A DNA stretch of 40,051 bases, from NCBI GenBank assembly GCA_002245135.1, contig NGBS01001206.1, forward strand, positions 1-40,051, written 5' to 3'. Source of the stretch: Proteromonas lacertae (taxonomy: Eukaryota). Shown here in pieces: positions 1 to 40,051 of the stretch. The notes beneath the pieces are model-generated. The model saw nothing but the letters and a program-made list of their open reading frames with translations. It had not been told where the DNA came from and made no database searches. Both the position numbers and the translations under genes were made by a program. Position 1 is the first letter of the stretch. Every line of letters begins with the position of its first letter.

Positions 1-911
1 CCTGGTACTTGAGTTCTTTCATCAGCTTCAGGCACTTTACAAGATGACCTTGAATGTATACCGACTCCTTCTTCTTAAGAGTTGATGATATTCCCATGGA
101 GTTGCAATAACTTTTCTTGGAATCCTTAGTTAAGCAGGTGAGTTGGATGTGATCATTAATGGAACCTAGGTACTTCTTAAGGCAGTAAGGACAGAGACCA
201 CAGGAAATGTTCTTATCGGTGACTCTAGCAGCAGTAATCACGGGATTATCAACATCGATCACGTCCATTGGATTAGCAATCACGGTATAATGATATTGAA
301 CTTGATCATCCTCCTCGGCTTCAAGGTAAAGTAAGTGAACAAAACGATCAGGAGAAGTCATCGGTAAAGTACGGCTACTGCGTCTGGCTAATCGTAAATG
401 CGATCCCTTCAATTGATAGATGTGAACACCACACATTATTGTTCTCTTCAAAGGAGTCGATGAGTCTGAAAGATGATATTGGATTTGCTATAGGGTGTTG
501 GTAGTTAATGATGTACTTGCTCAAGTACTTGGAGTACATCTCAGGATTCTCAATGGCTGCGTTCTTACTGAGTTGATGATGATGAAGAGCTGCGATTGCG
601 GAGTAAGCAAAGCTGAACATAGCAATACGTACATTTATAATACTGCTAGGATCAATCACTTCCTTGGGCACCTCCAGCAGTGCTTCGATGAAATAAACTT
701 TGTTGACCCGTGACTTCTTAGCTGGATGATCCTCAGCTGCCTTATGAAGTTCCTTATGTGATCTCTTGACCTTACCTTCGGAGGATGAATCTACCAGTGG
801 TGTGTAGTTGCTTACCTGGGATAGTTGAGAAGCTAAATTGAAGTCCCTGGAGGTGTCTTGTTCTATGACTACTTTATCATTCAATGGAGATGTTGCTTGG
901 GTTGGATCCAT
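1..911 (-). pseudogene. N-terminal region of a Polinton/adintovirus-type protein-primed DNA polymerase B; one frameshift; runs off the left edge
   Basis: ORF 375-911 has SIINVR..FAYSAIAALH...IDSFEENNNV. A frameshift near 431 continues GVHIYQL...FVHLLYLE...HYTVIAN...CPYCLKKY..HIQLTC, open to base 1. This matches the N-terminal motif order of Polinton pPolB. Confidence 0.7.
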
Positions 912-1196
912 TTATACTTCACTAGGTAAACGATTTCAACTATTCAAGGCTATCGAAGTTACCAATTGTAAACTCCTGGTTCCACGATTGGTTTCCACGA
1001 TTGATTTACTAATCACCAGCGTAGCAAGGATAGTCAAGAGCGTGATTAGAATCATCACCTCGAGGTAACCAACACTTCTAGATAGCTTCCAGGAGTACCC
1101 GTAAGAGATCGTCTCATAGATAGGTATAGGTAGGTATAGAAATAGCTTACAGGAGTTCCCGTAGGGAAGATGACCCCGTTGAGAAGTAGACCCCGT

Positions 1197-1254
1197 TAGG
1201 AGGAATCCCGTAGGAACCTTACGTAAATGGGACTATGGGACATTATCACAGAGT
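1197..1254 (+). repeat. 58-bp dispersed repeat, copy 1 (copy 2 at 26389-26446)
   Basis: taggaggaatcccgtaggaaccttacgtaaatgggactatgggacattatcacagagt; 3 mismatches to copy 2, same orientation. Confidence 0.95.
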
Positions 1255-1277
1255 CCCATTTATATATTATATATAAA

Positions 1278-2040
1278 TCAACACCTCCTGGGGATGGTAA
1301 CAACGCTGACAATAGTGTTGTGAACCTAAGTCTTCAACAAGAACCACTAACATCTATCATCGATAATGATCCTGAGCTTCAACTTCAACAATAAGAAACA
1401 GACAACTAAACATTATCTGATAATAGTCAATGTTAACAGGGTGATGTCCTTCTAAATTGCCTCCAACAACACCGAGATGTTTACCAAGTACGATACTATG
1501 TGGCTATGGTAACTCAACAAGATCCAACCTTCCCTAAGCATCTTCAGATCATCAACGCTGCCTATGTTTCAACTCCCTGAGTAGATACTCTCAATTCAAC
1601 TTTCTGGAAGAGAGGCAACATTGGTAAAGTCTTAATGTTCTTGCTAGTGATCAAGGATTCAGTTATCTATCCCGGCAAGGAAGTGTCTAGTGATGGAGCT
1701 ACAAGGAGTTGCAAATCAAGGAGTTCAACAACAGTAACCTCAAATACCTCCTCAGAATCCTGAGCAACCAGCAGCTGCTTCAATGACTTCACCATCTTCA
1801 TAATTTCCTAGTACTTAAAGTCTATGTTGTTGTAAGCAAAGTCACCCAAGATAGTAGCTCCTTCCAAGTATGAGGTCATCTCTCCGATCACCGTCCTTTA
1901 GATGATGTTCACGATACCACTTTCATTGACAGTAGCTCCTCGGCCAGTGACCATTCTCTTGCTTTGTCTATTTTGGAGATTGAATAAGCCAAAGTTGCTA
2001 AAGATGAGGAACTCGATGAAATTTTCTTCCTCTTGAACGT
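1278..2040 (+). pseudogene. Degenerate Gln-rich ORF(s) of the GC-richer viral-like element
   Basis: Coding-like frames with interspersed stops: ...ELQLQQ*ETDN*TLSDNSQC*QGDVLL... and MELQGVANQGVQQQ*PQIPPQ from 1693. Composition matches the adjacent pPolB region. Confidence 0.5.
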
Positions 2041-2101
2041 ATTATAACAACTTCTTATCTATATCAAAACCCCAACAAACATTTAATTGCATAATCTATA
2101 T

Positions 2102-3259
2102 ATGATAGATCTTTATTTTTATGTTTCTTGTATATGTTTATCTGCAATTCTGTTAGAGATTTTTAATCATAAAACACAGCCAAATGTGTATTATTTAGAA
2201 GCAATAGAGATAAAAAAGAATTTGTATTTAACATCATACTATTATGATAGCAGATTTAAAGCGATTAGATTAATCTTATATAATTACAATAATAGTAATA
2301 TATACAATATATCATGTATATATGAATATCATAGAATAAGCCATATATGTAGAATGGAAGTATATAATAAATTAGCAGAAGATAATACATTAGTTAATAT
2401 TTTAATTTTTATCACTTCTTTTCCTGTAAAAGTCGTATTAAATAACAAAGCTATAATTATTAAAAATAAAAATAAAAATGAAATTCTCAAAAAGTCAAAT
2501 ATTACTGTTTGTATAGGAAAGATGGTTAATTTCTCAGCATACAATATGTTGATTGAAATGATTGAATCTTATCTTTATTTTGGAGTTGATCATTTTGTTA
2601 TTTATAAAACATCTGCTTCAAAAAATGTGAGTAAAGTATTAAACTACTACCAAGAAAAGGGAGTGCTAGATATAGTTAGATGGAAAAATGATTTTGATTT
2701 AAAGTATGCAAAGTATAAAACTTACGGTCAAAGAGTTAAAATAAACGATTGTTTCTACAAAAACTATTATACGACTAACAATATAATAATGACAGATTTA
2801 GATGAATTGCTTTGGCCGAATAATAAATTCACAATTATGGAAATGTTGGAAAATATTGAAAAAGTTAAGAAAAGAAAATATGATGTATATTATTTTCAAG
2901 AGAAAATATTTAAAAGAAATTATATACCATATTTCGATAGATTTGTTCATAACATTGAAGATTGTGATATTTTTGATTATCATGATTGTTGTGATTATAC
3001 TTGGAAATGGCCTAAAATGATAATTAGAAATTTAAAAAGAATTACATCATTAAGTATTCACTGGATTACAGGAAGTTTATATAATTATACTGAAACAAAA
3101 ATCAACAGTAAAATAGGATATATAAGACATACAAGAAGAATTTATCCATATATAATTAGTGGATTAATAGGAAAATGGTCAGTTTGTGAATCTGATATTA
3201 GAGAAGGTATAATCAAAATAAAATCACAACTTGCTAGGTTTATAATTTTAAATAATTAA
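2102..3259 (+). CDS. Glycosyltransferase family 92 (DUF23)-like, N-terminal signal anchor
   Basis: ITVCI, LIEMIESYLYFGVDHFVIY, GQ..INDCFY, TDLDELLWP (DxD). First ATG at 2102 precedes a hydrophobic segment. Confidence 0.85.
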   Translation: MIDLYFYVSCICLSAILLEIFNHKTQPNVYYLEAIEIKKNLYLTSYYYDSRFKAIRLILYNYNNSNIYNISCIYEYHRISHICRMEVYNKLAEDNTLVNILIFITSFPVKVVLNNKAIIIKNKNKNEILKKSNITVCIGKMVNFSAYNMLIEMIESYLYFGVDHFVIYKTSASKNVSKVLNYYQEKGVLDIVRWKNDFDLKYAKYKTYGQRVKINDCFYKNYYTTNNIIMTDLDELLWPNNKFTIMEMLENIEKVKKRKYDVYYFQEKIFKRNYIPYFDRFVHNIEDCDIFDYHDCCDYTWKWPKMIIRNLKRITSLSIHWITGSLYNYTETKINSKIGYIRHTRRIYPYIISGLIGKWSVCESDIREGIIKIKSQLARFIILNN

Positions 3260-3352
3260 AATCTATAAATATAAAATTCAATAATTAATTTAGTACAGTG
3301 TTTTACAATAGTAATGATATACAATATTTCATAATTCTTATAAATAAACTGT

Positions 3353-4255
3353 CTAAATTTTCCATCTACTGTGATTGATTTTAGAGCTTTTATTAATATA
3401 ATGTAAATATGAAGGAGGTATTTTTTCAGGATTTATATACCAGTCTGTGTGTAAAATAGAATATGGAGGCAAAGATCTATATGTATTACCTTTAAATCTT
3501 CCAAACATAGAAGTACTTCTTCTTAATTGAAATGTTGTGTCAATATCACATTGAACTAATGAATAATATTTATTTTTCCATATTATCTCATAATGAGTCT
3601 TAGATATTGCTTTATTTTGTTCATAAAAGAAGTAGTTGGATAGAGGATAGTAGTTTGGTAAATTGCTTACTACTATTGAAGGTCCAATAACATCTATTCC
3701 TTTGCATCTATCAAGAATGTATATATAAAAATGTAGTATATCATAAGGAGCAGTAATTAATGAAATATCACAATCAGTTAATATATAATACTTAAAGTGA
3801 TTAGTTTGAGTTATATTTTTAATAATAAAAGGTAATTCATTATTCACCATTTTAAACCAGTTCTTAGTTTTAAGTTTGATGAAAATGATTTCATTTAATT
3901 CAATTAGATTTTTTAAATAGTTTTCAGTTTGTTGATAAGTTGTAAAATGATCAAGTATATATATTAATAGTTTATATTTTCTTTTTAAATGTTTAATGTT
4001 CTTTAGCAAAATTTTAAGAGAAAATAGTCTATCTCGGCTTAGTATAAATATAGGTATAATTGAATTATAGAAATAATTATTTATTTTGCTAAAATTACAT
4101 TTTAACTTGTTATATACATTAATATTTTGGTTAAATATATTTAAATATACATATTCATTATTTTGATTTACCTTTAGACTAATTTTTGGTTTGTATTCAT
4201 AATTATATAATATTATAGAAAGAAATATAATATTCAATATAAAAAATATGATCAT
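3353..4255 (-). CDS. GT2-like (GT-A) glycosyltransferase
   Basis: IPIFILSRDRL, IYILDH.TTY, YYILTDCDI (DxD), DIDTTF, PYSILHTDWY; N-terminal TM segment. Confidence 0.75.
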   Translation of the reverse strand: MIIFFILNIIFLSIILYNYEYKPKISLKVNQNNEYVYLNIFNQNINVYNKLKCNFSKINNYFYNSIIPIFILSRDRLFSLKILLKNIKHLKRKYKLLIYILDHFTTYQQTENYLKNLIELNEIIFIKLKTKNWFKMVNNELPFIIKNITQTNHFKYYILTDCDISLITAPYDILHFYIYILDRCKGIDVIGPSIVVSNLPNYYPLSNYFFYEQNKAISKTHYEIIWKNKYYSLVQCDIDTTFQLRRSTSMFGRFKGNTYRSLPPYSILHTDWYINPEKIPPSYLHYINKSSKINHSRWKI

Positions 4256-4395
4256 TATAATCAGGATACTATCAAAGTTAGCTAGGTTAAAAAGTATTAT
4301 TTGGTTGTATTTCCTATTATTTTACTTTTATCTACGCTTTGTCATATTATTAATTAAGATATACAAAAATATATAAAAATATCTAATTAAGAATA

Positions 4396-5319
4396 ATGAT
4401 AATGAAATATTTGATTTTAATATTATTCTTTTCTTTGTATAGTATATTATTATATTTGTATATATCACTAATGTATATAACATATGAGTATATTTTTATT
4501 ACATGTTATTTTCAAGACGAAAAGATAAATAATAGAAAAGTACATAGTTTAGAGAATTATAAAAAATGGATAGATACTTTCTTCAAGAATGTTAAAAAGA
4601 ATGTGATTGTATTTACAGACAATAGAAAATTATTACAACAATATAAACCTTTAAGAATATTTTATTACAATAGTATTGAAGAAGTTCCAATTAATATCAA
4701 CAAGTCTAATCTTTATAAGTATCAAATGAAAATAGAGCCATGTGTATATGAAAGAAGTTGGAGAAGTAAAATGATATGGAATTCTAAGCTATATTTTATG
4801 AAAATTGCAATTAATTATTACTATTCTCCAACATATATATGGATTGACATAGGATGCATGAGATACCAACAGAATTATATTAATTTACCTGATTTAAAAA
4901 AAATAAAACAACTATCATCTAATAATGAAATGAATTTCTTTATAACTAGAAGAAATTCATTTATTCCAGAGAAAATACTAAGTTATAAGTGCTTATATAT
5001 AATTGCAACATCATTTTTTGGTTCAAAACTTGCTGTAGAAAAATTCGCTAAAGCATTTTATAATGTTTTGGATGAGTATCTGCTACATAAAATATATTTT
5101 GGAACAGAACAAAACCTCTTCGATTATATTACATTAAAATATTACAATAATTCTTTAATCTATCCTTTATATCTATCTAAATGTAATGAAAGAAGTACAT
5201 TTTGGGAATTCTTAAAATATTATTCAAATTATAAATGTTCAGAAACAATTATTCCATTTAAATATTATACTAATATAAAGTATATGTCAATTAAATACAC
5301 AATAAAATGTAATTGTTAA
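4396..5319 (+). CDS. HtrL/YibB (WlaTC)-family putative glycosyltransferase
   Basis: FITCYF, YKKWI, VIVFTD, IWNSKLYFMKIAI, YIWIDIGCMR, FFGS, GTEQN; N-terminal TM segment. Confidence 0.75.
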   Translation: MIMKYLILILFFSLYSILLYLYISLMYITYEYIFITCYFQDEKINNRKVHSLENYKKWIDTFFKNVKKNVIVFTDNRKLLQQYKPLRIFYYNSIEEVPININKSNLYKYQMKIEPCVYERSWRSKMIWNSKLYFMKIAINYYYSPTYIWIDIGCMRYQQNYINLPDLKKIKQLSSNNEMNFFITRRNSFIPEKILSYKCLYIIATSFFGSKLAVEKFAKAFYNVLDEYLLHKIYFGTEQNLFDYITLKYYNNSLIYPLYLSKCNERSTFWEFLKYYSNYKCSETIIPFKYYTNIKYMSIKYTIKCNC

Positions 5320-5370
5320 TTACATATTATTAATTTAATATGAATATATGAATATTATTTTGATTAATAC

Positions 5371-6129
5371 CTAGTATAGATAGATTTTACATAATCCTAA
5401 TTTTGTTGATTTTATCCCTATATGTTCATATTTAATTCCTCGATGTTGATCATTGTTACTGAATAAGAAAGCTAAATATAATTTTCTTTTCAAAAAATAT
5501 AATCCTGTTTTATATTCTGATATATATACATTTATCATTTTTAATATTCTACTCTTATACACTGTAGGGCCATTCAAAAAATTTCTATTTTCATAAGGAT
5601 TAATTAGTTTTATCATATTCATTTTTTCATTATTTATTATTATTGAAGAATAACTTCCATTCTTTACAACCATTTTTCTTAGTATAACTCCATATATATT
5701 TTTTGATAAAGATAATGCTGTAATTGAATCCTCCAAAAAATTGTGTCTAGTATAATTATATATTTCTTTGTTTATAATCCAATCTTCTTCTAGCAAAAAG
5801 ACATAATTATAATAAATGTAAGAGAATAGGATTTTAAACGAGTATTCATAATTCTTGGGGCTTATAAAAAAGGTATTTCTTAAATTATAATTAGTTCTTA
5901 TTATGTATCTTTCTAAAGTACCTTGATCAATAAATATAATTGTATACTCTAATTTTTGGTCATATTTCAGTAAATGTGAATATAAAGAGAATAATGTTTT
6001 ATTTAAATAAGTATATCTATTACATGCAGTTATCATTATTTGAATTGTTGTGTAGTAACTTAAATGAAATATATTTAGAAAAATTAACGATTCTAAAATA
6101 CAAAATATAACTGATATATATATAAACAT
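5371..6129 (-). CDS. GT-A fold (GT2-like) glycosyltransferase
   Basis: IMITACNRYTYLNKTLFSL, FIDQG, YVFLLEEDW, C-terminal YEHIG; N-terminal TM segment. Confidence 0.7.
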   Translation of the reverse strand: MFIYISVIFCILESLIFLNIFHLSYYTTIQIMITACNRYTYLNKTLFSLYSHLLKYDQKLEYTIIFIDQGTLERYIIRTNYNLRNTFFISPKNYEYSFKILFSYIYYNYVFLLEEDWIINKEIYNYTRHNFLEDSITALSLSKNIYGVILRKMVVKNGSYSSIIINNEKMNMIKLINPYENRNFLNGPTVYKSRILKMINVYISEYKTGLYFLKRKLYLAFLFSNNDQHRGIKYEHIGIKSTKLGLCKIYLY

Positions 6130-6152
6130 AATTAATTATCATCACAATAAAT

Positions 6153-6995
6153 ATGAAAATTGTAATTTTGTGGTATGTAATTTTATTTATTAATTTAATG
6201 TATATATCTCTATACTTTTACACATTCAACTCATTTGAATGTTGTAATATAAAGAAATACAACCAAATTTCATATTATGATTTAGGTTCAAACAATGGAG
6301 ACTCATTATTATGGCTTTTCGGATATAAAAATAGAAACAATTCATATCATGTGCCTTATCCTTTTTTTCAACATTTTCCAACTAATAAAGTAACTGTACA
6401 TGTATTTGAAGCAAATCCTCTTTTATGTAATTTTATAGAAGAGAATGTTGATTTTTTAAAAACAGTAACAAATATGTGTAATTTTTATGTTAACTGTCCT
6501 GTTGTTGTATCAAATAGAAGCGGATTTATAAATTTCAAATCCACTTCAGGAACATTAGGAAGTTCTGCATATTATAATAAATCAGAAAGAGGTGCTAAAA
6601 TAATGAAAATAAGATCAATCGATATAGTAAGTTATTTTATGTTACATATAAGGCATAATGATTTTAACATTTTAAAATTTGATATAGAAGGTGAAGAATA
6701 TTACATGATTCCTAGAATGATTAAAGAAAATATTCTCCATTGCTTTGATTTAGTGTTTTCAGAATTTCATCCTTTCATAAATAATCCTGTAGGTATTGAA
6801 GAATCTTATAAAATATTCAATAATTTCAAAAATTATATGATTGAAAATATGATACCATATTTTGAAGAATATAATATTAGCAAAGATTTAATGAAAATAT
6901 ATCATGCAAAAATTAATTTATTATACAATTTTAGAAAAGATATATTTAATGAGTATAAATCAGAAATAATTAATAATAATTTCATTCATCTCTAA
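6153..6995 (+). CDS. FkbM-family SAM methyltransferase
   Basis: YYDLGSNNGDS, VHVFEANP, LKFDIEGEEY, SEFH; N-terminal TM segment. Confidence 0.85.
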   Translation: MKIVILWYVILFINLMYISLYFYTFNSFECCNIKKYNQISYYDLGSNNGDSLLWLFGYKNRNNSYHVPYPFFQHFPTNKVTVHVFEANPLLCNFIEENVDFLKTVTNMCNFYVNCPVVVSNRSGFINFKSTSGTLGSSAYYNKSERGAKIMKIRSIDIVSYFMLHIRHNDFNILKFDIEGEEYYMIPRMIKENILHCFDLVFSEFHPFINNPVGIEESYKIFNNFKNYMIENMIPYFEEYNISKDLMKIYHAKINLLYNFRKDIFNEYKSEIINNNFIHL

Positions 6996-7222
6996 ACATA
7001 GTAGATAAAAATATCATATAATTTTGTTTAAATAATTAATAGTAGATAAAAAATATTAATTCTTAAGAGCTGGAAAGTCTGATACCCATTGCACCATCTC
7101 CTATCTATCCACTATGAAGAACCTTTGATTTAGTTACTAGTATTAATGAATGATTACTTATACCTGTCTAAAAAAGAAATAAAAAAGTTGAATTGAGTGA
7201 GGTTTGATCAGATTTTTATCTT

Positions 7223-8050
7223 TTAGTCTTCTGAATCACGTTCCTTATCCGTAGATGCGTTTACTACTACTTCTGATGACTTCGCCGGGTAAGGAGTTGC
7301 TTCAGAAGCTAGATTCAGATGCTTTGCTGGAGGATCACTTGAAGCAGCTCGCGATGGTACTGAGGGTTTTGTTATCGATATCTTCTTCGGAGGACTACTA
7401 AGCTGTTTTTGTCTCCTCATTGATTCTATCCTGAGCCGGTGATGATCTTCATATTGTCTTAAGCGATGATACAGACTCAAGAGACAGCACATCGGAAGTG
7501 ACTTTACCTTTGGATCTACGTGAAAGTTGATATGTCCATCTTTGATAGATAAAACTATCTTGGCCTGGCAAGACTTCTCTTTGAGGTGAACAGCATCACA
7601 TGGAAATGAAATAATCTTATCGAACATCCCATCATGGTCGATTAGATCATTGTTGTCCTTGACTGTCTTAATAATCTCATGTATACTGTGTTGTATAAGC
7701 TGATTAATTATATCCCTTGTTTTATCTCTGGAGTTGATGGAGATGCCTGATTGTTGATTCTTAGTAGGTTTCCCAGATCTACATCTTGGACAACATAGAT
7801 AATAGTCTCCATTGGGCTTTAACATCATCGATGAAGCGAAGCGCATATGGCATCTACTGCAGGACATAATCTAGGCTGTGAGTTAAGCGTTCTCTTCCAA
7901 GGCTTTACGTTCTTCATGGCATCGGGCTATTGTCTTCTGCTTTGCCTTTCGTAATAGAGCTCTACAAGAACTACAACAGCTGTATGCTCTTCCATCAGCT
8001 TCAGATTGGAACTCCTTCTTACATCTACTACTTTTGACGATGGATTGCAT
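7223..8050 (-). pseudogene. Cys-rich (zinc-binding) orphan; ORF 7223-7867 extends in frame to an ATG at 8050 through two stops
   Basis: MQSIVKSSRCKKEF...YSCCSSCR...EENA*LTA*IMSCSRCHMRF...YLCCPRCR: a tandem repeat of the same Cys motif in one frame. Confidence 0.6.
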
Positions 8051-8718
8051 GGTTACCAATTAAGTATAAAAATAACTAGAAATATCTTAATGCCTTGAGT
8101 GACTATAATAATAGACTGTGTATTTACATTATGATGTTGACATCCTCATAGTTAATGTCTCTTTTCCTAGAAATAAGTTCTTACTCATATCTAGGAATGA
8201 TGATTAGTAGAAAGTCTGTAACTGGTTACTACATACTGATCACTTAGATAAGCTATTGGAATTTAGCAACTAAGTCCAGGATCTATTTTCTATGTCCCTA
8301 TTTTTAAACCTTCCTAACGATGTCCTTAAGTCCGGCCAGTTGATCTCATTCCAGTGTTAGGGTATCTGGTACTGTACTTTATAGTGAACTGTTGATTACA
8401 GATTCATCTCAATTCATTTTTTTCTTTAGAATTCGGATCTTAGAAGTTGAGGGCGATCTCCTGAGTTGATGAGGCAAGGCTATGTAGGAGGTGGTTCAGA
8501 TATAAGCAGTAGCTGTACTGGGGTTCGAACCCGGAGGGGATGGGATGTTGGTACCTGGTCTGCCCACTAGCATTTTATAGTTTAAATGACATATATCATC
8601 CCATAATAAATAATGTTCAAAATGTAATATTCACATATGTTGAAGAAGAAATAAATATAATAAACCAACCAAAAGTTCAAATGTATTTTTGCTTTTAAAA
8701 TTCTTATAATCTTCTTTG

Positions 8719-9090
8719 CTAAAATTGTAACTCAATATTTTTCATTTCATCGTTGCTAAAGTATAAATTCATATACTCATTTCGATCCAATGTTTCTTGG
8801 TGCTTGATAGAGATTAACTTCTGATTATCAAAATTACACGAAAAACAATGATAAACTGCTGTTGCTGACTTCTCTAATTCGATGTAGTTGAATTGTGGTG
8901 GACTTTGCTTCTTCTTTGATTTTTTGCTGTCATCATAAGCCAAACTTTGAATATACATTTCGTCGCAAAATGTCTTTAAATGCTGGATGTTACGACTCAC
9001 TTTCTGATAGAACTCATAAGCCTGTCCCTTTAATGGAAGCTGGGAGCATAATTCTGAATTGGTTGGTTGTTTGACTCTGTCTGCTGGCAT
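8719..9090 (-). CDS. Hypothetical protein
   Basis: 123-aa ATG ORF with normal composition; no recognised motif. Confidence 0.55.
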   Translation of the reverse strand: MPADRVKQPTNSELCSQLPLKGQAYEFYQKVSRNIQHLKTFCDEMYIQSLAYDDSKKSKKKQSPPQFNYIELEKSATAVYHCFSCNFDNQKLISIKHQETLDRNEYMNLYFSNDEMKNIELQF

Positions 9091-9339
9091 TTTTGATTGA
9101 ATGATTGAATAATTAATTTTCTATTAAAGTAAAAAAATGAAAAAAATAAAATACTGAAAATGAGTAAGAAAAGTGTGAATGAAAAAAAAACGGTTTTTCT
9201 TTATGCAATTTTTAAAGGGGGGTACAAAAAATAACTTTCAAAATCAAATACGAAAGAAGACTATATAAAATTAAATATTTATGAATGGTTTTTGAATTTC
9301 AATCTCAGGTTTATTAATAGGAATAATTTCTATTTCTGT

Positions 9340-9660
9340 TTATAATGGTTCTTCATCTTCATTATCACTAGCATTTCTAGAATTTATTCTACTATTTTCA
9401 GGTGTTAAAGTAAATGGAATAGCAGAAACAATAGTAGATTTACCTAAAGCTCTATTTATTACAGGTTCTGGTTCATTTAATATCTCAGTGATTTCTGCTG
9501 GACAATATCTATGATATAACCATACTACAATTTTTTTAACTTTATAAAGAATCCATAATAACATACATACAAAAAATATAAGACCTTCTTGCTTTAGACT
9601 TGTTAATGTATCATTCATATCTTTAAGCATAGTTGAATATTGTGTATTAATAAATGACAT
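9340..9660 (-). CDS. Small single-pass membrane protein
   Basis: 106-aa ORF with hydrophobic GLIFFVCMLLWILY followed by basic residues. Confidence 0.55.
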   Translation of the reverse strand: MSFINTQYSTMLKDMNDTLTSLKQEGLIFFVCMLLWILYKVKKIVVWLYHRYCPAEITEILNEPEPVINRALGKSTIVSAIPFTLTPENSRINSRNASDNEDEEPL

Positions 9661-9723
9661 TTTATGTGAAATTATTTATATATAAAAACGCATAGAAATA
9701 TAAAAATGAATTTTAAACCAAAG

Positions 9724-10320
9724 TTAATTAATTATACAGGTAGGTGATGTAGTTAGATCTACTGTAGCTACCCCCGGGATAGAACTTGTAGGTGTTTCTA
9801 CTTTAGCAATATCTACCTTTGGTCGACCCTCGGCAGTGGAACTATTCTCTACTTTACGCTTCTTATCTTCTCCACTATTATCACTTCCTTTCTTTACTTC
9901 TTCATATCTTCTCTTCTTCTTATTTCTACACTCTGTACAAGATTTATAGAATACACCTTCACTCTTATAACCAAATTCATCATTAGCTTTCTTCTTACCA
10001 CAAGTACTACATACATGTGAATCTGGATCTAACTTTGTTATATCCTTTCTTTTTTTAGATTTAGATTCACTTTGTTTTTCTTCCTTCACTTCTTCTTCTT
10101 CCATTGTTATATCAATATCATCACCTGGTTGTTCACTCCATTCTAGATCATCTTCATACTCTTCAATCACAGAATACATACCATCCAACATATCCTTAAA
10201 TACTTTAATGATTAATGATTTTACTTCAGACATATCATTCTCATAGAGATTCTTATACATTTCACCTTCTTGTAAGTGTTTTTCAATATTAGCATCCAAT
10301 TCGTTTTGTATATCACTCAT
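9724..10320 (-). CDS. Acidic/basic protein with a CxxC...CxxCR zinc-binding motif
   Basis: CSTCGKKK...YKSCTECRNKKKRR; NLS-like basic runs. Confidence 0.65.
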   Translation of the reverse strand: MSDIQNELDANIEKHLQEGEMYKNLYENDMSEVKSLIIKVFKDMLDGMYSVIEEYEDDLEWSEQPGDDIDITMEEEEVKEEKQSESKSKKRKDITKLDPDSHVCSTCGKKKANDEFGYKSEGVFYKSCTECRNKKKRRYEEVKKGSDNSGEDKKRKVENSSTAEGRPKVDIAKVETPTSSIPGVATVDLTTSPTCIIN

Positions 10321-10446
10321 TTTAATTTATGTAAATTATTACAAAAATAGCAAGAAATTTATGAATGAAAAGAATTATGTAATATTATGTTTATTTCTAT
10401 TCAGCCAATCAAAAACAATATTCAATTAAAACCAATGATTTAAGAA

Positions 10447-10797
10447 TTAGTTATGAAATCTTAGTCTCTCTTCAATGATGTTTTTTTCATCAATACCATA
10501 ACGCTTTAACATCTTTGTTTTTCTGCGCTCCTCTTCTGGATCAACCCATTTTCTAGGGCGTATGGTTGCTTGTGCTACTCTAGTTGGTTTATGAATTGCA
10601 CGCCATTCTTCATACTTTCTGTCATCCTCATCAGCTGTATCAGATGTATACCACATTACTACTGGAGGTGATGGTGGTGGTTGAGCTACTATTCTAGCTA
10701 CTTCACTTTCAATGATTGCATAGATTCTTTCAAATTCTTCATCTTCACGCTTATTTCTATCTTCTATATTAACATTCTCGATCCAAATTCTTGACAT
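10447..10797 (-). CDS. Hypothetical protein
   Basis: Likely ATG at 10797 (MSRIWIENV...); charged protein with a PPPSPP segment. Confidence 0.55.
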   Translation of the reverse strand: MSRIWIENVNIEDRNKREDEEFERIYAIIESEVARIVAQPPPSPPVVMWYTSDTADEDDRKYEEWRAIHKPTRVAQATIRPRKWVDPEEERRKTKMLKRYGIDEKNIIEERLRFHN

Positions 10798-10943
10798 TCT
10801 TTTGAAATTATGATTGATAAAAAACAATAAGAAAAAGTTAAATGAAATTATATACAAAAAATCAAAAGAAAAATTTTAACCCATAAAATTACTCATACAC
10901 AAAAATATATAAAGAATTTTAAACTCACCAGCTTCCTCCAGTA

Positions 10944-10959
10944 TAACCCTAACCCTAAC
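10944..10959 (+). repeat. Short telomere-type repeat (TAACCC)2.7
   Basis: taaccctaaccctaac, i.e. TTAGGG units on the minus strand. Confidence 0.6.
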
Positions 10960-11280
10960 TACAGTGATATTCTTACTGTTATATATATATTGTATATTTG
11001 ATAGATTATTTTTTCTACTCCATAATTGGGCCTAGTTAATCTTTGACTTCCTAAACCTCGATTTTCTATTAAAATACTCTTTCAGCTTATCTGTTAGTAA
11101 ATTTATTACCAAAATCAATTACATCTACTTTATCTTCATAAAATAATGATGCTTCTATACCATTTCGCTGTACATGATAGTATTATACAGTTTATAAATA
11201 TTATAAAGTAAGTATAATAATAATAAATATATATATATATATAGTACTTACATTTTGAAATATCTTCTTTGTTTCAAAGG

Positions 11281-11823
11281 TATGTTGTGCGCCGTTTGTC
11301 ATATGACCAACCTCTGCAGTATACTATTTTGTTAATAAAAATAGTTTAAATATTTGTGCCGTTTGTTTTCTAGAACTTTTTAATCAAACTAAATTCATAT
11401 TTAGCTAATATAGACTAAAATACATTAGCTGAAATGATTAGAATAACTTAATGTTGATCATAAGACATTTAAATTAAAAAAAGAAAATATAGAATCAAGC
11501 CTCACTCAAGCCTATATTTTACATCTCATCTTTTATATAGAAGGATTTAATAATTCTTATATTCTAATCATTTCAGCTAATGTATATTAGTCTATATTAG
11601 CTAAATATGCATTTAGTTTGCTTCAAAAATTTCTAGAAAACAAATGGCGCAAATATTCAAACTATTTATATTAACAAAAAAGTATACTGCAGGGTTAGGT
11701 CATATAACAAAGTAAGTATAAAAGTAACAATTTTTCATCAAGACAAGTAAGAATATACATTTAGTTTGTTTTAAAAGTATCTGGTAGACAAACGGCCAAC
11801 TATGACAATCGGGGCACAACATA
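11281..11823. mobile_element. Foldback/MITE-like element, copy 1
   Basis: Termini tatgttgtgc...gcacaacata; inverted arms ~11281-11444 and ~11561-11823 around an asymmetric core containing tcaagcctcactcaagcc. Confidence 0.9.
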
Positions 11824-12128
11824 AGTAAATGGTATATTATTACTTAAACGATCTAATGGAATTACATTATCATTATATTTATATTGTTTAATTATCTTTT
11901 CCAATTGATCAGCATTTTGTAGATTGATTATAATCAATGAAAAATGTATATATATATATTAAAAATGGTTTGTCTGAATCTTTACTGGATAGAGGAGATT
12001 TAGTTATACCTTAAATCATTTCCTTAATTTACATTTGATATTAATCTTTTCATTTTTACTTATTCATCTTCTCCTTATAACAAATATTACAATATTTCGC
12101 TAGGATTATTTATAATATTTGTTATAAG

Positions 12129-13076
12129 ATAAATAAGTATTTTATATTATTCACCTTTCTTTTTCTTATTGTATTATTTATATTTAATAGTTATAGTCTT
12201 AATAAAAATAATGGATATAAATTCTTAAATAGCTACATTTATTTTACAAATAATAACCTATTTAATAATAGAATAAAATACATCCCTAAGAATTCATGTG
12301 GGTTAGGTAATAAGCTCTTAGGATTAATTAGTTCAATTGCATATGGAGTGTCTTATTCGTATTCATTGAAAGTACATAGTTGGGATAGTTTGTGGTGGTA
12401 TTTTAATTATCCTCTCAAAAATGATGAAACTCAATACATCTTTAATGTTACTTTTCACGGCCATTTTTATGGTATAAAAAGAGTAGTTACCGATGAAAAT
12501 ACAAGGAAATTTTTACTTAAGCAAGGAATAATAACATACAACCAAAATATCAATATTATGGTTAATAATCTTGCTTATAAAATATCATCACGTTTTTTAA
12601 CTGTATGTGATATAATTAAATCAAAAATAAAGCTAAATTATATACACAACATTATATATGGAGCTCATATAAGAACAGGAATGGCGGATGGTAAAGAATA
12701 TCTATTACATTATTTAAAATATAATGATATAATAAGTATATTAAATTTTATTTCCAAAAATATAAACAATCATAGCATTTATATAAGTACTGATTCTGTT
12801 GGTGTAAAAAATATGTACAAATCTATAATATCTAATATAATTTATTTAAATTCATCCACATGCAATTCTGGATATGGATTATTAAAAAATAATGACAAAT
12901 GTGCAATTGAAGCAATTATAGACTATTACATTTTAAGTAAATGTAATTATCTAATATTAACTAGATGTAGCTCTTTTAGTTTAATTAGTCTCTTTGCTAA
13001 TAAAATTGGATATAAAAATAAAAGAATGTATAAATACTTTGGTAATTGCTCATTGCATTCTGATTTGTTTAATTGA
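12129..13076 (+). CDS. NodZ/GT23-like alpha-fucosyltransferase (GT-B); apparent ATA start
   Basis: Frame is open from ATA at 12129 (INKYFILFTFLFLIVLF...). Motifs CGLGNKL, GAHIRTG, IYISTDS, DYYILSKC, SSFS. Confidence 0.75.
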   Translation: MNKYFILFTFLFLIVLFIFNSYSLNKNNGYKFLNSYIYFTNNNLFNNRIKYIPKNSCGLGNKLLGLISSIAYGVSYSYSLKVHSWDSLWWYFNYPLKNDETQYIFNVTFHGHFYGIKRVVTDENTRKFLLKQGIITYNQNINIMVNNLAYKISSRFLTVCDIIKSKIKLNYIHNIIYGAHIRTGMADGKEYLLHYLKYNDIISILNFISKNINNHSIYISTDSVGVKNMYKSIISNIIYLNSSTCNSGYGLLKNNDKCAIEAIIDYYILSKCNYLILTRCSSFSLISLFANKIGYKNKRMYKYFGNCSLHSDLFN

Positions 13077-13082
13077 TTAAAT

Positions 13083-14030
13083 ATGAAATTCAAATATTTA
13101 CTTCAAATATATATCATCTTATTATTTTATTTTCTTATTAATGCACAATATAATAATTATTTTAGAATATGTATATTTGGTATGGCGTTAGGTTTGCCTA
13201 TTGTTTCTATTAAAATATTTATAATTTCATTACAAAAGACTAATTTTAAAGGAATACTAATTCTGTTCATTTTCAACGAATCCTTATATAAATTTAGCAA
13301 ATATTCATACACTTTAAAAATTATAATAATTGAAAAAGATTGGCCATATTATTCTCTTCAAAACAAAGAATATTTTCTGAATAATAAATTCTTAAAATCA
13401 TGCATTATTTCATATAAATTTTATAGATACAAATGGAATATATATAGATTCAGTTTTATCGACTGTTGGTTGAAAAAATATAGTAATAAATTTGATTTTT
13501 ATTTTATTTTGGATGTTCGTGATACTATCTTTCAATTGAATATTGAATATTATAACTATGAAAACGCATTATATATAAGTCAAGATGCACGTTTTCCATT
13601 TAAAATTAAAGACGACTATGCAAATAAAAAATGGATGAATGACTATGAGAAAAATTCTATGCTAGAGTATAATATTCCGCTTAATTCAGGAACTATATAT
13701 GGATCAAAAGAATGTTTAACAGAATTTGTATCAATCTTTGTAAAATTTATTAAATCTAAGTATTTAAACACAGCTGAACAAGGTACATTGAATTATTTAT
13801 ATTATAGTGGAAAATTTAACTCTGTTAGGATAATTATAAATAAAAATGAAAGAGATATTATATATAATATGGGTATTGAAGTTATATACAAAAGTTACTT
13901 TATAAATAATAATTATATCATAAAGAATTTCACATTATATAGAAATCCCAATAAATCTGTTCCACATATTGTTCATCAGTATGATAGAGACAAGAATTAT
14001 TTCAATCTTCTAAAAGCTATATACACATAA
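13083..14030 (+). CDS. Putative GT-A nucleotide-sugar transferase
   Basis: FILDVRDTIFQ, LNSGTIYG, EQGTLNYLYY, IVHQYDR; N-terminal TM segment. Confidence 0.7.
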   Translation: MKFKYLLQIYIILLFYFLINAQYNNYFRICIFGMALGLPIVSIKIFIISLQKTNFKGILILFIFNESLYKFSKYSYTLKIIIIEKDWPYYSLQNKEYFLNNKFLKSCIISYKFYRYKWNIYRFSFIDCWLKKYSNKFDFYFILDVRDTIFQLNIEYYNYENALYISQDARFPFKIKDDYANKKWMNDYEKNSMLEYNIPLNSGTIYGSKECLTEFVSIFVKFIKSKYLNTAEQGTLNYLYYSGKFNSVRIIINKNERDIIYNMGIEVIYKSYFINNNYIIKNFTLYRNPNKSVPHIVHQYDRDKNYFNLLKAIYT

Positions 14031-14031
14031 C

Positions 14032-15180
14032 ATATTATATATTGTAATTTTATTTATTATAATTATTCTTAATTTTAATAAAAGCAATTTGTCAAATATA
14101 AGATATACAAATCCTCAACACATTATTCGTTTATCATTTCATTACTTAAGCAAATTAAAAAACCTAAAATGCAAAAATCGAAAGAATATCTTATGTATAG
14201 ATTTCAATAATCGTAGTATTAATAATGTTTATCATTTCGCAACTTTTAGAATTAATAAAACTTATAAATTTATTACAAGTAAAATAATAACTACCTCATA
14301 TGATATAAGAATTAATGAACATAATGCATCATTTAAAAGAATTATCTTCAGTTTAAATATCTATGGATTCAAGCATGCTTTATTATCCTATGAAGGAAGT
14401 ATTCATTCTCAATGTTGGGATTTAACAATAACAGGAGGATGCAAATGCTATAATATACCACATATTTATTTCAATGTGTCAAATAATTATAAATACGATA
14501 AAGTAATATCAATTAGTCACCATTGGGGAAATGCTGTCTTTCATTCAATTGTTGAATGTCTAACAAAAATAGGATTTTATATTCCATATTTAGTTGAAGA
14601 TCAGTCAATAAAAATACATACAATGAAATCTGCTAATATAAAGTATTTACATTTCCTAGGATTTAATGATTCAAGATTATTATATGGAAATATATATGCA
14701 AAAAGATTGTTAGTATTAGAAAAAGGTGGATGTGGATCAACTCCACCTTTAATTCATTTAATATACTTAAGGATTTACATAAGAAAAAGGATAAAAACTA
14801 AACCTATGTATGACATAGTACTAATCAAAAGATTTGGCATTAGAGAAGTGCTGAATTTTGAGGAAATATTAAATATTATAAGAGAAAAGTTCACATTCAA
14901 AAATATAACAATATTTTATCCTAATACTACTTTTATAAATACATTAAATTATTTTAAATACGCCAAATTAATTATTGCTCCTCATGGAGCTGGTTTATCA
15001 AATCTAATAGTTACAGAAAACTGTAAAGTTATAGAATTCCTTTACAAAAATTATTGTTATTCCTCATTAGCTAATAAACTAGGATTAGAATATTATGGAA
15101 TTAAAGAAAAGTTATATGAAGGAAAATTTAAAGTAAACATCTCATTATTTAAATATTTAATTGAAAATATTGACATATAA
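14032..15180 (+). CDS. GT61 (DUF563) glycosyltransferase; apparent ATA start
   Basis: GNAVFHSIVECL, IIAPHGAGLSNLI, VIEF. In-frame hydrophobic ILYIVILFIIIILN begins at ATA 14032. Confidence 0.8.
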   Translation: MLYIVILFIIIILNFNKSNLSNIRYTNPQHIIRLSFHYLSKLKNLKCKNRKNILCIDFNNRSINNVYHFATFRINKTYKFITSKIITTSYDIRINEHNASFKRIIFSLNIYGFKHALLSYEGSIHSQCWDLTITGGCKCYNIPHIYFNVSNNYKYDKVISISHHWGNAVFHSIVECLTKIGFYIPYLVEDQSIKIHTMKSANIKYLHFLGFNDSRLLYGNIYAKRLLVLEKGGCGSTPPLIHLIYLRIYIRKRIKTKPMYDIVLIKRFGIREVLNFEEILNIIREKFTFKNITIFYPNTTFINTLNYFKYAKLIIAPHGAGLSNLIVTENCKVIEFLYKNYCYSSLANKLGLEYYGIKEKLYEGKFKVNISLFKYLIENIDI

Positions 15181-16878
15181 ATGAAACAAAATGTTTATAT
15201 TCAAGAACTAAGAGGTATATCCATTGTTTTTATTATACTTTATCACTTTTTAAATGATTTCAAAACATTTGGATTTTTAAGTGTATCCATTTTTCTTCAA
15301 ATATCAGGATATATTATAACATATACTTCTCTTAGCAGGAAAAAAGCAATGAAAGATTTCTATTATAAAAGAATGATAAATATATTTCCTCAGTTACTTT
15401 TTACTATTACAATCATATTATATATATATAGAAATGAAAGTTATAATAGACTTAATATGCTTTATGATGAAACTATATCTACTATTGAAATAATATCAAA
15501 TATATATTATTACAAAAGAGAAATTAATTATTTTAGTCAATTTGATAATCCTTCAATTACTCTACATTTTTGGTACATTTCTCTTCAGCAACAAATATAT
15601 ATATTGTATCCATTCCTATTTATTCTTTATACTTATTGTCACATTATATTGTATTTGCTATTAATAGCAAGTATATCATTATTTTATTTATACTTAAATT
15701 CAGATCCATCATTTTCTTATTATATAATCTTGTGTAGATTATATGAATTTATAATTGGTATGCTATGCAATAATAAAACATATTCAGTTATTTTAAGATA
15801 TACTATTAGTGGTAATTTTATTGTTTATATTATTATACTAGTACAATTGCTAAATATTACTATTCAAAAGTTATATAAGTTTATCATAATAAATATATTA
15901 TCACTATTATTACTAAATAGTATGAATTTAAATTCATTGAATATAAACTTCATTCTAAATATTTCATTGTTATATAGAATTGGTAATTTATCTTATGAAA
16001 TATACCTTGTTCATTATCCATTGATTAATTTTTGCAATTCAAGCATTATAAAATATATCTTGTTAATTGCTATTTTGTCCTATATTCTTTCATTTACAAA
16101 AGTAATGAATGATAAATATAAGTTTCGAATTTCTTTGATTTTACCTGTGTTAATAATTTCATACATAATATATAAAAAGTCTATAAATAATTATAAATTT
16201 AAAGAGATTTTTAGCATTACTTTAAATGATATGAATAAAGAATATTTAAAGACTATGAAGTGTATAAAAAAATACTATCCTATACCAAAATTGCATAATA
16301 TTTGTTTAATGTTATTAGGTGATTCACATTTAGAACAGTGGTTTCCTTCAATTATAGATATTGCAAAATCAAAAAAATACTCAATTATATATATAAGGTT
16401 TAATGTTAGAGATATAGAGTTAGAAAAATTTCAAATTGTAAAAGATACTATTAATGAATATAAATATATCAGTATTATACCCATAATATCAATATATATG
16501 AATCATCAATGGATAAATAATTATTCACTATTTCATTATCACTTCAAGAAATATATAAAAATTCTGCTTAATCAAACATTGTTCATTTATATTATTGAAG
16601 ATATACCATACTTACATACCAATCCTTTAAATTGCCTATATTCTTTAAGTGAAATAGATAGATGTTATTCAATATTAGGAATAAATTCATCTATTGAATC
16701 AATACCATTTATAAAAAATAACAAATTACATTATTGTAATATGAATAAACATATTTGTGAAAAGAAAATAATACATTTTATTAGAAATGGTATAATAGTT
16801 TATAAAGATAGCAATCATTTGACTTTATCTTTTTCAAAGACATTAACTAACAACTTAAATAACTGTATGTTGCTATAA
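15181..16878 (+). CDS. OafA/OatA-type acyltransferase-3 plus SGNH O-acetyltransferase
   Basis: IQELRGISI..ILYH, FLQISGYIIT, HFWYISLQQQIY, SYEIYLVHYP, GDSH, DSNHL. Confidence 0.9.
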   Translation: MKQNVYIQELRGISIVFIILYHFLNDFKTFGFLSVSIFLQISGYIITYTSLSRKKAMKDFYYKRMINIFPQLLFTITIILYIYRNESYNRLNMLYDETISTIEIISNIYYYKREINYFSQFDNPSITLHFWYISLQQQIYILYPFLFILYTYCHIILYLLLIASISLFYLYLNSDPSFSYYIILCRLYEFIIGMLCNNKTYSVILRYTISGNFIVYIIILVQLLNITIQKLYKFIIINILSLLLLNSMNLNSLNINFILNISLLYRIGNLSYEIYLVHYPLINFCNSSIIKYILLIAILSYILSFTKVMNDKYKFRISLILPVLIISYIIYKKSINNYKFKEIFSITLNDMNKEYLKTMKCIKKYYPIPKLHNICLMLLGDSHLEQWFPSIIDIAKSKKYSIIYIRFNVRDIELEKFQIVKDTINEYKYISIIPIISIYMNHQWINNYSLFHYHFKKYIKILLNQTLFIYIIEDIPYLHTNPLNCLYSLSEIDRCYSILGINSSIESIPFIKNNKLHYCNMNKHICEKKIIHFIRNGIIVYKDSNHLTLSFSKTLTNNLNNCMLL

Positions 16879-16903
16879 TTAACAAATTGAAATGAATTGT
16901 AAA

Positions 16904-18414
16904 TTATTTTTTACAATTACATTTAATTTCCATTTTCATATCTTCACAGTTTAAATATTTTGATATTTCCTTTAGTATCGTATTTTCATTACTTCCAGTT
17001 AATCCTTCAGATATATATTTTAATGTAAAGAATAAATTAAACGGTGTAATATATCTATTTTGATTCTTCTTCAATATTGTGTATAAATTCTGATTTATTA
17101 GTTGTTTGTTTATAATCTATATATTTGAAGATATTAATTAATACTATAATCAGTGGCGGAAATGTGTTTTCTATTTCATTATAATACTTACCATAATGAA
17201 TTCCATGATCTCCAACAATAAATGTAATTAATTTATTTAATGTATTAGTTTCTATAGTTATATTATATTTTATACCATTTAGAATGCTAAAATAATTCTT
17301 TAACTCTTCATCAATACCTGCTACTGATAATTGTTTTGGCTAATTGTTTTATTATATAGGAGAATGATATACATCATGAGTCTCTGAAAAAGATGCAAAT
17401 GTAAAAGTAGAAACATTATGTTTGGCATAGTACATATGAGCTTTTTTCATGTATTTAAGAAACATATACGATATTCGTTTTCCATGTATACATCTTGGTC
17501 CAGTACCATATGCTCCTGTTTTGTTATAACTAATAATAATAAACTATAATATACTTATTAATTGAAGGATGACAAGCTAAATTTATGTTATGATCAGCGC
17601 CATATTTTACAGGCTTACCGTAATATTTTAAATTAATGTCACAGAATCCAGCTAAAGATAGTGTTTTATATCCATTATCATGATAGTAATTAAATAATGA
17701 CTTTTTCTAGAAAATTAAAAATATATACAACTGATTTAGTATTATTATTGTATTTTTCTCCATAGAATAATGGAATATAATTTGGTTTTGAATTAAGTCC
17801 AACAGTATGATATCTTAACATATCAAATATATAATAATTGCTTGATAGAGAAAGCAGGAATTTTTGTGTTTCGATAAACTGTTGATTAAAAGCCATTCTA
17901 GATAAACCATCAAATAGAAATAAATTTACAGAAATTCTATTATTTATGTGAATAATTCTTTGAGGAATAAAATGTAAAAATAAATAATTATTGCTATGTG
18001 ATTCATAATATTGTATTTCATAATCTAATATTCTGTTAATTACCTATTTCATAATAACAATTATACATAAGAGGTGGAATAGAAAAATCTAAAACTCTCT
18101 AATCTAATCCCATAAGTGGATGTATTGAATAAATATATTTTAAATTTGACTTTTGTTAAATTTGTAGTTCTATGTGTATTACTACAACTATACGGACTAT
18201 TCATTGGAAAATTCTCTTTTCTTGTATAGGAACAATTGATTTTGCATAAACTTTCACTATCTTCATATTTATTACTTGAAATCCAACTATAGCATAATGT
18301 ATTTTTCAAAGAAAAATAGTGTCTGCTTTCACTAGCACAAAATATATGAAACAATAGAAATAATATAAGAAATATAGTATAACTTATTATATAAAATGAT
18401 ATAATTTTCATCAT
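16904..18414 (-). CDS. DUF229 (alkaline phosphatase/sulfatase-like) protein with 5-6 tiny introns
   Basis: Splicing GT-AG introns 18044-18066, 17707-17728, 17530-17554, 17340-17372 and 17117-17144 (plus optional in-frame 17252-17275) gives one ORF. Motifs NLFLFDGLSRMAF, YHTVGLNSKPN, RCIHG, GDHG, NQNRYITPFN, C..CNC; stop at 16904-16906. Confidence 0.85.
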
Positions 18415-18463
18415 ACTATGCGTTTTTAATAATGGAATTAGTTTGTGACTTAATACAATAAAT

Positions 18464-19249
18464 ATGAAAGCTTTAATTATTATACTTACGATTAATTTAT
18501 TATCCTTTATATATATTATATATGTAATTTTTAAACATACAAATATGAAATTTAATAGATATCCCAATAAAGACTACATCACTCTAGTTCATGAATCATA
18601 TAATAATATTCCCGATTTGAACATAATGTTACAAAGTTTAAAAAATATATATACTAATGAATCTGTAGATTCATTCTACATTTTAGATTCTATTAGGTTA
18701 TTATCAAAGTCATTTAGAAGTCAAAAATATGCAAATATGTTATCCAAAAAGGATGGTGATATTTCTGCTTATTATGACCAAATGCTTATATATAGAAACG
18801 AAATAATCAACAGTAATAAAATATATACAATTAGAAATATATGCGAAATAGGATTTCAAGTCGGTATAGGATCTCTTACATTCCTTACATCTTTGAAACA
18901 TAATTTAGTCTATTATGGATTTGATTATGGTATGAATTATTCTAAATGTTGTTATAATATTATTTCTAATTATTTTAATATGAATATTATTTGGGGAAAA
19001 AGTGAAGAAACTGTGCCTCATTCTAAGAATATTGTGTGTGATATAATTCATATTGATGGTGATCACAAACAAATATCTATTTATAACGATATAATTAACA
19101 TGAAACAATTATCACATAGACATACACTTTTATTTTTGGATGATGTGAATATAGATAGTAATACAATAATTAAAGCAAAAAGAGATAGAATAATAGAAAA
19201 CATTAATTGCTTTAATTGGAAACCATTTTGTATATGTAACTATAACTAG
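18464..19249 (+). CDS. Class I SAM methyltransferase (Methyltransf_24-like)
   Basis: ICEIGFQVGIGS, GFD, WGKSEETVP, CDIIHIDGDH, FLDD; N-terminal TM segment. Confidence 0.85.
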   Translation: MKALIIILTINLLSFIYIIYVIFKHTNMKFNRYPNKDYITLVHESYNNIPDLNIMLQSLKNIYTNESVDSFYILDSIRLLSKSFRSQKYANMLSKKDGDISAYYDQMLIYRNEIINSNKIYTIRNICEIGFQVGIGSLTFLTSLKHNLVYYGFDYGMNYSKCCYNIISNYFNMNIIWGKSEETVPHSKNIVCDIIHIDGDHKQISIYNDIINMKQLSHRHTLLFLDDVNIDSNTIIKAKRDRIIENINCFNWKPFCICNYN

Positions 19250-19290
19250 CAAAGTTAATCAAGCTGATATAATTCTGCTATACAGTTTAA

Positions 19291-20238
19291 ATGAAAATAT
19301 CATGCATTTTAGCCACATTTATTATTATCTATTTCATTTTATATTGTTTTATGTATATATCATTATTAAATATGCTATATTTATTAAAAATAAAAGGTAT
19401 TTCACCAAAAACATATAAGAAGCTATTAACATATAATACTAGTATTTCTTTGTATCAAGTTAAAAGTGTTTTATATATTCAAAAGCCAATTCATAAAATT
19501 AAATACAATTCATTCATTGTTTTTGGTGTTACATCAACATCAGATTCATTTAACATTAGAATGGTTATTAGAAAGACATTAGGAAAACAAATGAAATATT
19601 ATAATTCATTGCTATTCTTCTTTATAGCAAATTCTAATGTAGATTATTATAATTATTTATTATCGATAGAAGTAAAGTTATACAATGACGTAATCCAATT
19701 ATCTCTATATGAGAGTTATTTAAATCTTACCATATTAACAATATGGATGATGAAATGGGTAGTTGATAATTGCAAATTTATATATCTTATAAAAAATGAT
19801 CAAGATGTTATTCCTAATATAAAACTAACATACATTTATTTACTATCATTAATAAATACAACTTGCTCTTATGGAATTTTAAGTAAAAACGAAGTAGTAT
19901 GCAGAAATAAAAATTCAGTACATTATATCCCTTATTATTCATACAAGAAAAACAATCTACCTTCATATATATTTGGATATTTTGCAATTTATAATTATAT
20001 ACTTATAAACTATATTAACAATATTTCTTTTACTGTATATCCAATAATATACAAAGAAGATGTTCATATTGGTTTATTGACTTCAAAAAGCAATTATTCT
20101 TTCTGCAAAATAAGGCATAAAATAGTGAGTAAAATAAAAGAAAATAATGTTACAAATATAGATAATAACACTATATCAATCCATGGAGTAAATTATATCA
20201 ATTATCTAAAACTGTATAAGTTAATAAATGGTATGTAG
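19291..20238 (+). CDS. GT31 beta-1,3-galactosyltransferase-like
   Basis: RMVIRKTLG, EVKLYNDVIQ, ESYLNLT, KNDQDV, EDVHIG. Confidence 0.85.
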   Translation: MKISCILATFIIIYFILYCFMYISLLNMLYLLKIKGISPKTYKKLLTYNTSISLYQVKSVLYIQKPIHKIKYNSFIVFGVTSTSDSFNIRMVIRKTLGKQMKYYNSLLFFFIANSNVDYYNYLLSIEVKLYNDVIQLSLYESYLNLTILTIWMMKWVVDNCKFIYLIKNDQDVIPNIKLTYIYLLSLINTTCSYGILSKNEVVCRNKNSVHYIPYYSYKKNNLPSYIFGYFAIYNYILINYINNISFTVYPIIYKEDVHIGLLTSKSNYSFCKIRHKIVSKIKENNVTNIDNNTISIHGVNYINYLKLYKLINGM

Positions 20239-20251
20239 TATATAAATTGCA

Positions 20252-21967
20252 TTAGCATCGTCTGTAGTAGTATTTTCCATGGACATAAAAGTTACACATT
20301 TTGTTTGTTTTATTAACTGTATGATATGAACCAATAATTCTAGAAAAGATAGAAGTAAAATGTTTATTAAACATTTGTGTATATAAAGGCGATAGATGTG
20401 ACATTGTATCATAAACACTAATTCTGTTATAAATGCAAGGGCAGATTTTGTTTTTACATATAATATTATTAAATGAAATGTATTGTGTGTTATTAATTGG
20501 TGGAATTATTCTGGGAAATATAGTTACATTCTTTCCAATAAACAGATCACATTTTAGATTATGTTTTTCATAACATTGTAAACATATATTATTTCTATAC
20601 AATTGTGGACTATCTTCTATGTATAATATTTTAGGAGATATAGAGCTTAAAAACATAATCATTTTAATTAAGTTATATTTAATTTCATTGTCACTATAAA
20701 TTTTAGAGGTATAAAATCCTAAAATTATCAATATCCAATTAATTTTTATACTATCAAAGTAACCTTTGTATTTATTTTTGCAGTTATCAATTTTCAAATG
20801 AAAATAAAAGTAATGAATCATTATACTATGAGATTTTGTGAATGGTAACATAGCTGGAATCCACTGTTCTAAATGAGAATCTCCTATTAATAAGAAATTA
20901 TTGCTGGATATAGAAACATTATCTGTAAAATGGCAATGACTACACCATAAAGTAGATGAATGTTTTATTGCCTCTTTTACAATATTAATATTATCATCGT
21001 TCTTTTTTATCTTTTTTGATAGATTTATAAAATTGTTCATGACAACAATGCACACTATAATTATTGTAGTAATTAGTATTGGATGTTTTCTTAACACACA
21101 TTCAATTAAATAATTATTTGTTATTGCAGATAGAAATGAAAAAACAACACTATAAAATGGATTATATTTAAAACTATACATATAATGATATAAATAAAGC
21201 GAATATGATATTTTACCACAATAAATAATTGATCTACTAAATATAAAATAAGAATTCACATTTGACTGATTCATACATATTCCATTTGATATATATGATA
21301 TAAATACGGTATTGATAAATATATTACTAAGTTTATATGTATTTAATAATATAATCAATATTATAGCTATATTGATGTTTATATTAATAAAATATGACAA
21401 TCTGTGAAGATAATAATACCATAATCTAGTAATAGTATTATAATAATTGATATTACCTTGAATATATATTTCAGTAACAAAATTATATATGAAAGACAAT
21501 ATGATTATAATATAATAAATATAAGATAAATCAGTAATATAGCCAAAAACAGTATGAATAATATATAATTGAAAAATAACAGATACATACCATAAATGAT
21601 TGAATAAAGACTTATTCTCTTTGACAAAGTAATCATTTTCATTCATTATTAATTTATAATTATATACATAACCAAATATATAAAAAATATCATTAACATC
21701 ATTATCGCTAATTATGTTCTGTCTAATAAGATAAAAAGCTGTATATATTGTTAATATGTAATAACTTGGTGTTATTCTACAATATCTATGACAAATATTC
21801 GCAACAAAATTATAGGTATGTTTAATTGACGATAAATACCCTGATATGTTAATAAATACCACAACTGATAAAAATCCGTATTTAAAGAATTGAACATTAT
21901 TATGATAAAGAATAATCAATAAAATACAATATCCTTTTAAAATTTCAATATCATATCTGTAATTCAT
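20252..21967 (-). CDS. Second acyltransferase-3 plus SGNH O-acetyltransferase
   Basis: DIEILKGY..ILYH, FINISGYL, HLWYVSV..QLY, SYSLYLYHY, GDSHLEQW, C-terminal DTMSHL. Confidence 0.85.
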   Translation of the reverse strand: MNYRYDIEILKGYCILLIILYHNNVQFFKYGFLSVVVFINISGYLSSIKHTYNFVANICHRYCRITPSYYILTIYTAFYLIRQNIISDNDVNDIFYIFGYVYNYKLIMNENDYFVKENKSLFNHLWYVSVIFQLYIIHTVFGYITDLSYIYYIIIILSFIYNFVTEIYIQGNINYYNTITRLWYYYLHRLSYFINININIAIILIILLNTYKLSNIFINTVFISYISNGICMNQSNVNSYFIFSRSIIYCGKISYSLYLYHYMYSFKYNPFYSVVFSFLSAITNNYLIECVLRKHPILITTIIIVCIVVMNNFINLSKKIKKNDDNINIVKEAIKHSSTLWCSHCHFTDNVSISSNNFLLIGDSHLEQWIPAMLPFTKSHSIMIHYFYFHLKIDNCKNKYKGYFDSIKINWILIILGFYTSKIYSDNEIKYNLIKMIMFLSSISPKILYIEDSPQLYRNNICLQCYEKHNLKCDLFIGKNVTIFPRIIPPINNTQYISFNNIICKNKICPCIYNRISVYDTMSHLSPLYTQMFNKHFTSIFSRIIGSYHTVNKTNKMCNFYVHGKYYYRRC

Positions 21968-22071
21968 ACTTTTAGAAGTTGAATGAAGTATTTACTTATA
22001 ATAGGTAAATATTTAAATGTAAATGATATATATATAAAAGAATAACAGCAAATCCTATAAAAATACTGAAT

Positions 22072-22911
22072 TTATTTTCTTTTTGCTACAATATTATTCT
22101 TTATGGTCTTATTGCAATCAAATTTTTTTATGATTTTATATCCCATATCATCAAGAATTTTAAACATATTCACTATTTCATATACATCGTCTTTATTCTT
22201 TTTTCCGCATTCGATTTCCATGTGAATGAATTCAATTTCATGATTTTTAAAGAATTTTCTTCCTCCTTTAATTAATTCATACTCGCCACCTTCTACATCA
22301 ATTTTTATCATTGAAATTTTAGTAGGGATAAGTTTGTCAAATTGATCTAATAATTTAACATGTACTGTTTCTTTATAATCAAAATGATTATAATAGAAAG
22401 AAAAATAACCCCAATTGTTCTTAGCTATACTCATAACTTGATGATCTTCTCTGTTTCCTAAAGCATAGGGATATATTGTTATAAGACTTGAAAATTTTGG
22501 ATTACTAAAGGTAGTAACACTAAATGGAAATAAATTATTTGGAAGAGGTTCAAATGCATATACCTTTATACCTGCATATGCAAAGACAAAAGAGCATGAA
22601 CCGATATTTGCCCCAAAATCTACAAATACACCATCTCTACTTCCTGATAAATAGATATTATATATATCTTGACATTCACTCCACCTACCTCTTTCTCTTA
22701 TATAGTTTGACACATAATCGTTACTTCTAATAACTTGCGCAAATGATATATTTATGTATTTAGTTTTTGTAAAGAAATAAGATTGTTCATTTATTATGGT
22801 TGGAGCTACTACATGTTTTACCATCCTTATATAGGTATTTCGACTATGATAAAGAAATAATAGTAAAGCTAATACAAAAATAATATATATACTAATTATG
22901 TATATTTTCAT
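22072..22911 (-). CDS. FkbM-family SAM methyltransferase
   Basis: FVDFGANIG, VYAFEP, PYALG, IKIDVEGGE; N-terminal TM segment. Confidence 0.9.
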   Translation of the reverse strand: MKIYIISIYIIFVLALLLFLYHSRNTYIRMVKHVVAPTIINEQSYFFTKTKYINISFAQVIRSNDYVSNYIRERGRWSECQDIYNIYLSGSRDGVFVDFGANIGSCSFVFAYAGIKVYAFEPLPNNLFPFSVTTFSNPKFSSLITIYPYALGNREDHQVMSIAKNNWGYFSFYYNHFDYKETVHVKLLDQFDKLIPTKISMIKIDVEGGEYELIKGGRKFFKNHEIEFIHMEIECGKKNKDDVYEIVNMFKILDDMGYKIIKKFDCNKTIKNNIVAKRK

Positions 22912-23040
22912 TATAGTTTAATCAATATATTGTTTGATTTATATTAAATACAAGCTTTTAATAGAAATACGTTATTATACTAAATTCTTTTAATATAAAT
23001 TTTAGTATTATACTTTACAATTAATTAGCATTTTATAAAT

Positions 23041-23994
23041 CTAGATATAAATACATTTTACATTTGATCTAGAACAAGACAAATTATAATAAGTACTTAA
23101 ATGTGATCCTATAGCTATGTCACATTGTGATATTAAATAATTATCAGCTAACAGTTTAATCCCACTTTCATAACTTCCTCCATGCATTGACCCATGTGGA
23201 TCTATTATAGGTCCTGGTATTGTGTAATTTAATACATAATCGTTAAATAGTTTATTAACTTTCTTAATAATCATATTAGAATCTGATATAATAAGCAATT
23301 TATAGTGATTAAATTGATTTAATAATTTATTAATAGATATTAAATACTTGTTAAATACTTTCGGTGAGTACCATATCGATGTTTTTGATAAATCTAATAG
23401 AAATCCAGTTCTAATATGCACCCCTATTACCGTTGATTTATATTTTAGTCTAATGAATTTTATGATATATTTAGCTACTCTATCACATGGCTGAAAAAAT
23501 ACATTTTGAATTAAGATATTCCACTCTTTTATATTTATTTTAGTAAATTTTATTAACTTTGATTCACGATATAGAGTATATACCACATTCATGAACCCAT
23601 GTAGTTTATATATAGATATTCTGCTGTAAGAATCTAATAGAGTTTTAATTGTATTGTTGACAAATCTAATCTCGATTGTATTTGTTATACTTATATTGTT
23701 ATTTAACATATATGATGGCATTTTGAAGTACAATATCATTTCTTTCCATCCAAAAATAAAAAAAGTGGATGAAGATACTAAGGACAAAAATATGCTGGAT
23801 ATTATTGTGGGAATTTTATTTCCCAGTCCACATTGAACCATAGTTTTATATATAACTAAATTCTTCCTTTTATGGTGGTTGTTGTTATATATCATTTTCT
23901 CTATTTTTCTTTCTGAGTAATTGAGAAGATTTACTTTTCTTATCATAGTAATCAATGATAATATAAATAATATTGAATAATTAATTATAGTCAT
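23041..23994 (-). CDS. NodZ/GT23-like alpha-fucosyltransferase
   Basis: CGLGNKIP, IGVHIRTG, LIISDS, DNYLISQCD, STYY. Confidence 0.8.
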   Translation of the reverse strand: MTIINYSILFILSLITMIRKVNLLNYSERKIEKMIYNNNHHKRKNLVIYKTMVQCGLGNKIPTIISSIFLSLVSSSTFFIFGWKEMILYFKMPSYMLNNNISITNTIEIRFVNNTIKTLLDSYSRISIYKLHGFMNVVYTLYRESKLIKFTKINIKEWNILIQNVFFQPCDRVAKYIIKFIRLKYKSTVIGVHIRTGFLLDLSKTSIWYSPKVFNKYLISINKLLNQFNHYKLLIISDSNMIIKKVNKLFNDYVLNYTIPGPIIDPHGSMHGGSYESGIKLLADNYLISQCDIAIGSHLSTYYNLSCSRSNVKCIYI

Positions 23995-24088
23995 GTTCTA
24001 TCTGATTAGACTTAAACAAATATTAGTACATATGGTGTGTATAGACAACCTAATGAGAAATATGCTTTTTAGAAAACGAGTAATATCC

Positions 24089-24492
24089 AAAACAAACTCG
24101 ATGCATATTCTTACTTGTCTTGATGAAATAATGTTACTTTTATACTTACTTTGTTATATGACCTTACCTCTGCAGTATACTATTTTGTTAATATAAATAG
24201 TTTGAATATTTGTGCCGTTTGTTTTCTAGAAATTTTTGAAGCAAACTAAATGCATATTTAGTTAATATAGACTAAAATATATTAGCTGAAATGATTAGAA
24301 TAACTTAATGTTGATCATAAGACATTTAAAATGAAAAAAGAAAATATAGAAACAAGCCTCACTCAAGCCTATTTTTTACATGTCTTCTTTTATATAGAAG
24401 GATTTAATAATTATTACATTCTAATCATTTCAACTAATGCATTTTAGTTTATTTTAGCTAAATATGAATTTAGTTTGCTTCAAAAATTTCTA
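24089..24492. mobile_element. Foldback/MITE-like element, copy 2 (both termini truncated)
   Basis: Same arm and core sequence as 11281-11823; the core is in the same + orientation. Confidence 0.9.
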
Positions 24493-24539
24493 CTATTTAT
24501 ATTTAGTGGATAAGTAATTTATCTATCTTAATGAGAATC

Positions 24540-25560
24540 CTGTAACACCGTTTGCCAGATTGCTTATATGAGAATCCTGGTGATAGCCTACAATGCCAAA
24601 GTCCGATGAGAAGTTCCTTAGCATATCAATCTTATGATTGTACTTCATCGATAGCTACTGCTTCATGTCCTCTAGCTTAGAGTCTATTACAGAATGTTAA
24701 CATCGGCAAGCAGTCCAGCCCAGGGATTTCAAGAAGTACTTTGCTCCGGTGTTCTACGTGATGAACCAGATCAAGAGATATGATAAAAAGTTGATCAAGA
24801 CTTACTTCATGCAGAAGAACTACTTCCTTTGCTAGTACTGCGATGACTTAGCCAAGTATGATCTAACCGGAACCCTCCGAGGATGACATTACGGAAGTTC
24901 TCAAAGACACTTGCATGTATCAGAACAATTACGATCCATCGGAGCCTTCTACTTATATCATGTACAATGACTACAATAGCTTATACTCATTCACGATGTC
25001 CTCCAGCAAGTTACCTTGCGGAGATTTCAAGTTCATTGCCAGGACCGATGAAATTATTCAAGACATCCTCTCGAAACCTTATTACGATGACATGTCTATG
25101 AAGGAGTTCAATGAGCCAGGTAAAGGATACTTCCTCGAAGTCGATATCGAGTGTCGGAGAGAGCTTCATGATAAGTTCAAGGAGTATCCTTTGTTCCCAG
25201 AACGAAACACAATCGCTTACGATCAGCTATCACAGGTCATGAAGGTAAAGACCGAGAAGTTGATCTGTGATCTCACCACTAAGAAGAATTATAAAATCCA
25301 AGGTGTCCATCGTGTGTTGGGGTTCACCGAAGAACCTCTGATAAAGAGCTTTGTGGATGATATGATCTGATACCGAGTAGATTCAAAGAAGAGCAATCGT
25401 ACAACATATAGTGATACTTATAAGCTATTGTTGAACTCCATCTATGGCAAGAGCTGTGAGTGTAAGGAACGACTTGAAGTTACTTATGACTGATACTGAC
25501 TCCTTGCTTTACAAGTGTCAGACTAAAGACATCTATCAAGATGGACACTGGCATGTTGAG
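24540..25560 (+). pseudogene. Protein-primed DNA polymerase B remnant (Polinton/adintovirus type), internally deleted
   Basis: YFIDSYCFMSSSLES (24641), YDPSEPSTYIMYNDYNSLY (motif A, ~24969), GYFLEVD, KLLLNSIYGK (25422-25451, after an in-frame TGA), LMTDTDS (DTDS at 25492-25503, shifted frame). Confidence 0.9.
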
Positions 25561-25818
25561 CTTATTAAGAGTGAAGAGAACAAGAACGGTAAGCTTCATC
25601 GATTGTATCGATGAAGCTCCCGTAAAGGTCAACTCTGGATCTAGAAGGGGAAGGATCTCCCGTAAATGTCACAAGTAGATCAATTATCTAGCAATCTTCT
25701 CGGTAATGAGGAGTGGTCGTAAGAAGGAATTGGAGGATCACATATGAAGTAAGGAGATGTCAACAACCTTCAAGGCCTAGGAGTGAACCAGATAATGAAG
25801 TTACCACGATAACCGGCA

Positions 25819-26256
25819 CTAACGAGTTATAAGATCCTTAAATAGATCAATAGACGTCAAAGGCCAGACTTCTTTTTCTAGCTTACATGGTAACGTAATG
25901 TCTGTGATCACCTTCAGCATTTGATTCTTAGGAAGATAAAGCTTCTCCGAGTCCAGGATATGAATAACTTCATCGGTGTAGTTGATCAAGTAGTTAGTTG
26001 CCTTAAGGTACTCATCCAGGGAGATTGTCTTGTCCTTGAAGAGCATCGTATGATCGTGTTGAAGCATCTTCTCATAAGCCTTTAGTTCAACAGCCAGGTG
26101 ATTAGCAGCTTTACTAAGTTGTCTTAGGGAAGTGATGACCTTACTCTTCTTAATTAAAGCAGCACTGATCGCTTGTTGAATTCCATCTATTTCACCTACC
26201 TTGGGTTTCTGTTGCTTTGCTTTCAACGTGGATGATGATCTTCTCTTAAGCTTCAT
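25819..26256 (-). CDS. Hypothetical protein of the GC-richer viral element; possibly truncated by premature stops
   Basis: Likely ATG at 26256 (MKLKRRSSST...). Coding-like sequence continues past the TAG in the same frame. Confidence 0.5.
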   Translation of the reverse strand: MKLKRRSSSTLKAKQQKPKVGEIDGIQQAISAALIKKSKVITSLRQLSKAANHLAVELKAYEKMLQHDHTMLFKDKTISLDEYLKATNYLINYTDEVIHILDSEKLYLPKNQMLKVITDITLPCKLEKEVWPLTSIDLFKDLITR

Positions 26257-26388
26257 GAGATCAAAAGAGTGATGAGTTGTATTAGTCAAGATTACTAGGA
26301 AAATGAAAACTACAATAAGGCCAAGGAAATTACCCTTAATGCCGGACAATGTATGACAATCATAGAGAGCCCGTAGGCAGTAGGCCTG

Positions 26389-26446
26389 TAGGAGGAATCC
26401 CGTAGGCACCTTACGTAAATGGGACTATGCGACATTATCATAGAGT
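26389..26446 (+). repeat. 58-bp dispersed repeat, copy 2
   Basis: 55/58 identical to 1197-1254; sits at the transition from GC-richer to AT-richer DNA. Confidence 0.95.
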
Positions 26447-26719
26447 TTTAACGAGTGTCCTAGGAGTCCGTCCACTTCATACTTTTAATCTTTCATTTGA
26501 TATACCTTGATTTTGATAATAACCAATACTAATTATTTCATAATAGAAATGATAAACGCCATCATTCTGTTTCATTTCTTCTTTTATAATAAAAATATTT
26601 TATTATTGTATAAAGTATAAACATAACCTTCTTCATTATTAACAATACTTTTAAATTGTTCATTTGAGCTTCAATATTAACAATACTATACACCATATCA
26701 ACACAAGAATGCAATCAAA

Positions 26720-27412
26720 ATGGACAACTACGTGAAAAGTTCACAACAAACAATTCCAAGTTCACTCACTAATTTTGGTAGAGCAGTGAGTAATTTAGAT
26801 CAAGCAAAACAACTCAGTGAAGCTATGAGTTACTTTGGAATAGGTAATGGAAATAATAAAAAAGTAAAGAAATTAATTTCACGTAGGAAAGTTTTGTATA
26901 ACAGTATCACTTCAGATGCCTTATCGAACTTTGATATAGAGTTAATTGTGAAAAATGAGTTCAATAATTTCCATGGAAAGTTCATGGGAGTGTTCTGCTG
27001 GGACGAGCTTGTACTTCCTATACCCAAAAAGAAGAATCAATGGGGAATCATAATCAATACACTCACCACACAAGCTAGCCCTGATTCTATAGGTCATTGG
27101 GTGGCCTTAGTAGTTGACAATATCAAGAAGCAATTCCTGTACTATGATTCATTTGGTGAAGATCCTCAACACTTGGAAGAATTTAAAAAGAATTTGAAAA
27201 AATTAAAGAAGTATCATAATGAAAAGTATGAACTTAAAATCAATGGAGTACAGAATCAAAATTCAAATACTGCCAACTGTGGTTTTTTTGCTATTAATTT
27301 TTTGAAAAATATTTTAAGAGATCAGTGTAGTTTCAAAAAGGCTACTGACTATAATACAATAGTGGGTGAAACAAAAATTAGGTTAATGAAAAAACAATTT
27401 GGATTAATATAA
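26720..27412 (+). CDS. Adenain/Ulp1-like cysteine protease (Polinton/virophage maturation-protease type)
   Basis: FMGVF..D, IINT, GHWVAL, YYDSFG, Q...ANCGFF: His-Asp-Cys triad intact. Confidence 0.9.
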   Translation: MDNYVKSSQQTIPSSLTNFGRAVSNLDQAKQLSEAMSYFGIGNGNNKKVKKLISRRKVLYNSITSDALSNFDIELIVKNEFNNFHGKFMGVFCWDELVLPIPKKKNQWGIIINTLTTQASPDSIGHWVALVVDNIKKQFLYYDSFGEDPQHLEEFKKNLKKLKKYHNEKYELKINGVQNQNSNTANCGFFAINFLKNILRDQCSFKKATDYNTIVGETKIRLMKKQFGLI

Positions 27413-27444
27413 TATATAAAATTATTACTTAATTATTATTTTTT

Positions 27445-27852
27445 TTATGTGTGGTGAAATATTGTATGAGTTTCAATATATTCTATCATCTCTGTATCCA
27501 TATGAGTACATTTGAAGAATATTGGCATCTTGCCATTAAAACATCTTTGTGGCATTCTAATGATTACTTTTTTCATTGTTGGTGTGTATGTAACTTTCGG
27601 ATAATCTCTATTTCCTAAGTCACAAGGACCTACAAACACTAATATCAAACGTTGACTCATGATCATGTTAATCATTTTGTGTGTTAACTCAAAATACCAT
27701 TGATATATAGGTTTTCGATGATAAAAAAATATAAGGAATTGTAGGCTATACAAATCCAAGTATATGTCTGGACCGCTTAAATGATATTTCTTTGTTACCT
27801 TGGATTCAAGTTCTGGTAATTTATATTCAATCTGTGGTGGTAGTGTAAGCAT
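27445..27852 (-). CDS. Hypothetical protein
   Basis: 135-aa ATG ORF, convergent with the protease. Confidence 0.55.
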   Translation of the reverse strand: MLTLPPQIEYKLPELESKVTKKYHLSGPDIYLDLYSLQFLIFFYHRKPIYQWYFELTHKMINMIMSQRLILVFVGPCDLGNRDYPKVTYTPTMKKVIIRMPQRCFNGKMPIFFKCTHMDTEMIEYIETHTIFHHT

Positions 27853-27924
27853 ATATAAAAAAAATAGAATATACTATATGTATATGTATAATAAAATATT
27901 TAAAAAAAAGAAATTCAAAAAAAA

Positions 27925-28011
27925 TGGGATTACTAATAGTCTGTGCTAGGAATCGAACCACTAATGCCAGCTGCATGACTCTTTTTTCCTTGCACAGTCT
28001 ATCAGATCCCA
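27925..28011 (-). ncRNA. Candidate structured small RNA (terminal stem, B-box, oligo-T)
   Basis: Minus strand TGGGAT-CTGATAG-a-CTGTGC-a-AGGAA...GGTTCGATTCCT-a-GCACAG-a-CTATTAG-ta-ATCCCA, followed by T8. Confidence 0.4.
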
Positions 28012-28259
28012 ATTAAATAAAAAAAGGGCATTTAGATATACAGTGCCAGGATGATTCAAGCCGAATTTCAATGGCGCAATATTAAACAACACATCCAAGT
28101 AGAAATTATTAAACTTCCATAAATTCCTTGTGAAATTAATTTAATAAATAAATAAATAATTATAAATTAGAAACGCAGCCCTCATCGTAGCTAGTCTATC
28201 CAATGCCCAATAATAAAAAAACAGCATATACAATATATAGCATAATAAAAATTTATTCG

Positions 28260-29546
28260 TTACAATATTGATTTGTCTCCCTTCTTTCTCTTGGGTCTCT
28301 CCAGTATTTTTCTAAACCATGTGGTTGGTGCATCATCTTTTCTCACTAACTGCAACTCATAGTGTTTGAATCGAATTAATGAAAAACCTTGAATGTCATT
28401 CCCATTGATATCACCTAAATTGTATGAATATCGATTTTTCTTGATTATCTTATATACATTGTCTGACCAGTATATGTTCTTATCCATTTTACGTCTTCTC
28501 TCTTTGAATCTCACCAAATCACCTACTTCGAAATTTTGACCAGTATGATCCAATTTTTCATAATTCTTTAAGTTGTAGTTAATTGATTTTTGTAATATTT
28601 GTTTTTGTAATTCTGGACTATGGAATACCTCATTTGGGGTATATCCTTTAATTCCTGGTAATGGCTTGTTGTTATAGTCATCTATCACTTCCTGTATTAT
28701 ACTATCAAGTTTCAATTTATAATTCATATCTGGTATAATATGCTTATCATTGTGATCAATATCTGCCATATATGTAGGTGCATCATATCCCAGATCCACC
28801 AAGTGTTTGTACAACAATCTTTTTATCACACTCACTGATCTATCCAACAATGACTCTATTTTATGCTCTGAACCATCTTTTTGAAAATATGATATTCCTT
28901 CAGCATCACATAACTTCTTGATATTTGAAAAACTAGCATCAGCATCTGATAGGATACTTACCACATTTTTATGTGTTTTGTTTCCATAGGCATCTGTTTC
29001 ATAATACCACTTCTGAAATGCATCCAATGTAATATCACCATATTTATTAGGCATAAATATTGCCCATACTTTTCTTGAATTCATTTCGATAAAATACAAA
29101 TGTTCCATATCAGGTAAGAAAAACACTATATCCATTTGGAAGTACCCAGGCTTTTTGATAGTTGCGAATGGATTATTTTTTTTATATTTGAAATCGACAA
29201 TTTGTTTTCCAGGTTGTCTCCTTAAGTATTCACGTACTACATCTGGTGGTGGAGCTATATCATTCATACTAGACAAATGTTGTGTCATTTTGACAAATTC
29301 ATTTTCATTAAGGTAATAATATTTTTTATATAGTTCATCTAAGCGTGATCGATATTGGGCAATTTGGTTTGACATTTGGTCTTCATAAGAAGCCTCTCTT
29401 GTTGGATGTGTAATATTCGGTGCTCCATGGTTAATATATGTTGCAAGTGATAAGTTACCATTTGTAGGTAACGGTTTGACAGGATATGGGTTCTCGTTGC
29501 TATATGAGCTGTATAAATGTGGATCGTAACTATTAGTGCTAAACAT
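28260..29546 (-). CDS. Retroviral-like (rve) integrase of Polinton/virophage type
   Basis: PGYFQMDIVF, ILSDADASF, LLDRSVSVIKRLL, YNNKP..GYTPNEV, FEVGDLVR, WSDNVYKI, FKHYELQLV; ATG at 29546. Confidence 0.9.
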   Translation of the reverse strand: MFSTNSYDPHLYSSYSNENPYPVKPLPTNGNLSLATYINHGAPNITHPTREASYEDQMSNQIAQYRSRLDELYKKYYYLNENEFVKMTQHLSSMNDIAPPPDVVREYLRRQPGKQIVDFKYKKNNPFATIKKPGYFQMDIVFFLPDMEHLYFIEMNSRKVWAIFMPNKYGDITLDAFQKWYYETDAYGNKTHKNVVSILSDADASFSNIKKLCDAEGISYFQKDGSEHKIESLLDRSVSVIKRLLYKHLVDLGYDAPTYMADIDHNDKHIIPDMNYKLKLDSIIQEVIDDYNNKPLPGIKGYTPNEVFHSPELQKQILQKSINYNLKNYEKLDHTGQNFEVGDLVRFKERRRKMDKNIYWSDNVYKIIKKNRYSYNLGDINGNDIQGFSLIRFKHYELQLVRKDDAPTTWFRKILERPKRKKGDKSIL

Positions 29547-29709
29547 ATGGTCCAAAAACAAAAAACAAAAGTAATAATGAAATTCATTTCATTATGATTA
29601 TTATCTAAATTAATAGAGTTATATGTCTTTATAACAACATTTAAAAAAATATATATACATATAACATTTGTTCATTGTTCAACGTTATTTCCATTTCAAT
29701 TCACTTATT

Positions 29710-30518
29710 ATGAGCAACTGGAAGATACTATACAAAAACAGCTTCATTAATGATCCAAATCCGAGCATATATAAAATTTTATGTGAGAATTTTAAGACGA
29801 TTGTAGAACATGAGAAAGATTTGCAACGTTATAGGTATATTATATTATTATATGTCTATAGCTGGAATGGTAACTTCAGTATAAGGCGTTTTCACTACAT
29901 GGTACAAAAGATTCACAGAAATTGAAAAGATTGATGATCGACATGAAAGATTAAAAATGTCCAGAGTGTTGATGTCTGTCCTGCTATGTAATATCATGTA
30001 TAAAGAGGATCTGGACAAAAGCATCGTATATCTATTTAATATATATTTCAATTTTGAATCAATAGTATGATCGTATGCTTGACCATGCAATGGAGGATAT
30101 GATAGAACTGACTTGTATGTATATCATACATTTCGGTGACAACGATTTAGCAAAATGCGAAAAAGAAGAAAACAAGAATTCGAAAGGAGATATTGTTTAC
30201 AGAAGTACGGCTGAAAGTATAGTAAGTAGTAAAGTCTCTATAGCATCGTTGTTTGATAATCTGGATGATGATGATTATAATGATGATGATGACAACAACA
30301 ACAAGTTGTTAAAGGTGGCATCCACAAAAAGAAAGTGCAGTACATCTAAAGCTCCAAGATTTAAAAGAAAGAAAATAAATCAAAAAAACATTTCAACCAA
30401 AAACCAAAAACAAGAAGATAGTACTACAGAGGAAGATGATGATGATGATGATAATAACTTCTCACAATATATAGTAGATGATGATGATGAGGAGCCAGAG
30501 TACCAAAATGATTATTAA
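29710..30518 (+). pseudogene. Spliced orphan gene with acidic/basic C-terminus; one frameshift and one premature stop
   Basis: Candidate introns 29835-29861 (27 nt) and 30026-30065 (40 nt) join exons in frame to ORF 30075-30518. TAA at 29882; frameshift near 29810. Confidence 0.5.
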
Positions 30519-30696
30519 TCTCTGGTCCTAATTGGTTCAAATGATAGATTGTGTTTGTGTGGGAGTGTTGTTTTCATAATTTACATAATTAATTAGCATT
30601 ATAACAAGTCTTATAAGAAATATCAATAATAGAAAAATAGATGCGTTTCGAGATTTGACTTGAACTCTATTTTTTTTTGTTTTGTTTTTTTATTAC

Positions 30697-30748
30697 ATAG
30701 GATGGTCACTATATGGTGTCATATCACACCATGTGTTGACCATCCTAT
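30697..30748. other. ~23-bp imperfect hairpin
   Basis: ataggatggtca-ct-atatggtgt-catatc-acaccatgt-gt-tgaccatcctat. Confidence 0.85.
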
Positions 30749-30947
30749 TGAGATTGTTTTTATTGAATTATTTTTTGAAATTATATGTCATTCACTTTCT
30801 ATAATTTGAACTAACAACATAAATAGATTCATCATAAGATGAGGATTCAAATGGAATAATTATTTTTGTTTAAATTCAAACAGAAAAGCGAAAAAATAAT
30901 GTAAGCTTGAATTATGATTTGATTATGAAACGGACAAAAAACCATAG

Positions 30948-30976
30948 GGGGCTAGAGCACACTGTGCTCTAGCCCC
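30948..30976. other. Perfect 14-bp GC-rich inverted repeat overlapping a stop codon
   Basis: ggggctagagcaca-c-tgtgctctagcccc; the TAG of ORF 30969-31202 lies within it. Confidence 0.9.
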
Positions 30977-31290
30977 TTTCTTTCATTATTATAACTCTCC
31001 ACTCTTCTATTAAACAAAATAATTCATACTCTTCTATTTCTACAAACTTTCTGAGCAACACCATTTCTAAGTCTTCTGAATCTTGTTGCGGTGCTAACTT
31101 ACCAAAGAAAGTTTCTTCGTTTATAATATCTGCATATCTTGAACTTATATGAATAAACCAACTTTTGATCAGGTATAGCTTTTCAACATCAAAGTATAAC
31201 ACAACAAGGGTTGTTCATCAGTTCCATCGATCAAAGAACGAAGCATACTTTGAATATATCAGATGCTTCTATACCTTAACATCACTCCCA
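30969..31290 (-). pseudogene. Orphan ORF remnant
   Basis: The 77-aa ORF extends upstream in frame as FYGSDVKV*KHLIYSKYASFFDRWN**TTLVVLYFD. Confidence 0.4.
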
Positions 31291-31369
31291 TAAAACACTA
31301 TTAAAAAATTCCTTAAGAAATATATCAAGTAGTTTCACATCATCAATATGTAGTATGCATAGTTAAAGA

Positions 31370-32337
31370 TTAAATGGTTCTTATTTTAATGCACTTATTT
31401 TTACTCCTTAAACATGCCAAACTAAAATATGTGCTTGATCTACAACCTATCAATATATTACATTCAGATAAAATATAATTTTCTGATATTAGCCGGATGA
31501 CACATTCATTTCTTTTAAGTTTTCCGTGCATAAAATTGCTTGCATGGCATATATCACCTGGAATAGAATAATTAATTATATTCTTATTATATTTTAGTTT
31601 AAAATATCTCAATATTATTGAAGAATCTGATATAATGAATAACTTATAATTCTTATTATAATCTAAAATTTCATTTATCACTTTTGTATATAATGAAATA
31701 CTGTTGTTATTAAAAAAAATTGTATTCTTTTCTCCAAAATCTGATAAATACCCCGTTCGTATATGAACTCCAACAACAATTGCTCTCTTAAGCAATAATT
31801 TAAATCCTTTAATATATTTTGATATATACTTTGTAGGTATTAAAAATGTATGATGTAAAAACATTTCTAATGGCATATTAAGCTTATTTATTACAGGGAA
31901 TATAGTTTTTAGTTGTAGAGAATAATTAAAATATTGAAGAACGAGTGATGTAAAACTGTGATAAATAAATATTTTGATAGTTATATTCTTGTTTATTAGT
32001 TTGAGATTAGTTAAATTCTTTTTATTAAATGTGTAAAACTTAGTTGAATTACATTTTGAAAGAAAAATTGATAAAGGAAATTTGAAATAATTTAAAATCT
32101 CATACCAGTTAACTATATATAAGGATGATAACTAACTAATGATAGCAAGATACTACTAGTTAATGTAGGTATTTTATTTGCAAAACCACATCCCTTGTAA
32201 GGAGAGAATAAAATAAGAGATGTATATTTAATTTTATTAATTTTCATGAACTCATTCCAATAATATGTTTCATAATTGTTTTTATTATAATAAATTATAT
32301 ATAATAAAAGTATCAATTCTATAAATACTAACATCAT
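31370..32337 (-). pseudogene. Third NodZ/GT23-like fucosyltransferase, with a single 1-nt frameshift near 32120
   Basis: CGFANKIPT in ORF 32113-32337. Adding one base joins it to ORF 31370-31876 (VGVHIRTG, FIISDS, ENYILSEC, STYF). Clear paralog of 23041-23994. Confidence 0.8.
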
Positions 32338-32612
32338 AATGTTTTAGCAGCTTAAATAATTTAGAAAAAAGAGTCACCCATATAAATACTAACATGCAGA
32401 GAAATCTAACGGTTGAAAATGGTTATACTTCTAAGAAGTAAACTTACAAAATGAATATCATCTATTTGAATTTTCGATGATATGTCCTCCAAACATTTTA
32501 ACCATATATTTGAGCCAATTATTTTAACAACTCAACCAGGCTATGTTATATCACTTAACCATAGACTTGATGAGTCTATGCTGCATACGTAGCTTATCGA
32601 GAATATATCATT

Positions 32613-33681
32613 AATTGAAATTTATTTTTGTAATTTAGAATATTTTATAAATTTGTTGATTTAAATTGATTTTATTTCTTCTTTCATCTATATAACTTGT
32701 TTATAAACACTATTACACAAAAATAAATAAAATAGTTAACTTCTTACATAATTCAACACAAATAATACATAAAATGATTGGTTAATTCTTTTATCTCTAC
32801 ACCTGCACGAATATCTCGTCGTGCTATTGGTGTTTTTATAATTAAAAAAGAATAAGATGTTGCGCGCCGTTTGTCATAGTTGGTCGTTTGTCTACCAGAC
32901 ATTTTTAAAACAAACTAAATGTATATTCTTACTTGTTATATAACCTACCTCTGCAGTATACTTTCTTGTTAATATAAATAGCTTGAATATTTGCGCCGTT
33001 TGTTTTCTTGAAATTTTTGAAGCAAACTATATGTATATTTAGCTAATATAGACTAAAATACATTAGCTGAAATAATTAGAATGTAATAATTAGAATAACT
33101 TAATGTTGATCATAAGACATTTAAAATGAAAAAAGAAAATATAGAATCAAGCCTCACTCAAGCCAATATTTTACATTTCTTTTTTATATAGAAAGAATTA
33201 ATAATTATTACATTCTAATTATTTCAGCTAATGTATTTTAGTCTATATTAGCTAAATATACATATAGTTTGCTTCAAAAATTTCAAGAAACAAACGGCGC
33301 AAATATTCAAGCTATTTATATTAACAAGAAAGTATACTGCAGAGGTAGGTTATATAACAAGTAAGAATATACATTTAGTTTTGTTTTAAAAATGTCTGGT
33401 AGACAAACGACCAACTATGACAAACGGCGCGCAACATCTTATTCTTTTTTAATTATAAAAACACCAATAGCACGACGAGATATTCATGCAGGTGTAGAGA
33501 TAAAAGAATTAACCAATCATTTTATGTATTATTTGTGTTGAATTATGTAAGAAGTTAACTATTTTTATTTATTTTTGTGTAATAGTGTTTATAAACAAGT
33601 TATATAGATGAAAGAGAAATAAAATCAATTTAAATCAACAAATTTTATAAATATTCTAAATTACAAAAATAAATTTCAATT
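32613..33681. repeat. 1069-bp palindrome (~480-bp arms, 109-bp spacer)
   Basis: 32613-33092 is the reverse complement of 33202-33681 apart from a few differences, mostly homopolymer indels. Confidence 0.95.
32858..33436. mobile_element. Foldback/MITE-like element, copy 3 (centre of the palindrome)
   Basis: Termini tgttgcgcgccgtttgtcata...tatgacaaacggcgcgcaaca; same core as copies 1 and 2. Confidence 0.9.
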
Positions 33682-34842
33682 TATGTATACCTACTTTAAC
33701 GACAACTCGGTGGAATAGTTTATATATTATGTTAAAGAAATTTTATGAAAGTAAAGAAATATTGCATCAATATTATGAAGAAAAAACAAATGAATACAAA
33801 AACAATCTTAAACAGTATACACAAGAAAACTTATAAAACCAAAAGAAGATGAGTTGCTGAAATTTATTCCTTCCCTTACCAATATAGCGTATGTTATTCT
33901 AGATAAACTATGTGATATACTCGAACCATTATACAAACTTAATAAGATATTGGAAGATGGAAACATGACTATGGGAATGGCTGTATTACATTATAAACAG
34001 ACTTTATTTCAGTTCAAAACAGGTTATCCATCAAAGATACAGGAATATGCTGAGAGTATCAAAATTAATATGATAGAAAGACTAAATAATATATGTAATG
34101 ATAGTGATTTGCCTCTGTTGTGCTGCATGTTGACCCTAGAGTAAATCATTCATTCTTCATAGTACTCTAGGGTTTAGCGATTCAGAATTTGAAAAATAAA
34201 AGTTTATTAATTAATTCATTGAATTATATAATTACTGAAATCGAAGAAACATATTTAATAGAAAAAACTACATTAGATAAATATCTTGCAAAAGCAGTAA
34301 AAGAAAGAGATTAATTATGCCAAATGAAGCACAAGAATATTTGCAATATGATATTCATTACAGCACCTCTGAAACCATCGGAAATATCTGGCTATCATTA
34401 AAGTCCAAGTTTCCTAGGGTATACATACTTGCCAAGAACAGTTTAAACAGTCTAGCAACATCTTCAGAGCCAGAAAGAATATTTTCCGAGGCTGGACAAT
34501 AAGTAACTTATCCAAATCAAATTTATCATGTGATAGATTACAAATGAAACTGATGATTAGTAGAAATAAATAAGAACATAATTATATAAAATACCTAATT
34601 ATTGTTGAGTATTAAATTGTAATTCTTTATAGAAAGTTAGAATTTATTTAATTGAATTGAAAATATATGAATCAAGTATTAAAATATATTATAAGATAGT
34701 TTTTATGAAGGGAAAATTAGTATAAAATGAATTAAAATAGATTTTATAATATAACGGCTTGTAAGGCTTGACAGACCGACTGTTAAGGCAAAACCTATAG
34801 GTTTTGACCTATCTCCGTCGGTAACCGATAAATACAACCCTG
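33437..34842 (+). mobile_element. Decayed hAT transposon: 3' part of the transposase and right terminus
   Basis: TTTRWNSLYIML (~33700), ILEPLYKL, and dimerisation domain W...KFPRVYILAK...ATSSEPERIFSEAG. Ends atacaaccctg (34842), identical to the TIR at 38216-38226. Confidence 0.85.
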
Positions 34843-35171
34843 GTTAAAATATAAACCAACTGAAGAGGAGAGTAGAAAAACCAAAATGTTAAAATGTAGT
34901 GGCATTGATGAAAAGAACACTTTAACATACAAATTTTGTTTATTATATATATAATGGACTGAACACATGATGATGATATTGATATAACAACCTAAAAATA
35001 GAAAAGATATAGCAAAGTCAGATCCAGATACTACTCTTCACTTTTACAGATCGTAGAAATATGAAGAAGAGAGGATATGAAGAAGTTATTAATATTCAGA
35101 CATATAATAAAAATTATACTAAATTATATTGTTTATTATATTATATATTCACATTTCATTATTACTTATTA

Positions 35172-35598
35172 ATGATTACTATAATAGTTATATTAACTAT
35201 AATATCATTTGCAAAAGTGAATTGTTTAAAAGTAATGAAATGCAAACAAAAATGTTTGACTCAGCAGAACAAGATCAATTTACCATTCTAATACTAATTT
35301 ATATATTTATATAATTTCTGAATGCGAGCAAATATCAGAAAGAATAGCAGTAAGATTAACATGGGGAAAAAATACGAAAGATATAACTGTTAGGTTTATA
35401 ATAGGTATAGGAAATAAAATGTGTATAAATAATTATAAAATTGAAAGCCAAATATATGGAGATATAATTCAGTTAACCATTTATGAATCTTTTGCAAATG
35501 AAACATTATTTTGTCTTTATACAATGAAGTATTTAAATGAATTATGCCCATATGCTAAATATTATGCAAAAGTTGATGTAGATAGTTTTGTATATTAA
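35172..35598 (+). pseudogene. Truncated, frameshifted GT31 galactosyltransferase
   Basis: ERIAVRLTWG, ESQIYGDIIQL..YESFANET, YAKVDVDSFVY*. Confidence 0.75.
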
Positions 35599-35699
35599 AC
35601 AACTATACAATATCATTAAACTTTTGAATTTCTTTATTACATTACAGTTATAGAAATAATCATTATGCATTTGATGCTAATAATATTGTATGTGATATA

Positions 35700-36480
35700 T
35701 ATATATACGTTTATTAATTCTTTTTTCTCCTTTTTTGATATACTTAGATGTATTGCTTTTACAAAATATGTACTATCAACAACAATCGAGTTATTATCAT
35801 TTAGCATCAATGCCAAAATAATATTATCATATCTTACTCTTCTACTATTATTTGATTTAGAATGATTATTTTAGAATATGTAAAAGAATATCTTGAAAAA
35901 ATAAAATAATCTATTCCTTTTCCAGAATGAATCTTGCTTTTTTTCCATACATTGTCATGGTTTGCATATATGGAATAATATCTCCAAGATATATCTCCTC
36001 TCTTTCCTACTATCAATATTTCTTTGTGTAAAAGATTATAATTATTAAGTAATTGTTTATTATTTTCCCATATTCTTATGAAATACAATATCAGAATTAA
36101 AATAATAATAAATTTACAATTTGTTAATGTTATTCATTCTTTTATCATTGGATAAAAGAATGAAGATCCATAACTATTATTCCTAAAATTTAATTTTGAT
36201 AAGATATACTTGGAATTTTAATGAATAGACATTTATTTAAACAATGTATGTAATATGATTTAATATCATACTGATAATAAATTACGATTAGTCCATTTTC
36301 ATTTACTATTTTTAATAAACTAGACAATGATTTATTAAATATATTGTGATTATATGAATACAAAGGTGGTAATGTAGTTATAAAAGTATAATCATAAATT
36401 TTTAAATATGTTTTATAATTTAATATCAAAACAATAATATAATAAAGAATTGTAACAATAGAAAGAAATATTTAAATATC
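35700..36480 (-). pseudogene. Frameshifted GT-A-like membrane-anchored protein
   Basis: Fragments FITTLPP, NSDIV, IVGKRGD, HSGKGIDYFIF, RVRYDNII, VVDSTYFVKAIH across several frames. Confidence 0.55.
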
Positions 36481-37107
36481 TTATATTGATATTTTAAAAT
36501 GGCTTTGTTATATCAAATTCAATATCAATCCAAATTTTGTTTTAATAAAATGAAATAGTTAGTGCAAATTAATGAAAATAGATTTTTTTATTACAGTGAT
36601 AGTTTTGATAGAAGGTTATGTAACTTCATCATAGTTTTATTATTATTATTGAAACTCTATATTCTAATGTAAAACGATTTCTTACTTTTGCAATTTTGGA
36701 TTTAACATCGATATATCTTTTTCAATAAAGTTAAATGGTTTCTTATTCTTGTACCTTTAATACCTGATAATTCAGAATAGTTTCTAATAGGTTTTCTTCT
36801 ATAAATTGATTTTAACACATCCAATTGCTGTTGGGTTATTTTTGTGTAATTTTTCTTTTTTTTGTTAATATAATTTCATTAGTTACAAATGTTACAGGTA
36901 ACAGTTGTTACTGGAGGTAAGCTATTATACTATATAATAAATATAACATACTGAATGTATAATAAATCTTAAAGATATAAAAGCTTGAGATTTGTATATC
37001 ATTTTAGTGAGTAAATTCACAAGTATTTTAAATACAAACTTGAAAGCTTGAATATTTTATTGAAAGTTCTCATAAATATTATTATAAGTATTTTATAGAA
37101 TTATGAT

Positions 37108-38226
37108 CAGTGTTGTATTTTTCGGTCAAAAAATATAGGTTTACCTATAGGTCAAAACCTATATCTTTAGCTTGACCTTTACCTTCCTTATACTAGCTAT
37201 TAGTTGACCTCCTATTGAACATGAGTTAAGAAGCATATAATCTAACCATATATACAAAATTAATGTTTTATACATCATCTTTTCAAATATCAAATTTGAC
37301 AGTCGGTCGATGCACTTTTATATTACTATTATTTTGATCTATTTCTCAATGATGACTCACAATAACATATTATTAACATAATATTAAATTAATTATAGAA
37401 TAAAAAAAATAAAAGAAAAAACATCAAGCTTGATGGTTTGACTAAGCAAATCTTTATTTTTTAAGATTTTGATCATTTAGATGTATAATTACTCAATATT
37501 TATAAGACTTTATAATATATGAAACCATAGGGATATCACATTACCCCCTATCGCATCAATAGAGTTGTGCATTTATTCAATTGCTTTGGAAAACGTGATT
37601 AAAATAAAATATTCAGATTATTACATATGGTAAAAGCCAAAGTCAATTCAGATTCTGCCAACAAAGATCTATGTAAATTAATAACCTTCAATGCAGTCAG
37701 TACCACAATATTAGACTCACCAGAATTTAGAAGGTTTTGCTTCAGACTAGGATATATTATACCTCTAAGAGAGTTTTATAATGCTTATTTATTTTCAGAA
37801 ACTGAGAAAGTAAGAGACTTATTGAAGACAAATCATTAATATCCAGAAATAGAGATTTATTATTATAATTACATTAATATTTGTTTTTTAGAGATAGTAA
37901 TCAATATAAATTAATCATCAAAATAACAAGTTGTTTATAAATATGTTAAATATCACTATTGAGTAGTTTGTAGATGAATTTTAATATATCAGAATAGATA
38001 TTTATACAATTTCAACCAATCTTATTCTAACTATGGTAATCAAAAGTAAAACAGGAAGCAGGAATAATATTTTATATAGTATGATAGTTTGTATTAAACA
38101 AATGTTACTCAGTAAGTAATTAAAATAGATTTTAACAAAATATGCTCGAGGTTTGACCGACCGTCGGTCAAAGCTAGATTATAGGTTTTACCTATAAGCT
38201 ATAGGTTACCTATTTATACAACCCTG
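37108..38226 (+). mobile_element. Non-autonomous hAT element with 11-bp TIRs and an 8-bp TSD
   Basis: cagtgttgtat...atacaaccctg (1 mismatch); attatgat on both sides (37100-37107, 38227-38234). Internal transposase fragment LITFNAVSTTILDSPEFRRF..LGYIIP at 37627-37839. Confidence 0.92.
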
Positions 38227-38280
38227 ATTATGATTAAGCGAAATAAAAAACATTATCAAAAATAGACAATCATATATATA

Positions 38281-39761
38281 TTATTTTTTCTTTAAACAAT
38301 GAAATAATCCCCATTTAATATAACCGGATTTACATTTTTCAAGTTGTTTATCACATTCTTTTAGTAACTCTTTGTATGATTCTACACCACAGATATCATG
38401 TAATGACTTCTTGAGAAGTATTGCTTGTTCTTTTATTTCTTTTAGTAAATCGAACAATTGCTTTGTACCATCTACTATATTGATAATATTAAAACCTACA
38501 GATTCAATTAACTGTTTATGTCCATGAAATGATGCTTCTTCATCTTTTTCATAACAAAAATCTGATATAAATATTTTACCATCAGGTTTTAACCATTTGT
38601 AGAATTTGTTAAGTATTTCTTTTTTATTATTGTTATATAATAATGCTTCTCTACTGTATATAATATCAAATTTATTTTCTTCATATTCAGTATTCATATA
38701 TTTTTGATAAAAAAAATGTAACATTTGGCTATAATATATATAAATATATACACAATTAAACTCTTTAGCTCTTTGTATTGCCACATTTATCATATTTGCT
38801 GATATATCAATTCCATGTACAATTACTCCATACTTATTTGCCATAAATATATCTTCTCCTCCTATACCGCATCCAACATCTAGTACAAGTTGGTTTTGCT
38901 TTAAATTCATTTTATCTACAATAGAACTTGTTGTTTTTAAACCACCTAAGCTGGAAAAGCCATAACCATATAGTTTTTCATACTGTAATATGTTATTATA
39001 AGTAAATTTTTGATTGTCTAGAAATATTTGCAAAGTACAATTATAAGGTATATTATTTGACTTAACTTTTTGAAATAACCAATAAGATTGATTCTTGTTA
39101 TTTTTAAAATCTTCATATGTTTTAATATTTCCATTTTTTATTAATTGATAGGAATATGTTTTATCAGATGTTCTATTAAATAAATTGTAATAGTATTCAT
39201 TATTTCTATAAAAAGTAGGATTAAAATTTCTCTCTTTATCTCCTGATTGATAAAAACATGATTCTCTTACAAATATATATCCTCCTTCTTTTAACCAACA
39301 TAAAGACTTTCTAGCAAAATCTTTACACTCATCGTCATTTAAATACATTAACAGCCAATTTGTGAATATAAAATTGTATGATTGAGGCTTTTCTATCATT
39401 TTTGTAGCATCATTACATTCAAAAGTACATGAGAATAATGTCCATTTAGTTCCTGATTCTATTACTTTACATATAAAATAATAATACTTTTTTAATAAAT
39501 GCTTCAAAAATCTACTGCTTTTAATGATTCACATATTTTTGCTATACACTTAACCCTACCTATTCCAGCACCAATTTCAATTACACTTTTACCTGTTAAA
39601 CAAGGAATGATTTTTAATATTTCATCCTATCACTAGCAGTTATAATCTGCATTATTGTCTAATAACATCTCTTTTAAAGACAATTCTTTACTATGTTGAC
39701 CAATAGCTTATCATTTTTTGTCTTGTATCTATAGAATTAATTTTATAGAATAAATACCCAT
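38281..39761 (-). pseudogene. PMT: Two-domain phosphoethanolamine N-methyltransferase with several small indels (pseudogene or assembly error)
   Basis: EMLLD, GKSVIEIGAGIGR, FTNWLLMYL, WLKEGGYIFVRESCFYQSGD..R..NPT, FLDNQ, SLGG, VLDVGCGIGG, WLKPDGK, WGLF. ATG at 39761; introns 39729-39757, 39459-39487, 38729-38751. Confidence 0.85.
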
Positions 39762-40051
39762 GTTAATCACTTATAAAATATAGCAATATGATAACTCAAA
39801 ATTTTATAATGATTATATATCAATTAGTAAGTCTTATAGAACTATTTACTTTAATCTGACTTATAATATATGGATTTTTTTATATATATTTTCTTCATTT
39901 TATGTATTATATTTACATTTTATTTTATTAATTATATACAAGTCTATCAAATAATCTGTTTGAAGAAATAAAAGATTTTGATAATTTAAATATGAATAAT
40001 TAAATTCTATAAATTGTACATATCCTTTGAATGAAATGCATATATCATATC

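Follow-up and report, generated by a model that had tools for sequence, protein, structure and literature searches.

We identified a dense island of 15 genes in a very AT-rich eukaryotic chromosome segment of Proteromonas lacertae (assembly GCA_002245135.1, contig NGBS01001206.1) and propose, with a probability of about 0.55, that it serves as a putative Golgi or secretory assembly line for building and decorating a surface or secreted glycan specific to the lineage. The island itself is confirmed. Within the window, by which we mean the whole 40,051-nucleotide stretch analysed, 15 long ORFs or genes were found where an earlier note on this DNA had placed them, in cluster 1 (2102-6995) and cluster 2 (12129-23994). 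The clusters have 21-22% GC and code on both strands, with a genic share of 94-97% and intergenic gaps of 0-140 bp; from base composition, the chance of a 250-codon open frame is about 3e-11. Neither cluster is interrupted by an unrelated host gene, which agrees with the statement that housekeeping genes are absent from among the island genes, and a higher-GC stretch of 5.1 kb separates the two. At least nine Pfam families plus the GT-A family of gene g07 make up the island, with at least ten different families within 17 kb. Paralogues in the window share 26-34% identity, and the FkbM pair (g05 and g14) gave no blastp match at 1e-3. Given this diversity and the age of the paralogues, recent tandem duplication does not account for the clustering.

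Nine of the 15 genes reach the Pfam gathering score (GT92, GT61, GT31, two FkbM, two AT3+SGNH, Methyltransf_24 and DUF229); the others comprise one confident GT-A protein recognised by structure, two weak NodZ-like proteins, one language-model lead to HtrL and two genes without a family. When 14 island ORFs were put to Pfam, 10 matched a family at E<=0.01 and eight reached the gathering score, the 15th gene (g10, minus strand, 16904-18414) being scored separately on its second exon; four ORFs had zero matches in Pfam or NCBIfam. Gene g01 (2102..3259, +) encodes an anchored GT92 glycosyltransferase (Glyco_transf_92, 5.3e-33, 115 bits; TM-like residues 1-22) whose nearest ESM Atlas clusters are eukaryotic GT92. 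The anchored GT61 glycosyltransferase g08 (14017..15180, +; Glyco_transf_61, 2.7e-16, 60.5 bits) matches EOGT in the PDB (0.0018), and its frame opens at 14014, overlapping the end of g07. An anchored GT31 protein, g12 (19291..20238, +; Galactosyl_T, 4.6e-18, 66.1 bits), resembles beta-1,3-galactosyl/GlcNAc-transferases, with PDB matches to B3GALT5 (7.4e-14) and B3GNT2 (3e-8). The family of the anchored g07 (13083..14030, +) lies outside Pfam, and we are confident from its modelled structure that it is a GT-A glycosyltransferase, of the retaining type. It has 190 homologues, D144 and D147 are invariant, and the AF2 model (pLDDT 94.5) leads in Foldseek to GT6 enzymes (E 5e-9), with VIA Z scores of 17.0 to BoGT6a (rmsd 3.9, 219 aligned), 16.9 to LH3 GlcT and 16.1 to Mimivirus R699.

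Two further anchored proteins, g06 (12129..13076, +; open frame from 12081) and g15 (23041..23994, -), are NodZ- or O-FucT-like members of the fucosyltransferase superfamily. Their Pfam matches of 14-16 bits are under cut-off (O-FucT 0.007-0.013 and NodZ 0.018 for g06; NodZ 0.006 for g15), but a profile of the three NodZ-like paralogues has NodZ (2hhc, E 0.0012) as its best PDB match. Three anchored proteins of cluster 1 are harder to place. Neither g02 (3353..4255, -; 300 aa; TM-like residues 1-21), with a DxD-like 'TDCD' motif by eye, nor g04 (5371..6129, -; 252 aa; TM-like residues 1-25), with GT-A-like motifs by eye, matched Pfam or NCBIfam; hhalign found no match of g02 to the g07 family and nothing for g04. 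The third, g03 (4396..5319, +), scores 0.96 to HtrL_YibB clusters in the ESM Atlas. It has five homologues at 54-60% identity, a poor AF2 model (pLDDT 55.9) and an hhalign probability of 50% against the g07 family.

Enzymes that would modify the glycan lie among these genes. Two anchored FkbM-family methyltransferases are encoded by g05 (6153..6995, +; Methyltransf_21, 1.5e-7, 32.1 bits; NCBIfam fkbM_fam, 2.4e-11) and g14 (22072..22911, -; Methyltransf_21, 4.7e-17, 63 bits; TM-like residues 1-24), and an anchored class I SAM methyltransferase by g11 (18464..19249, +; Methyltransf_24, 5.8e-9, 37.2 bits; TM-like residues 1-25). The multipass protein g09 (15181..16878, +), whose ATG directly abuts the g08 stop, is an AT3 + SGNH O-acyltransferase of OafA-like architecture (Acyl_transf_3, 1.9e-16, 60.5 bits; SGNH, 5.3e-9, 36.6 bits) with GDSH and DxxH motifs by eye. 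A second, g13 (20252..21967, -), is 29% identical to it across 564 aa; its SGNH match (2e-6, 28.1 bits) is accompanied by an AT3 match under cut-off (3.8e-4, 20.1 bits). Finally, g10 (16904..18414, -) encodes a DUF229 protein of the alkaline-phosphatase superfamily in six exons (1.4e-8, 34.4 bits, exon 2). Most of the earlier family calls thus survive HMM searches. The FkbM, GT31, GT92 and OafA-like AT3+SGNH assignments all exceed gathering scores, and the notion that every gene encodes a glycan enzyme has Pfam support for nine of 15 and structural support for g07, but finds no family in g02 or g04. The NodZ-like calls stay under the Pfam threshold, and the HtrL call fails in Pfam, with zero matches at E<=5 and one language-model lead as its basis.

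An N-terminal hydrophobic anchor is present in 13 of the 15 genes, the remaining two being the multipass AT3 proteins, so the claim that nearly all are anchored is upheld. By the criterion of a TM-like 19-mer (Kyte-Doolittle >=1.6), all 12 scored non-AT3 genes qualify versus none of five control ORFs (the flanking PMT gene and four ORFs of the high-GC blocks); the anchor of g10 was judged by eye. An I/L/F-rich proteome makes hydrophobic N-termini easier to come by, and this counts against the argument from anchors. That 14 genes are intronless also fits, splicing being needed by g10 only, though g06 and g08 have no ATG; a search for an ATG-exon solution gave none for either, and both may be dead genes.

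Both clusters probably belong to a single island, interrupted by a family of foldback repeats and by higher-GC blocks of mobile or virus-like character. Block A (7144..11822, 30% GC), with pieces of foldback repeat R at its edges, carries five minus-strand ORFs with no Pfam family and a GC3 of 0.21-0.39, versus 0.15-0.22 in the island. Block B (24089..31369, 32% GC) opens with a repeat R copy and contains a weak protein-primed PolB fragment (24915-25370, +; DNA_pol_B_2, 0.005, under cut-off), an adenovirus/Ulp1-type cysteine protease (26720-27412, +; Peptidase_C48, 2.6e-8; Peptidase_C5, 2e-5) and a 428-aa ORF (28260-29546, -) with no match in Pfam, PHROG or the PDB. Partial copies of repeat R (11295-11822 and 24089-24492) bracket cluster 2 in direct orientation, 92.7% alike across 343 nt, and a full copy of 1086 bp lies at 32604..33689 (self-palindrome, 92.8% over 1095 nt). 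Near the island is also a relic of a hAT transposase dimerisation domain (34281..34502, +; Dimer_Tnp_hAT, 5.1e-6, 26.6 bits, cut-off 21.4), which was counted towards a eukaryotic origin as well. The decayed copies previously suggested for 31370-36480 were recovered downstream of cluster 2. They are a NodZ-like copy (31370..32337, -; tblastn 33% to g15, 2e-35; Pfam NodZ 7e-5) that keeps its start codon and anchor and has a single frameshift near 32120; a GT31 copy (35061..35598, +; Galactosyl_T, 5.5e-14 on 35260-35598; tblastn 32% to g12) with an anchor, a frameshift near 35290 and truncation after 35598; and a pair of broken ORFs (35834..36471, -) that match no Pfam family and have a hydrophobic N-terminus. 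The island may once have run unbroken between about 2.1 and 36.5 kb, until block A (7.1-11.8 kb), block B (24.1-31.4 kb), the foldback repeat and the hAT element inserted into it.

In the proposed assembly line, the GT92, GT61, GT31, g07 GT-A and NodZ-like fucosyltransferase-type proteins would extend a glycan in the lumen, adding Gal/GlcNAc/Xyl/Fuc-type residues, and g02-g04 are probably also among the anchored GT-A/GT-B transferases that do so. The two FkbM enzymes and the Methyltransf_24 enzyme would O-methylate the glycan, the two AT3-SGNH proteins would move acyl groups across the membrane for its O-acetylation, and the DUF229 enzyme may put on or take off a phospho-type substituent. In favour of the proposal, g07 homologues adjoin GT17, GT10 + epimerase, or GT1 + UDP-glucose dehydrogenase genes in three of four viral-contig loci inspected, among 19 found. 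Genes for sugar-nucleotide synthesis, transporters or an acceptor protein are absent from the window, which counts against it. It is possible, though we think it rather unlikely, that the island is instead a birth-and-death neighbourhood in a repeat-rich, fast-evolving segment, where members of large lineage-expanded secretory-enzyme families, each with a separate substrate, accumulate, diverge and decay, and where co-location marks the places in which new copies survive, not co-function. Families do recur in the window (FkbM twice, AT3-SGNH twice, NodZ-like three times, GT31 twice), there are three pseudogenised copies besides the ATG-less g06 and g08, and mobile-element relics (the protease/PolB block, hAT, the foldback repeat) occur throughout. 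Related organisms have several g03 paralogues (five clusters) and many anchored, AT-rich g07 homologues, suggesting multigene families that could co-locate without a common pathway. On the chromosome arms of nematodes, GT92, FkbM, oac and DUF229 genes are mixed in comparable arrays, which we count on the same side. Against this, the many families of the 17 kb have no unrelated gene among them, the paralogues are too old for local duplicates, and the chemistries (extension, methylation, acetylation, phospho-type) are complementary, as in a pathway. The idea of a rapidly turning-over cassette is borne out in part: pseudogenised copies and insertions indicate some turnover, but the paralogues are old.

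The locus is nuclear and eukaryotic, not bacterial or viral, because five spliceosomal-type GTAT..TAG introns in g10 (23, 22, 25, 33 and 28 nt) restore one 459-codon frame. They bridge five of five frame changes, and the product spliced by coordinates (1380 nt) has no internal stop, versus 32 stops unspliced. As composition reference we used the flanking host gene for a two-domain-type phosphoethanolamine N-methyltransferase (PMT; 38281..39399, -; PDB 5wp4, 1.9e-76), whose best named matches are just 35-39% identical. Its GC3 (0.155) is that of the island genes (block A and B ORFs, 0.21-0.55), so nothing points to a recent transfer. For the three island genes tested, the closest relatives, 51-60% identical, are AT-rich proteins, N-terminally anchored in the case of g03 and g07, and bacterial or phage homologues reach only 20-30%. 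The eukaryotic part of the original reading is therefore sustained, and its 'chimeric' part, combining bacterial and eukaryotic origins, finds little support.

It is accordingly improbable that the AT-rich blocks come from a giant virus, either as a piece of its genome or as an endogenised fragment, and carry a virion-glycosylation cluster. The low GC, high coding density and use of both strands would suit a virus, the HtrL clusters to which g03 leads are labelled mostly Nucleocytoviricota, and glycan gene clusters are known from giant viruses (PMC10117803). The g07 fold resembles many giant-virus and phage GT-A proteins, Mimivirus R699 included. However, besides the g10 introns, the ORFs scanned contain no viral hallmark family, the AAAATTGA motif is absent upstream of all 15 starts, searches of IMG/VR gave nothing close to g09 or to the g03 family and, for the g07 family, only 21-28% identity, and GC3 is that of PMT, with hAT and foldback elements in the same AT-rich DNA. 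We give similarly little credence to the island as mobile cargo, with cluster 2 (12.1-24.0 kb) moving or recombining as a unit carried by two foldback repeat copies or by a surrounding Maverick/Polinton-like element. The repeat R copies bracket cluster 2 exactly, and a Maverick-type protease and the PolB fragment lie in adjoining blocks, but cluster 2 matches cluster 1 and PMT in composition, unlike the flanking blocks; no integrase, capsid, ATPase or target-site duplication was identified, and repeat R also occurs alone. Least credible is recent transfer of g06-g09 as a bacterial or phage polysaccharide operon: their single strand, spacers of 6, -14 and 0 bp and bacterial/phage relatives of AT3-SGNH, FkbM and g07 in glycan loci are outweighed by the distance of those homologues, the closer AT-rich relatives, a wholly host-like GC3, the eukaryote-style anchors of g06-g08 (g09 being multipass) and EOGT as best match of g08.

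The gene content resembles bacterial O-antigen/capsule loci, as the earlier note had proposed, in its packed glycosyltransferases, FkbM-type methyltransferases and OafA-type AT3 O-acetyltransferases and in its very short gaps, some genes abutting (0-6 bp). The likeness ends there: Pfam scans found no flippase or polymerase (Wzx/Wzy), ABC exporter, chain-length regulator, initiating phosphoglycosyl transferase or sugar-nucleotide genes, and the island has alternating orientation, type II-style anchors and one member with five introns. A further difference is that GT92, GT61, GT31 and DUF229 are mainly eukaryotic families. The glycan gene clusters of Megavirinae and chloroviruses (PMC10117803 and PMC9614988) are likewise AT-rich and very dense, combining glycosyltransferases with sugar-modifying enzymes; the g07 fold and g03 lead add to the likeness. 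The window differs in having introns and no viral hallmark or sugar-nucleotide pathway genes, and the island in sharing the composition of its cellular neighbour and having viral homologues just 21-28% identical. The five-gene galactosaminogalactan cluster of Aspergillus, whose co-function is experimentally proven, is also a set of linked eukaryotic nuclear genes for one extracellular glycan (PMC8224951); the island has at least 15 genes and other enzyme families, and its co-function is putative. Animal Golgi type II glycosyltransferases (B3GALT5/B3GNT2, EOGT, GALT-1-type GT92) share with the island their families and the plan of an anchor plus a lumenal catalytic domain. The animal genes are mostly dispersed and intron-rich, whereas those of the island are adjacent and, in 14 of 15 cases, intronless.

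The window consists of very AT-rich stretches alternating with richer ones, and the 15 genes of the island (g01 to g15, numbered by position) lie in two of the AT-rich stretches, five in cluster 1 (2102-6995, GC 21.3%) and ten in cluster 2 (12129-23994, GC 22.0%). This confirms the 15-gene, two-cluster arrangement described in the earlier note, with open reading frames and families found along both clusters, and the family calls survive HMM testing at the Pfam gathering score for nine of the 15 genes. Genes cover 93.7% of cluster 1 and 96.9% of cluster 2, with inter-gene gaps of 0-140 bp and one 14-bp overlap. From the base composition, a 250-codon open frame is expected by chance at about 3e-11, and we therefore consider the island ORFs to be real genes. 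GC content is about 23.5% at 31370-40051, 40.8% at the left end of the window (1-2101), 30.3% between the clusters (6996-12128) and 32.3% in the stretch 3' of cluster 2 (23995-31369). GC3 is 0.15-0.22 in the island genes, 0.155 in the flanking phosphoethanolamine N-methyltransferase gene used as composition reference (PMT; 38281-39399, minus strand) and 0.21-0.55 in ORFs of the richer blocks. This composition marks the AT-rich DNA as the baseline of the host and the richer blocks as newcomers. RNA genes were found neither by Rfam at gathering threshold nor by a tRNA scan. Overall, our best reading, at a probability of roughly 55%, is that the island encodes a co-acting Golgi glycan pathway.

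Several island genes match glycosyltransferase families well above cut-off. GT92 (PF01697) is matched by g01 (2102-3259; 115.1 bits against a cut-off of 23, profile positions 2-216 of 249), GT61 (PF04577) by g08 (14017-15180; 60.5 against 27) and GT31 (PF01762, Galactosyl_T) by g12 (19291-20238; 66.1 against 23). In PDB sequence searches g12, which by eye has a DQD motif, matched B3GALT5 (7.4e-14), EOGT was the sole match of g08 (0.0018) and the search with g01 was empty. At 13083-14030, g07 is without a Pfam or NCBIfam match and has 190 homologues. Its predicted structure (pLDDT 94.5) matched GT6 enzymes by Foldseek (E 5e-9) and, by VIA, BoGT6a (Z 17.0, rmsd 3.9, 219 aligned) as well as LH3, GTB, UGGT, GT8 and glycogenin (Z 13.8-16.9); Mimivirus R699 was also matched, and the best viral fold match was an uncharacterised Caudovirales protein (TM 0.70/0.84). 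The pair D144-x-x-D147 is invariant in 50 sequences. According to this model, g07 is a GT-A fold glycosyltransferase with retaining-type matches and a DxD-type site; PF03407 is touched by only two of 50 family members, and a CAZy family was not assigned.

The NodZ/O-FucT-like genes g06 (12129-13076) and g15 (23041-23994) match below threshold only. Together with a decayed NodZ-like copy downstream (d1), they score 14.3-22.2 bits against NodZ (PF05830, cut-off 28.3). The best PDB match to a profile of these three paralogues is NodZ (2hhc, E 0.0012), plant FUT1 ranking second at E 2, and a HIRTG motif is invariant across the trio. The initial NodZ-like call falls short of the Pfam cut-off, and we assign the three, with moderate confidence, as putative fucosyltransferase-superfamily proteins. 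The HtrL call for g03 (4396-5319) did not hold up: g03 matched neither the Pfam model HtrL_YibB (PF09612) nor, at thresholds as loose as E<=5, any other Pfam family. NCBIfam gave no match either, and precomputed Pfam domains are absent from its five homologues. The only leads for g03 are a language-model similarity of 0.96 to HtrL_YibB and, by hhalign, 47 columns aligned with the GT-A family of g07 (probability 50%); its predicted structure (pLDDT 55.9) is too poor for structure searches. Pfam, NCBIfam and hhalign gave no family for g02 (3353-4255) or g04 (5371-6129).

Other island genes belong to methyl-, acyl- and phosphatase-superfamily groups. FkbM (PF05050, cut-off 22.7) is matched by g14 (22072-22911, 63.1 bits) and g05 (6153-6995, 32.1 bits; TIGR01444, 44.3 against 37.7), with SAM-binding D-x-G-x-N-x-G-type motifs read by eye in the FkbM proteins (DFGANIG, DLGSNNG), and g11 (18464-19249) matches Methyltransf_24 above the gathering score. 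Two multipass AT3-SGNH O-acyltransferases of the OafA/OafB type, in which an N-terminal AT3 domain is fused to a C-terminal SGNH domain, are encoded by g09 (15181-16878; AT3 60.5 bits against 31, SGNH 36.6 against 27) and g13 (20252-21967; SGNH 28.1 bits against 27, AT3 20.1, below 31). For the catalytic residues expected of this type (a conserved His in the first AT3 helix, and the GDS(H) nucleophile and DxxH blocks of SGNH), candidate motifs were read by eye in both, LYH, GDSH and DSNH in g09 and LYH, GDSH and DTMSH in g13. For g09, the PDB sequence search was empty and an IMG/VR scan found no relatives; the AT3 alignment gave only two metagenome matches (20-22% identity), useless for synteny.

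The g10 gene (16904-18414, minus strand) matches DUF229 (PF02995, alkaline-phosphatase superfamily) through exon 2 alone (34.4 bits against 25), the other exons being too short to score. At each of its five frame changes a GTAT..TAG stretch (23, 22, 25, 33 and 28 nt) spans the break. When spliced by coordinates, the gene has 1380 nt and reads through 459 codons free of internal stops, compared with 32 stops in the unspliced sequence. The only one of these introns with a length that is a multiple of three (33 nt, 17340-17372, minus strand) carries in-frame TAA TAA, and the same rule, 3n introns with in-frame stops, has been described for the tiny introns of Paramecium. Introns below 30 nt are reported in ciliates, microsporidia, dicyemids and myxobolid myxozoans (PMC13644364). 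As a candidate host, Dicyema fits poorly, with 36.7% GC and 6.2 introns per gene (PMC6736024), and a trichostome ciliate has the standard code and 26% GC, but introns of about 100 nt (PMC11316547).

Predicted membrane anchoring is shared by the island proteins. An N-terminal anchor-like segment, defined as a 19-residue window with a Kyte-Doolittle mean of at least 1.6 starting within the first few residues, was found in all 12 non-AT3 genes scored and in none of five controls, namely PMT and four richer-block ORFs; the anchor of g10 was read by eye. Three genes were compared with their closest homologues, which are AT-rich proteins with 51-60% identity and, for two of the three (g03 at 4396 and g07 at 13083), also have the N-terminal anchor. 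Bacterial and phage homologues have 20-30% identity. An IMG/VR scan found no relatives of the g03 family, and 19 viral-contig loci were found with a g07-family gene, which adjoins other glycan genes in three of the four checked. On phage-like contigs (L011:7081-8777, L006:7986-13777, L005:7989-9818), distant g07 homologues lie beside a GT10 fucosyltransferase and NAD epimerase, two GT17 genes and a Methyltransf_24 gene, or GT1 and UDP-glucose dehydrogenase.

The best named matches of PMT have 35-39% identity, across fish, amphibians, molluscs and plants. Its long ORF begins only at 39399, and this MIEKP start is shared by two homologues (P0020, P0021). By eye, the 5' part (39400-39720, minus strand) can still be aligned with the first methyltransferase domain of plant PMT, a GxGxG motif included. 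It is interrupted by in-frame TAG TGA TAG and by two or more changes of frame, and a 29-nt GT..TAG stretch within it is a candidate intron. These features point either to a degenerate first domain or to an unusual gene structure.

The main rival to a co-acting pathway is that the island is a birth-and-death array of expanded families, a reading that we judge rather unlikely. Decayed copies downstream of the island, as previously noted, were indeed found: d1 (31370-32337), a NodZ-like gene with one frameshift; d2 (35061-35598), a frameshifted and truncated GT31 gene; and d3 (35834-36471), an anchored relic with no family assigned. An intron was considered by eye in place of the frameshift in d1, where a 20-nt GT..TAG stretch could bridge the break; this would remove conserved residues, and the break is therefore read as a frameshift. 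Within the island, g06 and g08 are otherwise intact-looking, yet lack an ATG. Paralogues inside the window share only 26-34% identity, and duplication here is therefore old.

The four same-strand genes g06 to g09 (12129-16878, plus strand) are spaced by 6, -14 and 0 bp. The ATG of g09 directly abuts the stop TAA of g08, and g06 and g07 share one frame, with only TGA plus 6 nt between them. Neither g06 nor g08 has an ATG ahead of its anchor, and an in-frame AG lies just upstream of each (12127-12128 and 14015-14016); a search for an upstream ATG exon joined across a short intron found none for g06 and, for g08, nothing but implausible fusions. These features might reflect polycistronic expression, trans-splicing, initiation at non-AUG codons or loss of the start. 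We consider it quite improbable that the island is an operon-like eukaryotic glycan supergene with shared transcripts, unusual starts for g06 and g08 and a mobile or recombining cassette between foldback repeats, a counterpart of the O-antigen locus in organisation and content. Packing this tight (spacers of 0-6 bp, the overlap, and divergent starts 23-49 bp apart) would then mean that several members are made from shared transcripts. The AUG-less g06 and g08 would be started by a trans-spliced leader, non-AUG initiation or termination-reinitiation, and the foldback repeats flanking the whole unit would let it recombine or move.

The richer DNA includes the higher-GC blocks A (7144-11822) and B (24089-31369). 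Block B encodes an adenovirus/Ulp1-type cysteine protease (C48 2.6e-8, C5 2e-5) and, below cut-off, a fragment of protein-primed PolB (150 aa, 0.005); integrase, packaging ATPase and capsid were not detected in the ORFs of blocks A and B scanned. A Maverick/Polinton element would carry protein-primed PolB, a retroviral-type integrase, an adenoviral-type protease, a packaging ATPase, two capsid proteins and terminal inverted repeats; set against this list, the blocks offer the protease, only a fragment of PolB, and palindromic repeats at their edges. A 428-aa ORF of block B, read by eye as a possible DDE integrase, gave an empty PDB sequence search, which did not confirm that reading, and no relatives in the IMG/VR scan. 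Block A has five ORFs without an assigned family. Two ORFs (7223-7867 and 9724-10320, both minus strand) have a CxxC...CxxC-R-x-K cysteine pattern, zinc-finger-like by eye, and one of them has a weak match to a Lar-like protein (1.4e-4), the single and uninformative PHROGs match among block A and B ORFs. The foldback repeat family has a full 1086-bp copy at 32604-33689 (92.8% self-complementary) and partial copies at block edges (11295-11822, 24089-24492 and 7144-7224), the first two of which flank cluster 2 and are 92.7% alike. Short stretches of block A are found again at 34862-35086, and a hAT dimerisation-domain relic lies at 34281-34502. On the simplest reading, a single island once spanned about 2.1 to 36.5 kb and was probably split later by insertions. 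A 58-nt direct repeat (95% identical; 1197-1254 and 26389-26446) joins the 41%-GC left end to block B, which suggests that this end belongs to the same element family, as a further copy or a fragment. Short ORFs at 36702-36875 (minus strand) and 37603-37839 (plus strand), between the decayed copies and PMT, look transposase N-terminal/HTH-like by eye.

To our knowledge, eukaryotes seldom have gene clusters with a coherent function, and the proven ones for glycans are few and small. With 15 genes from several families, a glycan island of the secretory pathway would be unusually large for a eukaryote, and its setting, a genome with introns of 22-33 nt and a local coding density of about 95%, adds to the interest. 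The island points to a testable glycan with fucose, O-methyl and O-acetyl groups and, should the organism be parasitic or symbiotic, is a candidate locus of surface variation driven by host or pathogen pressure. How such compact eukaryotic loci are transcribed and translated is a question raised by the abutting genes and the AUG-less pair. A literature search for clusters that combine these families yielded plant cell-wall papers only, which we do not take as absence from print.

Among known systems, Nucleocytoviricota are expected to lack spliceosomal introns, whereas g10 has five short GT..AG introns; no hallmark family (major capsid, A32 ATPase, PolB, VLTF3) was found in the 40-kb window, beyond which such genes could still lie, and the Mimivirus early-promoter motif was not found upstream of island genes. 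The introns, the hAT relic and the host-like composition point to native eukaryotic DNA and speak against both recent transfer and a genome of bacterial or viral origin. A bacterial O-antigen or capsule locus has Wzx/Wzy or ABC export, an initiating transferase and sugar-nucleotide genes. No such export or polymerisation, initiating-transferase or sugar-nucleotide genes are among the Pfam matches of the window ORFs scanned, and the likeness to such a locus, as first proposed, lies only in the glycan-enzyme gene content that the island shares with it.

Follow-up and report, generated by a model that had tools for sequence, protein, structure and literature searches.

Foldback repeats beside fucosyltransferase-like genes of Proteromonas lacertae are probably copies of a non-autonomous DNA transposon

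Introduction

Do the palindromic repeats that stand in front of fucosyltransferase-like (FucT) reading frames in a contig of Proteromonas lacertae act on those genes, or are they mobile DNA that occupies the few loose spacers left in a very compact, AT-rich genome (∼22% GC)? The question arose from a preliminary description of the window (i.e. the whole stretch of DNA analyzed here, 40,051 nt of contig NGBS01001206.1, assembly GCA_002245135.1), in which every foldback repeat was placed just 5′ of a FucT gene and was proposed to be an invertible promoter switch, with insertion of a mobile element as the fallback reading.

Results

Location and extent of the foldback copies

The three foldback copies described previously were all recovered, and all lie within 22 kb of each other. 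Copy 1 (11281–11823) retains both termini and consists of a left arm (11281–11445) that has lost ∼100 nt internally, a core (11446–11559) and a right arm (11560–11823). Copy 2 (24079–24503; core 24302–24417) is a relic without both termini; its left terminus is absent or diverged, while its right arm lacks 26 bp internally and is truncated at ∼24503, at the start of a GC-richer island. Copy 3 (32609–33685) is a 1,077-bp palindrome in which an inner unit homologous to copy 1 (32857–33437; core 33093–33201) is surrounded by outer arms of 248 bp each (32609–32856 and 33438–33685) that are absent from the flanks of copy 1. Pairwise likeness among the three copies was 82–93% overall (blastn). The asymmetric cores of copies 1–3 do all point in the plus direction, as had been reported, and two core motifs were each found three times in the window, always on the plus strand, against zero expected. 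A 36-bp arm insert was likewise present, on the right in copy 1 and on the left in copy 2, but carries no weight as evidence, because in each case the other arm has a deletion or truncation at that position.

The claim that every foldback lies 5′ of a FucT gene held for the three full copies but not for a weak and diverged fourth core fragment on the minus strand (7138–7223), which comprises the right half of the core and the start of an arm and is otherwise armless (blastn, 75.6% identity over 82 nt, E = 5e-6; nhmmer, E = 0.002). This fragment directly follows an island ORF and is located 3′ of two convergent ORFs, away from any FucT gene. Further copies of the unit were sought in public collections, viral contigs included, with no match in those searched; the case for mobility therefore rests on three copies in one window.

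Anatomy of the repeat unit

The repeat is a discrete unit of ∼540–580 bp. Copies 1 and 3 have the same sharp ends, ATGTTGYGCGCCGTTTGTCATAG and the inverse thereof, in flanks that differ and do not align with each other. In copies 1–3, arms of 165–484 bp enclose a core of 109–116 bp, and each arm is built from two or three tandem subrepeats of ∼112–148 bp with GCCGTTTGT at the head of each; direct repeats within the arms are spaced by 112 and 148 nt. All 11 matches to GCCGTTTGT (≤1 mismatch) fell inside foldback copies, compared with 1.4 expected. A partial copy of the subterminal motif was also observed just past copy 2, at 24548. Every foldback copy is predicted to form a very stable hairpin, with copy 1 folding as single-stranded DNA at −146.7 kcal/mol (z = −25.9). 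This combination of long arms of tandem subrepeats and a discrete unit is the anatomy of a foldback (long-TIR) non-autonomous transposon.

The core is an asymmetric, non-coding loop of ∼110 bp. A short ORF within it is unconserved (it lacks an ATG in copy 1 and has lost 1 nt in copy 3), and an Rfam search of the core returned no match. Identity between copies was 92.7–94.5% in the core versus 89–95% in the arms, i.e. conservation is no higher in the core than in the arms. The copies showed no target-site duplication: copy 1 is not bordered by a direct repeat, the two sides of copy 3 repeat one another in inverted form, and copy 2 has lost its ends. No sequence common to the three insertion flanks was found, and no autonomous partner linked to the foldback unit was found in the window, in which a hAT relic and an rve integrase (described below) are nearby yet unlinked.

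Fucosyltransferase-like neighbors

The three neighboring frames are FucT1 (12129–13076, plus strand), FucT2 (23041–23994, minus strand, 317 aa) and FucT3 (31370–32337, minus strand). FucT2 is the only one of the three that is intact: FucT1 is open from 12084, but its codon at 12129 is ATA and its first in-frame ATG lies at 12558, and FucT3 has one frameshift near 32140. Matches of the frames to the Pfam families NodZ and O-FucT were below cut-offs (E = 7e-5 to 0.007), and a profile of the family matched NodZ at E = 0.001. The ten best Foldseek matches of a FucT2 model, itself of low confidence (mean pLDDT 51.6), were all NodZ, FUT8 or POFUT1. The paralogues are only 20–35% identical at the protein level versus about 93% DNA identity for the foldbacks, which indicates that the foldbacks arrived long after the gene duplication.

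Copy 1 lies 305 bp from FucT1 (12129), copy 2 lies 84 bp from FucT2 (ATG at 23994) and copy 3 lies 271 bp from FucT3 (ATG at 32337), in agreement with the ∼305, ∼95 and ∼275 bp given before. The FucT2 promoter would thus be very short or lie within an arm. Based on our own gene map, the probability that three random non-coding insertions all fall ≤310 bp 5′ of a FucT frame is ∼3e-4, and counting the 16 gaps of at least 200 bp gives 1 in 560; both figures are post hoc, depend on that map and come from three copies in one window. Adjacency to FucT is therefore nominally non-random, at about 1e-3 to 1e-4, as a post hoc estimate.

Seen from the adjacent gene, the core of copy 1 is oriented oppositely to those of copies 2 and 3. 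A segment designated seg (9896–10536, plus strand) shares fragments with 34862–35086 in mirror orientation, so that the order seg, foldback, FucT is equal at loci 1 and 3; i.e. copy 1 adjoins an island that has fragments in common with the region beside copy 3. This order is mirrored between the two loci while the absolute orientation of the core is unchanged, which means that the core is flipped relative to its flanks.

Mobile-DNA debris beside the copies

One side of each foldback copy borders mobile-element debris. Copy 2 is cut where GC content rises and where a putative Polinton/Maverick- or virophage-like relic begins (24504–31300; 30–43% GC), containing protein-primed polymerase fragments (24867–25490, plus strand), a C48/C5 cysteine protease with a Pfam match above cut-off (26720–27412, plus strand) and an rve-family integrase (28260–29546, minus strand). 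Polintons/Mavericks are defined, in the part of PMC5499653 consulted, by a protein-primed B-family polymerase together with a retrovirus-like integrase. The integrase assignment is supported by rve matches at E ≤ 1e-3 in 10 of the 18 homologues scanned (4 above cut-off) and by agreement in a protein atlas; the polymerase consists of two weak collinear fragments, both below cut-off (E = 0.005 and 0.012). Searches of the relic for a capsid gene, an ATPase or terminal (inverted) repeats found none.

A frameshifted hAT transposase relic, representing the C-terminal part of the protein (33690–34502, plus strand), starts within ∼5 bp of the right-hand end of copy 3. Dimer_Tnp_hAT was matched at 34281–34499 (E = 5e-6; 26.6 bits versus a cut-off of 21.4), and a weak in-register match to the C-terminus of Hermes transposase was also obtained. 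Neither the Polinton-like nor the hAT relic showed sequence similar to the arms at its far end.

Discussion

Origin of the repeats

We consider the repeats to be, most likely, copies of one ∼540–580 bp non-autonomous foldback-type (long-TIR, MITE-like) DNA transposon that was inserted, or tolerated, in loose spacers at the borders between glycan-gene blocks and mobile-element debris. The fallback reading of the preliminary description is thereby the one adopted here. Counted in its favor are the ends shared in unrelated flanks, the GCCGTTTGT subrepeats, the debris on one side of each copy, a fourth relic in opposite orientation, two of three FucT frames being broken, and a core that is non-coding and under no extra constraint. 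Counted against it are the target-site duplication and the linked autonomous partner, neither of which was seen in a sample of three copies in one window; the position of all three full copies 84–305 bp 5′ of one gene family, nominally unlikely by chance; and the core flipped relative to its mirrored flanks at loci 1 and 3, for which inversion is also an explanation.

Under transposition, the unit would be mobilized by a transposase that is encoded at another locus and binds the repeated GCCGTTTGT sites. In copy 3, the outer arms were likely added after insertion by hairpin (snap-back) repair, which would have copied one flank in inverted form and cut the neighboring hAT transposase gene. The core could be flipped when the arms recombine, as a by-product of long inverted repeats rather than as a regulated switch. 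The position 5′ of FucT frames may be due to chance, or to insertions being tolerated at the edges of blocks, next to paralogues that are redundant and decaying.

It seems unlikely that the palindromes never moved by themselves and are instead leftover ends of larger (hAT-like or Polinton-like) elements, or products of inverted duplication and repair that were spread by local rearrangement and gene conversion. Such an origin would be in keeping with the missing target-site duplication, the placement of copy 3 within a larger palindrome, the relic of a larger element adjoining each copy, the fourth core fragment directly behind an island ORF, the clustering within 22 kb and the partial subterminal motif at 24548. 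However, copies 1 and 3 end alike despite their unrelated flanks, the far ends of the Polinton-like and hAT relics carry nothing resembling the arms, and each element has both arms around one core rather than a single terminal repeat.

We also regard as improbable a targeted or domesticated cis-element, which would either prefer sites upstream of FucT genes or be kept there for an effect of its arms whatever the orientation of the core. Such an element could, for example, serve as portable promoter or insulator, or give rise to hairpin RNA that acts in silencing. The location of all three full copies 5′ of one gene family, at the nominal probability given above, speaks for it, as do the mere 84 bp between copy 2 and the ATG of the intact FucT2 and the very stable hairpin predicted from every copy. 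Against this stand insertion flanks with no sequence in common, gene upstream regions without a standout motif and arms in which none was seen, two of three FucT genes in a broken state, a fourth relic that is not close to a FucT gene and a sample limited to one window.

Very unlikely, lastly, is the proposal that recombination between arms flips a promoter in the 110-bp core and so produces phase variation of the adjacent FucT genes. The same holds for its broadest form, in which the family would be a non-bacterial flip-flop control element that is directed to, or retained at, FucT 5′ ends, with arm recombination varying surface fucosylation from cell to cell and the mirrored order of loci 1 and 3 around an unflipped core as the fossil of an inversion. 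Both draw on the nominally non-random placement of all three full copies 5′ of FucT frames, on the core orientation that differs relative to the gene (copy 1 versus copies 2 and 3) and relative to the mirrored order at loci 1 and 3, and on long inverted arms that make inversion by homologous recombination possible. The arms, on the other hand, are 165–484 bp of subrepeats resembling transposon ends and not short recombinase sites, and no tyrosine or serine recombinase was found in Pfam scans of 22, 24, 16 and 140 ORF translations from the window (a few of them scanned repeatedly). Furthermore, the core is no more conserved than the arms and lies 308–756 bp from the reading frames, so that leaders would be long; FucT1 is without a start codon and FucT3 is frameshifted; and copy 2 has been reduced to a truncated relic. 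No coherent signal of flipping emerges from variant sites in the arms: at two sites the left arm of copy 1 pairs with that of copy 2, and at one a left arm pairs with a right arm. A scan for sigma-70 promoters, a type that is perhaps not the host's, yielded 141 sites versus 160 expected, i.e. no enrichment. The reading as an invertible promoter thus gained no support from our analysis.

If the repeats are only a foldback transposon family, they are a routine addition to the mobile DNA of this genome, useful for its annotation; together, the hairpin elements, the Polinton-like relic and the hAT relic break up a cluster of glycan genes. What interest remains lies in the three full copies all being 5′ of one almost orphan gene family. 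Were targeting or inversion true, the repeats would offer a rare example, outside bacteria, of surface-glycan variation driven by repeated DNA.

Comparison with known systems

Bacterial invertible promoters (e.g. those of Bacteroides capsule loci and E. coli fimS) resemble the present repeats in that a segment flanked by inverted repeats lies upstream of glycan-modifying genes, with an orientation that varies by locus. In those systems, the inverted repeats are short and the site-specific recombinase is a dedicated one. Here, by contrast, the arms are hundreds of bp of subrepeats, no recombinase was found among the scanned ORFs of the window and two of three genes are broken.

In hAT elements of the Ac/Ds type, as in the foldback unit, a short GC-containing motif is repeated in both subterminal regions, and a hAT relic adjoins copy 3. 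The central hexamer of the repeated motif is what we take to be the reverse complement of the hexamer bound by maize Ac transposase. The ends of the unit presumably differ from the usual hAT ends, no 8-bp target duplication was found, and the hAT relic shows no foldback-like terminus downstream. A link to hAT elements is a lead only.

The MITEs and palindromes of giant viruses (Submariner in Pandoravirus, M1/M2 in Pithovirus and the hairpin arrays of Sissivirus), in the portions of the published accounts consulted, are likewise short non-coding hairpin repeats in intergenic positions of AT-rich compact genomes. In those same portions they appear as ∼140-nt units or tandem arrays of 22–40-bp hairpins, whereas the copies described here are three dispersed ∼550-bp units with a 110-bp loop.

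Animal foldback transposons, namely Drosophila FB, Galileo (P superfamily), Tetris and Tm1 of root-knot nematodes (Mutator/Foldback), were compared through published accounts. The present unit differs in its size (∼0.55 kb), in its very compact genome of ∼22% GC and in having no target duplication or linked transposase. No relation in sequence was found, and the likeness is one of architecture; as far as those accounts extend, the animal elements share with the repeats of P. lacertae a variable copy structure, arm deletions and an association with rearrangements.

Structure of the foldback copies

Three foldback copies, hairpin-forming repeats in which two arms enclose an asymmetric core of ~110 bp, were present at 11281–11823 (copy 1), 24079–24503 (copy 2) and 32609–33685 (copy 3, a palindrome), in agreement with the preliminary description. 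The arms of copy 1 are 89–93% complementary; in copy 3 complementarity is 100% over the innermost 89 bp and 97% over the following 196 bp. The reported common orientation of the cores was borne out by two core motifs, each with exactly three occurrences, all on the + strand, where none was expected. Distances to the neighboring fucosyltransferase-like (FucT) reading frames were 305 bp (copy 1), 84 bp (copy 2) and 271 bp (copy 3). The 36-bp arm insert noted previously also lies where it was placed, but its informative value is nil because the opposite arm is deleted at that point in copy 1 and truncated in copy 2. The generalization that every foldback sits 5′ of a FucT gene failed, weakly, on one count: a fourth core fragment (7138–7223), which is weak, armless and opposite in orientation to copies 1–3, has no FucT adjoining and departs from the pattern.

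The foldbacks are built on a common, discrete unit: in copy 1 and in the interior of copy 3 it has the same terminal bases, ATGTTGYGCGCCGTTTGTCATAG and its inverse, and the flanks outside these ends do not align. The arms are short tandem arrays with subrepeat spacings of 112 and 148 nt and with GCCGTTTGT at the head of every subrepeat. This motif has 11 matches in the 40 kb, all within foldback copies, against 1.4 expected. Copy 2 survives as a relic: the left terminus is absent or diverged, and the right arm bears a 26-bp deletion and ends at ~24503, where GC content rises. Just past this cut end, the stretch 24546–24562 resembles the outermost arm subrepeat (CCGTTTG then CCAGAT) and may be a chance likeness or a further fragment. 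In copy 3 the unit does not extend into the outer 248-bp arms, which duplicate one flank in inverted form and showed no homology to the right flank of copy 1. Scans of the foldbacks for Rfam families, tRNA genes and tandem repeats found none, and searches with core and arm DNA returned 0 matches in viral contigs, metagenome contigs and prokaryote genomes.

Gene content of the locus

The window consists of AT-rich blocks (~20–26% GC), whose reading frames are uninterrupted and tightly packed with intergenic spacers down to 0–140 bp, split by GC-richer islands (30–45% GC) with broken frames at 1–2000, about 7200–10800 and about 24600–31300. The block genes are mostly glycan-modifying and include GT92, two FkbM methyltransferases, GT61, GT31 and two AT3-SGNH acyltransferases. 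Packing is extremely tight in a divergent pair (5371–6129, − strand; 6153–6995, + strand) whose start codons are 23 bp apart, and at the junction between GT61 and the next acyltransferase, which abut at 0 bp. Two isolated pieces in otherwise non-coding gaps, one of DUF229 (17690–18043, − strand; E 1.4e-8) and one of a GT31 galactosyltransferase (35260–35598, + strand; E 5.5e-14), are likely pseudogenes. The window scan gave no match to tRNA genes or Rfam families. A protist or a giant virus would each fit the compact gene arrangement and the Polinton-like relic described below. The closest protein relatives (~60% identity) came from read assemblies, as did all eight relatives of the GT92 gene (2102–3259) at E up to 1e-10, which lie on short contigs; no usable match to the ORF at 7223–7867 was obtained in the protein atlas.

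The NodZ and O-FucT Pfam matches of the three FucT frames fall below cut-offs. A profile of the family matched NodZ at E 0.001, and the ten best fold matches were NodZ, FUT8 or POFUT1 in 10 of 10 cases, starting from a query model with a mean pLDDT of only 51.6; the fucosyltransferase label is reasonable but weak. FucT2 (23041–23994, − strand) is the sole intact member. In FucT1 (12129–13076, + strand) ATA occupies the expected start of the membrane anchor and no in-frame ATG occurs until 12558, and FucT3 (31370–32337, − strand) carries one frameshift near 32140; the 13 other genes in the AT-rich blocks have unbroken frames. Among 5.8 billion proteins FucT2 had a single relative, at 60% identity, and none was found in viral contigs or prokaryote genomes, making the family almost an orphan.

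Mobile DNA beside the foldbacks

All three copies have mobile-DNA debris on the side opposite the FucT gene. Copy 2 is followed on its right by a protein-primed polymerase in two collinear fragments (E 0.005 and 0.012), by a cysteine protease of the C48/C5 type with a Pfam score above cut-off, and by a 428-aa ORF. An rve integrase domain was detected in 10 of the 18 scanned homologues of this ORF (E up to 1e-3), four of them above cut-off, and its nearest named protein-atlas clusters are Preplasmiviricota. This island (24504–31300; 30–43% GC within a region of ~22% GC) appears to be a degenerate Polinton/Maverick- or virophage-like element, in which neither capsid or ATPase genes nor terminal repeats were detected. 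No relatives of the rve-family integrase were found in viral contigs, nor did the protease match phage records. Near the right end of the island are a 52-bp palindrome (30697–30748) and a perfect hairpin, rich in GC, that leads into a T-rich run (30948–30976). A 58-bp stretch at 95% identity (1197–1254 and 26389–26446) is common to two islands of ~41% GC (1–2000 and 24600–26400), which are probably remnants of one and the same element.

Frameshifted pieces of a hAT transposase (33690–34502, + strand) begin within about 5 bp of the right edge of the copy 3 palindrome, and their C-terminal dimerization domain scored 26.6 bits against a Pfam cut-off of 21.4. Further hAT fragments were sought in the window by tblastx (cut-off E 1); the four matches obtained were all at chance level (E 0.34–0.89). 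A possible hAT N-terminal block to the left of copy 3 (32470–32592), proposed from sequence motifs, had no Pfam match and was dropped. The island left of copy 1 and the sequence right of copy 3 share four collinear fragments (9896–10536 and 34862–35086) at 83–89% identity in mirror orientation. Those on the copy 1 side overlap ORFs 9724–10320 (zinc-ribbon-like) and 10447–10857, and the same island holds a telomere-like repeat of two CCCTAA units (10947–10958), of which a shuffle control gave one match in 4 of 100 cases. With this debris and the repeats common to the islands, the loose gaps of the locus are thus filled by at least four kinds of repeated or mobile DNA, of which the foldbacks are one.

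Age of the foldbacks and chance of FucT adjacency

The foldback copies are ~93% alike in core and arms, whereas the FucT paralogues share only 20–35% protein identity, so the foldbacks did not duplicate along with the genes. They came later, unless gene conversion keeps the copies alike. Adjacency was assessed on our own gene map with island ORFs counted as genes, where 930 of 14,253 non-coding bases lie ≤310 bp 5′ of a FucT. If three insertions were random and independent, all would land in FucT 5′ zones with P ~3e-4, and one in each of the three zones with P ~6e-5, while a count based on the 16 gaps of ≥200 bp gave 1/560; all of these values are nominal, since the idea was drawn from the very data used to assess it, the copies number only three and their independence is not clear. 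The pattern also admits a simple reading, namely that insertions are tolerated only at block edges and next to redundant paralogues, of which two are already broken.

Origin of the foldbacks

We consider the foldbacks to be probably a non-autonomous foldback-type DNA transposon. A transposase supplied in trans would bind the repeated GCCGTTTGT sites and move the unit. The central hexamer of this motif is the reverse complement of the subterminal binding site of the maize Ac transposase; because of this hexamer and the hAT relic beside copy 3, a hAT-type partner is a lead rather than a finding. The larger palindrome of copy 3 was likely made by snap-back repair at the hairpin, and such repair would also account for the exact coincidence of the cut in the hAT gene with the palindrome edge. 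The main weakness of the transposon reading is that no target-site duplication of the foldback copies was present in their flanks in the window, which keeps alive a second, rather improbable account in which they arose by rearrangement or are remnants of the ends of elements.

The switch proposed in the preliminary description, in which inversion of the core would phase-vary the neighboring FucT genes, is very unlikely: no tyrosine or serine recombinase appeared in Pfam scans of window ORF translations (22, 24, 16 and 140), the arms are much longer than the recombinase sites of known switches, the core is no more conserved than the arms, a short ORF within it is not conserved, the core lies 308–756 bp from the reading frames, and arm variant sites read as a trace of past flips divided two against one with no coherent signal. 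In favor of a switch, the core is flipped relative to the mirrored order of repeat fragments, foldback and FucT at loci 1 and 3, but elements inserted independently, in either orientation, would show this arrangement half the time. Scans for sigma-70 promoters, a model that may not suit this organism, and for terminators showed no enrichment. A giant-virus early promoter motif was likewise not enriched upstream of genes, and no robust result came from a k-mer search of the upstream sequences.

Comparison with known systems

Bacterial invertible promoters, such as those of Bacteroides, stand upstream of glycan genes, and this position is their sole likeness to the foldbacks. Sissivirus was considered as a source or analogue and set aside, its hairpin arrays being a different kind of repeat; the palindromic repeats of Pithovirus, roughly 140 nt according to the Sissivirus preprint, also differ, as described there, from the foldbacks. 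The anatomy of the foldbacks matches that of the foldback elements FB of Drosophila and Galileo.

Follow-up and report, generated by a model that had tools for sequence, protein, structure and literature searches.

A run of four closely packed putative glycan-tailoring genes in Proteromonas lacertae, two of them without a 5' ATG

The window analysed here is a 40,051-nucleotide stretch of Proteromonas lacertae DNA (assembly GCA_002245135.1, contig NGBS01001206.1), in which four co-directional open reading frames (ORFs) follow one another with almost no intervening sequence (Table 1). They lie in a 12-kb cluster bounded on both sides by a copy of a palindromic repeat. All four frames are open, and each has homology to real protein families. 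Read directly, the ORF1 stop (TGA, 13074–76) is followed by a 6-bp spacer, across which ORF1 and ORF2 keep the same frame, and by the ORF2 ATG at 13083. The ORF2 stop (TAA, 14028–30) is followed by a single C and then the ATA at 14032 of ORF3, whose own stop (TAA, 15178–80) directly abuts the ATG at 15181 of ORF4; these last two ORFs share one frame, and ORF4 ends at 16878. This reading bears out the stops, the ATGs, and the 6-bp and 0-bp gaps given in an earlier note on this DNA. The note had also described an operon-like run of four genes: the open, homologous frames stand, but ORF1 and ORF3 have no 5' ATG, and the 1-bp gap claimed before ORF3, although the single C is there, is true only if ATA is the start.

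Table 1. Coordinates of the four-ORF run and of associated features in the window.
Feature	Position	Strand	Evidence
ORF1, GT-B fucosyltransferase-fold protein (predicted; FUT8/POFUT/NodZ superfamily), N-terminal hydrophobic anchor	12129..13076	+	Foldseek, Pfam, Logan homologues
6-bp spacer TTAAAT, ORF1 and ORF2 in the same frame across the TGA	13077..13082	+	sequence read
ORF2, likely GT-A glycosyltransferase, ATG start, N-terminal hydrophobic segment	13083..14030	+	DVRD/HQYDR motifs, ESM Atlas
ORF3, GT61 glycosyltransferase with N-terminal anchor	14032..15180	+	PF04577, Logan homologues
ORF4, AT3-SGNH (OafA-like) O-acetyltransferase, ATG start	15181..16878	+	PF01757, PF19040, PHROG
DUF229 gene, 459 aa, five introns, convergent, 25 bp from ORF4	16904..18414	-	intron search, PF02995
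Head-to-head spacer, 49 bp, internal control with almost no promoter room	18415..18463	.	gap count
Head-to-head spacer, 23 bp, first cluster, internal control	6130..6152	.	gap count
Palindromic repeat copy, left bound of the 12-kb cluster	11295..11822	.	repeat comparison
Second copy of the palindromic repeat, right bound of the 12-kb cluster	24089..24492	.	repeat comparison

The three junction gaps are the smallest among 13 gaps in the clusters (median 41 bp), and the remaining tandem gaps measure 41, 104, and 129 bp, so stop-start contact may be favoured by something. Tested post hoc, the chance that the three smallest gaps stand next to one another is P=0.03, and an exponential null based on the remaining ten gaps gives P=0.006. 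A same-strand run of at least four genes arises by chance with P=0.56 in clusters of 5 and 10 genes.

The fucosyl, glycosyl, and O-acetyl enzyme types proposed earlier hold for all four products. The structural model of ORF1 (pLDDT 64) found FUT8 as its best Foldseek match (E=1.7e-4, probability 1.00, TMq 0.43), and its top PDB matches were all FUT8, POFUT1/2, or NodZ, which points to a predicted GT-B fucosyltransferase fold of this superfamily. Pfam O-FucT was detected in 9 of 11 ORF1-family members and NodZ in 8 of 11 (E<=0.1), with ORF1's own scores under the gathering cut-offs (O-FucT 15.5 versus 31.5 bits, NodZ 14.3 versus 28.3). Ten Logan homologues are 44–67% identical to ORF1, which breaks 2 of 81 invariant columns, inside the range of the homologues. 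No PDB sequence matched the ORF1 profile, and no relative was found in viral contigs scanned with the ORF1 alignment. A further FucT copy in the window, at 32129, carries one frameshift. ORF2, in which DVRD and HQYDR motifs are visible, is likely a GT-A enzyme, judging by language-model look-alikes in the ESM Atlas (0.94–0.97; members GT_PLOD 51%, GT8 15%, Nucleotid_trans 10%); its single-sequence fold (pLDDT 33) is unusable. Searches of Pfam, NCBIfam, PHROG, and phages with ORF2 gave no match, and the viral-contig scan gave no relative.

ORF3 belongs to the GT61 family (PF04577, E=2.9e-16, 60.4 bits against a cut-off of 27). Its 13 Logan homologues are 39–60% identical, and the single invariant column of 39 that it breaks, the missing Met, is inside their range. 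The C-terminal ends of ORF1 and ORF3 homologues fall at about the same place as in the window. ORF4 has an AT3 domain (PF01757, E=1.9e-16) fused to SGNH (PF19040, E=5.3e-9), with GDS and DxxH motifs, and matches an O-antigen acetylase in PHROG (E=1.5e-41). In an alignment of 17 sequences, D381, H383, and H546 are invariant and S382 and D543 nearly so. A giant-virus origin of the cassette found no support in viral-contig scans, which also gave no relative of PEAMT, the protease, or the 28260–29546 ORF. An exact look-up of 10 window proteins in a protein collection returned no identical entry, and an Rfam search returned no match.

The missing ATG of ORF1 had been overlooked in the earlier note. 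Its frame is open from 12081 with the first in-frame ATG at 12558, and the closest upstream ATG in any frame lies 164 nt before 12129. The frame of ORF3 is open from 14014, overlapping ORF2 by 17 nt, with the first in-frame ATG at 14623; further upstream there is an in-frame ATG at 13981, but TAA 14011–13 separates it from the ORF. Both the start at 12129 and the 1-bp gap presuppose initiation at ATA. Residue 2 of homologue P0265 aligns to 12126 in ORF1, and Met1 of homologue P0002 aligns to ATA 14032 in ORF3. As far as these alignments indicate, the two ORFs lack an ATG exactly where the Met of their homologues stands, with no other decay seen; ORF4 homologues start at their own Met. Aligned with their closest homologues, ORF1, ORF3, and ORF4 show neither frameshift nor stop, and only the more distant homologue P0004 required three compensating shifts. 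Both ATG-less sites read ATAA(G/C)ATA, one base off the start type of their neighbours. ATA near the expected start is no evidence by itself, because 31 of the 300 N-terminal codons in the clusters' 12 ATG-start genes are ATA. A search for a tiny 5' intron whose removal would restore an ATG found none, the shortest candidates being 161 nt (ORF1) and 46 nt (ORF3, inside ORF2's conserved end). A narrow literature search, too narrow for claiming absence, gave no relevant precedent for nuclear AUA starts in protists.

We give non-ATG or spliced-on starts roughly the same odds as a recent loss or an assembly error. That ORF1 and ORF3 initiate at ATA or another near-cognate codon is a tentative possibility, and a recent start loss is to be held equally tentatively; a start supplied by splicing and an assembly error each seem rather unlikely. 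For each gene, the first lesion would strike the start with a probability of 0.04–0.11 if it is a substitution and 0.003 if it is an indel; for both starts the figures are about 0.002–0.011 and 1e-5, respectively. If both were dead genes, a coincidence of 0.2–1% would be required.

Compaction extends beyond the run. In the DUF229 gene, the intron search gave a single solution (18066–18044, 17728–17707, 17554–17530, 17372–17340, and 17144–17117), and one exon matches PF02995 (E=1.4e-8). We rejected a pseudogene here, as the breaks are introns. That the host is a eukaryote, as had been stated, follows from these five introns of 22–33 nt and GTAT..TAG type; all seven introns seen end in TAG and fall in this size range. 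Short spacers occur in all orientations: tail-to-tail neighbours in these clusters are 13 and 25 bp apart, and strands alternate +-+-+ in the first cluster. In the head-to-head pairs, 23 and 49 bp lie between the two ATGs, so packing without spacers is general in this window. Such pairs cannot be carried on one sense message, and they show that a promoter can do without a spacer here. The earlier argument that a lack of promoter room implies a polycistron thus does not follow. The 75 nt that encode the anchors in the downstream ORFs have 9–20% GC, resembling the spacers (17%). The TGTTTGTT motif occurs four times in the window and not in the cluster. Tortoise Blastocystis is reported to have a GC content similar to the window (21–23%), but introns above 30 nt, in contrast to those here, and median spacers of 645–719 bp (PMC12129017).

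Operon status of the four ORFs is not supported by tests on the sequence. Out-of-frame ATGs are not depleted in ORF1–3, numbering 18, 15, and 23 against an expected 14.2, 12.7, and 17.2 (z +0.8 to +1.8). Stops and starts do lie as close together as termination-reinitiation involves (6, 1 if ATA is used, and 0 nt), and within 120 nt before the three junctions there is neither a TURBS motif 1 (UGGGA/TGGGA) nor a Shine-Dalgarno motif (AGGAG/GGAG/GAGG). In spliced-leader (SL) trans-spliced operons of the nematode or tunicate type, the spacer accommodates a splice acceptor as well as a poly(A) site. Room for both between stop and next start was not found at the three junctions; the nearest AG upstream of ORF2, ORF3, and ORF4 lies 58, 15, and 47 nt away, inside the preceding CDS, and neither promoter nor poly(A) motifs were recognised at the run. 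Relatives of ORF1, ORF2, or ORF4 were near GT61 genes in 0 of 189 loci (32 viral, 79 metagenome, and 78 genome, the latter two from the best 80 of 445 and 522 matches), which hold only distant relatives whose best segments are 21–46% identical; linkage of the same genes in a prokaryotic or viral donor was thus not found among them.

A true polycistronic mRNA, on which ribosomes reinitiate at the adjacent start in a 40S- or 80S-type manner and tolerate ATA at ORF3, would account for the three smallest gaps being consecutive, for the TAAATG and TAACATA junctions, and for the related enzyme types, and there is precedent in the induced 80S reinitiation described for yeast bicistrons (PMC11952965) and the 2–4-gene polycistrons described for Cryptosporidium (PMC11761812). 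We regard it as unlikely, however, given upstream ORFs of about 1 kb, the lack of UGGGA before the junctions, and the equally tight head-to-head pairs, which indicate that promoters can do without a spacer. Moreover, ORF1, the first in the run, is itself without an ATG, and no ATG-led ORF ends beside it upstream. A further idea, that the run is what remains of a bacterial or viral operon gained by horizontal transfer, or else encodes a read-through polyprotein, draws on the OafA-like ORF4, the intronless genes, the shared frames of ORF1-ORF2 and ORF3-ORF4 (chance 1 in 9), and a precedent reported in W/S-clade yeasts (10.1101/399394). It is highly improbable: the nearest relatives come from families found only in Logan, most of whose members have N-terminal anchors; the GT61 relatives in bacteria and viruses are remote and show no linkage among the 189 loci; Shine-Dalgarno motifs are missing; and the 11 best ORF4 relatives (E<=1e-30) span 279–629 aa, none fusion-sized. 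The length range covered for ORF1 and ORF3 homologues did not extend to fusions.

The run could also be partly dead or mis-assembled, with one-base mutations or consensus errors having removed the starts of ORF1 and ORF3 and the gaps being functionless. The sites one base from the neighbours' start type fit this, as do small-indel lesions elsewhere in the window (palindrome arms differing by seven one-base gaps versus two substitutions, a PEAMT 5' part with four frameshifts and no stop, and the FucT copy at 32129) and the abundant mobile-element debris around. The frames free of frameshifts and stops, the intact DUF229 neighbour, the few invariant columns broken, and the small chance of both starts being struck first make it fairly unlikely. 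This account fits together with separate mRNAs for ORF2 and ORF4. RNA processing might also supply the starts, by an AUG-ending leader or a 5' micro-exon joined at AAG|ATA 12128 and AAG|CTA 14016. Both closest upstream AGs are in phase 0 with their ORF (as in 3 of 12 ATG-start genes), and in ORF1 the ATG at 11937, followed by a GTATAT donor, would give an in-frame intron of 183 nt, but such processing is very unlikely, as the introns seen are far shorter and all end in TAG, none of six candidates for ORF3 has a GTAT-type donor, and a junction at 14016 would cut ORF2's end. The organisms known for AUG-ending spliced leaders are flatworms.

We favour, by a little over even chances, the reading that the four ORFs are part of an ultra-compact cluster in which each is read as its own short-leader mRNA with ends inside neighbouring CDSs. 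Of the interpretations offered in the earlier note, overlapping transcription units thus remain as our best reading, whereas the polycistron met negative sequence tests. Each gene's promoter would sit within the final tens of bases of the ORF before it, and 3' ends would form early in the ORF that follows, whose anchor-coding stretch is low in GC. The products may sit anchored along the secretory pathway and add fucose, other sugars, and O-acetyl groups to surface glycans. Non-ATG starts working on separate mRNAs, and recurring across these gene families, are conceivable, though we would sooner doubt than assume them. A native tetracistron, in which four glycan-tailoring enzymes are made from one mRNA by stop-start reinitiation and ATA starts on alternate genes set their dose, is quite unlikely.

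The closest parallel described is in microsporidia, where control elements are displaced into neighbours and one head-to-head pair is 35 bp apart; Encephalitozoon cuniculi and Antonospora locustae share spacers too short for control elements and mixed orientation with head-to-head pairs tens of bases apart (PMC2803860). Unlike theirs, the spacers here go down to 0–6 bp, and the genes form packed islands in repeat-rich DNA. Green-algal leaky-scanning bicistrons share the tiny inter-ORF distance and weak upstream start, and reinitiation is reported to be higher for spacers of a few bp, but upstream ATGs are not depleted here and the upstream ORFs measure 948–1149 nt, against a reported median of 291 nt in Auxenochlorella (PMC11291117). 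As here, the stop adjoins the start in the TURBS of caliciviruses and influenza B (PMC5972666) and in yeast 80S reinitiation (PMC11952965); several viral reinitiation systems are described without UGGGA (PMC5972666). The present run differs in lacking UGGGA and a first-ORF ATG. The enterobactin operon that Wickerhamiella/Starmerella yeasts acquired horizontally is likewise a eukaryotic set of intronless genes that point the same way and are related in function; its mRNAs are reported as mostly monocistronic and partly overlapping, with mean spacers of 158–484 bp, unlike here (10.1101/399394). No bacterial donor operon was found for the present genes, which belong to expanded lineage-specific families. 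Cryptosporidium parvum, similarly compact, has 2–4 same-strand genes whose polycistrons were shown by long reads (PMC11761812), unlike this run.

If these are overlapping separate genes, they represent an extreme yet known kind of compaction, useful mainly to annotators of this lineage, since automated gene prediction will cut ORF1 and ORF3 short and misread genes with tiny introns. If the ATG-less starts work, this would be an unusual case in which nuclear genes for full-length enzymes begin at a near-cognate codon. One mRNA giving four proteins, if true, would be a natural instance, in a cellular eukaryote, of reinitiation following 1-kb ORFs.

Tight spacing in this region extends beyond genes that share a strand. 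Within the window's clusters of predicted glycan-enzyme genes, the median gap was 41 bp (13 gaps), head-to-head pairs had ATG-to-ATG distances of 23 and 49 bp, and tail-to-tail pairs had stop-to-stop distances of 13 and 25 bp. Since a sense mRNA cannot be common to head-to-head genes, control elements in this region must either be minimal or sit within neighbouring genes. The earlier note took the lack of intergenic room in the four-gene run (ORF1 to ORF4; 12129–13076, 13083–14030, 14032–15180 and 15181–16878) to indicate a polycistronic mRNA with reinitiation, or overlapping transcription units. As an argument for a polycistron this does not hold, because pairs that cannot form operons are equally cramped. 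A same-strand run of four is also expected by chance (P = 0.56).

We consider it unlikely that ORF1–4 share one mRNA. None of the other ten gaps is as small as the run's three, which also follow one another directly (P = 0.03, or 0.006 with an exponential null; both post hoc), part of PMC11291117 reports that short spacers favour reinitiation, and passages of PMC11952965 and PMC5972666 describe reinitiation without a motif. Against this stand the cramped opposite-strand pairs of the same clusters and several sequence results. The upstream ATG depletion predicted under leaky scanning in that part of PMC11291117 was absent before ORF2–4, and UGGGA, used by the viral reinitiation element TURBS according to the same passages of PMC5972666, was not found before the run's junctions. 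The spacers held no trans-splicing acceptor, the closest AGs sitting inside the upstream CDS, and none of 189 distant GT61 loci had a relative of ORF1, ORF2 or ORF4. The run therefore differs from algal, TURBS, trans-spliced and inherited operons in the sequence tests of each.

Separate transcription is the reading we prefer. Transcription of each gene most likely starts within the preceding ORF, a few tens of bases ahead of the gene, with cleavage and polyadenylation probably occurring in the AT-rich start of the next ORF, which encodes an N-terminal hydrophobic segment (anchor). The GC content of these anchor-coding starts is 9–20%, versus 17% in spacers. The run would work like the overlapping units of microsporidia described in part of PMC2803860.

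Stops and starts at the junctions read as previously described (see table), but the 1-bp gap is conditional on ATA being the ORF3 start, since that frame already opens at 14014. ORF1 and ORF2 share a frame across one stop, and so do ORF3 and ORF4. Read-through would produce a fusion of each pair, for which homologues gave no support.

Neither ORF1 nor ORF3 has an ATG at its 5' end, and their first in-frame ATGs (12558 and 14623) lie about half-way in. ATA 14032 of ORF3 aligns with Met1 of its Logan homologue P0002, residue 2 of the ORF1 homologue P0265 aligns at 12126, three bases ahead of ATA 12129, and seven full-length ORF1 homologues and eight of ORF3 have a Met start at or near these sites. 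ATA makes up 10% of N-terminal codons, so its presence proves nothing. No decay was seen in the bodies of either gene; small-indel lesions are present further right in the window, with none in frames 12129–18414. In a dead gene, the first lesion would fall at the start in 4–11% of substitution cases and 0.3% of indel cases, so two dead genes need a coincidence of 0.2–1% or less; such coincidences do occur across very many windows. A downstream Met was the called start, and the anchor was missing, in five of 13 close ORF3 homologues and three of 10 for ORF1 (eight of 23 in total), among them all three members of one cluster (Logan proteins P0001, P0241 and P0242), whereas homologues with an internal Met at 37–66 were still called from the upstream Met. 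Recurrent ATG-less starts would fit these anchor-less calls, and so would contig ends, 5' introns or the gene caller's choice of start. Overall, working and non-working starts appear near even.

The introns of the DUF229 and PEAMT-like genes, and the use of all three stop codons at gene ends in the window, identify the host as an AT-rich eukaryote that has tiny introns and uses the standard code. We discarded a reading of the convergent DUF229 gene (16904–18414, minus strand), 25 bp from ORF4, as broken in three frames: GTA..TAG introns restore a 459-aa protein, and the intron search gave one solution only (five introns; 23, 22, 25, 33 and 28 nt). Three homologues of the PEAMT-like gene appear to enter an intron at the same place; the 5' part of the window's gene has at least four small frameshifts, either consensus errors or decay, and zero nonsense changes. 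GC was 20–26% in cluster genes versus 31–42% in interspersed genes.

The first two copies of a palindromic repeat, their longer arms pointing inward, bound a 12-kb gene cluster, a possible composite mobile cassette. The third copy forms a palindrome of 1.09 kb whose arms are 98% identical; adjoining it are broken frames (33812–34500) that look like a hAT transposase remnant but had no match in a Pfam search. The interspersed higher-GC genes, among them a protein-primed polymerase fragment and a cysteine protease, are read as putative Polinton-like debris (24867–29546 and 1–2050). A 428-aa ORF (28260–29546), which may be integrase-like, had zero HMM matches, and an 87-bp segment recurs at 1168–1254 and 26364–26446. 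Two tandem CCCTAA units at 10946–10960 are telomere-like and too short to weigh. Further fragmented, anchor-bearing frames accompany the GT31 remnant on the minus strand.

Features located in the window, with the basis or content of each
Feature	Position	Strand	Remarks
ORF1/ORF2 junction	TGA 13074–13076, six bases, ATG 13083	+	direct reading
ORF2/ORF3 junction	TAA 14028–14030, one base, ATA 14032	+	direct reading
ORF3/ORF4 junction	TAA 15178–15180, ATG 15181	+	direct reading
Five intact, intronless, anchor-bearing genes	2102–6995	alternating	GT92, three without family, FkbM methyltransferase; gaps 93, 140, 51, 23 bp
Five more intact genes	18464–23994		Methyltransf_24, GT31, second AT3-SGNH, FkbM, NodZ-like FucT; gaps 41, 13, 104, 129 bp
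Five unassigned ORFs	7223–10797	-	26–41% GC; two with CxxC pairs, one of these a weak phrog_5558 match
FucT-like paralogue	31370–32330	-	single one-base frameshift near 32129
Fragmented GT31	35013–36900		PF01762 on 35260–35598
PEAMT-like gene (two-domain phosphoethanolamine N-methyltransferase)	38281–39713	-	two introns (23 and 29 nt), found by eye, then located
Palindromic (foldback/MITE-like) repeat	11295–11822, 24089–24492, 32604–33689		three copies
Higher-GC putative Polinton-like debris	24867–29546 and 1–2050		includes a protein-primed polymerase fragment (PF03175, E = 0.006, below cut-off)
Ulp1/adenain-like cysteine protease	26720–27412		intact

Predicted structure gives the ORF1 product a fucosyltransferase fold (Pfam support sub-threshold), language-model features only liken ORF2 to GT-A enzymes, and family profiles match ORF3 to GT61 and ORF4 to AT3-SGNH acetyltransferases. 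Hydrophobic segments open ORF1–3, as in other cluster genes. All close relatives checked were Logan proteins: every one of the 10 ORF1 matches, the best 13 among 20 ORF3 matches, and the 10 ORF4 relatives examined. Similar genes form two more clusters in the window, encoding GT92, GT31, FkbM and other methyltransferases, a second AT3-SGNH and further FucT-like proteins. Judged by family, the predicted enzymes would modify surface glycans, adding fucose, other sugars and O-acetyl groups. What is notable in the run is the presence of two intact genes without ATG, together with the residual tightness of its gaps.
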